A stretch of DNA of 64,000 bases from Octopus sinensis. Its lineage: Eukaryota. Positions 1 to 64,000 of the stretch are shown here, in pieces (position 1 is the stretch's first letter; each line of letters begins with the position of its first letter). Where the stretch lies: NCBI RefSeq assembly GCF_006345805.1, contig NC_043012.1, positions 34,286,001 to 34,350,000 on the forward strand, given 5' to 3'. The notes below the pieces were generated by a model. The model was not told the origin of the DNA and searched no databases. It saw only the letters and a list, made by a program, of their open reading frames with translations. Both the position numbers and the translations under genes were made by a program.

Positions 1-55
1 TGCTCACAGATCTAAAATCTTTTAGAAAAATTTCCTCTTTCATCTTTTTTTCCAG

Positions 56-3000
56 AACAAATGGAAAGGTCAAATTGTTAAATAATTATACGTACAATGA
101 CGGCAAAGAAGAAAATAAAAACGATCTTTTCTCTCGTGAACCATTCGTCGCACACTTTGAAGTTCCTTGTTCAAGTAGGTTTCTGGTCACAATTCATTGC
201 ATTTCTTTATTTATCAAAAATATTGTAACCTTCCCAAATGACATCAAACATTATAAACATTTCATTTTTATTCCTTTCATTATTCATAAAACATTACAAA
301 CAATTCATTTTATTCCTTTGACTTGCCCGCCCCCACGAACCTTGTGCCAAAATTCGAAACTTATATCATGGTTATGTTTGTTTTCAATTCTTATATCGTG
401 GCACTCCGTCGGTTGCGACGACGAGGGTTCCAGTTGATCCGATCAACGGAACAGCTTGCTCGTGAAATTAACGTGCAAGTGGCTGAGCACTCCACAGACA
501 CGTGTACCCTTAACGTAGTCCTCGGGGGAGATTCAGCGTGACACAGAGTGTGTGACAAAGCTGGACCCTTTGAAATAAAGGTACAACAGAAACAGGAAGA
601 AAGAGTGAGAGAAATACAGGAAGAAAGATGCGATCGTTTAAAAACCTTTGGAGGCGTTGCTCCAGTCTAATGATTGAGAGCAGCAAAACTAATGAAAGAA
701 AACATTTATTTATTTATTTACAGAATTCAAAAAGTTCACCTTGGTTGGGGTTCATATTAGTCCTGACGAAGCTGTTGAAGAGATAAAGTTACTGGAGAAA
801 GTTCACGATAGTGTGACCAGAAAGTTCCGCACCAGCAACGTTATTATCATGGGTGACATGAATGCTGATTGTGGTTATTTCCGCGAATCTAAATGGCAAG
901 AAGTACCGATGCGCCGAAGTTCGGCCTACTCGTGGCCCATTTGTGACGATGTTGACACTACAGTTAAAGGGACACATTGCGCTTATGACAGGTAAGTTCC
1001 CTGGAATAAAAGAGAGATTGCTGTAGGACGATAAATAATTATTGATGAGCACTTAATGTTTATGTATTGAGTGTGGTTGAACTCTACGCAACCCTTCCAA
1101 ATATTGGAATCTGGTGATTGTATCAGAGATCTGTAGCATTGGATTCGATCTCACGTTCTACCACATTGAAATCACATTTTGATCATGTGTGCAAACCCAA
1201 TCGTTATCCAATTGTTCACGTGATTGTTCGGTAGTTTGTCAACTTTTCGTGAACAACAGCCGTTGATTGGATAACAATTAAGGGGCGGCGAGCTGGCAGA
1301 AACATTAGCACGCCGGACGAAATACGTAGCCGTATTTCGTCTGCCGTTACGTTCTGAGTTCAATGTGTGAAATGCCTTGAAAGCTTTTGTTGTGAAAAGG
1401 AAGCTAGAAAGATTAGAGGTAAATATAGTCTGTACGAAGAAGACGACGACGAATTCTGTTGAGATTTTTGATTAACAGAATTTCGTTCTTTTCGTACACA
1501 AAACCCCTCCACGAATATTGTCGTTATTATGAGCGACAAAACGTCAAGAGTTTTGAATGTTATTGTTTTTGGTGTCGCAGATAAAGTGTCAGTCGCCTTC
1601 CGACTGCCGACGTTTAATGCCGTTCGTCCTCTGACCCCTCTTTTTCTCAACCTCTGCGAGCTGGCAGAAACGTTAGCACGCTGGGCGAAATGCGTAGCCG
1701 TGTTTTGTTCTGAGTTCAAATTCCGCTGAGGTCCACTTTGCCTTTCATCCTTTCGAGGGGTCGATAAATTAAGTACCAGTTACGCACTGGGGTCGATATA
1801 ATCGACTTAATCCGTTAGTCTGTCCTTGTTTGTCCTTTCTGTGTTTAGCCCCTTGTGGGCAGTAAAGAAATAGGTTAATAAAGAAATTGACTGTTCATTG
1901 CCTTTAATGCTGTTAGCTGTTGTTCGCCGTCTCTTTTGGTCAACACCTATAGTGTCTGCCAATATCCTCTCCCTGCTTATATCTCAAGGTTCTCTGTCTT
2001 GCAGTGAATCGCAACATCGGGGGATTGCTGAATATTCTCGCTACAAATCTATTTTGCTTAATTTTGTGCATATTTTCTCATTTCAGATTTATTGTTGGAG
2101 GACGTGATTTAAGGAATTCCTACGTTCCTGGGTATACCAAAGCCTTTCGCTTTGACGAAGCATTTCGGATGAAACCAGAGGCGGTAATTATTTGTTATTG
2201 TTGCTATAATCGTTTAGCTCTTGATCAGCCTCTAATTAAAGGCGTTGAAACCGTAATAATCAGGGTCTCCTTGTTTAAGGTACACATGTATCCTTTCCCT
2301 TTTAACCTGTCCTGTGTATCCCACGAGAGACATCGGACATATTAACCCTGGCGTCCATGCATCATATATAATACACGTTTCCAATTTGTTTTCAACTACC
2401 AGAGTAACTTGGGACTTATGAAAGAAAAGCTTTATATTACTTAGAAAGTATGAAGCAAGGTCTAAACAAAACTCTGAAAACAATCACGGACGTTTAGGAC
2501 AAACCTACGAAAATGCTTTGCATTGGCAAAACGTTGAGTAGAGCAGGGGTCCGCAGCATTTTTTTTTCATCTAAGGGTCACTTTGATTGCTATCTTATTC
2601 TGGTGGTCTCCCATACTCATTCGATGTTTAAAAACTAGTTTTATACTTTCAAAATTCCTATTTTGCTATTCACACATTAACCTGTGTAGGTTGAACTATG
2701 TAAAATGTTCGAGAAAGAAACCTAGCTGTTTCTCGCAATACATAACAATACGTACATCTACAGAAAAACTTTTTCCAGGGTCGGGCTCCTCAAAATCTTG
2801 TATGGACTCCCAGGAGCCATATGAACGCCCGTTGAGAACCACTTGAATAGAGTATGATTTGAGTGAATTTCTCTGCTATTTCTCGCCGATGAATTCACCC
2901 TCGTTCATTCGGTAGCCATAGAGACAGCTAGGTAAATGAGGGGGGGGGAGATAGATGAATTGATGGATGATCATACCACGATTCCCCGAGACCAGCTAGC

Positions 3001-5249
3001 CATGTATCCATTCCACTCGATGCGATTCGCACTCCCCGCATCTCCTCCTATCATTCTTGACCTCGACACAAAATATTTCTGCAAATATTTTCTCCCCCAG
3101 TACTTCACCCTTCTAAAAGTACCGCCTATATATGTCCCACATTCTTCCCTACATTCTACACCAACCTACCTACGTTCAGATTGAATCATGGTTGTTTACT
3201 CCGTTGCGAATATTAGGTCCAGATCTCTTCTCTGAGAACCATTTCCTCACTTACAGTTCTATATTTAAGAGATGAGGAATTATTTACATTATTTACATTC
3301 GACGCATATTTGTCCTCATCTTGTTTGTTGTTAACACAACGTTTCGGCTGATATACCCTTCAGCCTTCTTCAGGTGTCTTGGGGGAAATTTCGAATCTGG
3401 GTTCTCATTCCTAAGGTATTTTTTTCGATGTTATTATTAATTTCATCACTTTCTACTACCCTACCCCCACCCGGTCTGGGGAAGGATGCTTTGTTAAAAT
3501 TAAGGTAGTTGTGTCACCCAACACCTCTGACTATTTTACTGGAAAACATCAGAAGAATCTGAATTGGTATAAAATGACAATATAACGAGTGGGGACATTG
3601 TGATTAGAGGACAACGTTCTAGAAAGACATATTTGGCTTATGGGCGGTAAGCTGGCAGAAACGTTAGCACACCGGGCGGAATGCGAATCCGTATTTCGTC
3701 TGTCGTTAAGTTCTGAGAGTTCAAATTCCGCCGAGGTCGACTTTGCCTTTCATCCTTTAGGAGTCGATAAATTAAGTACCAGTTACGCACTGGGGTCGAT
3801 ATAATCGACTTAATCCGTTTGTCTGTCCTTGTTTGTCCACTCTATGTTTAGCCCCTTGTGGGCAATAAAGAAATAATATTTGGCTTATGGGAGAGGTCTT
3901 TTTTTCATTCAAAATGATATGTAGGTTACGTATGGGTGAGATGTAGGTGATACGTGGGCGATATTTGGGTGATGTATGGGTGACGTGTAGGTAACATGTC
4001 TTTTTCGGGACACAAGTGAAATATTAATTCGAACTCACGCCGAATATTTGGCTCGTTTACCCTCAAACCCTTGTTACTTAAGGGGCCAACGACAGGAGGT
4101 CTACATGGTTAACAGCTAAATAATTCTCCCTCAAATAATAACTTTTAATGAAAGGAAAGTATAAAGTATAATTATGTCTGAAAGATAAGAAATGTCTGAA
4201 AGAAAACAAGATTCAAGGCATGAGTGTCAAAACTTCACAATCTCCTCTGGTAAATCTGCGACCTTGTTTTTTTTTAAAATTGGTATGAAACGAAAGAAAA
4301 TTTGATCTTGAAATCCTCGTCCTCTCGTCCTCCTCCTTCTCGTCGTCGTCATCGTCGTCCTCCTCCTTCTCTTCCTCCTCTTCTTCTTCTTCCTCCTCCT
4401 CTTCTTCTTCCCCCTCCTCTTCTTCTTCCTCCTCCTCTTCTTCTTCCCCCTCCTCTTCTTCTTCCTCCTCCTCTTCTTCTTCCTCCTCCTCTTCTTCTTC
4501 CTCCTCCTCTTCTTCTTCCGCCTCCTCTTCTTCTTCCTCCTCCCCGTCCTCATCCTCCCCTCCCCATCCTCCTTATTCGTGCCTCTATTACATCTAGAAA
4601 GGTATGTTTCTTTATTAGCCACACAGGGCCGCACACAGACGGGACAGATTACAAAGTAGAGCTTTTCTTTTTGGGGAGAAAAAAAAAGGTGGTGTAGGTT
4701 TTCGATCAAAAGGGATCGTAAAAAGAAAAGAAGAAAAATAAGAAGAAAAAAAGGAAAAGAAAAAAAAACAGAAAAAAAACGATCAATAGGGATCGTGTAT
4801 CACAGTGTCATGATGTAAAGTGTAAAGGGGGAAGCAGATAAGGTTTATCCGTGGGAAGAAAAGCCTACGGAAAAGACCACGGTAACCTCGGTCAATATTG
4901 TTACATGTTACCACATTTGTTTGCAAGTAGGTAACCCTCTGTTTTACATTTTCCGGGTTCATAGGATCATGCTCAAGGTGGCTTCGTCATTCGTACGTGC
5001 CATCCTTGCTACATTCACCCATCTTTTTTTGAACCATTCGCTAGACAAAACTTGCCTCTCTACTCTCATTTTCCTCTTCAAGTGATACTTGAAGAAGTTG
5101 ATGAGAGATTGACCAAACAGTTATAATTATAGCATCATATTAATTTTTCTCTCTCTTCTTTCCAGGCTGAAGCCGTTAGCGATCATTATCCAATTGAAAT
5201 AGTTTTTGAAAATAAATGTGGAAAATCGCCGGACAGTGTGGTTGGCTAA
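56..5249 (+). CDS. DNASE1: Deoxyribonuclease I family protein, 3' portion (exons 56-174, 724-991, 2087-2183, 5166-5249; 5' exons lie upstream of the window)
   Basis: All introns are GT-AG with matching phases (1, 2, 0). The spliced translation is ...YTYNDGKEENKNDLFSREPFVAHFEVPCS-KFKKFTLVGVHISPDEAVEEI...IIMGDMNADCGY...DVDTTVKGTHCAYD-RFIVGG...MKPEA-AEAVSDHYPIEIVFENKCGKSPDSVVG*. It carries the DNase I signatures FSREP, H-x-x-P (catalytic His), MGDxNAxC, DTT, HCAYDR and SDHYP. The symbol is family-level only. Confidence 0.93.
398..590 (-). mobile_element. tRNA-derived SINE family E, 3' fragment
   Basis: Reverse complement matches the 3' half of the element at 52195-52520 (gtggctgagcactccacagacac, gatcaacggaacagc). 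Confidence 0.65.
1284..1363 (+). mobile_element. SINE family A, head-only fragment
   Basis: ggcggcgagctggcagaaac...gttctgagttcaa is the head shared by about 18 copies in the window. Confidence 0.8.
1656..1874 (+). mobile_element. SINE family A copy
   Basis: Head with A/B-box-like motifs (gagctggcagaa, gagttcaaattcc), body gtcgatataatcgac and tail gggcagtaaagaaata. Confidence 0.85.
3333..3378 (-). ncRNA. Minimal hammerhead-ribozyme-like motif (Penelope-type)
   Basis: The minus strand reads gacac-CUGAAGA-a-GGCUGA[agggtata]UCAGCC-GAAAC-GUU-gtgtt. It has the conserved core, a 6-bp stem II, stem I, and a palindromic AACGUU in place of stem III. Confidence 0.5.
3642..3875 (+). mobile_element. SINE family A copy with 16-bp TSD
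   Basis: Flanked by atatttggcttatggg at 3629-3644 and 3876-3891. Confidence 0.9.
4310..4565. repeat. Compound (CTT/CCT) pyrimidine tract with a 21-bp higher-order period
   Basis: A unit of about ttcttcttcctcctcctcttc is repeated, producing the LLLPPPL and RRKKKRR artefact ORFs. Confidence 0.9.
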
Positions 5250-5634
5250 AGAGATTCAAATAAAAGAACAGCCCTTAAATAATAAACACTTCTTCAAATT
5301 TTATATTGTATTCTTGTTGTTCTTTGAGGTTTTGGTTTTTCGAGTTTTATTTTGGTTTGTCGTTGAACCAGATATCCTATTGATAATCGATGACTGATCA
5401 ATATAACTTACCTGAAATCGAACTCAGTAAGATGTTTGAACAAAGATCACAAAATAGATAAAGATAACGCAATATCGCAAGGCCTAGGTCAACTTTGCTA
5501 TTCACCAGTCCAGGATCGATAAAATAAGTACCAGCCGACTACTGGGGCCAATGGTATTGATTAATCTCTCAACTTAAAATTGCTGGCCTTGTGCCCCAAA
5601 ATTTCAAGCCATTATTATCATTATTATTATTATT

Positions 5635-6161
5635 GAGTGAGAGGGTAGTGCATGCCATCAAAGTAACACTAGGATAAATTATACGAGGCCCAGTATACCC
5701 ATCATGACTACCCGTCTGATAGAGGTACACCAGGCACATGCATCACAACCATATGTGCGCGACATGGTGATCTCATATCAAGATAAACAGAGCATGACTT
5801 TGCAGGTGGGGCTCTGTTAGAATTTTCTTCAGGTCGAGTAGCCCATCCCACTCAAAAGGTTCCTGAATAAGGGTTGTTTAAGGATGTTGAACAAAACACC
5901 CATATTTCCAAAGGTGAGTTATTCAAACCTCAAACAATTCCTCTCAATACACTACTTTTGCTCGCGATCAGATATGCACATATCGTCACCCACTAAGGGA
6001 CATGCTCAACTCGTTAAGGGTCAAACAACTGACAAGCAAATCTGTGGTATTGAGCAGGATATTTGCTGTCGCCCATCTTTTATACCAAAACAAAACAACA
6101 TACATGATAACGCTTCCAATCTGTTATGATCAGAAGCCATGAGAGCCACTGCCTGGTACTG
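5635..6161 (-). mobile_element. 3'-UTR-only copy of an R4/Dong-like non-LTR retrotransposon
   Basis: Closely similar to 6302-7073. It is bounded by (TAT)n at 5611-5634 and (CAT)n at 6162-6192. Confidence 0.65.
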
Positions 6162-6193
<32 letters not shown>

Positions 6194-6301
6194 AGGCAGC
6201 GAGCTGGCAGAATCATTCCCACGCTGGACGAAATGCTTAGCGGTATCATTAACATTATTAGCAGTATTATTATTATTATTATTATGATTATTATTATTAT
6301 T

Positions 6302-7335
6302 GAATAAGAGAGCGGTGCATGCCATCAAAGTGACACTGGGGTAAAATATACGAAGCCCAGTATACCTATTTCTTTACTACCCACAAGGGGCTAAACACAG
6401 AGAGGACAAACAAGAACAGACAAACGGATTAAGTCGATTATATCGACCCTAGTGCGTAACTGGTACTTATTTAATCGACCCCGAAAGGATGAAAGGCAAA
6501 GTCGACCTCGGCGGAATTTGAACTCAGAAGGTAACGGTAAACGAAATACGGCTACGCATTTCGCCCGGCGTGCAAACGTTTCTGCCAGCTTGCTGCCTTT
6601 GTATACCGTCATGACTAATCGTCTGATAAAGGTACACCAGGCACATGCATCACAACCATATGTGCGCGACATGGTGATCTCATATCAAGATAAACAGCAC
6701 ATGACCTTGCAGGTAGGGCCCAGTTAGAATTTCCTTCAGGTCGAGTAGCCCATTCCGCTCAAAAGGTTCCTGAATAAGGGTTGTTTAAGAGTGTTAAGCG
6801 AAGCACCCATGTTTCCAGAGGTGAATTACTCAAACCCCAAAGAATCTCTCTCAACACACGGCTATGATGCTCCCCCACTACTTCTGCTCGTGATCAGAGA
6901 TGCACATATCATTAGCCACTAAGGGACATGGTCAACTGGTTAAGGTCAAGCAACTGACAAGCAAATCTGTGGTATTGAGCAGGATATTTGCTGTAGCCTA
7001 TCTTTTATACCAAGACAAAACAGCATACATGATAACGCTTCCAATCTGTTATGATCAGAAGCCATGAGAGCCAATACTAATATAATTAGAAGGGATTTTG
7101 TCTTGAGGCTTGGTGACAAGTCTCCTAGGATCTCAAGAATCCTTCTTAGAATTCTTGCAGAATATTGGATGGTGCTTTTCTGCAGGCCGACAATGCGAAT
7201 CTCAATTGCAGTCTCTTTCAGTATTTCAGGTAGAATTTTGAGTGTTGTGCCAAGTGCATCAGTTATCACATGAATATTTGTTTTAAATTTCCAGTCTTTC
7301 AGCTCTCTGGCTATATCCTGATATTTCTCAGATTC
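6302..7335 (-). mobile_element. 5'-truncated R4/Dong-like non-LTR retrotransposon (ORF C-terminus plus 3'UTR), interrupted by a SINE
   Basis: Minus-strand ORF SEKYQDIARELKDWK...DALGT...LQKSTIQYSARILRRIL is the C-terminal motif of RLE-type elements. The 3' end runs into (AAT)n at 6265-6301. Confidence 0.75.
6367..6598 (-). mobile_element. SINE family A inserted in the retrotransposon 3'UTR
   Basis: Flanked by a gtatacc duplication. The uninterrupted site is visible in the 5635-6161 copy (cccagtatacccatcatgac). Confidence 0.85.
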
Positions 7336-8050
7336 AATAGACAATGAAGCAATAGACCATCTCGTCTCGGGATGTCCTGTGCTGACACCAAACGAATACA
7401 AATATCGCCACGATAGGGTAGGACATCATTTACTTGGAAAAATATGTAAACACTACAAAATCAGCATTCTTGCTTACTGGTATGAACATCATCCTGAGCC
7501 AGTCGTTGGACGTAAAAATGTCACTATCCTCTGGGATTTTCCAGTGAACATCGACAGAACGATGCAGGATAATCGACCAGATATAGTCATTAAAGACGGA
7601 GAAGAAAATACTTGTAGGCTAATAGATGTAAGTGTTCCCACTGATGAAAAATATATATGTAAAAGGATTTGACAAATTAAGTAAATATAAGGTCCTGGAA
7701 ATTGAAATACAAAAGATGCGGCATCTTAAGGCGAGAACTGTTCCTGTTATTGTAGGTGTCTTAAGTATGATAAGAAAGGGATGTCAGAAACATCTAGATA
7801 ATATCCCTGGAGGACCATGTCTCAGAGAAATCCCAAATATTGTGATGACAAATACTGCTCACATCCTTAGAAAAACCCTATCAATTTAAACGTCTGTGTT
7901 GTACTACATGAAGATATTTCGCTACTGCCCTTGCCACTTCCCCTCCCCAAGCTTTCACTCATACTGTAACATCTTTCATCCTTCACTCGCCTTAGGATGG
8001 TGGGTGTGCCTCGGCAAGTGATTGTAACAAACATGCAGATTAAAAGTAAA
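7335..8050 (+). mobile_element. Decayed R4/Dong-like element, 3' part (Zn knuckle plus restriction-like endonuclease)
   Basis: EAIDHLVSGCPVL...EYKYRHDRVG...RPDIVIKD...LIDVSVP...AHILRKTLSI, frameshifted. Followed by (GAT)n at 8051-8125. Confidence 0.8.
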
Positions 8051-8074
8051 TGATGATGATGAAGATGATGGTGT

Positions 8075-8123
<49 letters not shown>

Positions 8124-8126
8124 AAT

Positions 8127-8428
8127 AGGTACCCTGGGAATAATAGCAAAATGGGCTGATTGCTACCTAGCTCAGATCCAGGAAACCCCAAAATGGCAGA
8201 AATTTTAAAGATAGTGCACATGGCTCATATCCTACGCAAAATACTTTCTATGTAATCTCAAGTTTAAAAATAAACATAATTTTCTTATGGTTTCTTAAAC
8301 ATTCTCTAGAACAACACTATGTACAAAACCAAATATATGGCACACCAACACGAACTTCCAACTTGTCTCTTGAGGTCTCTGGGTGAGACTTGGAGCCAAC
8401 TTGTACAAATGTAAAGCAAAAGTCAAAC

Positions 8429-8430
<2 letters not shown>
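8127..8430 (+). mobile_element. R4/Dong-like 3' end fragment (third subfamily)
   Basis: Encodes, with a frameshift, about GTLGII...AHILRKILSM*, then a 3'UTR and (TAA)n at 8431-8483. Confidence 0.65.
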
Positions 8431-8485
<55 letters not shown>

Positions 8486-8512
8486 GAAGAAGAAGAAGAA
8501 GAAGAAGAAGAA

Positions 8513-8897
8513 AAAATGCTTTCTAATTGATGTATCAATGCCAGCAGATGACAACGTGTCTCTAAAAGAAATGGAGAAACTTTCAAAATGGAAAGACCTG
8601 GAAATAGAGTTAATTCGAATGTGGAATCTAAAAACAGAAACAATTCCTATCATAGAAGGCGCATTAGGCATGATAAAAATTAAACCCCATTCGAACAAAT
8701 ACATAACAAAATCATCAGGGCTTACAATTATATATAACATACGAAAAATAGACCTACTAGGCACCACACACATCCTACGTAAAACACTTTCAATACAGTA
8801 ACCATCAGAGCATCACAACAAAACACAGCACATACCCAAGGCACACAGAGCTGCGCTCGGTAGTGAACTGAAAGTAAGTGATAAAAATAAAACTACC

Positions 8898-8899
<2 letters not shown>
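8513..8899 (+). mobile_element. 5'-truncated copy of the 9271-12260 element
   Basis: Highly similar to 11890-12260, with the same terminus aaaataaaactac(c/t)gaa followed by (TAA)n. Confidence 0.9.
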
Positions 8900-8951
<52 letters not shown>

Positions 8952-8973
8952 TGATGATGATGATGATAATAAT

Positions 8974-9023
<50 letters not shown>

Positions 9024-9037
9024 TGATGATAATGATG

Positions 9038-9071
<34 letters not shown>

Positions 9072-9091
9072 TGATGATGATGATGATGATG

Positions 9092-9125
<34 letters not shown>

Positions 9126-9142
9126 TGATGATGATGATGATG

Positions 9143-9185
<43 letters not shown>

Positions 9186-9207
9186 TGATGATAATGATGA
9201 TAATAAT

Positions 9208-9270
<63 letters not shown>
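8900..9270. repeat. Long (AAT)n/(GAT)n compound microsatellite
   Basis: About 370 bp of AAT/GAT triplets, the source of the poly-N and poly-I ORFs. Confidence 0.97.
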
Positions 9271-9273
<3 letters not shown>

Positions 9274-12256
9274 CAAAATAACAACACCTATTATAAACAG
9301 CATAAACCTAGCCGTCACTGAACTGATAGCCACTGAATCAAAAAAAAGTGATATCACTGAGCTAAATAACCTAATATACGCAGCAGCCACTGCAGCCACA
9401 AAAGAAGCTGGATACTCACCCAAACCCGCCCAAACAGGAGTACCACCACCCAAACAAACCCTGTGGATAAATAACATCCAAAGCAAAATAAAAAAAAATA
9501 GAAAAGACCTGTCGATTCTTAATGAAATCAGCAAACAATCAACGCTACTGAGCAACAAAAAGAGAACAAAAATACTCCGCAAATATAACATCACAGAGAA
9601 AGATTTGCCTGAAATAAAAGCCAAAGCACAAAGGATCCGCCGGTACAAGAAACGCCAACGCTTCTTTGAAGAAAACAAAAAGTTCAACTCCAACCCCAAA
9701 AAGTTCTACCAAGAACTGGGAAAAAATAAAATAGAAGTCACTGCAGCACCAACGGCAGAAGAATTGGAAGAATTCTGGGGAGAAATATGGTCGGCGAACG
9801 AACCACCAAAAAAAAGGAGTATCAGAATAACAAACTCGGCATCTGAACAACTTTGGACCCCCATAACAACTGAAGAGGTCACCCAGGCACTGCAAAGACT
9901 AAGCAACTGGAAGGCACCTGGGCATGACAAGATCCCCAACTTCTGGTTGAAATATCTAACAGGAATGCACAAAAAGCTGGCTGAAAACTTTAACAACGTA
10001 CTAGCAGAGCCAGAGACAATGCCTGAATGGCTCACGAAGGGGAAAACCATCTTAATTCCCAAATCAAATGAAACAGAAAAACCAGAAAACTACAGACCAA
10101 TAACCTGCCTCCCTACTATGTTCAAGGCATTTACTGCAGTGATATCACAAAGGCTGAACAAGCACCTGGACGAAAACAAACTGTTCCCAGAAGAGCAGAA
10201 AGGATGCCGCAAAGGCTCATATGGCTGTAAAGATCAACTAATGATTAATAAAGCCATAACTGAAGACAGCCACAGAAAGAAGAAAGGCCTCAGTATGGCC
10301 TGGATTGACTACAAAAAGGCGTTTGATAGCATCCCCCACACATGGATCCTCGAAACACTAGCCATTAACAAAGTAGCACCAACAATCATAAAATTCATAG
10401 AGCACTCTATGAATAAATGGCAAACAGTCCTACACCTCCAAACAAAAGAGGGACTCATGAAAACCAAAGACATCCCCATTAGAAGAGGAATATTCCAGGG
10501 AGACACGCTCTCTCCACTTCTTTTCTGCTTGGCACTGTCACCTCTATCTGATATGCTAAATAGAACTGGATGCGGATATAAATGTTACGGCAAAACGATC
10601 AGCCACCTTTTATATATGGATGACCTAAAACTATACGCTGCAAATGACAAACAGCTGGAAACACTATTAAAGACAGTTCATGGATTTACCAAAGAAATAG
10701 ATATGAAATTTGGATTAGAAAAATGCGCCAAAGTAACCCTGAAAAGAGGAAAACTAGTTAAGAGTAACAACATCACACTAGATAAAACCAATGAAATAAA
10801 AGAATTAGACCAAAGCCAAACTTACAAATACTTAGGAATCCATGAACTAGATAAGACACAACACACACAAATGAAAGAGAAAAATAAAAAAAGAATATTA
10901 TAGACGAGTTAGATCAATACTAAACACAGAGCTCAATGCTAAAAACAAGATAATAGGTATCAACACTTTAGCTGTCCCAGTTATAAGTTACAGCTACAAT
11001 ATCCTTAACTGGACACGAAATGAACTGACCAAAATAGATAGGAAAACAAGAAAAATAATGACAGGATCTAGGATGCATCACCCAAAATCTGACATAGAAA
11101 GACTATATATACAACGTATAGAAGGTGGTAGAGGCCTTATACAGCTGGAAAACTACTATAAAATAACCACCATAGGACTGCAAAAATATCTACTTCAGAA
11201 GGAAGGAAAACTGATCCAGATAGCGGCAAAACACGAGCAAAACAAAAAACTGTTCTCAGTATTTAAGGAAGCTGACAAATACAAACAAGAAATCATACCA
11301 CCTAATAAACATGAAGAAGAAGAAGAAGATGAAGAAACAACAAAAGCTATAAAACAAATGAAATCCAAACTAAAAATAGAACAGCAACGAACCATGATAA
11401 AACGATGGCAAGAAAAGCCCCTTCATGGTAAATACTGGACTAAACTAAACGCAAAAGAAATAGACAAAGAAAAATCCCAGCAATGGTTGAGAAGCTCAGG
11501 ACTCAAAGCAGAAACAGAGGGATTTTTAATTAGAGCACAAGACCAAAGCCTCCCCACCAGAAATTACCAAAAACATGTAATGAAAAGAAATATTACAAGT
11601 AACTGCAGAATATGTGGAGATGGACAAGAAACAATAAATCATATTATCTCTAGCTGCCCAGTCCTGGCTAAGAAGGAATATATTCACAGACATGTCAGAG
11701 TTGGAACCTACATACATTGGAAGCTATGCCAACATTATGGAATAACAACAGAAAAAAGATGGTATAGGCACACACCAGAAAAGGTCACAGAAAACGAGAA
11801 AGCAACCATACTCTGGGATATGCCGATACACACAGATAGAGAAATTAAGGCCAACAGACCAGATATAGTTGTCAGAGATCATGAAGGAAAAAAATGCTTT
11901 CTAATTGATGTATTAATACCGGCTGATGACAACGTGTCTCTAAAAGAAATGGAGAAACTCTCAAAATACAAAGACCTGGAAATAGAGGTAACTAGAATGT
12001 GGAATCTGAAAACAGAAACAATTCCTATCATTAGGCATGATAAAAAAATATTCAGACAAATACATAACAAAAACCCCAGGACTTACAAACACATATAACA
12101 TACAGAAAATTGCACTACTAGGCACTGCACACATCCTACGCAGAACACTTTCCATACAATAACCATCAGAGCATCACAACAAATCACAGCACATACCCAA
12201 GGCACACAGAGCTGTGCTCGGTAGGGAAGTGAAAGCACGCTACAAAAATAAAACTA

Positions 12257-12260
<4 letters not shown>
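9271..12260 (+). mobile_element. Non-LTR retrotransposon with RT, CCHC knuckle and restriction-like endonuclease (R4/Dong-like); 5'-truncated, two frameshifts
   Basis: RT motifs KAPGHD, YRPITCL, QKGCR, WIDYKKAFDSIPH, GIFQGDTLSPLLF, LYMDDLKLY, FGLEKC and YKYLG. Knuckle CRICGDGQETINHIISSC. RLE motif RPDIVVRD...LID...KY. There is a +1 A in the A-run near 10880, and an 11-bp deletion near 12030 relative to the 8513 copy. Flanked by (AAT)n on both sides. Confidence 0.92.
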
Positions 12261-12321
<61 letters not shown>

Positions 12322-13365
12322 TAATAATAATAATAATAAGACGAAAAAGAAAGACTGATACAGACGAGGAATAGAAATATCTGAGTCTTTTAAGTCCTTC
12401 CTTTGATGGTACAAAGGTAAGAAGAATTTGTTGCAGCTTCGCCAACGTAAGAATATAACAAAGATTATTTGTGCAACTCTCTCTCTCTCTCTTCTCTTTC
12501 CCTACACATTCTACAGGCAGCCTAGACGTCTTCCTTATCTATATTCTCCCTGGTGTATCATGTTCTGGATTGCTTGATCCTGTACAGCTCGGATCAAACT
12601 ATATGTCTCTTTCACACTCTGTTCTTTAATATTTGAAATGACATTTGATTTCGATTCTCTTCAGAACTTGGAGCAAAAAAAAAAATCCCCATTTCGTGTA
12701 AACTTTCTTTGTTTATGCTCCAGTTCCAGAAATTCACTTCTTTCTCTTTTCCTTATTTCTATCAAAAACACCTCATCACTGTCACAAATATACTTCCTCA
12801 ACCTCTACCCATACCCCCCACAAGCCTTCTCAACAATCCTCTCCCTCTATACTTTTTGCTGAAATACAATCCATCAGAATTTGCCTGGGATTGTAAAGCT
12901 CTGGAGATTTCGTGCAATTTCCTTATATTTCTATCTTCGTTCTCAAGATCTTTCTTTGTCCTTTTGATTATTCCGGTGCTGTACCTGTTGATGGACACCG
13001 TTCTTGAGTTTTTATGGCAGTCATGGTATTTATGCCATTCAGTTTAGATTTTAATATCCGCTTTACCCTTCGGAAATATTCTTTCTTGGGTTTGTTTCTC
13101 AGGAACTAAACAACAGCATCAACAATCTAGTAAGAACAACAACAACAATAGCAATAATAAGCTGGCAAAAACAAGAACGAGATGCAATAACGACAACAAC
13201 AATGACAAGATGGAAACAATAGAGACAATAACAAAAAAAAAAAGCTGGCAAGAATAACAACAACAACCACGGCAACAAAGTAAGTGAACCTCTACGAGGT
13301 CGTATGATCTGCAAGAAATAGCAGAAAATTATCTCTTCCTTATTAAATGAAGGACGTGTTATATA

Positions 13366-13583
13366 TATTTCTTTACTACTCACAAGGGGCTAAACACAAG
13401 GACAGACAAACGGATTAAGTTGATTATATCGATCCCAGTGCGTAACTGGTACTTATTTAATCGACCCCGAAAGGATGAAAGGCTAAGTCGACCTCGGCGG
13501 AATTTGAACTCAGAACGTAGCGGCAGACGAAATACGGCTACGCATTTCGCCCGTCGTGCTAACGATTCTGCCAGCTCGCCGCC
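13366..13583 (-). mobile_element. SINE family A copy with 11-bp TSD
   Basis: Flanked by acgtgttatat on both sides. Confidence 0.88.
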
Positions 13584-14074
13584 CTCAGAACGTGTTATAT
13601 TAATAACATGTCATATTAGAGGCACAAACCAAGAGAGAAACAAAAGAACAAAACAACATAACAAAACTGAACGGTCCTCGCTGGAATGCCTGATCATAGA
13701 CCTGTCCAGTAAGGCAGACCCTGGGTTAAACCAGAGCAAGCAGAAGAAGACTGAAACAATAACGATAATGGCAGAAGTGTGGAGAGCAAAAATGGCAACT
13801 TGCACAACAAGTTATTTCGAGAAAGAGAGAGAGAGAGAGGGGGAGGAGGAGGTGGAGGAGAGAAAGAAGCCGCCATTATCGGCGTGACTTTTATATATTT
13901 TGACGGTCAAAGGGGCCAGTGAATATGTATATATATAAACTATTTCAAACACTAGAGATCTCCACTAATAATCAGCACGTGACTAACCGCAATTTCTAAT
14001 GTTGCCGTTCTTTTTACCTACAGCTCGGCAAATACCAGACAATCACATATATATACACATATATACATATATAC

Positions 14075-14105
<31 letters not shown>

Positions 14106-14117
14106 GATATATATATA

Positions 14118-14171
<54 letters not shown>

Positions 14172-14597
14172 TATATATACATATACATATATATATTATA
14201 TATATATATATATATAGATGTATACACATACATATACACAATCATATTCATACATAAGTCTCCATGGTCCCCCATATAATTGTGAGTATGTGTGTGTGTG
14301 TGCGTGCGTGTGTGTGAGTGTGTACGCACGCACATGTATGCACATATACGTTATACATTCATACACACATACAAACGTACATGCATACATGCATACATAC
14401 GTACACACGTACGTATATACATACCTATATGCGTTTGTGTAGATACGAGTTAATTAACTTTGAGGTCCTCTCTTCCCTTTGATTATTACTTTGTCCCCAC
14501 CACCTCTCCCTGAAGAAAAGGATTAAGACCACAACAACAACAATAATAACATTAATAGTGATATAAAGAAGAAAATGAAGAATAAGAAACGTATTAA

Positions 14598-14665
<68 letters not shown>

Positions 14666-14913
14666 CATTATCAACGTATTTAGTGTATTTTATTGTGTGC
14701 GGGGTAAATCTATCTGCTAAATGGTTACATCAGCTGTGAATGTGACCACTAGTGCCAACCTATCCTGTCTACCGACTGCTCTGTGTTGGACATCTCTGTC
14801 CAGTCCAATCCATTCCAGTCCAATCCTCTTCTGTCCAGTCGCATCTGTCCAGCTCCGTCCACTTCTATACAGTTCAGCTGAATCAGTCCTTGATTACCAA
14901 CGAGGAAGAAAAT

Positions 14914-17727
14914 ATGACAGTAAGTTTATTAATTAGTTTTAATTATTAACATTGATATTTCCTATTTTATGCATGTTACTGTTTTTATTGACCATTAGGT
15001 CACCCTTTGATCAAGCAGACGTTCCAACCGTGACTGTTACGACTTTTGGAAGCTTATCAACAACTGCATTACCTAATGTGTTCTCTCCTTTTTAAGGATG
15101 CTTGGTGATTTGAAAGAGATTTGGGAAAGAGATTTGAAGGGGATTTGGTCAAGCAAGTGAAGCGATTACATAGAGGCCTCCTCTAAGTCTAAGATTAGCT
15201 CTAAACAAACAAATCAATGGTCAAAGACATCCCAACTACGACCACCTCACCTTATTTTCAGGCAACGCACTCGGGACTATATTGTATAAAGTACTGTTCC
15301 TTTTTTAAAAGCAATGAGGTAAGGTCTGAGGACGATTTAGCTGCTATGTTCTAATAGGTACCTCTCATTAAATTGGTGAAATCCAGGCGATTGATTAGAG
15401 TCTTGCTGATGATGTTCTAAACATCTGTAGGTCACTTGGTACATTTGTAGATCATCTGTTGGTCGTAGTTTGCAGTGGCGGGGTGGGGATGTGAGTTATG
15501 GCTGGACATAAGGAAGTTTCATAAGTGAAGGGAAGACTGGGCGAAATGTTAAGGATGTCGTAGCTTTGGATGGAAATAGGAGATGGAGTGCAGCATCCTG
15601 GATAAACCGAAGATCGCGAATGTTTCCAGTGGGAGGAAATTGCCCAATAGTTAATGACACTACATGAATTTTTGATTCTAGAAGGTATTTAATAAGTCTG
15701 TCCCAATACAATGGACTCATACTTTGCTTAAAATTCTTAAAAAATGAAACCAAATTTCCACACCACATTCAGTTGGGACACCCTGTATCACTTATACTTA
15801 TTTTACAAATCATATTATTTGCAGTTCATACATTTTCCTAAAACTAATTGAGCCATCGAATTTAGAAATATTTTACAGGTTTCCTTGTTTATGTTCGATT
15901 ACTTTGAATATTGATTTTTTTGTGGTCCAAGTTTCTAATTTTTGCAGACAATATCACTTTCTTTTACCTTATTTGACACGTGAGTAGAACTCGTGTCTGG
16001 AAACATCGTGACATAGATTGTTGAAAAAAATCGACATTAGGGCCCTTCCAATGGATCCTTTTTCTACCACATATTACTAATATTCTATTTAAACACACCA
16101 AGCGAAATAACCAATACCACCTGCAGCTTTTAGCGATGCGATCAATATTTGATTCTCACGACCAGCCAACCTAATTCTACATTTCACTTCTCACAGTTTT
16201 GAACTGCTAAACATTATTATTGCACTTCCTTGATTTGAATCTTAAAACTTAAAGACTTCATTCATACATTTCTATTCATACATGGTTTTTTGAATGCCCA
16301 TTACACCGATAATTCTGCATTTTTACATTTACACTTTCTCAATGACAGTAGATAATTTTTTTAACAACGTATTTGTAGTGGGTTCATGCAGGCATAGCGT
16401 GGCTTCTATCTTCGATTGCCAAATTTCACTTAACACTTCAACAGCGCTTTCCTCATGGTAAAACAATAGTTTTTCTGTGAACAACAACCTCTCTCGCCAA
16501 CCTCCGGAAACATCTCTCTCTCCTCCAGCTGACAGTTTTTGTACTTTTTTGTGACGGAAAATACACCTTTTGTGACAGTCATAACGAAATTGCTTTCTTA
16601 TATCAGAATAATAAGGCGTTTCAATAGAACATCTTTACAAAGAAAATGAAAGACGAAGACAGGTGTAGGAACAACAAGCAGGTGTATTAATTTAACGCTC
16701 GGGAAAAATGGAAATGTCTTTTACGTTTCGAGCCTACGCTCTTCGACAGAAAGGATTAAGAGGACAAAAGGAGAGAAAGAATGAAAAAAACGGAGAGAGA
16801 AGAAAGTGCAGAGTTCAATGGTCCAACATGGCGAGATATACGAGTATATATATCTGTATGTGTATGTATGTATGTATGTATGTGTATGTATGTATGTATG
16901 TATGTATGTATGTATGTATGTATGTATTATGTATGTATAACGGACGTATAGAATATGTCAGAGGTGTATAACAACATCCGATAGTCTGACCGATATAGTG
17001 GTAAGTGATATATAATGCATTATATATTGTATGACATATATGACATATATACTACAATATTGTGTAGAGGTAAAGCCTCCCTTCGGTCATGACTGACCAT
17101 GGGATTGCACCAAGAAAGTTCCCCTCTGAGGCACAAGTCTGAGCAAGGTTGTTTATGGAAGACCAGCAGTCGCCCATGCATACCAGCCTTCCACCTTCAC
17201 GCCACCGATGTCATCCAAAAGAAAGGCAAAGGGGCCGATACAGCTTGGTACCAGTGACGTCACAATTCATTTCTACAGCTGAGTGAACTGGAGCAACGTG
17301 AAATAAAGTGTCTTGCTCAAGAACACAACACGCAGCCCAGTCCGGGAATCGAACTCGTACCTCATGATTGTGAGCCCGACTCTTTAACCACTGATCTATG
17401 CACCTTCACATTGCAATATTGTATAACGTGTATAATATTGTGTTGGATGACGTATTGTATATATCTAATGGCATATAGAACAACATTAAAAGACATTTAG
17501 TCATATAAATGAGTGTAACACAAAACAAACAAAATATTAAACGTTTGAAATTCAAGAATATTCTTTTATAATTCCAGTTTGTGTTGTATATCGCTTCCAT
17601 TTGCTTCTGGCTGTTGGCGCTTTTTTGTGGAGCTGAAAGGAAAATCTCTCTTCAAGGTAAGCAACAGAACGTTTGCCATTTCGACTACTCTACTAATCTT
17701 ACTTCATGCAGTGGTGGTGGTGATGAC

Positions 17728-17815
<88 letters not shown>

Positions 17816-18903
17816 GTCTGTAGCACAGGCACAAGGACTGACATTTGGGAAAGAGGGCTAGTCGATATCATCGAACCCAGTTATTAGATGGCATTTAATT
17901 TTACCAAAACCCGGAACGTAAAGTTAAGAAAGAATGGCACTATTTGTACTCAGAACATAACGAAGTATAGTTAAATACCACAAGCCATTTTGTCATTTGC
18001 TTAACCAGCCCCATACAGCAGTTTCCAAACTCTCGTCTCCAATGCGAGCAAAAACTCATTTCACTCCTCGGACATCGCTCCTAACACTCAACTTCTACAC
18101 TTTTTCTTCAGCAGGCACATCATTGCCTCACACAGTCGGCACACATATATACACATATACATCCAAAATCCACTTGCTCCCATACAAACATACTACCTAA
18201 ATAGACTATTTTCCATTGAATACTTTTCTTCCGTTCGTTATACGCCCCCGCCACACGAAAAAAAGCAAAAACAAAAAAAAAACACATATGATGAAAATCA
18301 AATTCAACTTTGGCTGGACTTGAACTCAGACCATGAAGTGAATTAAAAATAGCTAAAAGTAAATTCATCAGGCAATTCCTTGTGCGTCTACCCACCAAAT
18401 TATGCCAATCAGCACGTCTTCTTCTCACGTCATCATGGCATAAATGGTTCGTCTGCTATTTTTGTTGTTCAACAATAATTAGATTGGCATTTTGTTGTGG
18501 ATACTATATAATTGGTTTGGCATTTTAGTTTCTATCGATAATCGTATAATAGAATAAGATGCCGCACAAATATTATTGCATTTCGTTATTGCTTATATCT
18601 GTGAAAGAGGTTTTAACACAACATCGTTCGCAACTCAAGAAAAACAAAAACAAAAACAAAAACAAAAAAAAACAGAAGAAAAATAATATAAAGCAAAACT
18701 AAATATTTTTCTCTTATTGTGTTTTTTTTTTTATATAAGTTGTTTCTTTCTTAGTTTATTTTCTATTTTCGGATGGGAAAACGTCTTAATTGAAAATCAC
18801 AAACAATAAACGAATTTATTATATTGATAAGCTCGACCTGTTTGCTGCTGGTGGTGGTGGTGGTGGTGACGACGACGATGACAACAACAACAACAACAAC
18901 AAC

Positions 18904-18935
<32 letters not shown>

Positions 18936-18998
18936 TAATAATAATAATAATAATAATAATGATAATAATAATAATATAATAATGATAATAACAACAAC

Positions 18999-19069
<71 letters not shown>

Positions 19070-19389
19070 TAATAATAACAATGATAATAATGATGATAAT
19101 TGGTACGAGTGTGCTGATAATGCTCTTGCTGCAGCTTCTGAGAATAATGGTAAACAGCGATAAGAATATTAGATTCTTATCATTAGTGACGTCTGTCGCA
19201 GAAATTGGACATGTGAGGAGATATTTTCGTTTCGGAAATATTTACTTATTTCATTATTTATGTTCAATGTTGATATTGTTTGTTTGGTGGAATAGGAACA
19301 TATCTAAATATAGCAACTCGCAGCCGTACAAAGTGGGAGGAAAGATAAAAATAGATTAGGAGATACAGATTTAGTAAAGAATGATTTGA

Positions 19390-19421
<32 letters not shown>

Positions 19422-19572
19422 TATTTAATAACAGTTTGACTCCATGCAACTTAGTCTTGTAGGCTCGTTGAACGAACCTATGTATACATACATACATACA
19501 TATCTATATCTACATATATGAGAATAAAGTGTACGTACGCCGCTATATATATATATATATATATAATATATA

Positions 19573-19667
<95 letters not shown>

Positions 19668-22600
19668 TACATACATATATATATATATATATATAAAATA
19701 CAAAATAGGACAAGAACGCAAAACATCAAAATAGACGTTACAAAAAACACGGACGGGTCATTCGAAGCCTTTAATCTTTAGCCAAGAACCGGATCATTCT
19801 CCGCGAGGCTGATCTGGTTCTTGACTGCAAGGATGATCCGGTTCTTGACTGCGAGGATTATCCGGTTCTTGACTGAAGATTAAAGGCTTCGAATGACCCG
19901 TCCGTGTTTTTGTATCGTCTATTTGGATGTTTTACGTTCTTGTTCCATTTTGTATTTTTTATATATATATATATATCTACATCTATCATATAGTTACAAG
20001 GTGCATTCCAGAAGTTTCGAGACTGTTTCAGGAGAGACATTTCTTAATTTCAAAGACGTACAAAACTCTAATCCCTTTCAAAGTAGGGTCCTCTGATTTC
20101 AACGCACTTTTGTTGTAGCACTCAAGCTACTTCATGGAGGTCCCATGGAAGTCCTTCAAAGTGAAGGAGTCCACGACCCTTGTCACAGCCCTCTACATCT
20201 TTAGCTTGGGGAACAAAGTCACAAGCAACAAGGACTGGATTGTAGGGAGGGTGAGGGTCAGTTCTGATACCCGTCTTTGTCAAGTAGTTGGTCACCAGGA
20301 CGAAAATGTGGACTGGCGCATTATTTTAGTGCAGGTGCTCCGGCCTTTTGCTCTGACATTTTTCGGAACGCCCTTAAAACTTTCACAAAATACCCTTTGT
20401 TGACCCTCTGGCCAGAGAAAACCCAAATAGATGCCGATGATGCCCTTGCTGTAGAAGAAGGGGATCATCATGCGTTTCCCGGTAAACTTGCTCCAGCTGG
20501 CCTCTTGTGCTAGCGAAGAGCAGATACTCAGCACGGTTAATCCATAAGCTGTCTGGAGCGTTTCACAAGTTTCTGTAGCGTTTTTGCCCAGTTTAACAGA
20601 ACACTTTTGCACAACGAGTTCCCAAATTGTCCTCACGTCCCGACTGCATTCTGCTTTCTACTCAACTGTGAAAAGCAGTGTTTAGTAGGATGTGTTCAAA
20701 ATGATGTTACAGCCGTCTCCTTCAATTTAAAATAACAAAAGTTGGCCGTAAGTCAGCTTTTAGATTTATTGTAATGTTATACTGAAATTACAATAATGTA
20801 GAACAGTTATAACGGCCTCTTCTAAAAAATGTTAAAAACTTCTGGAATGTGTACACACAGACAGAGTGACAGAGAGACGGAGAGACACACACACACGCGC
20901 ACACACACGCGCGTACATACACACACACACGCACACGTACACACACACACACACACACACACAATTCTCTTTTGGGGCGATGGATATCAGAAACTCGAAG
21001 CAGATAAAGTTATAAATAATAGAGTTCAAATTTCGGTTTGAAAAAGCGCTTTGGATACAGAAGTCGAATTCTGCCCGTGGTGCTCGAACCTGTATCTCCT
21101 GTAAACATGACACACATGGTCACAGACTAGATTAAAAAATGTTGACTCTCTCTTATTAAATATAACTATGTCACTTCATGTCAGCCGCCATCAAAGTGGA
21201 TGAGACTACGAGTTTTTTACAAACGCTATTACGTCTGTTCCATCAATCACCGACTTTTATGAAAAAAAAAAAAAAGACACGGAACAAATAATATAAGATG
21301 GCAGACGAGTTGTACGTCTCTGATTGGTTGGTACACATTCTGCATAGGTGTGATATTGATATGGGGCAAAAGAGAGTATTCTCAAGGGAATTAGGAAAAT
21401 AAGATGCAAGTGGGGACAATTAGATTCTTGCCTGCAGTACGTTCCGTAAGACAAATGACGGATCTTTTCGGTTTGAACGGTAGTTTTTATCATAATTTCT
21501 AGGTAACTAAAAAATTTTTAGCTTCGTATACTGGTAGAATGTGTTTATAAAACATCTATTTCTCTTGGCTTTATTGAGAAAATTCTATAGTTTGTAAAAT
21601 ATTTCTTGTTTTTTTCTTCAATTTCTGCAATTTCAACCAATCACTGACGTCCATTGAGGTAAAAAACATTCTGTGCCGTATGAATATGTCCTTCGTTTAA
21701 GAAACAGATTGGGTTTATTTACATTTGTGAAGAAAAAAATATTCCCTTCCCCCCACCCCTAACCCTAACCCTAAAATAGATTGAAATGCAGTAGATCGAT
21801 ACTAGGGTCATAATTATGAGTGACAATTTCATATGACACCGCTAGAAAAAACTGCCGTTCAAACCGAAAAGATCCCAAATGACTTAATCGACGTGTTCTT
21901 TCACAGTGCTGTGTATCCCATCCCAAGTTATTCAAATTAGAATTTCATAGAAAATAAACTGATATTGGTTCGAAAAATCTGTGATTCTTTTTATTTATAT
22001 ATATATTTTTTGTTACTCAGAATGTCAAAGAACCCACCGAGCTCATCCAGGGTCAAGAACAAAATTCCAAATGCTTGATGGAAAGTTTTGGATCGAAGTT
22101 GATTGTGGATTTTTAGTGTGGAACCAGAAGATGTGTCAGTGCACTTATAACAAAATGGATCAGAAAAATAAGTGCAGTGATTTTGTGAAAGGAGAGGCCC
22201 CTGGGTTATACAAACGCTGGAATGGACTGGTTTGGGAATCGAAAGATTGCAACCAATTTATTGGGAAGAAAACCATGATTTGGAATGAAGAGAAGTGTAT
22301 CTGCGACTGGGGCCCAGATGGACGTAAAACGATTGTACATCCAAAAGAAAAAAGTAAGTAGGAGTTTTTAATAAACAGTTTTATATGAAGTGGAAAGTTT
22401 GATAAGAGACAGTTTATAGTTTAGTTTCTGATCAATCTTGATTGAATAAACGTCTTATAAAGACTTTCCCGCCTTTACCATTTCATCTTATTGCAGACAT
22501 AGTCTATCTAGGATTACATAATCTTATATAATCTTTTCTTTTTTTAAAGACAATACGGCGAGGTTTGAGGGAGATTTAGCTCCTATTTTTAGAAGGTTGC

Positions 22601-24448
22601 GTGACCACGTAGATACTCTCTCTCAGGGAAAATAAAATAGAATTAATGAAGAAGAGAAACCATTCGTGGTCTGAAGTTGTTTATGTTTAGAATCTTTAAG
22701 CGCCTTCTACAGCGGTTCCTTGACGTTTGAAAAAAGCACTTCGGATAAAGACATTAAACATTCACCGAGTTTTCTAAAGATGAAAATAAAATTTTTGCCT
22801 CCTATCAATGCAGTTTCAACCCTAACTGGAAGACGAATCTAATCATATTCCAAGTTCTATTTGCGATAGAGATAAAAAAAAGATTTAATACATACTAGCA
22901 CTATGATCCGGCGTTGCTGGGTCATAGTGCTAGTGCATGCATATAAAGGTGCGTGCGTACGCACATACACGTGAGTACTGTCCAAATCTCCGACCAATCA
23001 CATACAGCTAGCTGGCATTCAATTGGTGTATCAAGTTTCGGACATTTTGATTGGGTTTTGGATAGAAAATTCACAAAAAAGTCACTTCTATTGATTTTTT
23101 AATGGCTTTGCAGGGTGACTGGGGAAATGTAAGGATGTGTGCGACCACCCTTGGACAGTTTTGAATGACCATAGAAAGTGCGAGCCCTCTAACTGAAAAT
23201 TTGTGTATTTGTATAAAGGACACACACACAGACAGACACTAAATGAAAAGTTGTGGATTTGTATAAAAGACACACACACGGACAGACATTTTGCCGTTTA
23301 TATATAGAGAGATAGATACTTGAATGTGGATTCTTTTGAGCACTGATTATGTGTCTAGGGGACTGTATTTGAACTTGTGTCTAAAGGACTGTATTTGAAC
23401 TTGTAACCTTTATTTTTAAACTGTAGTTTAGAAATAAACTAAGGAGTCATTAAACAAAAGTGTAGTAAAGTTACTGTCCGGTTGGCCTCTGCTGATTTCA
23501 CCGTTCTGGCTACATTTCTACTCTATTACAGTAAAGACAGCCTGCCATATATGGATATATGCTGCGGCTGGCCTTTATAGTTATATCGACTTCGTTGATT
23601 AATCTAAGTTTTCCTTTGAAGATAATTTCAATGAATTAAAAATTAATTTCTCAGGAAAATTATTTTTCATGCTTAGAGGTAAAATAATCGATGTTTGTTG
23701 GTGGACAAGATGTCACATAGGAAATGTTTCAACGAGGTACAGCCTGGTCAGTGAATTGTGATGTTTTTACAAATAGAGAAAGCTGTTTTGGTCAATGGTA
23801 GTTTGGGTAATAACAAAAAGCGAACTAAGGGAAATAACTGAAGTTTGTTAATGGCATGAACAGAAATAAGTGAGGCAGATAAGGATGGACTGAATGACAA
23901 ATATATAAAAGAATTCTCAATGGAGTGAAATTTACCTTTTAGTTGGAGAAAGAACACTAAAACCTAGCGGGCGATCGTTAATACTGTCAAAATTTAAAAA
24001 AAATGGTGTGAAATTAAACGTTCATAAAAAGTGGTGACTCTGTCGCAACTCAGAGTTTCTCTACTAAATGTATTGAATACTTTCTCTCCTGTTTTTATAC
24101 CCAAACATGTGTGTGTGTATGTGTGATTACACACACACACACATCTGTAAATGTAATATGTGACAATTTTTCGGTAGCTATGATAAAACTCCGAGTTTCG
24201 GATGTCGGGGTGGAAATCCACTCCGCCATGTCTTTGTTTTCCCTTTGTTTAACGGTCATTTTTCATACCATCTTCCCGATGGCCGGATAACTGAAGAGAT
24301 GGCGGCGTGGATTTCCGCCCCGACATCCAAAACTCGGAGTTTTATCATGACTACCGAATAATTGTCACATATTACATTTACAGATAAATTTCTCTATTTA
24401 CATAATATTCAGGTCTCTTTCATTCTTTTGTTGTCTTACCATTTTTAT

Positions 24449-24488
<40 letters not shown>

Positions 24489-26084
24489 TTTCTTTCTTTT
24501 GCTGTATTCAGTTCCTGCCAAGAACTGCGTCGTCATGCTCAACATCACTTTCGATGCTGGATTTTTCGACAATGCCCACCAGTCTTGGATTGAAAGGCGA
24601 AATATTCCGAACAGCGAATTAGTCCAAGATCCTGCAACAGTTGGATCCGGTCAAGCAGCATGCTTTGACGAATCTCCAATGCTGTCAGCATATTTCATTG
24701 AGAATTCTTTAACAAATAACTTTAATATTGCCTTCAGTTTCAAAATTTGCCAAAAAATGGTGGCAGACGACCGTCTACAGAGCCTTTTCCACAACAGCTG
24801 CTATATTGAAGGCGACGGTGTGATTTCTCCTACTATTTCTTTGAGTTTCCAACCAAAAACTGGTTTATTCATCATTGACATAGATACCGAACACAGCGTT
24901 ATTCCAATCACGGACTCTTGTGTTGCACGCATTGTAAGTATATATGTACGCATGTAACAAGGTATGTATGTATGTATGTATGTATGTATGCATGTATGTA
25001 TGTATGTATGTATGTGTGTATGTATGTATTTATTCAAAATGTGACCGCGTGTGTATCGTTGGCGATTTTTTTCCCTCTGTCTTCCCTTCCTTGGATCTTT
25101 CCTTTTCCTATGTTTCTGACGAAGAGCTCCGCTCGAAACGTTAAATCCTACTTCTTTCTTTCCTTCCCTGAGCGTCCAATAACACTATACTTGTTCCACG
25201 TGCTCGCGTTGTTGTGTTTTCTCTTTGTGTTTTCATTTTTGGATTAACGATATATATATATATGGCAAGCATGCAATAATGAACTATTCAAAACATTGCT
25301 ACATCTGTTTCAATAGCGGAGTTATTTATTTAATAATGCGCATTACATTACATAATATTACGTGATTCTGCATCATTAAGTAACCAAGTAATTTCATCAG
25401 GTGATATTTAGATTTTAATCGAAGGCAGTGAGCTGGCAGAAACGTCAGCACACCGGGCGAAATGCGTAGCCGTATTTCGTCTGCCGTTACGTTCTGAGTT
25501 CAAATTCCGCCCAGGTCGACTTTGCCTTTCATCGTTTTGGGGTCGATAAATTAAGTACTAGTTACGCACTGGGGTCGATGTAATCGACTTAATTCTTTTG
25601 TCTGTCCTTGTTTGTCCCCTCTATGTTTAGCCCCTTGTGGGCAATAAAGAAATAGGTATCGACCTCAATTCACGATTGGTACTTATTCTATTGGGTTCGA
25701 AAGGATGAAAGGCAAAGTCCACCTCGACAAGACTTGAAGTCAGAAGACAAGAGAGTCTAATAACGGAAATCCGGTTCTTTCCCACTTCTGCTGATCATAG
25801 CCCTTTATATTTGATTAAAATATAGAAAAAAGACACAGATTAAAAAACCCAATTGTTTTCGTTTTTTTTTTCTATACAGGATGATTCTGTTTGGAATACG
25901 GTAGAGATGACTTACCAGAATGATATCCTCATCCTCTCAGTTAATCACCAGATTTGTCTTAAATCGACATTTTTCAAAGGTTTGTGACCTTCTTTTACCT
26001 TTTTTTTTTACCCATTATTTTCTTTCGTTTTCTTATCAGAACTTCGAAACATTTCCTCCGGACGGCACTTTCAGCATATCTTGG

Positions 26085-26121
<37 letters not shown>

Positions 26122-27414
26122 CCATATGTGTGTCTGTGTGCATACACACACCTACACACACACACACTACTTTTTGCAATATTATTATTCATATAACGCA
26201 TATTTCATCTTTCTGGGTTCTAATCTACAACCAAGAATCTCTTTCTCTCTCTCTCTCTATCAACCTACCTACCTACCTATCCACCTACCTACATACCTGC
26301 CTGCCTACCTACCTACCTACCCACATCTATGTATGTATGTATGAATCTCTCTCTCTCTATCTATCTCCTATCTATCTGTCCATTTTATATCCCGTTGCTC
26401 TCCATCATCTCCATCATCTCTCATTATCTCTCTGTCTCCACTTACCTAACTATTATCTCCCGACTTATTTTGTACCAAACATTTCCATCTTTTCATTCTG
26501 CTTCTTTTCTCTTATTTCCTAATCCTCTTTCTTCTTCCACTTTCGCATGACTGATTGTCTGTTTCCGATTTTCGTTTTTTTTTTTTTGCTTAAAACCGCA
26601 AAGCGCTCCACTACTTTCCTCCTTGCGTTACTTTACTTATTGTCCAGATCGGAAGGCAGTTCGTTGTCTTCTCTGATGTTTTTTCTTTTATTTTGCAGCT
26701 CTAAATTTGATGAAGTGCATTCATTTATCTTGATTCTTTTAAACACGCATCCGTCAGTACTGACGCAACTCTAATGGGAAAACTGATCAAGGAATCAAAC
26801 TTGTGTTAGCTTCTCGTTATTTTTTCTAAATATCTTTGTCCGTTTCTATTACTTCTTCACCCCCCCCACAATTGGTTTATAAAATGGTACGATACAGCAC
26901 CCACAAAAGAGTAAGTCGCACTTTCCGTCCGTAGACTAGGGTGGCACCTAGGGCAAAGTGCTAGCGACCCGGTTAGCTTGCCATACCAGGGATACGGTGA
27001 AGATGTCGGCAGTAGGACGTTGGATAACCTATTTCTTTACTACCCACAGGGGGCTAAACACAGAAGGGACAAACAAGGACAGACAGACGGATTAAGTCGA
27101 TTACATCGACCCCGAAAGGATGAAAGGCAAAGTCGACCTCGGCGGAATTTGAACTCAGAACATAACGGCAGACGAAATACGTAGTGGCTAGATCGCTAGC
27201 CACTACACACATTTTTTCTCTCTGTTTTGTCTCTCCTTTTTTCTCTCCCTTTTTTCTCTCCTTGTTTCTCTCCTTGTTTCTTTCTGTGTCCCTTTCTGTA
27301 GAAGAGCGTAGGCTCGAAACGTAAAAGACTTTTTCTATTCCTGAGCGTTATACTAATACATCTGTTTGTATTCTACACCACCTGTCTTCGTCTTTTGTTT
27401 TTTTCGTAAACTCT

Positions 27415-27460
<46 letters not shown>

Positions 27461-28051
27461 GTGTTCGTGCGTATGCTTGTATATATATATATGCATGTGT
27501 GTATGTATGTATGCATGTTTGCATGCATATATGTATGTATATGTGTGTGTGTGTCTGTATGTGTGTGTGCGTGCGTGTGTGTATGTAATTATCTATTACT
27601 CCTCACTGCTGTCTCATGTTTTGTCTGCGCAGGTAACGTGAAGCGTTTCCACTGTCCGCTGATTCTACCAGGTGAAGATTTCTGCGGCTGCCTGGACGAA
27701 GTAAGTTGTTTTAATACATTCGTCTTAAATAATGTAATGTGGTGCTTGTTATATCTGTCTGTGTTCGTTGTGGCTTTTATCACTTCCACAGAGGGACGGA
27801 ATAGTGTCTAATGAAAATAGTTGTTAACCCTTTCTGAATACCAATTCAAATAAAAACAAAAGAAAACAAAAGAAAGATGATATAAACAATAGCAGCAGCA
27901 GCAACAGTGGAAAAGTGTGAAGTCGACCGGTTTCATATTATTGAGGAAAAATATAGACAGAGGGAAGGTGTTCCAATATTGCATGTGGAAAGGAAGAGAT
28001 GTTCAAAAAGTTGTTAATTTGTTGTAAGGAGTGAAGAGTAAAGTTTCATCT

Positions 28052-28103
<52 letters not shown>

Positions 28104-28706
28104 AAAGAGTATTTCTTTATTCACCATAAGGTTGAGAAAAAGAGGGGACGATACGAGGACAGACAAAACAAACGTTGGGGTCAGGGTATCGAATGAGACG
28201 AAACGTATGAATAAACAAACAATTAAAATATATACAATTAAATGAGAATGAGTGATTTACAAAAAATTAAGCGGAGGACACGGTTGACCCCACAAACCAC
28301 ATACTCACACTGAAGACTTTGCTTTCTCCTTTTTTATATTCTCGTTTAAACAAATTCTTTCACTCGCAACATACTTGCTATAGACTTCCATCTTTTACGA
28401 AACACACTTTGCGACAGGCATTTCTTCTCCAGCCTTATTTTCCGTTTCATGTGGAAAACGAAAAAGTCGATTAGCTCAAGACTGGAGATGAACATGCCTG
28501 TTGCAATTCCTTTCACTCTTGTCTTCCATACTACCTCTTTGCAGTATCGGTTACAAACCCGGGTTTTACTGCCCGTAACACGGAGGAGAGAAAAATTAAG
28601 TACAGGACCCGTTGTATTAGAACTATATTCTCAATAATTTACACTTATCATTACTTTCTTTACATTTCTCTCTATTTAGGTAATTATCCGTCGTGGATGT
28701 CTGTAG
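14914..28706 (+). CDS. Secreted protein with two chitin-binding (ChtBD2/peritrophin-A-like, 4-Cys) modules and a Laminin-G-like domain; Pif/LamG3-like, 344 aa. Exons 14914-14919, 17578-17656, 22021-22353, 24512-24933, 25880-25979, 27633-27700, 28680-28706
   Basis: All junctions are GT-AG, phases 0,1,1,0,1,0, total 1035 nt with no internal stop. Signal peptide MTFVLYIASICFWLLALFCGA. Modules C..DC...WNQKMCQC and C..DC...WNEEKCICDW. LamG-like region CVVMLNITFD...FNIAFSFK...QSLFHNSC...PTISL...WNTVEMTY...HCPLIL...FCGCLDEVII. The family assignment comes from motif recall, not a database search. The 6-nt first exon is the least certain. Confidence 0.85.
16718..16753 (-). repeat. Penelope-like terminal-repeat fragment with a degenerate hammerhead-like core
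   Basis: The minus strand reads cttt-CUGUCGA-a-GAGC[gtag]GCUC-GAAAC-GUA-aaag; same family as 27292 and 48908. Confidence 0.45.
17069..17410 (-). mobile_element. tRNA-derived SINE family D
   Basis: Reverse complement of the 31740-32077 family (ttcttgagcaagacactttatttcacgttgctccagttcactcagc). Confidence 0.8.
19693..19962. mobile_element. Fold-back/MITE-like element in a (TA)n tract
   Basis: Inverted arms of about 105 bp (cacggacgggtcattcgaagcctttaatct / agattaaaggcttcgaatgacccgtccgtg) around three ~22-bp tandem units (gatccggttcttgactgc). Confidence 0.7.
19993..20852 (-). mobile_element. Internally deleted mariner-like DNA transposon
   Basis: Inverted ends tacaaggtgcattccagaagttt / aaacttctggaatgtgta. 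Minus-strand fragment CSVKLGKNATETCETLQTAYG resembles a mariner N-terminus. A shorter relative lies at 29323-29664. Confidence 0.75.
21460..21875. mobile_element. MITE with ~28-bp TIRs, 8-bp TSD and internal (CCCTAA)n
   Basis: TIRs ggatcttttcggtttgaacgg(t/c)agtttt / aaaactgccgttcaaaccgaaaagatcc. TSD caaatgac at 21452-21459 and 21876-21883. Confidence 0.9.
24143..24385. mobile_element. Fold-back element with ~92-bp inverted arms
   Basis: atctgtaaatgtaatatgtgacaatt...ccgccat versus atggcgg...aattgtcacatattacatttacagat. Confidence 0.75.
25111..25147 (+). ncRNA. Hammerhead-like motif (Penelope-type) with a weak stem I
   Basis: tgttt-CUGACGA-a-GAGC[tcc]GCUC-GAAAC-GUU-aaat. Confidence 0.4.
25424..25656 (+). 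mobile_element. SINE family A copy
   Basis: Full head-body-tail match to the other copies. Confidence 0.85.
27028..27180 (-). mobile_element. SINE family A, internally deleted
   Basis: Tail and head segments are joined with loss of the central cactggggtcga unit. Confidence 0.75.
27186..27420 (+). repeat. Penelope-like terminal-repeat fragment, near-identical to 48857-49035
   Basis: Shares gatcg(c/t)tagccactacacaca...ctgtagaagagcgtaggctcgaaacgtaaaaga...ctct(c/a)cctatata and ends in (TA)n. Confidence 0.65.
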
Positions 28707-29322
28707 AAATAAGGAACCAAAATACGGTGTTTTTCGCAAATCAAGACAGACATGGTCTCGAAGTTTAAAACCTCACCTGAAGATAAATTAGAAACAAATG
28801 AAGCAATTAATTTATAAACCATTCACAATCTGCAATAATAACTATCATGAATGCAATATCGGTTTGAAGAAAGCTAATGACAAGACTTCGTGGAATTTAT
28901 TCTCTGATCGCTAGAAATGTTGCAGTGTTTATTTTTCACTGCGTATATCAAGAAATACTAGAAAGAAAGAAAAAGAAAAACGAAAAAAGGAAAGAAAAAA
29001 ATTCAGTGAAATATAAAATTTTAAATATGAAATATGAAGTATTTCATAAAAATGCAATATAAAAAAATTAAATATTGATAATCTTTTCTTTATTAGCTTG
29101 AATATGAATTTGCAGTGTCTTACAAATACGTGTAACATAAAGACTCGTAAAACAGATTCGAGGTGGTGGTGGTGGTGGAGTGGTGAAAGGTGTTATACCA
29201 AATATAATGGGACTAGTTAAAATTTTATAAGAAAACATTTAAATAATTACATGGAATAAATAAAAAAAATTGAAATAATATATGTATGTGTACAGGTACG
29301 TTTATATATCTATTTCAATAGC

Positions 29323-29664
29323 TACAAGGCACATTCCAGAAGTTTTAAGACCTTTTTTCAGGAGAAACAATTAATTTCAAAGAAGTACAAAACTCTTATC
29401 CCTTTTAAAGTAGGACCCCCAGCCTTCAATGCACTTGTAGTGCCTCATGGAAGTCCTCCAAACTGGAAGTGTCCAATCCAGTCAATTGTGACAAGGGTAT
29501 GTTCAAAGTGCTGTTACATCCGTCTCCTTAATTTGGAATAATAAAAGTTGGCGGGTCAGCTTATTAGATGAATTGTAATTAATATTCTAAAATTACAATT
29601 ATCTAGAACAGTTATAACTGCTTCTCTTAAAAACAAGTCACAAAACTTCTGGAGTGCGTCTCGT
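29323..29664. mobile_element. Non-autonomous mariner derivative
   Basis: Ends tacaaggcacattccagaagtttt / aaaacttctggagtgcgtctcgta, related to 19993-20852. Confidence 0.7.
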
Positions 29665-29669
29665 ATCTA

Positions 29670-29720
<51 letters not shown>

Positions 29721-29792
29721 TTGTGGAGACGTTTGGTCAATTCAAAGACCCTATACGTGACTTGAATTCTATTTTTACGACTTCAGTGAATG

Positions 29793-30338
29793 AATAAACT
29801 GTGAACTAAAAAGAAACAAAGAAAGATTGGAGGGAGGAAGCCCTGTCCAATTTATATATTTTGACTCTTTCCTAACAATCCATGCTTGCAATGTCACCTT
29901 CTGTATTCTCTTTTCTGTTCATTGGTGTGGCAAATGCTTCACTTTTTTTTTTTTCTCAAGCACTATATAAGGATGTGATGGGCAAAACTGCTAACGAGTT
30001 TGGAAAAATCTTACATTATTCCTTTCAGTTCTCTACGTTCTGAGATCCAATCTCGCCGAGGCCAACCTCGGCGAATTGGATCCAGAACGTAGAGAACTGA
30101 AAGGAATACTGTAAGATATTTTCCAAACTCGTTAGCAGTTTTGCCCATCACATCCTTATATAGTGCTTGAGATAAAAAAAAAAAAGTTGAAAGCATTTGC
30201 CACACAATGAACAGAAAAGAGAATACAGAAGGTGACATTGCAAGCATGGATTGTTAGGAAAGATGTAAAAATATATAAATTGGACAGGGCTTCCTCCCTT
30301 CCAAATCTTTTTTGGTTCTTTTTAGTTCACAGTTTATT
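29793..30338. repeat. 546-bp near-perfect palindrome (arms of ~270 bp, 4-nt loop)
   Basis: The apex is cgccgagg-ccaa-cctcggcg at 30054-30073. The arms are reverse-complementary out to aataaactgtgaac / gttcacagtttatt, with scattered 1-2-nt indels. Confidence 0.95.
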
Positions 30339-30465
30339 TCTTTGCAGTATCGGTTGCAAACCCGGGTGTCGCTGCCCGTAACACGGAGGAAAGAAAAATT
30401 AATGAAAACAGGACCCGTCAGAGAAATCATCCTCGTGAGGTGGAGTGCTTGCTACAGCGAGTATC

Positions 30466-30889
30466 TAAGTATCTATTTCTTTACTATCCACGAGGGGCTA
30501 AACACAGAGGGGACAAACAAGGACAGCCAAACGGATTAAGTTGATTACATCGACCCCAGTGCGTAACTGGTACTTAATTTATCGACCCCGAAGGGATGAA
30601 AGGCAAAGTCGACCTCGGCGGAATTTGAACTCAGAACGTAACGGTAGACGAAATACCTATTTCTTTATTGCCCACAAGGGGCTAAACACAGAGAGGACAA
30701 ACAAGGACATACATAGGTATTAAGTCGATTATATCGACCCCAGTGCGTAACTGGTACTTAATTTATCGACCCCGAAAGGATGAAAGGCAAAGTCGACCTC
30801 GGCGGAATTTGAACTCACAACGTAACGCAGACGAAATACCGCTAAGCATTTCGCCCGTCGTGCTAACGATTTTGCTAGTTCACTGTCCT
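30466..30889 (-). mobile_element. Head-to-tail SINE family A dimer with a single 17-bp TSD
   Basis: ttgctacagcgagtatc at 30449-30465 and 30890-30906; internal junction gaaatac|ctatttc near 30657. Confidence 0.88.
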
Positions 30890-31607
30890 TTGCTACAGCG
30901 AGTATCGCTGGCCATTCTCTGCCTCAACGACATAGCAGTCACTACTGCGAAGCGTCGTTGAGCACACCACTTGTTCTGGGGGGGGGGGTATATGGCCCAT
31001 CTCCCCTCCACCGCTATCATCTGCTATTTGACCCACCCCTTTTTCTTTTTTTACTTTTCCTTTCATATCTCTCTTTTTCCCCTGTTTCTTTGTATTTAAA
31101 TGCTCATTTCCTGTATAGCCCAAATTTAATTTTAGTCCAGACACGGAGAAAAATTCAAAATATATCCTACATACCTTTGAACATCTTCATTGCACGCATA
31201 TCGTGAAATATACAGAAAACATTCAGCGACTGGAGTTTATTTTCACATCGCTGCATACTTTAGTGTTTACAGATCAGCTGACCTCTTCACAGGACATGTG
31301 ATTACGTGGTTAACAAAAATACACCTGGTAATGGTGGCCCTAATTAATTTGGTGTATGGTACAGCATAGGACTAGATTACCTTCCAGTAGGATTATTATA
31401 CTTTAACAAATTCATAAAAATTTACATTTTTCTCATAGAAACATGTACGAAACCACAAATACACGCGCACATGCGCATTTATATTTACACACACACACAT
31501 GTGCACGTAGTAAGGCAGAGATAAAGTTATATATAGGTAGCTATATGATTTCTCTCTCTCTCTCTCTCTCTCTGTCTGTCTGTCTGTCTGTCTGTCTGCC
31601 TACCTAC

Positions 31608-31701
<94 letters not shown>

Positions 31702-31702
31702 T

Positions 31703-31733
<31 letters not shown>

Positions 31734-31739
31734 GCACAC

Positions 31740-32077
31740 ATGGCTCAGTGGTTAGAGCGTAGCGCTCACATTCATGTATAAGGTAGTGAGTTCGATCTTC
31801 GTACCGGGCTGTGTGTTGTGTTCTTGAGCAAGTCACTTTATTTCACGTTCTTCCAGTTCACTCAGCCGTAGAAATGATTTCCGCCCTTCACTGGTGCCAA
31901 GCTGCATCGGACCCTTTGCTTTCCCTTAGATAACATCAATTGCGTGGAAAAGGGAGCCAGGTATGCATGGGCGACTGCTGGTTTCCCATAAACAACCTTC
32001 CCTGTATTTGTGTCTTGGAGGGGAACATTTTAGGTGCAATCCAATGGTCTTGAGTGACCGATGGGGGTGTCTTTACC
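31740..32077 (+). mobile_element. tRNA-derived SINE family D
   Basis: A box tggctcagtgg, B box gagttcgatc, core ttcttgagcaagtcac. Confidence 0.8.
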
Positions 32078-32137
<60 letters not shown>

Positions 32138-32138
<1 letters not shown>

Positions 32139-32933
32139 GGGTGCGATGGGTAAATTGTTGCCATTTTATGCTTTTAATTTCGCGCATGCGCATTGTTTGT
32201 TTTTGATTTTGTCGACTACACAGCATAGTAGGGTCAGTTGGAGACCTTCTGTGAGAAAAACAGCACCATGATGCAATTCACTCTACCAGGATTTTGGAAA
32301 AGACATGCTGTACTGCTTGGCATTCGCGCCGGAAGCTCTAATACGAACATTTCAGAGCGTTTGGGTGTCATTCTGAGGACAGTGCAATCTGAGGACATGT
32401 ACTGAGAGTGGTAAAAATCAAACATCCAGTCAACATCATGGCGTTTGGAGTAATCACTAGTGATGGCGACGTTATACCTCCATTCATCTTCCCACACGGC
32501 CGCAGACTCAACGCGGTGGCCTACATCAAGTGCCTGGAGGAGGTAGTGCTGCCCTGGGTGAAGAGGGTGGCTGCTGAAAGACTCTATGTCTAGCAACAGG
32601 ACACTGCATCATGCCACACAAGCAGGAGAACCCAGTCATGGCTGTCAGACAATTTGTGCGATCACATCGCTCCTAACATCTGGGCACCTAACTCCCCACA
32701 CTGCAACCCCATTGATTACTAAAGATGAACTGAAGGCAAGGATGATGGCATCATCTACAAACTCAAACAACGAGACCGTCCAGAAGAGTTGCAGGAGATT
32801 TCGAAGTCGTTTCGAGGCCGTGTTTGAAGGCAATGGTGATTTTATTGAATAAATTTACTCTTTAGTATTTCAAGATATTTTTTATATAATTTGGTAAAAT
32901 GAGATGTCAGTACTATTTTCACTTTTGCGTACA

Positions 32934-32936
<3 letters not shown>
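32138..32936 (+). mobile_element. Decayed Tc1/mariner-superfamily transposon (maT/DD37D-like) between (TA)n tracts
   Basis: KHPVNIMAFGVITSDG...FIFPHG...YIKCLEEVVLPW...QQDTASCHTS...WAPNSPHCNP...RRFRSRFEAVFEGNGDFIE, with stops and deletions. Confidence 0.8.
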
Positions 32937-33004
<68 letters not shown>

Positions 33005-33006
33005 AT

Positions 33007-33042
<36 letters not shown>

Positions 33043-33043
<1 letters not shown>

Positions 33044-33452
33044 GGCACAGGAGTGGCTGTGTGGTAAGTAGTTTGTTTACCGACCACATGGTTCCGGGTT
33101 CAGTCCCATTGTGTGGCACCTTGGGCAAGTGTCTTCTACTATAGCCTCGGGCCGACCAAAGCCTTGTGAGTGGATTTGGTAGACGGAAACTGAAAGAAGC
33201 CTGTCGTATATATATATAATATATATATATATGTATGTGTTTGTGTGTCTGTGTTTGTCCCCCTAGCATTGTTTGACAACCGATGCTGGTATGTTTATGT
33301 TCCCGTTACTTAGCGGTTCGGCAAAAGAGACCGATAGAATAAGTACTGGGCTTACAAAAGAATAAGTCCCTGGGTTGAGTTGTTCGATTAAAGGCGGTGC
33401 TCCGGCATGGCCGCAGTCAAATGACTGAAACAAGTAAAAGAGAAAGAGAAAG
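33043..33452 (+). mobile_element. tRNA-derived CORE-type SINE family C with an internal (TA)n
   Basis: Head gtggctgtgtggtaag...gggttcagtccc, CORE-like accttgggcaagtgtctt, tail (aaagag)n. Second copy at 56008-56412. Confidence 0.85.
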
Positions 33453-33469
33453 ATATATATATATATATA

Positions 33470-33830
33470 TATCAAATGTGAAGATAAAATTCTTTTCGAA
33501 AAAAAATATTTTCTCGAAAAAAATCTTATCAATGGCCAGCATATTAAAAAATACCTTTAACGGTTAAATTTATAAACAATTCATAAATGAGGGCAAAGGA
33601 AAAAATTTTCTAATGCCAAATATGCCGAAAAATTGGACATATTGTCCATTAACCATATAATTTTTTCACAATACGCACGCTAATCGAAAAAGGTCGACAG
33701 AAATTTCTAAAAAATTCCATTATTACCATATCGGACCGATTTCAGAGTTAGCTACTAAGAGCCCTCTCTTCGTCAGTGATACATGTGGCAAAAGAAATAA
33801 ATGAGATACTATGTATGTATATATATATAG
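33470..33830. repeat. Interspersed repeat, unclassified; also at 59650-59950
   Basis: Shares ttatcaatggccagcata...aaaaatacctttaa...gccaaatatgccgaaaaa with 59650-59950. Both copies abut (TA)n. Confidence 0.65.
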
Positions 33831-34190
33831 ATAGATAAAAAAGGAAATAAAGTTGAAAAAAGCACAGACGTATATCTTGGAGCATGTTTAATAAAATATT
33901 AAAAAAAACATTCCCTAAAGCATTCTCTAAAATATACTTCTGTTCCTTTTGACTTACAGAATTATTTGACTTACAGAACTAGGATTTTTCACTAAATCTG
34001 TGAATAAAAACAAGTTTAGCTTATCAAATTGGAAAATTCTCACTTCGCCGGGATGAACATACTATAATACTTTTGGTTAAACCTCTACACGCTTTACATA
34101 TTTCACCTGCTCTATGTACAAGCTTAATTTACACTTCTACTTTTTGGGCATATATTCAGTCCACCACCACCACCACTACTACTACTACTA

Positions 34191-34235
<45 letters not shown>

Positions 34236-35494
34236 AGTATGTCGGCTCACTTAGTTATCTTAAACAAAATATGACAAAATGAAATTTCCGTAACTCACGA
34301 TTTGATTGCATTGTAATAAATTAATTTCTCAGTAAAGTGTTTCGAACAAGGATTCACTTTCCAATTAAACACGTTTCCATTGACTTTGCCAATTGTCCCC
34401 AAAGAAAGAAACTGGCCTTATAGTCTCACACAAGCCAATGAATTTGCTGTCCACATCTGTTGTGTGCTTCGGAAAATATTGCCTGCATCCTGTTTATTGG
34501 TCACCGAAGATTGTTCAAAACTGTATAACGCGCTAGAAAATGGGGACTTCTGCTAGAGATAATAGCATCCTTTATAGACACCTAAAGGGATAGGGTCAAC
34601 TAGCCGGTGATGATCCTCACTCACTCACACAATAATTGCTTTCATGTAACTCGTGTTTCATGTCAACGTGATTGTCAGGGGAGAACTACTCTCGCTTGAT
34701 GATCGAGAGTGAATGAAACTTTAGTCGCGTGAAAGAAATTCACCTGAAATAAACCATAAAATCTGTAGCATATATTGATTCCTCTCCTCATCCATTTAAC
34801 AAAAGATCGGAAGAATAAGGAATAATTGTGGTGGAAAGTATGTGGGTACCCTGCCGGATTAAAGATACGACCTGTCGAAAGGGAAGTTACGGCGAGCCAT
34901 GCTTGGAGAGGATGCAAGTTTATGCACGCTTTGCTGTACACCTACAGACTTCTTTGGTTATAGCTTTTGGATGGATAAAGACTATAGAACAATAGAAATG
35001 GTAGAGCGCCATATTTAGTGTAATCCCTCAGAGTTTTGAGTACAAAACTTGTCGGGGTCGCCTTCGTCTTTTCCTCTTCGGTAATAAGGGACAAGCAAAG
35101 TACCACTTGTATATTATTATGAGTTCCATTGTCTATGTCTATCTTCCTCTCTTATGAAACTGTGAATAAATTTTTTAATGATAGAAACATTTGCGCAGAC
35201 ATTTTAGAAGGCAGGAATCATCAAATTCTCAGGTGATTGTTTCTATAGCAACAGAATACTGATCACTATGCACTTGTTAGACCTGCTAGATATAGCAGTC
35301 AAATCTTTCACAAACCAATATTTTAACTGAGCAGGGATGGCAGCATAGTTAAGAACTTCAGGAGGCAGTGAGTTGTTTTCAGTAAATAATTATGAAATGT
35401 TTGGGTATTTTTTGTTAACAAACTACCCGAACATATTTTGTGTTGTAAAAGAACAATGGAATGATATGTGTACATCTCTCTTTCTTTCTCTCTT

Positions 35495-35545
<51 letters not shown>

Positions 35546-35942
35546 TCCTTTCTCTGCCTGTCTTCACCTTTTAAAACCTGCTTAGGCTGACTTGATCATT
35601 TCATAACATCTGCTCTTGTGAACTTGTATAAATGCTAAACATCAACATATTAACGAACCCAAGAAGCAATCCCTACTAAGTCTCGAGACATGACAGGTAT
35701 GGCAGAAAAATCTATCTCAAAATGAGTCCTGCCATCTTCCAAAAGGAAATGTTTCGATAATATGGTCCTTGCTTCTCTACACTAAGGAAAAAATAGGATG
35801 GTCACGACTGGAACACTTTTGTTCAAAGGAGTGCTCGATCGAGGCTGAAATTAGACTAAACCAAGTCAATAGGTTGACTTTTATAGGTGAGTGGGTTAGC
35901 AGAGACAAAGGAGCGGCAGGACAAGTAACTGAAGTATTTAAA

Positions 35943-36173
35943 GGCGGTGAGCTGGCAGAAACGTTAGAACGCCGGGCGAAATGCTTAGCGGTATTTCGTC
36001 TGCCGTTACGTACTGAGTTCAAATTCCGCCGAGGTCGACTTTGCCTTTCATCCTTTCGGGGTCGATAAATTAAATACCAGTTACACGCTGGGGTCGATCT
36101 AATCGACTTAATTCGTTTGTCTGTCCTTGTTTGTCCTCTTTGTGTTTAGCCCCTTGTGGGTAGTAAAAAAATA
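35943..36173 (+). mobile_element. SINE family A copy
   Basis: Full length, with a degenerate TSD aagtaactg(a/g)a. Confidence 0.85.
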
Positions 36174-37684
36174 AGTAACTGGATTATTTAATTTTTTTAT
36201 ATTTTACATTCTGAGTTCAAATCTTGCATAGGTTAAATGTGTCTTTCACTCTTCAGATGTCGATATAATTAAAGTACCAATCAAGTACAGTGGGAGATAT
36301 AATTAACTGTTCTCCCTTCCCCGCAAACTCTGTGCTCTTGTTTTAAAGCAAGAAATCAATATTTATTAACCATTTAGCATTTAAACCGACCATATATGAC
36401 CAAAATATTCTGTCTATTTTATGTTCAAACTGGTCAGATCAGGCCTCTAACAGCTATCCTACAATGTTATTGTAAAAATAAACGATCGCATTATTAGAAT
36501 CTTGAAGTTACAAGATAATGCATGATTAATCCAAGACAACGTGAATAAATAAGCATTAGATTTGATAGAGTAATCTGAATGCTAAAGGATTAAAAATGAA
36601 GGGAGATGAACGACTTCACTGGTTTAGTATCAGGATATAGCTTTTTTTTTTTACATATATTTGCGCTCTGAGTTCAAGCCTTTCTAGGGTTGGCTCTTTC
36701 TGGAATCGATAAAATATCGTTTCAACCAAATACTGAAAGATAGATTTAATCGACAGAGCTCTTCCCACAAAATTATGTTCTTGAACCAATATTAAAAATT
36801 TTTTTTTTTGATCTACAAAAGAGTGGTGGAACGTCGGATTAGTTCCATCCGTCTGTGTATCGAAACTGATTTTGTCTTCGATCTCTTCTGGCGGATATAA
36901 TAAATATTGGTTATATGTTGACCTCTTCTATTGACCTCTTATATGTTAACCTGGGGAACTAATCAGTTTATTTCCACTTAGCTGAGTTCAATAGGTATTT
37001 ATACCCGTCTTCGTGTTATTATGCAGTGGATGAGAAATATATATTTCCTTTCATCCCGGATAGAGCGCTAGCGCTCCTATTGGAGCTTTCGCCGTAAACA
37101 GATTTGGATTTCTCAATACTTCAGATCAACGAAGCAATTGTTTTCTTTCATAGTACTGTCGCTTTTTACAACAGTGAATTAAACCATTTTGTGTTAGATA
37201 AAGATACTGGAACACGACCAACAGATGCCAGTATTAAAAGTACTGCTTGGATTAACGAGTTATTTCACTTACAACAACAAATGAACGATTAAAAGAATTT
37301 ATTTTTCAAATGATTGAACATGAATGAAATTTTCTTCAATTATTGTAAACATGTGAAGTGCTACAAATAGAATCTAAATGTAAATCGCAGTTTCGTCCTT
37401 AATTTGGTGAACACTGCCTCCACAGCAAGATCTGAAAATAGAAATTTTCTGATTAAAGTTCATTTCAATAGATTTTTTTATTAAAAAGAAAACTTTATTT
37501 CGAATATTTGACATCTGACGCACCAATGCCTGAATCTCTAATATGCTTATTCGATTTGCTAGAATTACCAACAAAAATCTCCGTTAATACCTTACTGTCT
37601 TATAAAAAAAAAGAACTCATTTGTTAACGTAGTCCTAGATACACTAGGTAATGTAATAATATCAGTGAAAGACTAGTGCTTATT

Positions 37685-39560
37685 TTACTTAATACCAGAT
37701 GAAGTCTTAGGGGCAATTTGAAAAGAGAACATTACCCTAGTATTATCACAACCCACTAACTGGAACTAGTAAAAGAGTATAAAGACAGATTTTGAAGGCA
37801 TTTAGTTGGTGCCATACCATTTTTACCATTTCATCTTATCTAACACTTAAATATCTAAGATAAATCACGAGTAGTTGAGAATGGATATTTTACTTACATC
37901 ATCTATGTAACCATAGAAAAAACTTTGTTTAGTTGGGTCACCTCCAATGGTAAGAGGACATTGGGAATTCTGTATATATTCTGAAAGCAATGAAAATACC
38001 CACGTATTAAGACTCAGTTTGGAAAAGCTTATACAGAGAAAATCAATTACAAAATCATTAATTAAGTACCAGTTACGCACTGGGGTCGATGTAATCGACT
38101 TAATCCGTTTGTCTGTTCTTGTGTGTAGCCCCTTGTGTGTAGCCCGTTGTGGGTAGTTTGTCTGTTCTTGTGTGTAGCCCCTTGTGTGTAGCCCCTTGTG
38201 GGTAGTAAAGAAATAGGTATTATGGTTACCACGGCCGACTGGATTACAATAGAGAGAGAGTGAGAGAGAGAGAGCGAGAGAGAGAGAGAGAGCGAGAGAG
38301 AAGAAAGAGAGAGGAGAGAGAGAGTGAGAGTGAGAGAGGGCATGATGTATGGATCCCAGTACTTATCTGGTACTTTATCACTCGGCGAGAAGAGCAGGCA
38401 AAGCTGACCTCAATAGGATTTGAACTAAGAACATAGACAACCAGAAGAAACACTGTAAAGTCTTCAGACCGACATTCTAGTAACTTCACCTTACACAGAC
38501 ACACGCCCGCACGCCCGCACGCACTCACAAACACATTCCACGCGTATGATTGTCAATCCTAGGCTATTGCAAGAAAGACTTGTCCAGCCTGCCATAGTGT
38601 GAGAGATCAAATGTGGTTGCGATGCAAACTTAACCACAGAACCAGAGTCAATCAAGAGGAAAAAAACAAAGCAAAGAACAGTATGTAGGTCGACACTTTC
38701 TGCTCAACAAAACGAAATCTCGAAAACAACGTTAAAAACCAAACACTGACCTGGAAACATGTGTGACTTTAGAACTTCCTGCCCGTCCATATTTATTACA
38801 ACGTTGCCTTTTGTTATTGTAATGTTCACTTGGTGCCAGATTTCAGCTTCCTGTTGTGTTTGGTATGGGAAGAAAAGGAAGACATATGATTCTCTTTTAG
38901 GCGTTTCACATAAAAAACACCACACAGCAAAATAATTCTATACATGAAAGCATGTGTATATACCTAAAATGTATTTAGTTTTGTTGAATAACTTTTAGGT
39001 TAAGTTGACGTGTGAAGCCAGACGTTCGCTATTTCGAAATCCTTTTTAAATTCATCTCTAATTGTTTCAAGAATATTAAGTTACAGCATAGCATTTTTTG
39101 TCATTGTAGAATTGAACTAGCAAAAAAACATGTGAAAGGAGAGCCACTGCTTAGTCACTCGAACTGCTGAAAATGGCACCAAAATCTCCCTCAAGTCATA
39201 CTTTACAGTCTTTATAAAGAGCACATTGGATAATGTAATTTTAGATACACAATGCCTGCAAAATAGAAGGGATGGCAATTGTTGATGCACACCCTAATAT
39301 ACCAAAATACGAAATGGTCATGGGTGGAACGCTTTTAATCACAATTCTTCTCAATCATTGTTGAATTAGGATTAAACAATAACTGTATAGCAATAGGAAG
39401 TTCAATTTGAGAAGGTCAGCAAAGACTATGGACATTGTCCTTGTCTGCTGTCACCGGAATGACACATAAATTTATTTCTATGAGGTTGAACAAACTAGCA
39501 TCGAAGAGATTCCGAAATCGCGATCGTATGGAGGTTGTTAGGCAGTCGTCCTCATTAGCT

Positions 39561-39634
<74 letters not shown>

Positions 39635-42600
39635 GTGTGTGATTAACTTACCAAATTAACCTGGCCTTCTTCGTAGTGTTCGTTTATGGCGAATCCTATT
39701 ACATCAATTTTTGGAAACAGAGTGAGACTTAATGTAGATTCAGAGATGTTGCTTTCGCTGTCATAGCAGGCGTTAGAGAGTATTACCATTTCAGTGGAGT
39801 TTGTTGCTAATTCTATTCGTTTAAAATAAAATTCAATTTTCAGATGATTACTGTATGAGTTTCCAGCGAAGAAAAGAATTCGTAATAATCCTGGGTGGAA
39901 ATAGCCACTAACACTATCCTCTCGTTCGTTCCTGTTGGCTGGGCGTATTTCTACTTTTTGCTCAACACTTATAAAAGCATTTTTTGCGTAGTCACGAATG
40001 ATGCTTTCATCGAATGTAATGTTTAAGGTGAGATCACAGCCTCCTTCTGGAACGTAAGTAAATAAATATCGATTAAAACCAATTTAGAAACAACCCACAA
40101 AAAATATTGTAGAATAGTGAAATCTCAGTGAAACAAATTGCATTGATTTCTAAAGACTTAGAAAAAAAGTTACTTTAATGTTCACATTAACCTGAAGAAG
40201 ACATCAAAAGTCTTGAAGTGTGCTGATTGTCCTTGGGATAACCAGACGTGGAAAGGACGGCCAGTTTTTAGTTTGAATTATTATATATTGGTCGCTGGAT
40301 AAGTAAACCTACACACATCACAGAACGCATAAAAAATGAAGGAAAAAGCAAAAAAGCAACCCGACTGATTGGTGTAAAGTCATTCGCCAACACAGTCAAA
40401 TCTCTAATCCACACCCATGCCGCCTCTCCTCTATATCTTTTCAACCGTCACTACACTGATCTTTCTTTCTCAGAGTTGGCTGCCATCTTCATTCAATATT
40501 TCCCAAATTACTCGTCTTTCTACCCGTCGTCATAGTGTGATGACAGGCACCACACTATCTACTCCACCCGTCCTTCCACTGTTCCGCATCTCCCCTTCAA
40601 TGTTGTTTGTTTGTTCTTTCTCGAGCCATGCTTGGCTCATAAGGGCCGGCTTCCCGGTTTCCTTGGCGTATAGGTTTCTCACTTGGACGGGACGCCGGTC
40701 CGTCGCAGGTGAGCTGCAAGATGCAGGAGAGGAAAGAGTGAGAGAAGGTTGTGGCGAAAGAGTTAGCAGAAGTTCGTCATTACCTTCTGCCGGAGCCGCG
40801 TGGAGCTTAGGTGTTTCGCTCATAAACATACACATCGCCCGGTCTGAGATTCAAACCCGCGAGTCCGCTGCTCTAACCACTAGGCCATGTGCCTCCCCTT
40901 CAATGGCACCACACTTACTACTCCACCCGTCCTTCCACTGTTCTACATCTCCCCTTCAATGGAACCACACTTACTACTATACCCGTCCTTCCTGTCCATG
41001 TTTTACCCCCGCAGCTATCAGTCCTATCCACATTGAGCTCTGTAATCTTGGTGGCCCTGCCAGCATCATGAGCACAAACTCCTTCCTCCAACCAAAATAA
41101 TCAAAATAACGAAGATTTGCGGTAAGGGGATTTATAAACTAAAAGAAACGAAATAACTTACAACCATGAATCGAAACCGCATCGTCTACTCGAGTCGTTA
41201 ATATTTTTCACTACGGTAGTCGCCATCATATTTGCTGTTAACAATGATTTTAGAAAATAGCTTAAGAAGTAGATAAACGAGGGTTTACATGACCATTAAG
41301 CCCGTCTCAAAGATACTATATCAGTTCGAAAAACTACAACTGGTAATTTCAACTGAGTTACAAACTCCCTTTACAATCTGCTTACTTCTACTCTCTGGGA
41401 TCTACCAGAACAGCTACTAATTCTCTGAACGATTCAAATATTTCCTTTCAAGGTATTATTCTTATGTAACTTCAACAGAAATATGGCAATTGTAACATCG
41501 TTTTTCCCTCTGGGTAGAGAGACAATAGGTACTCTAACCTAACTTCATTCAGTGAGGAACAACGAATACAGTGTCGATGTGGAATGACCTTGGGGATAGA
41601 GAATTGGGCTCCCTACTCTAAGGTTCGTGAGTTGAAGTGCAGGCGTTCTGTTGTGTATGCTGCATTCCTTCAGTCTCTGTAATTCTCTGGAGTAGATAGA
41701 ACTTCTCTCCTGTTATTTACGAAACGCTACGGAAAATACAAACCCTAGACCTACGAAGTGTATGAAAGAGTTAACTTTATTAATTCTTATCAACCAATTA
41801 AAGTTATTACCTTCAGTTGGAGAAAAAAACTGGTGTCCGGGTGCCCAATCGCACTGGCAAAGATCTTGGTTCCAGATTAAACCGTAATGACATTTTTGAG
41901 TGACCCATCTCTCAAAAGCAAACACTTGGAATTGGTGAGCATTAGATTCATCCGGAAGATATCCACTGCACTTTTCTTCCGTATCATTCTTATTTGAGTT
42001 TTCGACAACTTTTTTCGATGCTGTCTCAGTCAAATTGTTTACATACATCACTTGATCATTATCATCCAGTGCATCTTGTTGAGGAATTTCAGTTACATTT
42101 CCCACTGCCTCCGTCGTAGATAACACTAAGCTTAAGTTTCCAGATTCTTCTTGAAATAATGAAGTGTCTGTTTCGGTGTTATTTGTTGACACAGAAGTTT
42201 GTTGTGGTGTTTGCAGGGAGTAGTTAAATGTGGTGGTTAAATGTAGGGTGTCTGGCGTATCTGAAATAGAGCAGTTTTAATTTCACGGAAGTACGCATAA
42301 TTTAAAATGGAAGTATTTTCTTGAAACTGTTACAACACTTTAAGACTCAACCGACTTCCATTTCCCTCACACACACACCCATTTGTTCATTCATTTATTC
42401 TGGCAGCCATTCATTCATTCATCCCCACGTAACAGTACGGTGTTTTAAGCAATCAGAGGGAGTCTCTCTGCGGTCGCTCGGGGGTGCTAGAAATAGCAGA
42501 TATATATATTCTTCAAACCACACTCTACTTTCTTACAAATGAAGGACACATTGAATTACGTAACTCTAGATACATTGCCTGCATAAATTCAATATCCAAA

Positions 42601-44133
42601 GACTTTCCATCGACTAATGGTTATGATTGGAATATCTTTCGCTTGGGCAGGATTGACCCAGCATGAAACAACAGCAACAAAATTAGTTCAGATTTAACGA
42701 GGGAGTCTCTATCTAGTTGCTTGGTATGCTAAAAATAGCAGCCAAATATTCCTCGGATCAAACTTTAGGATACATTGAATTACGTGTTCCTGAAAAAAAG
42801 ACGAGGTTGACCTGGGGTAAACAACAATCTGGTGTGATGGTTTCTGAACCACAACTAATTATTTCTAATTTTCTTGTAGTATTTACCTGATGAGAGACAG
42901 TATTTCCCCTACATAAATATCGCTGGTCTCTTGTAACAATGAAAATACTGTCCAGTTCTGCAGTGTTGTAGTGCTGCTAAAATCAGTGTTTTACGATTTT
43001 ACAGCTAAGAGTTCTAGACCATTGAGAGCAGAGTCAGGACAAATTGAGTCTTGGTCAGGACAAAATGTAGCCCTAGTATTAGGATACGAAACATTGCCCT
43101 CCTGACTGGTGTGAATAATTAAACTATTTAGTTTGTTCATCATGTTAGTGTTAGATGTATATGACATGCTAATGAGGAAGCCTTTACATGATCGCTCTAC
43201 TGGGTAGAAATAGCAGCTAAATCACCCTCATATCACACCCTACCGTCTGAAAAATGGAAGGACATTGGATAATAAAGAGCTGGGTACATATAATCTGCAG
43301 AAAATGACAGGATTGGATGGTCAAGGCTTGTATGCTTTTCACTTTAGATCTGCTCAATCAAGACTGACCTGGGGCTAAACAGCGGCTACAGCCTTTTCTC
43401 ATGTAAATGACAGGCAAAATTCCTTCTATGATATTTGATTACGTCCCTTTACGTTCTGAGTTTAAATTCCACTAAGATTAACTTTGCTTTTCCTCTGTCG
43501 AAAGTCTACCCAGGTGGGATTTGAACCCAGGACTTAAGTGGAGATTCTAATTCATGTTAGTTGTTAAGTTATGGGTTTGACGGAAAGTACAGCGTACCTG
43601 ACTTCAGCAATATTTCTCAAAGAATCAGAATTGGGATTCCCCCTTTAGGGTTTCATTTAAACAGATCTGAAATTTCAATCGTATGATTTGAAGTATAATA
43701 TAGATGAGGGGAGGAGGAGGAGGAGGAAGAGGAGGAAGAGGAGGAAGAGGAGGAAGAGGAGGAGGAGGAGGAAGAGGAGGAGGAAGAGGAAGAGGAGGAG
43801 GAGGAAGAGGAGGAGGAGCAGCAAAATACTGTTTCATTTGGTGGCGTTTATTAGAGGGTTTTCATGAGTTTACTAGAGGAAAAAAAAAGAAGCCATTGGA
43901 ATCCAAACACTTAAGAATCACTAATTTAAGGAATTAGGTTCTCCCCGCCCACCACCACATCTCTTCATTCTGTCCATGAAATGTTAATCAAAGTGTTCTC
44001 AATGAAGATTCTAAAACTCACATGTCAGTTGTTTCAGTGACGTCATCGGACTTTCGGTTCCTGGTTTTGGTTGACTGTCGCAGACATGACACAGCAACAG
44101 AGTGAAACACACAGCCAACAGATCCATTGTCAT
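37685..44133 (-). CDS. Paralogous secreted protein: Ser/Thr/Asn-rich acidic stalk, one ChtBD2-like module and a Laminin-G-like domain (Pif/LamG3-like, about 406 aa). Exons 44133-44022, 42260-41811, 40046-39652, 38850-38751, 37980-37898, 37765-37685
   Basis: GT-AG junctions with phases 1,1,0,1,0; total 1221 nt, open. Signal peptide (MT)MDLLAVCFTLLLCHVCDS. Module KCSGY...WVTQKCHYGLIWNQDLCQCDW. LamG-like region GCDLTLNITFD...LKIEFYFK...ILSNACY...WHQVNITI...QCPLTIGG...FYGYIDD-FQLVGC. The 100-nt exon is the same length as in the plus-strand paralog. The last exon boundary is uncertain: a possible donor after DNTR could splice to TVRY* near 37590. Confidence 0.82.
40628..40892 (-). mobile_element. 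tRNA-derived SINE family B, diverged copy
   Basis: Matches 48493-48789 (ggaaaccgggaa, ccacgaggctccggcag, gagcgaaacacctaagc). Confidence 0.75.
43705..43818. repeat. (GAG/GAA)n homopurine tract
   Basis: ggaggaggaagagg repeats, giving poly-G/R and poly-P artefact ORFs. Confidence 0.9.
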
Positions 44134-44222
44134 TGACCTGTAACAACGGCGAGAGTGAAAAATAACAAACTGTGATGCGAATAATCGAACATTCTTGATG
44201 ATGATAATGAGGATAATGATGA

Positions 44223-44257
<35 letters not shown>

Positions 44258-45311
44258 ATGATGATGATGATGTTGATGACAATGAAGAAGATGTGATAAT
44301 GATGATGATTATGGTGTTGTTAGAGCGGTGAATCATTTAACTTAGAGTTGTAGAACCATTAAATATTTTCGTCTTCGTGTTGTTTTTGTTTAGTTCAGGT
44401 AAACAATGATTAAATACGTTCATACATTTACCGTCCTTGACTGATAGAAATATAAATGTTCCTCATCTGATACAGCAGAATAGGAACCTGATATGTTGGG
44501 TCTGTCTTCTCCATTTGAGAGAGATAAAAAAAAGCAAAGCATTTATAAGTAAAAATTTGTTTCTATTTATCTCAGATGAAAAGGCAGACCCAAAGCGTGT
44601 GATTTCTCTACTTAACAAAAGACATCCAAATACGTATTTTTCTTTTCTTCTCACCCTACTATCTCCACAAAACTCACATCTTCTCCTCATGACAATACTG
44701 ATCTCATTTTTTTTTCGTGTAGAGAGAGTACAGTAGTACTTATTTAAAATGAATAGCTTTAAAGGTTAGCCACTCTCCTCCAATCACCATCAGCAAAATA
44801 CTTAGTGGCATTTCGTCAGTCTTTACGTTCTGACTTCAAATTCCGCTGAGGTCGACTTTACCGCTCATCCTTTCGGGGTCAATAAAATAAATACCAGTTA
44901 AACTTTGGGGTTGATGTAATCGACTTATTCCTCCATCCCCCGAAATTACTGGCCTTGTGCCAAAATTTGAAAACAATACCGTCTAAACATTTTAGTAAAC
45001 TGATCTTAATGGACTTATCCCTTTTGTTTATAAATTTTAAACACCCATAAAGGGAACTTTTATCTATTTGCTTAAATAACCTCAATTGATTATTCAATAT
45101 GCTGTATTTTGTGTGACCTCGCCATATTAGTACTTTGCAGTAATTGTATGAAGAATACACCCCGAAGTATTTACTTTCATCCATATTGTTGATACACGAA
45201 TCCAGGGTATAAACATCACATTGACGACACTAAAACAGCAGAGAATGGCCTGATAACAATAACGTTTAATGTTTCACTGTTTCCCGAAGATTTATATCTA
45301 GTAAGAAAAAC

Positions 45312-45743
45312 GGATCTTTTCAGTTTGAACGGCAGTTTTTAACATAATTCGTAGGTAACTAAAAAATTTTAAATTTCGTATACTGGTAGAATGTGTTTAT
45401 AAAACATCTTTTTCTCTTGGCTTTATTGAGAAAATTCTATTGTTTGTAAAATATTTGTTGTTTGTTTTCTTCAATTTCTGCAATTTCAACCAATCAGTGA
45501 CGTCTATTGAGTTAAAAAGCATTCTGTGCCGTATGAATATGTCCCTCGTTTAAGAAACAGATTGGGTTTATTTACATTTGTGAAGAAAAAAAGATACCCT
45601 TCCCCCACCCCTAACCCTAACCCTAACTAACCCTAACCCTAAAAGAGATTGAAATGCAATAGATCGATACTAGGGTCATAATTATGGGTGACAATTTCAT
45701 ATGACACCGCTAGAAAAAACTGCCGTTCAAACCGAAAAGATCC
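45312..45743. mobile_element. Second copy of the telomere-repeat MITE, with 8-bp TSD
   Basis: Same TIRs as 21460-21875. TSD agaaaaac at 45304-45311 and 45744-45751. Internal ccctaaccctaaccctaactaaccctaaccctaa. Confidence 0.9.
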
Positions 45744-46106
45744 AGAAAAACAAAATCACTATGGATTCCGTTTGACCAGACTATCTACAATGTACTATAA
45801 AAACACGTTATACAGACTTGCATGTATTAGCATACACAAAAGGGTACGACTGTCTTATAATTTAAACTAAGTCGAATTTGGGGTGTTGGGAAGTTTATGT
45901 TTTTGTTTACAGTATTAGTGGCATAAATGAAATGTTAGATGAGGCCGTGTCGCAGCTCCAGTTTGCCATTACTAACACATATTGATGGATAATACAATAA
46001 ATGTTTAAAAACAAAATACAAAGTTATATCTTGAGATCGCTAGTGACAACAACTCTCAAAATATATAACAGACTGGAATTGTAGCGCTCAAATGAGCTGT
46101 ATTCAC

Positions 46107-46498
46107 TTATTAATCAGAGGGGCAGCAATGTGAGCAGCAACTAAAGGAACATTATAAAATCCGCAGAAAGATCAAACACATACATATATTCATATATTCA
46201 TTTATATCTACAGAACAGATATAAAGTCCGACGTCTGATTTAACAAATTTTTATCAAATGTTTTATGAGTTTAAGTGTAAATTCAATGGGTTATATACGC
46301 ATCACTGATTCTTATATATTTATATATTTTATATAATGTTTATTTATTTATATATCATTATATTTTTAAACGTCTGACTTTATATCTGTTCTGTAGATAT
46401 AAAATGAATATGTGAATATATGAATATTTTTGATCTTTCTGTGGATTTTGTAATCTTCCTTTAGTTGCTGCTCACATTGCCTCCCCTCGGATTAATAA
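46107..46498. mobile_element. Fold-back/MITE with ~128-bp inverted arms and an AT-rich spacer
   Basis: ttattaatcagaggggcagcaatgtgagcagcaactaaagg... versus ...cctttagttgctgctcacattgcctcccctcggattaataa. Confidence 0.8.
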
Positions 46499-46848
46499 AT
46501 GTTTAAAAACATACATTTTTGTATATTGTAGTGAATATATTCACACAAAGCTCCTCCAATGTTCCCAACACATACATACGATAGCTGTCAGTTCGTGTTC
46601 GAGGTTGACCATCTCTGACCACTTAAAGAATTATTCTTTGATCACTGCCTCTTTAAACTTCCCATGTCTTGTCTTTGGCAACCTCATATCGTATATCGGT
46701 AGGTACGTCTGCATATTGATGTACCGACGCATTAAAATATATTCGAGTAAATTTCAATGTATAACCCTGCGTCTTTTAAAGCCACCAACAGACTTACAAA
46801 CCTGACAAATCTATATATAAGTATTTGGCGCGAAACAACTTCAATACC

Positions 46849-47072
46849 TATTTCTTTACTACCCACAAGGGGCTAAACAGAGAGAGGACAAACAAGGACA
46901 GACAAACGGATTAAGTCGATTACATCGACCCCAGTGCGTAACTTATTTAAACGACCCCGAAAGGATAAAAGGCAAAGTCGACCTCGGCGGAATTTGAACT
47001 CAGAACGTAACGCAGATAAAATACGGCTACGCATTTCGCCCGGCATGCTAACGTTTCTGCCAGCTCGCCGCC
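46849..47072 (-). mobile_element. SINE family A copy with 14-bp TSD
   Basis: Flanked by acaacttcaatacc on both sides. Confidence 0.9.
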
Positions 47073-48492
47073 TTAATTACAACTTCAATACCAACAGCAT
47101 TATATAAAAAAAATATATATGTTAGATGGTCAGTAAAACAATGGTACTTACCGAATGGTACTCGTTTGGCTTAATAGATCACTGGATTAATATTAAACAA
47201 GGATATTCTGATGGCCAAATCTTTTACAAATGTATACTCGGAGTGTGTGTGTTTGCGAGATCCGTTGTGTGAAAGAAGCCAGACTGCAGTGTTATCGTTG
47301 TTTTTGGAGTTCAGTAGAGGCCCCGTTGGCTCTCTAGTCCCCCTTTATTGTGTATGCTGTCAATAAAAATTGTTTATCATAAAACTAAAGACGTGATCTC
47401 AACACCACGACGTTGTTGATTGTCTGACCTGCAACGCGGAGTCTAATTAAATAAAACGTGCCGCTTACGAAATAACTAAGAAGGGAACCTACTACCGGCT
47501 TCAATGTGTACGGAACCCTTTCCAGGTCAAATTTCTTACGAAACAAACTGTTTTTATCAATTTTCAAAATAATCAACAATTTCGAGGGATTTAACAAAAT
47601 ATTTTTTTATTAAGAAAGCAAAAGGAATCCTTAATTCAGCTGGATGTTTAAACATGACAAAAGTTCTTATATAAAAATTATGACTTGACAATGGAACTTC
47701 AATGCGGTCATTCGAAATAGCAGCCAAATCTCCCTCAAATCACAAGTTGCTGTCTTGGATAAAATGGAACAACACATTGGATAAAGGAGAGCCAGATATA
47801 AAAAAGACAGGATGGTCACGACTTGAACGCCTTTGATCTTTGGTTTGCTCGGTTAGCTGACTCGAGGCTAAACTATGATATAAAATTAAGATGACGGGTT
47901 CCAATCTAAATATAGGCATTTTAAAACTCAACAAAACAGAAACTTTATTTTCTAATTTATTCTGTTGTTTTGGGTTAGTGAAGAGGAGGAGCAGGGAGAG
48001 TCTCTATGACTTTGGTAGCGATAGTAGGTGGAGAGAAGGGAGAGGTGTCCATGACCTTGGTAGTAGTAGGAGGAGGAGGTGTCCATGACCGTGTTACTGT
48101 TGTTGTTGTTGTTGTTGCTCACATTCAATATCTGAACATTTACTGGCAAAATACACCGAGGTCGCTTCCCAAGAAGAAACGATTCGTCAGTGAGAAATTC
48201 TTATGGCAATGTGAAAAGACACTTAAAATTTTAGACACATCTTCCTATTCTAAGAAGTATCTGGTTGTGTCACAGATTTCTCGGTCATTATTTATATAAT
48301 ACTAGCAAGAAAGACATATTGGATATGCGAGTCCTTGGGTCTCTTAAAATGACGGGTGATCACGGGTAGGCTCTCTTTAGTTACGGCTACTTGATCAAGG
48401 CTGACCGGAAGTTAGATAGCAACAACAGGCAGACAGATGTGTGTGTATGCGCGCGCATTTATATGTATGTATATATATATATTTTTTTTTCT

Positions 48493-48789
48493 CGCCCTTT
48501 TTAAGCCTAGCCAGGCTCATGGGCCCGGTTTCCCGGTTTCTGTGGCGTATGTGTTCACCCCAGATGGACGGGACGCCAGTCCATCGCAGCGTTACTCAAG
48601 AAACAGGAAGAAAGAGTGAGAGAAAGTCGGAGGGAAAGAGTACAACAGGGGTCGCCACCACCCCTGCCGGAGCCTCGTGGAGCTTTTAGGTGTTTTCGCT
48701 CAATAAACACACACAACGCCCGGTCTGGGAATCGAAACCGCGGTCCTCCGACCGCGAGTCTGCTGCCCTAACCACTGGGCCATTGCGCC
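48493..48789 (-). mobile_element. tRNA-derived SINE family B, full length
   Basis: Head GGCGCAATGGCCCAGTGGTTAG...GGTTTCGATTCCC with A and B boxes. Central gctgcgatggactggcgtcccgtcca resembles conserved SINE central domains (from recall). Confidence 0.85.
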
Positions 48790-48790
48790 T

Positions 48791-48838
<48 letters not shown>

Positions 48839-49031
48839 TAGTCAGTCGCCATGATAGATCGTTAGCCACTACACACATTTTTTCTCTCCTTGTTTTTTTC
48901 TGTGTCCCTTTCTGTAGAAGAGCGTAGGCTCGAAACGTAAAAGAATTTTTCTATTCCTGAGCGTTATACTAATACATCTGTTTGTTTTCTACACCACCTG
49001 TCTTCGTCTTTTGTCTTTTTCGTAAACTCTA

Positions 49032-49096
<65 letters not shown>

Positions 49097-49169
49097 AATA
49101 TTAGGGAATAAATCCAAATTTACAAGGAAAAATGAGTTCATAGTTTAAAACTCGCTAAGAAGGTTTAGA

Positions 49170-49216
49170 AACCACCTGAAGAATGTCTAAGATGACACGA
49201 AACGATCGTAGTGGTT
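49170..49216 (+). ncRNA. Minimal type-I hammerhead ribozyme motif
   Basis: AACCAC-CUGAAGA-A-UGUC[UAAGAU]GACA-C-GAAA-C[GAUC]G-UA-GUGGUU: a 6-bp stem I, intact core, GUA triplet and palindromic loop III. One A-C mismatch sits at the base of stem II. Confidence 0.62.
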
Positions 49217-49319
49217 ATTCATTTGTTAAATTTTAATTTATATAAATTATTTTATGTATTGACTTAAGTCTTTCTTTGTTTGATTTGCATAATAGTGGTT
49301 TTGTCTCTAATTTGTTATA

Positions 49320-49391
<72 letters not shown>

Positions 49392-49402
49392 ATATATATA
49401 TA

Positions 49403-49452
<50 letters not shown>

Positions 49453-49774
49453 CATACACACACGCATGAATGGGCAGGTAGATAGAAAGATAGATAGACA
49501 GTTCGCCAGAAAGAGAACATTGTAAACTGTCAAGTTTACAACGTTATGATTGCTTATAACAGTGACTCATTCCAACCCTATCACAAGCGGAAGAAGCATT
49601 CATTGCATACGAATATACATTGCAATATCAATGACAAAGCATGCTCCACTGATCTTTTCAGTCCACTGTTCGATTCGGCAGTCGGCTATCCTGTCTCTCT
49701 CAGTGAATTCACATAAAACAACAAAAACAAAAGAAACAAAATCAAAGAGAAACAACGGGGCAAGGCATTTTCTT

Positions 49775-52700
49775 TTATTCCGTACATTGATATAAATCAT
49801 AATTTGTTAGTTGTTGATTAAAGTGTTGTATATTGTCAGCCAGGCATTCTGCTAACTGCATGTCACACTCACAGACTATTGACGGACAATACCGGGGATC
49901 TGAAAAAAAAAAAAAGAAAAAAAAAAGGAATATTTCTGATAAATGACATTGGTTTTAGGGTGAAGGTATATAATCAATGACATCGATATCTCTTACATCT
50001 AATTGGTACTTATTTACAAGCCCGAGCTGGCTAAAACGTTAGCACACCGGGCGAAATGCTTAGCGGTATTTCGTCCGCCGTTACGTTCTGAGTTCAAATT
50101 CCGCCGAGGTGGACTTTGCCTTTCATCCTTTCGGGGTCGATTAAGTAAGTACCAGTTACACACTGGGGTCGATATAATCGACTTAATTCTTTTGTCTGTC
50201 CTTGTTTGTCTTCTCTGTGTTTAGCCCCTTGTGGGTAGTAAAGAAATAGGTACTTATTTACCAAAGCCCTGAAGAACCAATGTAGACCTTGGTAGGATAC
50301 AAACACAGAATGGAAAGATTAACTACACTGTAAAGCATTAGTGGTGAAGCTTGGAAGCTGCAGCGATTGACGAAATGGTGGACTTAAGAATATATTCAAC
50401 CACGGTAGTGGTTGAATGATATATGTAAAGCGGTTGAATTAGATCCGTCCTTTAATTTGGAGGTTTCCAAAAAAGATTTCTAATAGTGATTCTTTTATAT
50501 TTTGTTGGTTGTTTAGAGGCGTAAATTTGCGAATATGAAAATAATCCATGTATATGATGTGTTGTGAATGTATGGAAAGAAATCCCATAAAACGCAACAA
50601 TTTAGTTAAAAATGGAGAAGTGCAGCTGTTACAATATATAAGAGAATTTTAATTCATGCAGACGATCGTTTCGTACAGCTATATAAAAATAATGCAAATT
50701 CATGATAGAACTGAACTGAATTAAATTAAATTAATTTTAAAAATTATAAATCACTGTACTCTTCAGTGCAAGAAGTAAAAACAAAATTTTTTTACAAAGG
50801 ACTTGATAAAGGAAATAGCAGAAAAGAATCTAGGAGATTCATGTTTATCCTTATGAGAAAAAGAGAGGTGAGTCCAGTTAGGTATTAACTATAACTAGTT
50901 TTTAGTTATAGTTGCAGTCGGTGCTGGTGTTTCTGCTGCTTAATGCGTTACCGCTGCCGCCGCCTCCACTGTTGCCATTGTTGTCGTCGATGTTGTTGGG
51001 TGCACGCCCAGGATTAACATCGACAGCAGCCACAGCACCATCGGCAACAGCAGTAGCAGCAGCACCAACACTACGGCCAGGGATGATTACTGTAACGGCA
51101 ACAACTACAGTGACATCACCAGACCCACGCCCTGTTATAACAGCACCAGTGACAGCTCCAGCAACAGCAGTGGCAACAACAACTCCAGGCCCGGAGCCAA
51201 CGTAAGATACACCAGAGGCGTGTACACAACCAGCATTTAAGTTTAGAGATACATCGGGGCGGCCGGAACTGCCTTCAAGTGGCACCAGTACAACTACAGG
51301 TACTCTTTTAGGGTTCCACTAAGACTTATGTCACGTCCCTGGCCAGTCACATGTGGCACCATATGGATGAAGAAATAAAATTAAATGGAGGATCATAGAG
51401 CATCCGGGGTCCTATATAAACGGGAGCGGACGAGGCAAGTATCTTGAAAGACTTACTGGACCCAAGATCTTTCTTAAACTTAAGACACCAGATCTATAGC
51501 CACTGCCCACATTTCAAACGTTACCTGCTGCAGGCGTAGGATTCCCCATTCGTAAAAAGTAAAACGTACTTATGGACTGGAACCAGCCTAAGGGCGGATA
51601 TTCGCTGTCTGCCCTTTAGGTTTATAATATTTGCTAACCGGACCGGTTTAAGGGAGATAACTTGTTCCGTTTAAGACTCAGAGAATGTATATTATTCTTT
51701 TGTTTACAAATTAACCGATCGTAACAGTTTTTTTCCTCCAGTTTGGAGAGAGGTTAAAATTCCCGCGGCCATTGGAGTCTGACGTGTCGTCTATGAAGCT
51801 AGGCGCTTTATGGATGCGAAACTATTGATCACTCTCCACACACACACACGCACACATATATACACGTGACAGGCTTATTTCACATTCCATCTACCATATC
51901 TACTCATGATTTTGGTCAGCCCAGGTGCCACTTAGTGGGATTGCACCCGGAGATATGTGATTGGGAAGGCAAACTTCTTACCACCACACAACGGCGATTG
52001 CACCAATTTCTCAATGTATATGTATTATTATTATTAAATAGTTATATCTATTAAATATTAACGATTACGGTCCTATGACGGAGTCGGTATGTAGTCGCTT
52101 TACTTGTTAAAAATAGCTGACAAATATCTCTCTAATCACAGCCTAACACTTTAGAATGTTCCCTCGTTGCTCTGCTGTATTCAGCATAGCACCGTAGAGG
52201 TGCGTAACTTAGTGGTTAGGGTAAATGACTCACGATCGTAAGGTTATGAGTTCGATTCCCGGCAGCACGTCGTGCCCTTGAGAAAGGCACTTTTTGCCAC
52301 GTTGCTCCAGTTTACTCAGCAAGCAAAAATGAATTGTACCTGTATTTCAAAGGGCCAGCCTTGTCACATTCTGTGTCACGATGAATCTCCCTGAGAACTA
52401 CGTTAAGGGTGTGCGTGTCTGTGGAATACTCAGCCACTTGCACATTAATTTCACGAGCTGGCTGTTCCGTTGGTCGGATCAAATGGCACCCTCGTCGTCG
52501 TAAGCGACGGAGTGTCAGTATGGTACACTACATTGTTGCTCAGGATTATATGGCTACACTGTATGGTTATATTCCATTGACTAAGAACCAATAAAGAAGC
52601 TGCTACGTTGTCGATCGTCTTACTAGAAATGGCAACCAATTTTTTTGAAATCACACTATATCCTCTTATAAAAAGGAAGGTCGTATTTGATAATATAGCT

Positions 52701-55700
52701 GTAGGTAAAAGAGAGGCGGGAGTACCATTAACCATTACTTCTGTCTTGTTTTTGGTACCTGACGAATTTAATACTGCTGGTTGTGTCCCGTGTTTTTTCC
52801 TTAGATTCACGTGAAATCATACAAGTGGAGTGTTGTTTCAATATATTTATATCACTTCATCATGTATTGTGAGACGATATTGAAGAAGTGTGTTGAACTT
52901 AAAACTCAGCAGAAGGGCGGAACAGTTGGCACTATGTAATGATGACAGTACTTTCAAGATCTTCGAGATATAAATTCCTGTTTATCTTCCTATCATCGGT
53001 TCCATGGCTATTAATGACTTTGTTGGAATTCAAACAGCAAACTACAACTCAAAACTGTTCTAGGAATGATTAACGCGAATGGAATGAATAAAAGCTTAAA
53101 GGTGACTTGCACTCTTCATAAACGCTGATTTCGAATATTGGCACAAATCTATCCATTTTGAGGAAAAGTACTGACAGTTATTTACCGACCACAGCGGGAT
53201 GAAGGAGGGGCTAGTTTTACACTGGTAAGATTTGAACTTAGACATTTTGAGGAACGGCATCGATATTTAGTTGTAAACGAAATAAACTTTTCTACTGTAG
53301 GCAAAAAGCCTGAAATTTTTTTTTGGGAGGAGAATAGTCGATTGCATACCTCCCAGTGCTCAACTGGTATTCATTTTATCGACTTCGAAAGGAAAAGTCG
53401 GTATCAGCGGAATTTGAACTCAGAACGTAGCGGTAAATGAAATACCTATTTCTTTACTACCCACAAGGGGCTAAACATAGAGGGGACAAGCAAGGACAGA
53501 CAAACTGATTAAGTCGATTACATCGACCCCAGTGCATAACTGGTACTTAATTTATCGATCTCGAAAGGATGAAAGGCAAAGTCGACCTCGGCGGAATTTG
53601 AACTCACAACGTAACGGCAGACGAAATAACGCTCAGCATTTCACCCGGCGGGCTAACGATTCTGCCATCGCGCCGCCTTGGTTGTAACGAAATAATATAA
53701 GACATTTAATAAAGTGCTCTTCCGACTCTATCGCCTCGACCTACCAACCTCTACTTTACATAAAATTTAATTTCTGGAATCGAACATTTGCTACTCATTT
53801 GAAACATAACTGAAAAATAAAAGAGATCTTTAATTTCAGTGGAATTTGAATCAGGCCAGAGAGAATCACAGCTAATTACCACAAAGTAATTACGACTCTC
53901 TACTAATTTTTCTATTCACAACCTCCACACGACATAAATTCTAACAAGTGCAGAGTAAAAAGGTTTTGGTTATATTTCAAGAGAAAGCCACTTCCAGAAA
54001 TTGCCAAATATTTTTGTAACAAATCGTTGACACTTTCAATGTTGTTTCAGCGTGTGTGGATCTGAAGAAACATAGCAAAGAGCCAATATAATGGTCGGCT
54101 TTCCAAAGAGGATGGTTAGGGTTTGATTGGGATTCGGGGCAGAATTTTGGAAATATGGAATTTTGGAATGTGGAAAAAATAGTACCCGAATACCGAAGGT
54201 AGAGTAATACGATTTTTACTCTACCTCCGGTATTCGAGTACTATTTTTTTCCACCTTGTTTCGCATTTACGTGCTTACTCTGGTGTAACTCGCTCCTTCT
54301 TTAGAAAGTTTGAGCGACTCTCCACAAGTAGGAAGACGAAACAGCTGAAAGAAATGGAACTTTACTCATTGGATTTATCCCTACGTTCTGAGTTCAAATT
54401 CCGCCAAGGTCGACTTTGCCTTTCCTCTTTTCGGGGTCGATAAATTAAGTACCAGTTACGCAACGGGGTCGAAGTAATCAACTAACCCCCACTCTCCTCC
54501 AAATTTCAGGCCTTATGCCTGTAGTAGAAAGGATTTTATGGAGCATGTAAAAAGTTAGTATACTCACTGTCAGTACAGGCACAGTAATGTGTATAGCAGT
54601 GATACGTATAATGTGTTAATGGTAAATACAGAAAGTTGCAGTTGATGGAACCATAACACAAGTCGTGATCAAAACAGCATCTGAAAGAAACAAAACAAAG
54701 AGGGAAAACGAAACTAACAGTTTGGAATATTTTAAAGAATTTTCTAAAGTTTTCAAATCTCAGTAAGAAATACTAATGTTCTAATAAAATCTTTTGATCA
54801 TAAAAATTTATAAACAGATGCAAACTCAAATGGCTTACATTAGTAGAGGATCGAAAAATGAATATTTTGAATTTTAAATTATGTTTTTATATTGTAAAAT
54901 ACATAAACTGACTTCAACAAGAAATTAGAAACGGCGGTGACGTCACAGTTCCCCGGGAAAATTGCCATTGCTTTAATGATCTTGCAAACTGTTGACTTGG
55001 TGATAATCTACGTTCTACGTCTCTGAATCTAAATCCTGGCAAGATATTCTTTTCTTTTCCAGTCGATAAATAAAAATAACATCGATAAATGAAATACCAA
55101 TCATAGACTGATCGATGGCGTCTAGTAAGTATAACTGGAAGGAAGGTGAAGAAAACTAAGTTTGTATACTTTCATGTTAAAAAACAGCATTTGTTAAGTA
55201 TGTCACCAGAGGTCGTTAATGTCGTTGAGTGTGGCTATGGCTAAGGTTGCGTTTATAATAATTACATTTAATTCAGGAATGGCTAAACTCAACTAACCAA
55301 AAAAAAGTACTGGACTGCAGAAATAACCAGCAGAATAGTGGAAGTGACAAATTGGCGAAACACTTGTTAATTTTAAAGTGCTGCTCGCTGCCTGAATAGA
55401 GCGGGTCCATAGGGTAACGATGGAGTGCGCTATTTGAGCTGTTATACGTCTTGGCCACGAATACAACCTTTATAAAAAAAATCTGGCCACTGACCTTACA
55501 GGTGGTTGTTTTGTATCCAATATACTCGGCCAACCAAATTCTAATTACGTAAGCACAATGTAATACTTTTAAGAGAATGTATAATCGATTATCACGCCGG
55601 GCGAAATGCGTAGCCGTATTTCGTCTGCCGTTACGTTCTGAGTTCAAATTCCGCTGAGGTCGACTTTGTCTTTCATCCTTTCGGGGTCGATAAATTAAGT

Positions 55701-57510
55701 ACCAGTTACGCACTGGGGTCGATATAATCGACTTAATCCGTTTGTCTGTCCTTGCTTGTCCTCTTTGTGTTTAGCTCCTTGTGGGCAGTAAAGAAATAGG
55801 TATAATCGATTAAATTAAACCCTAATATTTGACCGGTGCTTTATTTTAGCGATACCAGAATGACGAAAGGCAAAATCGATCCGCAAGTCGGAGAGTTTCA
55901 GTCTCAGAACTAAGTTAAAATCAAAAGACAAAAAAACAAAACAAAACAAAAGAAAGCAACCCCCCCCAAAAGCAACAAAAAACAAAAACAAACAAATATA
56001 AACAAACAGGCGCAGGAGTGGCTGTGTGGCAAGTAGCTTGTTTACCAACCACATGGTTCTGGGTTCAGTCCCACTGCGTGGCACCTTGGGCAAGTGACTT
56101 CTACTATAGCCTCGAGCCGACCAAAGCCTTGTGAGTGGATTTGGTAGACGGAAACTGAAAGAAGCCCGTCGTATATATGTATATATATATATATGTGTGT
56201 GTGTGTTTGTCCCCCTAGCATTGCTTGACAACCGATGCTGGTGTGTTTATGTCCCCGTTACTTAGCGGTTCGGCAAAAGAGACCGATAGAATAAGTACTG
56301 GTCTTACAAAAGAATAAGTCCCAGGGTCAAGTTGCTCGATTAAAGGCGGTGCTCCAGTATGGCAACAGTCAAATGACTGAAACAAGTAAAAGAGTAAAAG
56401 AGTAAATAGAGTAAACAAACAAACCTTGCTTAATTAAACTGAAATTTCCATCGAAAACAAAACAGAAAAAAATGAACTGAATTAAAGTAATTAATTTTAA
56501 GAACGAAGATAAACTGAATTGAACTGAAAGAGTCCCCATTAATCACCCATCAAAAAAAAAAAAAAGAAAAAAAAAGGTAAAATAATTCCAGATATTGTAT
56601 TATATAGCTTACTGATCAATGGAATCTAAAGGCTTCTTGCCACGTGATCCCAGGCCACAGAAGCAGCCATAACCATAGAATTGCTTGCAGGTTTTATTGG
56701 TGTAAGTTTCAATCAGTTTACAATTGTCAAGGAAAGATCGTTTTAGCCTGGTTTTGTTCCATGTAAATTCTAAATCCACTGCAGGAGATAAGAAAAGAAA
56801 TATATTAGAAATAATACACATAATTTGTGATTTGTAAGCAAGTAGCCCAACATCTTACGCCCCTATTTTGCTGCAGCCTTAATTTTACTGCAAGTGTCAC
56901 TGAGGAGTTCAAATCAGGTCGAAACATTGACTACCAATCCATTGGTATTCAGAGCGAAGCCATGAATTTTTTTTTAGATAAAAGTCCCTGAGAAGTTTCT
57001 ATGACAAAATATTACATCTACTATCGTTCTACGATTGCATAAACGTTATAAATGTTATGAACATCAGTATTGTACATTACATACAAACATACATATATAT
57101 ATAGACACACACACACACACATGCACGCACACACATACCCCTCACACGTGTATATATATATATATATATAAGTTCAGCGAAATTTAGATTCAAATGAATA
57201 TGGTACTTAAGTCAGATGCACCAGAATTTTGTACGGTATTACCCATATAAATCCATGGGGTGATTATAATCAAAGTAAGCAACAAGGATATCCAAGGTAG
57301 AGTAGTACAATTGTTTCATGCTACTTCATTTTATTAAACATTTCCAATTGACATGGAAATAAATGTATGCATTGATTGAAAATCTCTATGAATAGCTGAA
57401 GATTGCTCAACATTTTAAAACTGATGTAATACTTACAATGTTTAATAAAATGATGTAGTATGAAACGATCGTACCAAATTAGCGAAGGTATTCTTGTTGC
57501 TTACTTTGAT

Positions 57511-57585
<75 letters not shown>

Positions 57586-57668
57586 ATATATATACAAGCG
57601 CAGACATGGCAGTATCGATTTACGTACCTATCTCTGTCGGTCTGTCTTTCTGTATCTCTCTCTCTCTT

Positions 57669-57718
<50 letters not shown>

Positions 57719-59570
57719 CTCTCTGTCTCCATGTGTGTGTGAAAAAACAGAAAAAATCTTGTAACATCGCTCGCGTGATTCGACCTCCCGCCCTACACAC
57801 ACACACACACACAATGCAATCAAAGAAGCATAAAATGTGTAGTCTCATGAAATTTCTAATGGAATTAGAACTATGATAGAAGGAGTTCCAGCTTTGACCA
57901 TCATGTCTTTTTGAATATCAAATGTAACATTATAGAATCCGTCTTTGATTGGAGGTTGTGATTTGAGGAGATATAGTACCTATTTCTCGCAAGTCATGAG
58001 ACCGAGAAGAGGCTGCAGTTTCCGAGAAAGAAAAGGCAACTTATTTCGGGGAAGCGATTAGTGAATGATGCTGAATAATTATAAGCAAGTGAAACAGCGA
58101 GAATCAAAATGATGAGATTCGTTCTTAACGCATAGCGGCAGATTTGAACGTGAATATGGCAATCACTGTTCTGTTTCGCCTTCAGAGAACAACTTCTCTC
58201 TTCAGGCGATATATGTTGACAACGCTCACGATATAGTGATGTAGGAGGGCTTTGAGAAACGTAAAGGCACACAAGTGAATAGGTCATGGTGTTTACGTTT
58301 ACAAATTTTACTGATAGTGGCTTTCAGCTACGTTACATAAAAGCTATACTCACCGCAGGAAAGAATGAAAATAACAGCTATCAGCAACAGGGAAACAATA
58401 ATTAACGTTGAACGCCAACACACAGACTTTCCTTCTGGGATTCCTTGAAAATGAAAGGAAAATAAATGAAATAAGCAATTATCAAGTTATGTTGGTCATT
58501 TAGTTATTGTTAACATTTAATTACAAGAAGCACTGTTAAATCAATGATAGCAAAGGGAAAAGGAAAAACTACCAGTCAGTCAACGACTAATATTATTTGC
58601 GTTTTTCTGGCAACTTTGAACATGTTTTAACTTTATTCTGACCTCATAAGTAAAGTATATACTTCAGCATCATTGCAAAAGTGGTGGACAATAATTTCGC
58701 GGATTCCCATGACTCTCTGTCTCCATCCAATTCCTTATTTTATGAATTTGAAAAGGGAGCCTGTCCATTACACAACTATGGACACCGCTCCAATGGATGC
58801 GTTACAAGTCCTCTCTTGATAAAGTCTGGTGATCCTAGGATTCCTCCACTCAGCGTCAATGTAAAGAAGCAATGTTGACTCTGAGTGAACAATATTCACT
58901 CTGTGAATGTACAAGGTCGTACATTCACTGGCGTTGGTAAATTGATTTGTGTGGCGAATAATTAACTGCGACATGCCATCAACGCAGAAAGACAAAAAGG
59001 GACCCATATTTACGCTAGTATTGACATATTTAATGCTAGCAACATAAAGCAAAACACATTTCATTGCTAGAAGGAAGCAATGGTAATAGTTGTGCAGCTC
59101 CCGACGAACAGCTTTTGTGAAAACTGGGTTCTCGACATGGTCATTAAGCTCTGCAGAAATTTTGGGAGCTGTACTTTTGTGATCCTTTCTAACAATTCGC
59201 GTAAGAGTTCAACGGTCCCTATCTGGAAGTTTTGGTTTTCTTCCAGTGTTTTATTTCGACGAGGAAGTTTTCCCTCTTTCTTAAAGGCTGTCATTACTTT
59301 CGAGACAGTACTTCTTGATACACCAAACATTTCGGCTGTTTTCGTTACGCTAGCGCCTGCCATACGAGCACCAACAATTTGACCTCTTTGAAAGTCCGAT
59401 AGATCTGTCATCTTAATGAATTTTAATTACCTTTTTCTGATGATATCTGAAAAGAAACAGCAATTTTAGCAAAACATATTAAGTAACACTAATAATACAT
59501 CTGTTTTATAGATATTTTAAAATTATGATGCTATGATGCTAGGTGTTTCCATTATTTTGTCCAACTCCTT

Positions 59571-59652
<82 letters not shown>

Positions 59653-59970
59653 ACTAATGTAGGATAAAATTTTCGGGAAAAAATTTTTTTATCAATGGCC
59701 AGCATATCAAAAAATACCTTTAAAGGTTAAATTTATTAATAATTTACAAAATAAGAGCAAAAGAAAAGTTCTAATGCCAAATATGCCGAAAAAAAGACAA
59801 AAAATTGTCAATAACCATTATAATTTATGGGTCTCGAAACAAACCGATAGAAATTTCTAAAAAATCCGTTATTACCGTATTGGTCCCAATTTCGGGGTTA
59901 ATTCATAAGAATTTTTCCCTCTTCAGCGATAAATACGTGAGATATAAGTGAAATACTTACTCATACCCAT
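49775..59970 (-). CDS. PLA2: Secretory phospholipase A2 (group I/II-like fold). Exons 58443-58354, 56778-56613, 54680-54568, 49899-49775; tentative first coding exon 59970-59961 (about 167 aa)
   Basis: Spliced translation ...STLIIVSLLLIAVIFILSC-VDLEFTWNKTRLKR/SFLDNCKLI...[33 protein letters not shown]...CTD-NPRYCPSIVCECDMQLAECL...YQCTE*. It has the Ca2+ loop YGCxCGxG, the His-Asp of CCxxHDxCY, the Asp of CECD, and 16 Cys in the mature part. Phases are 1,1,2,1, all GT-AG. The first exon is low confidence. The symbol is family-level only. Confidence 0.9.
50022..50250 (+). mobile_element. SINE family A copy
   Basis: Head-body-tail match to the other copies. Confidence 0.85.
51329..51726. mobile_element. 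Candidate LTR (TG...CA)
   Basis: Ends TGTCACG...CGTAACA form an imperfect inverted repeat. TATA-like tatataaa at 51413. A purine run ggaggaaaaaaac abuts the right end on the minus strand. No TSD was found. Confidence 0.35.
52195..52520 (+). mobile_element. tRNA-derived SINE family E
   Basis: Head ttagtggttaggg...gagttcgattccc, a core shared with family D, and a tail shared with 398-590. Confidence 0.75.
53290..53679 (-). mobile_element. SINE family A dimer (tail-1 unit joined to a tail-2 unit)
   Basis: Junction gaaatac|ctatttc near 53445, the same as in 30466-30889. Confidence 0.75.
54170..54254 (-). other. 85-nt hairpin (~38-bp stem) in a PLA2 intron
   Basis: gtggaaaaaatagtacccgaataccgaaggtagagtaa [tacgattt] ttactctacctccggtattcgagtactatttttttccac. 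Confidence 0.8.
55594..55800 (+). mobile_element. SINE family A copy, 5'-truncated
   Basis: Body and tail match the other copies. Confidence 0.85.
56008..56412 (+). mobile_element. CORE-type SINE family C, second copy
   Basis: Closely similar to 33043-33452. Confidence 0.85.
59085..59570 (-). mobile_element. Tc1-like transposon, 5' end (TIR plus HTH region), truncated
   Basis: TIR ggagttggacaaaataatggaaacacc next to (TA)n. ORF MTDLSDFQRGQIVGARMAGASVTKTAEMFGVSRSTVSKVMTAF, then a frameshift. Confidence 0.85.
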
Positions 59971-60004
59971 GGGAAAAGCAAGTAAATTATTGTATATATA
60001 TATA

Positions 60005-60036
<32 letters not shown>

Positions 60037-60806
60037 TTATACACACACATACACACAGAGACACACACATACACACACACATAAATGTACGTACGTACGT
60101 ACGTACGTACTTGCTCACATGCATACGAAGTAAATACAAGATGAAAACATAAAAGGAAATTTCTCACCTGTGTGTGGGTCCCGAGGCTTCATTTTTGAAA
60201 GATTTCTTTTTGGTTTGATTTGAGAAAAAGTTAACTCGATCACTTTTCTGAAAGCCAGTCTCTTTTTAACATAGGTAAAGTATTTGTTTTCAAAGAAATC
60301 TTCTCCGAACGTTTACCATGTTGAGATTTCTGGAATAGTAAATATATTGAATATTGGAATATACAGATGTATAAAATGTCCCGAACAACTAACCCCTAAT
60401 TAAATTAATTGGAACCAATTACGGCTAAGCTTCTATCGTCGAAGAAAAAAATTATCATTGATTGCCCCCTTCAAATGTTTCGCTTTGTGCCCAATTAGGT
60501 GATCATAATTACCATAATAATGATTATTATTATATAAACACGATAGCAGACTGAGGCAGTACAGCCAATGGTTCTGAGATCCTTTTTTTTTTTTACTTAC
60601 GTAGTATTTCAGAGCAAACAAAATATTTTGGCGCACTTTCTCCATACAAAACGTATTTATGTATTTGCATTTATAAATGAAAATCATTGTAAGTTACTGG
60701 AGTTTTTTTATTCAATAAATTAAAATTATTAATTCCAGTTTGTGTTTTTAACATTTTAAAAATGTATTTTTTTTTATTTCCGAGGTGCACCTACCTATAT
60801 TATATG

Positions 60807-61038
60807 TATTTCTTTACTACCCACAAGGGGCTAAACATAGAGGGGACAAACAAAGACAGATAAACAGATTAAGTCAATTACATCGACCCCAGTGCGTAAC
60901 TGGTACTTATTTAAACGACCCCGAAAGGACGAAAGGCAAAGTCGACCTCGGCGGAATTTGAACTCAGAACGTAGCGGCGGACGAAATACGGTTACGCATT
61001 TCGCCCGGGGTGCTAACGTTTCTGCCAGCTCGCCGCCG
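60807..61038 (-). mobile_element. SINE family A copy
   Basis: Full length, with short tatattata flanks. Confidence 0.85.
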
Positions 61039-61609
61039 TATATTATAAGATACTTCGGTGCGTACCAGCGCACCGGTCGGCAAACATCGTGGTGGCAAAA
61101 TGCCTTGCGGTATTTCGTCTCATCCTACGTTCTGAGTTCAAGGCCAAATTTGCTTTCATTCTTTTAGAACCAAATTACTGACCAGGTTTTACTCGGGCTG
61201 ATTTTATCGACTTCAGATGTGGCTCTGGAACCTCTCTTATAAAAATCTATCGTTTTAGACAGCGGAATGATTAAAAATGATAGCTGCGTTACTAGATTAA
61301 GTACCTTACAGGTATTTAGTTTTCTCCCTTTCCGCTCTGAGTTTATATCACGCCACGGTTGATATTTAATCGATTACATAAGGTCTTGGTTTCACTATAC
61401 AACGGGTGCATAATTTCAGATCTTTTCACATTTAATTTGTCAAAACTCAGTTTACATTTTCAGTTGTGAAGGATTAAATAAAAACTGGTACCAGTAAGAG
61501 ACTACGGTCCTATCAATTGATTACACAAAAAGAACAATAAGCGTCTGATAAGCAGATATGATAAAATTTGTAATAAAAGTATCAAGTTAGAACATAGTCG
61601 TGTTTTCAA

Positions 61610-62005
61610 TAAACACAAATACATATGCATGCATTCATGCATGCGTATATATATATACATACATGCATGCATACATACATGGATGTATACATGCATACAT
61701 GCGTACATGCATACATGCATGTATGCATACATGCATGCATACATATGTACATACATACGTACATACATACATGCATACATATATACATAAATAAATACAT
61801 TTATATGTGTGGGAATTTTTGCCTGCACACATATACAATTGTTATTGTTGGTTTATAAATAGCAACTTTGTATATAATTTCATCTATAATATAATCTTCT
61901 TTTGTTCGTTGCACCCACAAAGTACGAGAGTAAACTTTAATACAACTGATTGAATGATATCTGAAGTGGCCAATTGTGAACTAACAATAACAAATGTATA
62001 AGTGC

Positions 62006-62077
<72 letters not shown>

Positions 62078-62330
62078 ACACACACGCACACAAACGCAAA
62101 TACATACGCATACACACACACAAACTCAAATACATACGCATACACACACATACACATAAAGATATACACACATGAAAAAGTTTACATGTGTCTGTATGTG
62201 TCTATTTGTGCGTGTGTGTGTATGTGTGTGTAGGTGGGTGTATGGGTGTATGTGTATATATAGATTTGTGTTTGTCTGCGCGTGTATGTGTGTGTGCGTG
62301 TGTGTAGATTGCTAGATGCGTCACGTGTAA
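61610..62330. repeat. Compound (CATA/TGCA)n and (CA)n microsatellites
   Basis: Long runs of low-complexity di- and tetranucleotide repeats. Similar tracts lie at 14040-14440, 19540-19690, 32935-33040, 49035-49095 and 63735-63810. Confidence 0.9.
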
Positions 62331-63732
62331 AGTAAACAATGAAAAAAACAAAGTAAAGTAAATTCAATGAAAACCGACGGAAACTCTTGAGAAAATGTCG
62401 AAGAGTGGATGTATTTTTGAAGACGGAATGAAGTCTGGAGCTGTTATTTCTTTACTAAAATACCGTAGCATTTCACTATAAACTTGGTTAATATGGAACC
62501 AAAATGAAGGAACCAGCTGCTTTCTCTTTTACTGACAACATCGGAATAATATGGAGGAGTCTATTAAATTCCAATAAAGACCAACACCACAATGGTCAGA
62601 TCTCAACAATTTCGTTTTGGTTTGTCAATAAAGTTTTGTCCCATCAAGTAAAATAGAAAATGCTTGATGGAGGGAAAATAGAAAATGAAAAATAAAAGAA
62701 AATATAAACAAACAATGTCCACCATTTTGGGCAAAGTTTTATTGCAGAGAATCTAGTCGTAGAAGAAATTAATCCGAGAAATTACGATATTTTACACAAA
62801 CGCTCGCACGCACACACACACACATACATACACACACACACACACGCACACACATACACACACACACACACACAAAAACACACGCACCTATTCACACACA
62901 CACACGCCCACTCACACTCGCACACACATTTTATGATGCGCTTCTAAATATTTTCTGTTGATCAGAATTTGACCAACGAGTTGATTGGTCAACCAAACGG
63001 TATGGTATCAGACACCCACCAAAGTTTGTGCGTAATGGGTTCGAACCAGAAGCCAGGTGCATATGACGAACTTGTTAACCCAGGGCCTTATTTGCACTCA
63101 TCTCAAATCCACTAAAGCATTTCTAGTGTTAAATTAAAAAAATGCACATTCAAATATCTTATAGAAAGGGCATAAAGTGGCGAGAGTTTGACTGAAAGAA
63201 CTTCATTTGAGCAATCGACTTCCAACATACGGGGGAATGAGTCTTACAATAAAAACAATCCAATAACCAATTCCGTTTCATTCACTGAAGAAATGAGATA
63301 AGTCTCCAGGCATCAAATATTTATATTATTTTGATTGACCATTATTGGTAAACAGCGATTGCACTGAGTGTGTGTGTGATTAAATCTGTGGAATTGAGAG
63401 AGAACGTTTATTGTGGTTCGGAGTATTTGTGTGACGAAAGCCAAACGGCTAAGACTACGAATCAAAACCTCCTTGCGCTCTCTACACCCCAGGCACACAC
63501 CAAAGCCTAGACTTAAGGTGTGTGTGCGTGTCTGTGCGTGTGCTTGTGTGTATGCATGTGTGTGCGTGCGCGTGCGTGCGTGTATGTGTTTGTTCGTAAG
63601 AGAAAGGTTTTTACGTAAAGAATAGTTTTCATTATTTCAATAAGAACAGTGGTGTGTTATCATGATCGCAAGGATAAAAAGTTCTATAAACTGGATGCAA
63701 AAATACAAAGACACACAGACACAGACACAACG

Positions 63733-63811
<79 letters not shown>

Positions 63812-64000
63812 AGCAACTTATAAACGAGGGCAAAAGAAAATTATTTCTATGCCAATATGCTGATAACAGACTTTTAAATCGCCAATTTCCACATATCATT
63901 ATATATCCACTACAGAAATATGATTGTGCTGAAATCGAGGAAAGCTAGCCAACAGAATTTAAAAAATTCTGTGGACTAGCTTCCCGATTTCAGCACATCG

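What the first reader, a model, noticed from the sequence alone, without database searches (positions are those of the whole stretch)
14914..44133. Tail-to-tail pair of Pif/LamG3-like chitin-binding plus Laminin-G genes in an apparently shell-less cephalopod
Seen: two convergent genes, 9 kb apart, share the LNITFD, N-x-CY, W-x-x-V and CPL-x(7-11)-F-x-G-x-x-D motifs, identical intron phases through the LamG region and a 100-nt exon, yet are highly diverged. Established: the ChtBD2 plus LamG architecture characterises Pif, BMSP and LamG3 molluscan shell-matrix proteins, and neither gene here has vWA. Inference: an old inverted duplication of a shell-matrix toolkit gene, retained for other chitinous structures (beak, radula, sucker cuticle, stylet, gut matrix). 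The convergent arrangement allows antisense read-through.
Basis: partly seen in the sequence, partly recalled or inferred. Interest (0 to 1): 0.72.

Follow-up and report, generated by a model that had tools for sequence, protein, structure and literature searches.

The report
Ancient tail-to-tail chitin-binding/LamG gene pair
Two real octopus genes facing each other tail to tail encode secreted proteins that are distant, VWA-less relatives of the mollusc shell protein Pif; snails and limpets have the same pair in the same arrangement, so it is over 500 million years old and not tied to having a shell.

Summary
Gene A (+, 14914-28706, 7 exons, 344 aa) and gene B (-, 44133-37399, 6 exons, 390 aa) converge across 8.7 kb. 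They share the quoted motifs, four intron phases and a 100-nt exon, at about 23% identity (BLASTP E 2e-18).

Gene B is identical to Octopus sinensis LOC118766613. A 344-aa gene is annotated where gene A lies.

Both carry a signal peptide, one or two four-cysteine ChtBD2-like modules and a confidently predicted ConA-like/LamG jelly roll. Neither has VWA.

They belong to the VWA-less "LamG3-type" branch of the Pif-related superfamily. They are not orthologues of Pif or BMSP, and they do not show the three-ChtBD2 architecture of the described cephalopod LamG3/Pif-like protein.

A and B are two ancient paralogue lineages, each with gastropod orthologues. The convergent A/B pair is also found in Argonauta, Lottia, Patella and Littorina; in Lymnaea the two are adjacent but on one strand. 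So the duplication and the arrangement predate the gastropod-cephalopod split.

No member of either lineage could be linked to a shell proteome with the means available here. Function is inferred: a secreted chitin- or glycan-associated matrix protein.

The parts
14914..14919 (+). Gene A exon 1 (ATG ACA, then GTAAGT donor)
   Evidence: The sequence GAAAATATGACAGTAAGT is conserved in A. hians L003 at 9160-9180. Phase 0.
17578..17656 (+). Gene A exon 2: rest of the signal peptide (FVLYIASICFWLLALFCGAERKISLQ), ends in phase 1
   Evidence: Conserved exon with the same borders in A. hians L003 9423-9498. Joins in frame to exon 3.
22021..22353 (+). Gene A exon 3: two four-cysteine ChtBD2-like modules
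   Evidence: 62% identical to A. hians over the exon. Paralogous to gene B exon 2. Phase 1 to 1.
24512..24933 (+). Gene A exon 4: N-terminal two thirds of the LamG domain (LNITFD, N-S-C-Y)
   Evidence: P0003 and P0005 match it.
25880..25979 (+). Gene A exon 5: the 100-nt exon (W-N-T-V strand)
   Evidence: A 100-nt phase 0-to-1 exon is also found in Lottia, Patella and Lymnaea homologues.
27633..27700 (+). Gene A exon 6 (CPLILPGEDFCGCLDE)
   Evidence: 96% identical to A. hians.
28680..28706 (+). Gene A terminal exon (VIIRRGCL, stop)
   Evidence: The A. hians P0003 protein ends in VIIRRGCQ.
28707..37398 (.). Intergenic region between the two 3' ends (8,692 bp). It is repeat-rich and holds a minus-strand exon at 29071-29211 used by a chimeric O. 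vulgaris model.
37399..37431 (-). Gene B terminal exon (ILLWRQCSPN, stop)
37898..37980 (-). Gene B exon 5 (CPLTIGGDPTKQSFFYGYIDD)
38751..38850 (-). Gene B exon 4: the 100-nt exon (W-H-Q-V strand)
39652..40046 (-). Gene B exon 3: N-terminal two thirds of the LamG domain (LNITFD, N-A-C-Y)
41811..42260 (-). Gene B exon 2: Ser/Thr/Asn-rich, sequon-rich linker plus one ChtBD2-like module
   Evidence: CBM_14 scores 20.5 bits, below the 22.1 cutoff.
44022..44133 (-). Gene B exon 1: start codon and signal peptide (MTMDLLAVCFTLLLCHVCDSQ...)
   Evidence: 100% match to P0001.

Best explanation
Shown. The window, which matches the Octopus sinensis record for gene B and its flanks, holds two intact protein-coding genes lying tail to tail. 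Each encodes a small secreted protein with three parts:
- an N-terminal signal peptide;
- one (B) or two (A) short four-cysteine modules that resemble the C-terminal half of a ChtBD2/peritrophin-A chitin-binding domain;
- a C-terminal concanavalin-A-like/LamG jelly roll with four conserved cysteines.
Gene B additionally has a Ser/Thr/Asn-rich, sequon-rich linker.

The two genes are not a recent octopus duplicate. They represent two paralogue lineages (A-type and B-type) that already existed in the common ancestor of gastropods and cephalopods. They have stayed next to each other, in convergent orientation, in octopods, limpets and a periwinkle.

Together with a third lineage (C-type: octopus LOC115227684, abalone and bivalve genes), they form an unnamed subgroup of the VWA-less 'LamG3-type' proteins. 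Those proteins are remotely related to the LG region of Pif and BMSP.

Inferred, not shown. The proteins probably act outside the cell as matrix or cuticle adaptors. The ChtBD2-like modules would hold on to chitin or another glycan polymer, and the LamG domain would bind a second partner (glycan or protein). The family is kept in shell-less octopuses and sea slugs, and the cephalopod proteins lack the long charged tail of the gastropod B-type proteins. The role is therefore more likely general chitinous or mucous matrix than carbonate shell building.
For: Gene models:
- Canonical splice sites and open frames.
- Gene B is identical to O. sinensis LOC118766613.
- A 344-aa gene is annotated at gene A's place.
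- Orthologues exist in O. bimaculoides and A. hians, and there is an intron-less contig from a public sequencing run (P0006).

Fold:
- Laminin_G_3 scores 29.9-31.3 bits against a cutoff of 27.6 for B.
- AF2 gives pLDDT 87.9, pTM 0.85 for the B domain.
- AF2 gives pLDDT 80.5 for the A. hians A orthologue, with most of the LamG part above 90.
- Foldseek top hits for both are ConA-like jelly rolls, E 5e-10 to 1e-8.

Family:
- The profile search of 1.84 billion representatives gives 644 hits.
- Every full-length ChtBD2+LamG hit whose source name was looked up is from a mollusc; three further ones come from unnamed sequencing-run contigs or were not looked up.

Ancient A/B split:
- NJ tree.
- Reciprocal HMM scores: A scores 182 bits against the gastropod-A profile and 138 against gastropod-B. 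B scores 155 against gastropod-B and 98 against gastropod-A.

Conserved convergent pair:
- A. hians, Lottia and Patella, Littorina.
- In Lymnaea the two are adjacent on the same strand.
- The 100-nt exon is conserved across classes.

Relation to Pif: hhalign gives 98.8-99.6% to the pectinid 'shell matrix protein-like' set and 85-95% to the Pif/BMSP LG alignment taken from PMC7299971.
Against: - Chitin binding is not established. CBM_14 is below threshold in B and absent in A. The modules lack two of the six canonical cysteines seen in the Pif/BMSP ChtBD2 alignment.
- No expression, tissue or proteomic data could be obtained. No paper in the searchable library mentions these loci.
- The tree is neighbour-joining on 268 columns. 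The node joining cephalopod B to gastropod B has under 50% bootstrap, and the node joining A to gastropod A has 64%.
- The true cephalopod LamG3/Pif-like sequences (Ocbimv22010162m, Aargo013232) were not available. Non-identity with them rests on architecture only.
Confidence: 0.8

Rival explanations
1. The pair is an old inverted duplication of a shell-matrix toolkit gene (Pif/BMSP/LamG3) that a shell-less cephalopod kept and redeployed for beak, radula, sucker cuticle, stylet or gut matrix.
For: - Architecture of CB-like plus LG without VWA.
- Remote but significant profile similarity to LamG3-type shell-matrix-protein-like proteins and to the Pif LG region.
- The literature already holds that octopods keep LamG3 genes for unknown, non-shell roles (PMC9635652; bioRxiv 10.1101/2021.07.10.451900).
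Against: - The A and B lineages exist separately in gastropods. The pair is already convergent there, so nothing was duplicated or inverted in cephalopods.
- No A- or B-type protein could be linked to a shell proteome. A main-text search for the Lottia ID found nothing. The one SMP sequence available for comparison, the Lymnaea Pif-like SMP Ls-SMP-88, is a different gene with 6-Cys ChtBD2.
- Orthologues are retained in shell-less Elysia and Plakobranchus.
Confidence: 0.3
2. The proteins are secreted lectin-like or mucin-like factors (mucus, immunity, egg coat) with no chitin role. On this view the cysteine modules are merely small disulfide knots that resemble ChtBD2.
For: - CBM_14 is below the Pfam cutoff in B and not found in A.
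- There are only four cysteines per module.
- The best structural matches of the LamG part are carbohydrate-binding jelly rolls.
- Gene B has a long sequon-rich Ser/Thr linker typical of mucin-like proteins.
Against: - The module keeps the most conserved ChtBD2 core (C-x-x-G-L-x-W-N/D-x(4)-C-x-C-x-W). It gets CBM_14 as its best Pfam match in B and in several gastropod orthologues.
- The whole ChtBD2+LamG unit aligns with LamG3-type proteins, one of which (P0115) carries a precomputed CBM_14 annotation.
Confidence: 0.25
3. The tail-to-tail arrangement is itself functional. It would be kept for half a billion years because the two 3' ends share regulatory sequence or regulate each other by overlapping antisense transcription.
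For: - Convergent adjacency is conserved in three gastropod genera and two octopod genera despite heavy genome rearrangement. The gaps are only 0.7-1.4 kb in limpets.
- One O. vulgaris gene model runs on the minus strand from gene B to an exon 365 bp beyond gene A's stop codon.
Against: - Lymnaea has the two genes on the same strand, so the orientation can change without losing the genes.
- The octopus gap is 8.7 kb of repeats.
- The chimeric model also fuses an unrelated PLA2 gene and looks like an annotation artefact.
- No strand-specific expression data were available.
Confidence: 0.2

Closest known systems
[quoted passage not shown] 2017; Setiamarga et al. 2021; Bai et al. 2023, PMC10543319)
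   Same: - Secreted.
- Chitin-binding-type module(s) followed by one ConA-like/Laminin_G_3 domain, with no VWA.
- Present in shell-less octopods.
- Profile-profile probability of 98.8-99.6% to pectinid 'shell matrix protein-like' members.
   Different: - The described cephalopod member has three SMART ChtBD2 domains. A has two degenerate four-cysteine modules and B has one.
- In the NJ tree A, B and C form a group apart from the pectinid SMP-like proteins (82-100% bootstrap).
- No shell or eggcase proteome evidence exists for A or B.
Pif (Pinctada fucata Pif97/Pif80) and the Pif/BMSP family (Suzuki 2009, 2013; PMC11291548)
   Same: - A chitin-binding-type region followed by an LG-like region.
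- Shared LG motifs: S-N-G-(D)-C and C-x-L-x-I-G-G...F-x-G-x-D.
- hhalign 85-95% over about 110 columns.
   Different: - No VWA domain, which is the family's defining domain.
- No acidic/basic low-complexity Pif80-type tail in the octopus proteins.
- ChtBD2 modules with four rather than six cysteines.
- An HMM of the Pif/BMSP LG alignment does not detect A or B directly.
Ls-SMP-88, the Pif-like shell protein of Lymnaea stagnalis (PMC7299971)
   Same: Two chitin-binding modules plus Laminin_G, no VWA, secreted.
   Different: It is a different gene, with canonical 6-Cys ChtBD2. The motifs of the Lymnaea A-type and B-type genes were not found in that paper's supplementary files.
Peritrophin-type (CBM_14) mucin-like proteins of invertebrate gut and cuticle (from general knowledge)
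   Same: Gene B combines a signal peptide, a Ser/Thr-rich glycosylation-prone linker and a peritrophin-A-like module.
   Different: Those proteins have arrays of 6-Cys CBM_14 domains and no LamG domain. The resemblance is architectural only and was not tested here.

Membership tests
Pif/BMSP family (VWA-defined; Suzuki 2013; PMC11291548) | At least one von Willebrand factor A domain | tested here: not met
   A Pfam scan of the gene B model (380 aa, lacking only the last 10 residues) and of gene A from the ChtBD2 exon onward finds no VWA at E<=1.
Pif/BMSP family (VWA-defined; Suzuki 2013; PMC11291548) | Canonical six-cysteine ChtBD2/CBM_14 domain(s) | tested here: not met
   CBM_14 scores 17.9-20.5 bits in B, below the 22.1 cutoff, and gives no hit in A. 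The modules have 4 Cys, against 6 in the Pif/BMSP ChtBD2 alignment.
Pif/BMSP family (VWA-defined; Suzuki 2013; PMC11291548) | LG region homologous to that of Pif/BMSP | tested here: inconclusive
   hhalign gives 85.3% (A), 91.5% (B) and 94.9% (A+B) against a 13-sequence trimmed LG alignment. HMM-to-sequence searches find nothing for A or B. Specificity relative to LamG domains in general was not measured.
Pif/BMSP family (VWA-defined; Suzuki 2013; PMC11291548) | Charged low-complexity (Pif80-type) region after LG | tested here: not met
   The octopus proteins end 8-10 residues after the LamG core. Gastropod B-type orthologues do have long Asp/Ser/Lys-rich tails.
LamG3 in the operational sense (chitin-binding + ConA-like LG, no VWA; PMC10543319) | ConA-like lectin/LamG domain | tested here: met
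   Laminin_G_3 scores 29.9-31.3 bits, above the 27.6 cutoff, for B. AF2 models for the B domain and the A. hians A orthologue give Foldseek matches to ConA-like jelly rolls.
LamG3 in the operational sense (chitin-binding + ConA-like LG, no VWA; PMC10543319) | Chitin-binding domain | tested here: inconclusive
LamG3 in the operational sense (chitin-binding + ConA-like LG, no VWA; PMC10543319) | Absence of VWA | tested here: met
LamG3 in the operational sense (chitin-binding + ConA-like LG, no VWA; PMC10543319) | Secretory signal peptide | tested here: met
   Read directly from the models: MTFVLYIASICFWLLALFCGA (A) and MTMDLLAVCFTLLLCHVCDSQ (B). No signal-peptide predictor was available.
Cephalopod LamG3/Pif-like clade (argonaut eggcase / Nautilus shell protein; Ocbimv22010162m, Aargo013232) | Three consecutive ChtBD2 domains followed by Laminin_G3 | tested here: not met
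   A has two modules and B has one. The architecture is as described in bioRxiv 10.1101/2021.07.10.451900.
Cephalopod LamG3/Pif-like clade (argonaut eggcase / Nautilus shell protein; Ocbimv22010162m, Aargo013232) | Placement inside that clade in a phylogeny | not testable with these tools
   The reference sequences could not be retrieved. The nearest named proxies, the pectinid 'shell matrix protein-like' proteins, fall outside the A/B/C group.

The most novel reading that the evidence does not exclude
The convergent A/B pair is a conserved functional unit more than 500 million years old. On this reading the two secreted ChtBD2-like/LamG proteins are co-regulated through their facing 3' ends and work together, for example as a heteromeric chitin-matrix organiser, in a structure common to all conchiferan molluscs such as the radula, jaw or foregut cuticle. 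It would be a previously unrecognised core component of the molluscan chitin toolkit, independent of shell formation.
Probability: 0.15. Interest if true: 0.7.

Novelty: new member of a known kind. Interest (0 to 1): 0.45.

Why it matters
Work on Pif, BMSP and LamG3 proteins treats ChtBD2+LamG genes mainly as shell-matrix tools, and asks why shell-less octopods keep them.

This locus shows that part of that superfamily is older and broader than the shell story. There are two unnamed paralogue lineages. Each is conserved from limpets to octopuses and is also kept by shell-less sea slugs. They have stayed tail to tail in lineages whose genomes are otherwise heavily rearranged.

That gives a concrete and cheap test: where are A and B expressed, and do they bind chitin? 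The answer bears on whether the ancestral role of the Pif-related superfamily was non-mineral chitin-matrix organisation.

It also warns against calling every ChtBD2+LamG gene a retained shell gene. For genome annotators, it names two 'uncharacterized' loci and flags a chimeric PLA2/gene B model in O. vulgaris.

Tried and rejected
1. The first homology search, with the gene B LamG exons, returned nothing. A later profile search found the identical O. sinensis protein, so the first result was a false negative of the word index.
I used database proteins and their substrings instead.
3. My provisional terminal exon for gene B (WVVIILG at 37755) was wrong. The annotated protein ends in ILLWRQCSPN, encoded at 37431-37399.
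4. A scan for a one-exon signal peptide for gene A found only microsatellite artefacts. The true 5' end is split: a 6-nt first coding exon plus a 79-nt exon. It was found through conservation with Argonauta.
5. I considered that one copy might be a pseudogene. Rejected: both frames are open, all splice sites are canonical, and orthologues are conserved.
6. I tried to retrieve the true LamG3/Pif-like reference sequences or gene IDs from three papers' supplements and failed. Only trimmed Pif/BMSP domain alignments were found.
7. A last homology search, seeded with a 3xChtBD2+LamG contig from a public sequencing run and a scallop SMP-like protein, gave only scallop proteins.
8. Literature searches for the locus names and for Lottia 168772 gave nothing.
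9. Foldseek hits to the lectin-like sub-domain of clostridial neurotoxin binding domains are generic ConA-fold matches at 11-17% identity. I did not pursue them.
10. Pfam found nothing in three transposase-like ORFs, and there are no tRNA genes in the window.


Full report
**What is in the sequence**

The window is AT-rich, microsatellite- and SINE-laden animal DNA. LNITFD is at 24538-24555 (+) and 40026-40009 (-). CPL-x(n)-F-x-G-x-x-D is at 27653-27697 (+) and 37960-37901 (-). I rebuilt both genes from splice sites and reading frames.

**Gene B (minus strand)**

Gene B has six exons: 44133-44022, 42260-41811, 40046-39652, 38850-38751, 37980-37898 and 37431-37399. All have AG/GT borders. The product is 390 aa and is identical, residue for residue, to Octopus sinensis 'uncharacterized protein LOC118766613' (P0001). 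O. bimaculoides LOC128249524 is 95% identical and Argonauta hians Ahia01_000783500 is 72% identical. I first guessed a wrong terminal exon. The database protein corrected it.

**Gene A (plus strand)**

Gene A has seven exons: 14914-14919, 17578-17656, 22021-22353, 24512-24933, 25880-25979, 27633-27700 and 28680-28706, giving 344 aa.

Its odd 5' end is a 6-nt coding exon (ATG ACA) followed by a 79-nt exon that completes a signal peptide. This is supported by conservation of both exons and their splice borders in A. hians.

The O. sinensis record carries a 344-aa gene on the opposite strand. It starts exactly 8,693 bp beyond gene B's end, which is the distance in the window.

**Paralogy**

From the ChtBD2 exon onward both genes have exon start phases 1, 1, 0, 1, 0 and a 100-nt fourth-from-last... 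more precisely, a 100-nt exon at the same position. The proteins are only 23% identical, but BLASTP gives E 2e-18, and profiles of the two lineages align with 100% probability, E 9e-45.

**Domains and fold**

Gene B passes the Pfam gathering score for Laminin_G_3 (29.9-31.3 bits against 27.6). It gets CBM_14 only below threshold (17.9-20.5 bits against 22.1). Gene A gets neither. Neither gene has VWA.

AlphaFold2 on a 24-sequence family alignment gave pLDDT 87.9 and pTM 0.85 for gene B residues 134-390. The A. hians orthologue of gene A gave pLDDT 80.5, with most of the LamG part above 90.

Foldseek against the PDB returns, for both models, concanavalin-A-like jelly rolls at E 5e-10 to 1e-8. 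They include a carbohydrate-binding domain of a GH43 arabinanase, the LamG/TSPN domain of NEL, a pentraxin-like domain, and the lectin-like sub-domain found in clostridial neurotoxin binding domains. These are fold-level matches at 11-17% identity and nothing more.

The cysteine modules (C-x(25)-C-x(10)-C-x-C) have four cysteines. The ChtBD2 domains of Pif, BMSP and Pif-like proteins have six. Chitin binding is plausible but unproven.

**Relatives**

A profile of the ChtBD2+LamG unit was searched against 1.84 billion representative proteins. It gave 644 hits at E<=1e-3. The hits that cover the whole unit (E 1e-53 to about 1e-9) come from molluscs wherever a source name was looked up. Those named are 'uncharacterized' or 'hypothetical', apart from a few domain-based labels and one scallop 'shell matrix protein-like'. 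They include:
- gastropods: Babylonia, Patella, Bulinus, Biomphalaria, Lymnaea, Littorina, Batillaria, Lottia, Haliotis, Gigantopelta and Aplysia;
- the shell-less sea slugs Elysia and Plakobranchus;
- bivalves: Mytilus, Pinctada, Saccostrea, Pecten, Mactra and Dreissena;
- a third octopus paralogue, LOC115227684, on another chromosome.

Lower hits are generic LamG repeats in giant proteins.

**Three old lineages**

A neighbour-joining tree (268 columns, 200 bootstraps) and reciprocal HMM scoring divide the family into three lineages.
- A-type: octopus and argonaut gene A with Lottia 168772, Littorina, Lymnaea CAL1542758 and Elysia (64% bootstrap for the grouping).
- B-type: octopod gene B and P0006 (an intron-less contig from a public sequencing run, species unknown) next to Patella 827323, Babylonia, Batillaria, Aplysia, Lymnaea CAL1542759, planorbids and sacoglossans (below 50% for the junction).
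- C-type: abalone, Patella 828403, Gigantopelta and the bivalves, with octopus LOC115227684 assigned to C only by its HMM scores; in the tree it falls outside the A/B/C group.

Profiles built from gastropods alone score as follows:

| Query | Gastropod-A profile (bits) | Gastropod-B profile (bits) |
|---|---|---|
| Gene A | 182 | 138 |
| Gene B | 98 | 155 |

Pectinid 'shell matrix protein-like' proteins, a unionid protein and P0115 (a contig from a sequencing run, 3xChtBD2+LamG) lie outside A/B/C (82-100% bootstrap).

**Synteny, the main new result**

The A/B neighbourhood is shared across classes.

| Species | Arrangement | Gap |
|---|---|---|
| Octopus (window) | A (+), B (-), convergent | 8.7 kb |
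| Argonauta hians | B (+), A (-), convergent | 3.1 kb |
| Lottia gigantea | A (+), B-type (-), convergent | 0.7 kb |
| Patella vulgata | B (+), A-type (-), convergent | 1.4 kb |
| Littorina saxatilis | A (+), B-type (-), convergent | 5.7 kb |
| Lymnaea stagnalis | adjacent, about 15 kb apart, no called gene within the 10 kb read on each side, same strand | about 15 kb |

The 100-nt phase 0-to-1 exon is present at exactly that length in Lottia A and B, Patella A and B, and Lymnaea B.

The simplest reading is that the duplication, the exon structure and the tail-to-tail orientation were all in place before gastropods and cephalopods diverged. On the usual dating that is Cambrian. One later inversion occurred on the lineage leading to Lymnaea.

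Between Octopus and Argonauta the block extends to an Exo_endo_phos gene upstream of A and a PLA2 gene upstream of B.

**Relation to Pif, BMSP and LamG3**

The literature uses 'LamG3' in two ways.
- Operationally, it means chitin-binding plus ConA-like LG without VWA (PMC10543319). By that definition the window genes qualify, with a caveat on the chitin-binding domain.
- As a clade, the cephalopod 'Laminin G3/Pif-like' protein of the argonaut eggcase and Nautilus shell has three ChtBD2 domains plus Laminin_G3. It is already known to persist in O. bimaculoides. The window genes do not have that architecture. I could not obtain those sequences to test identity directly.

The Pif/BMSP family proper is defined by VWA (PMC11291548), which is absent here.

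I took the trimmed Pif/BMSP/Pif-like LG alignment published with PMC7299971 and compared profiles.

| Comparison | hhalign probability |
|---|---|
| Pectinid SMP-like group vs Pif LG | 98.6% |
| A and B vs SMP-like group | 98.8-99.6% |
| A and B vs Pif LG | 85-95% |

An HMM of the Pif LG alignment does not pick up A or B directly. So the genes are remote members of the Pif-related superfamily, in unnamed ancient subfamilies.

**Function**

Nothing here measures function. The following is shown:
- secretion signals;
- a conserved disulfide-rich module of ChtBD2 type;
- a LamG jelly roll with four conserved cysteines;
It is conserved in most B-type proteins, in cephalopod and Lottia A-type, and in several bivalve C-type proteins;
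- retention in shell-less lineages.

Gastropod B-type proteins carry 250-1,400-residue Asp/Ser/Lys/Asn-rich tails after LamG, for example poly-Asp and KTAQRGD repeats in Babylonia. These recall the charged region of Pif80. Cephalopod B-type proteins lack such tails and instead have an N-terminal Ser/Thr/Asn-rich linker.

My inference is an extracellular adaptor between chitin (or another glycan polymer) and a second matrix partner. In octopus this would act in non-mineral chitinous or mucous matrices. I put about even odds on the chitin part.

**Antisense read-through**

The only hint is O. vulgaris model P0007. It joins PLA2 exons (58.4-54.6 kb) to gene B exons 2-3, and then to a minus-strand exon at 29211-29071, which lies 365 bp beyond gene A's stop codon. 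It looks chimeric and cannot be weighed without reads.

**Verdict**

The finding is real and was read with unusual accuracy. The family assignment is right at superfamily level and too specific at family level. The evolutionary story needs replacing: this is not a cephalopod relic of a shell gene but an ancient, conserved, convergent pair of uncharacterised mollusc genes. Both genes are already annotated, and octopod LamG3-type genes are already discussed in the literature, so novelty is modest. I found no description of the deep conservation of the pair in the papers available to me.

Noticed in passing
window 49790-58480 (-): A secreted-type phospholipase A2 gene (PF00068) lies upstream of gene B, with exons near 58480-58340, 56803-56612, 54694-54542 and 49903-49790. 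It is a conserved neighbour in O. sinensis and A. hians. A PLA2 of a different Pfam family is among the Nautilus shell-matrix proteins (PMC8700984 supplement). That is probably coincidence.
   Followed up: partly
window 29071-29211 (-), with 39910-42270 and 54566-58444: O. vulgaris protein 'basic phospholipase A2-like' (P0007, 395 aa) is a chimeric model. It joins PLA2 exons, gene B exon 2 and part of exon 3, and an exon just beyond gene A's 3' end. It is either an annotation artefact or evidence of long minus-strand read-through transcripts.
   Followed up: partly
window 42-5250 (+): Exons of an Exo_endo_phos (DNase I-like) gene lie here, 70-80% identical in protein to the gene upstream of gene A in A. 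hians. The syntenic block Exo_endo_phos / A / B / PLA2 is therefore shared by Octopus and Argonauta.
   Followed up: partly
window about 13360-13550, 25650-25750, 27000-27180, 30400-30900, 36000-36200, 38050-38220, 44790-44980: There are many copies, on both strands, of one short interspersed repeat. In translation it reads ...YFFTTHKGLNT...RKDERQSRPRRNLNS.... Copies lie in introns of both genes and in the intergenic region. No tRNA gene was called by ARAGORN.
   Followed up: no
window 20134-20636 and 32234-32852: These ORF fragments look to me like mariner/Tc1-type transposase remnants. One is in gene A intron 2 and one is in the intergenic region. Pfam gave no hit at E<=1e-3, so this is unverified.
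   Followed up: partly
L005 (Lymnaea), P0009, P0011-P0014, P0024: Gastropod B-type orthologues have long Asp/Ser/Lys/Asn/Gly-rich low-complexity tails after the LamG domain, 250 to about 1,400 aa. Babylonia has poly-Asp and about a dozen KTAQRGD repeats. Cephalopod B-type proteins have none. These tails could be mineral-interacting regions analogous to Pif80.
   Followed up: no
P0088 / P0169 / P0170 (O. vulgaris, O. bimaculoides LOC106873707, O. sinensis LOC115227684): A third octopus ChtBD2-like+LamG paralogue lies on another chromosome and scores best against the C-type lineage (abalone and bivalves). It has an Asn/His-rich insert inside the LamG domain and no Pfam hit.
   Followed up: partly
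window 24538-24546 and 40026-40018; family alignment: The LNITFD motif contains an N-x-T glycosylation sequon placed four residues after the first conserved LamG cysteine. It is conserved in B-type proteins from cephalopods and gastropods, in cephalopod and Lottia A-type proteins, and in several bivalve C-type proteins. It is lost (N to R/K) in other gastropod A-type proteins.
   Followed up: partly
window 14000-14450, 16840-16960, 17700-17830, 18800-19100, 43630-43870 and elsewhere: Very dense microsatellites, (TA)n, (CA)n, (CAA)n, (GGA)n and (TATG)n, generate most of the long 'ORFs' in a mechanical ORF list. None is coding.
   Followed up: no
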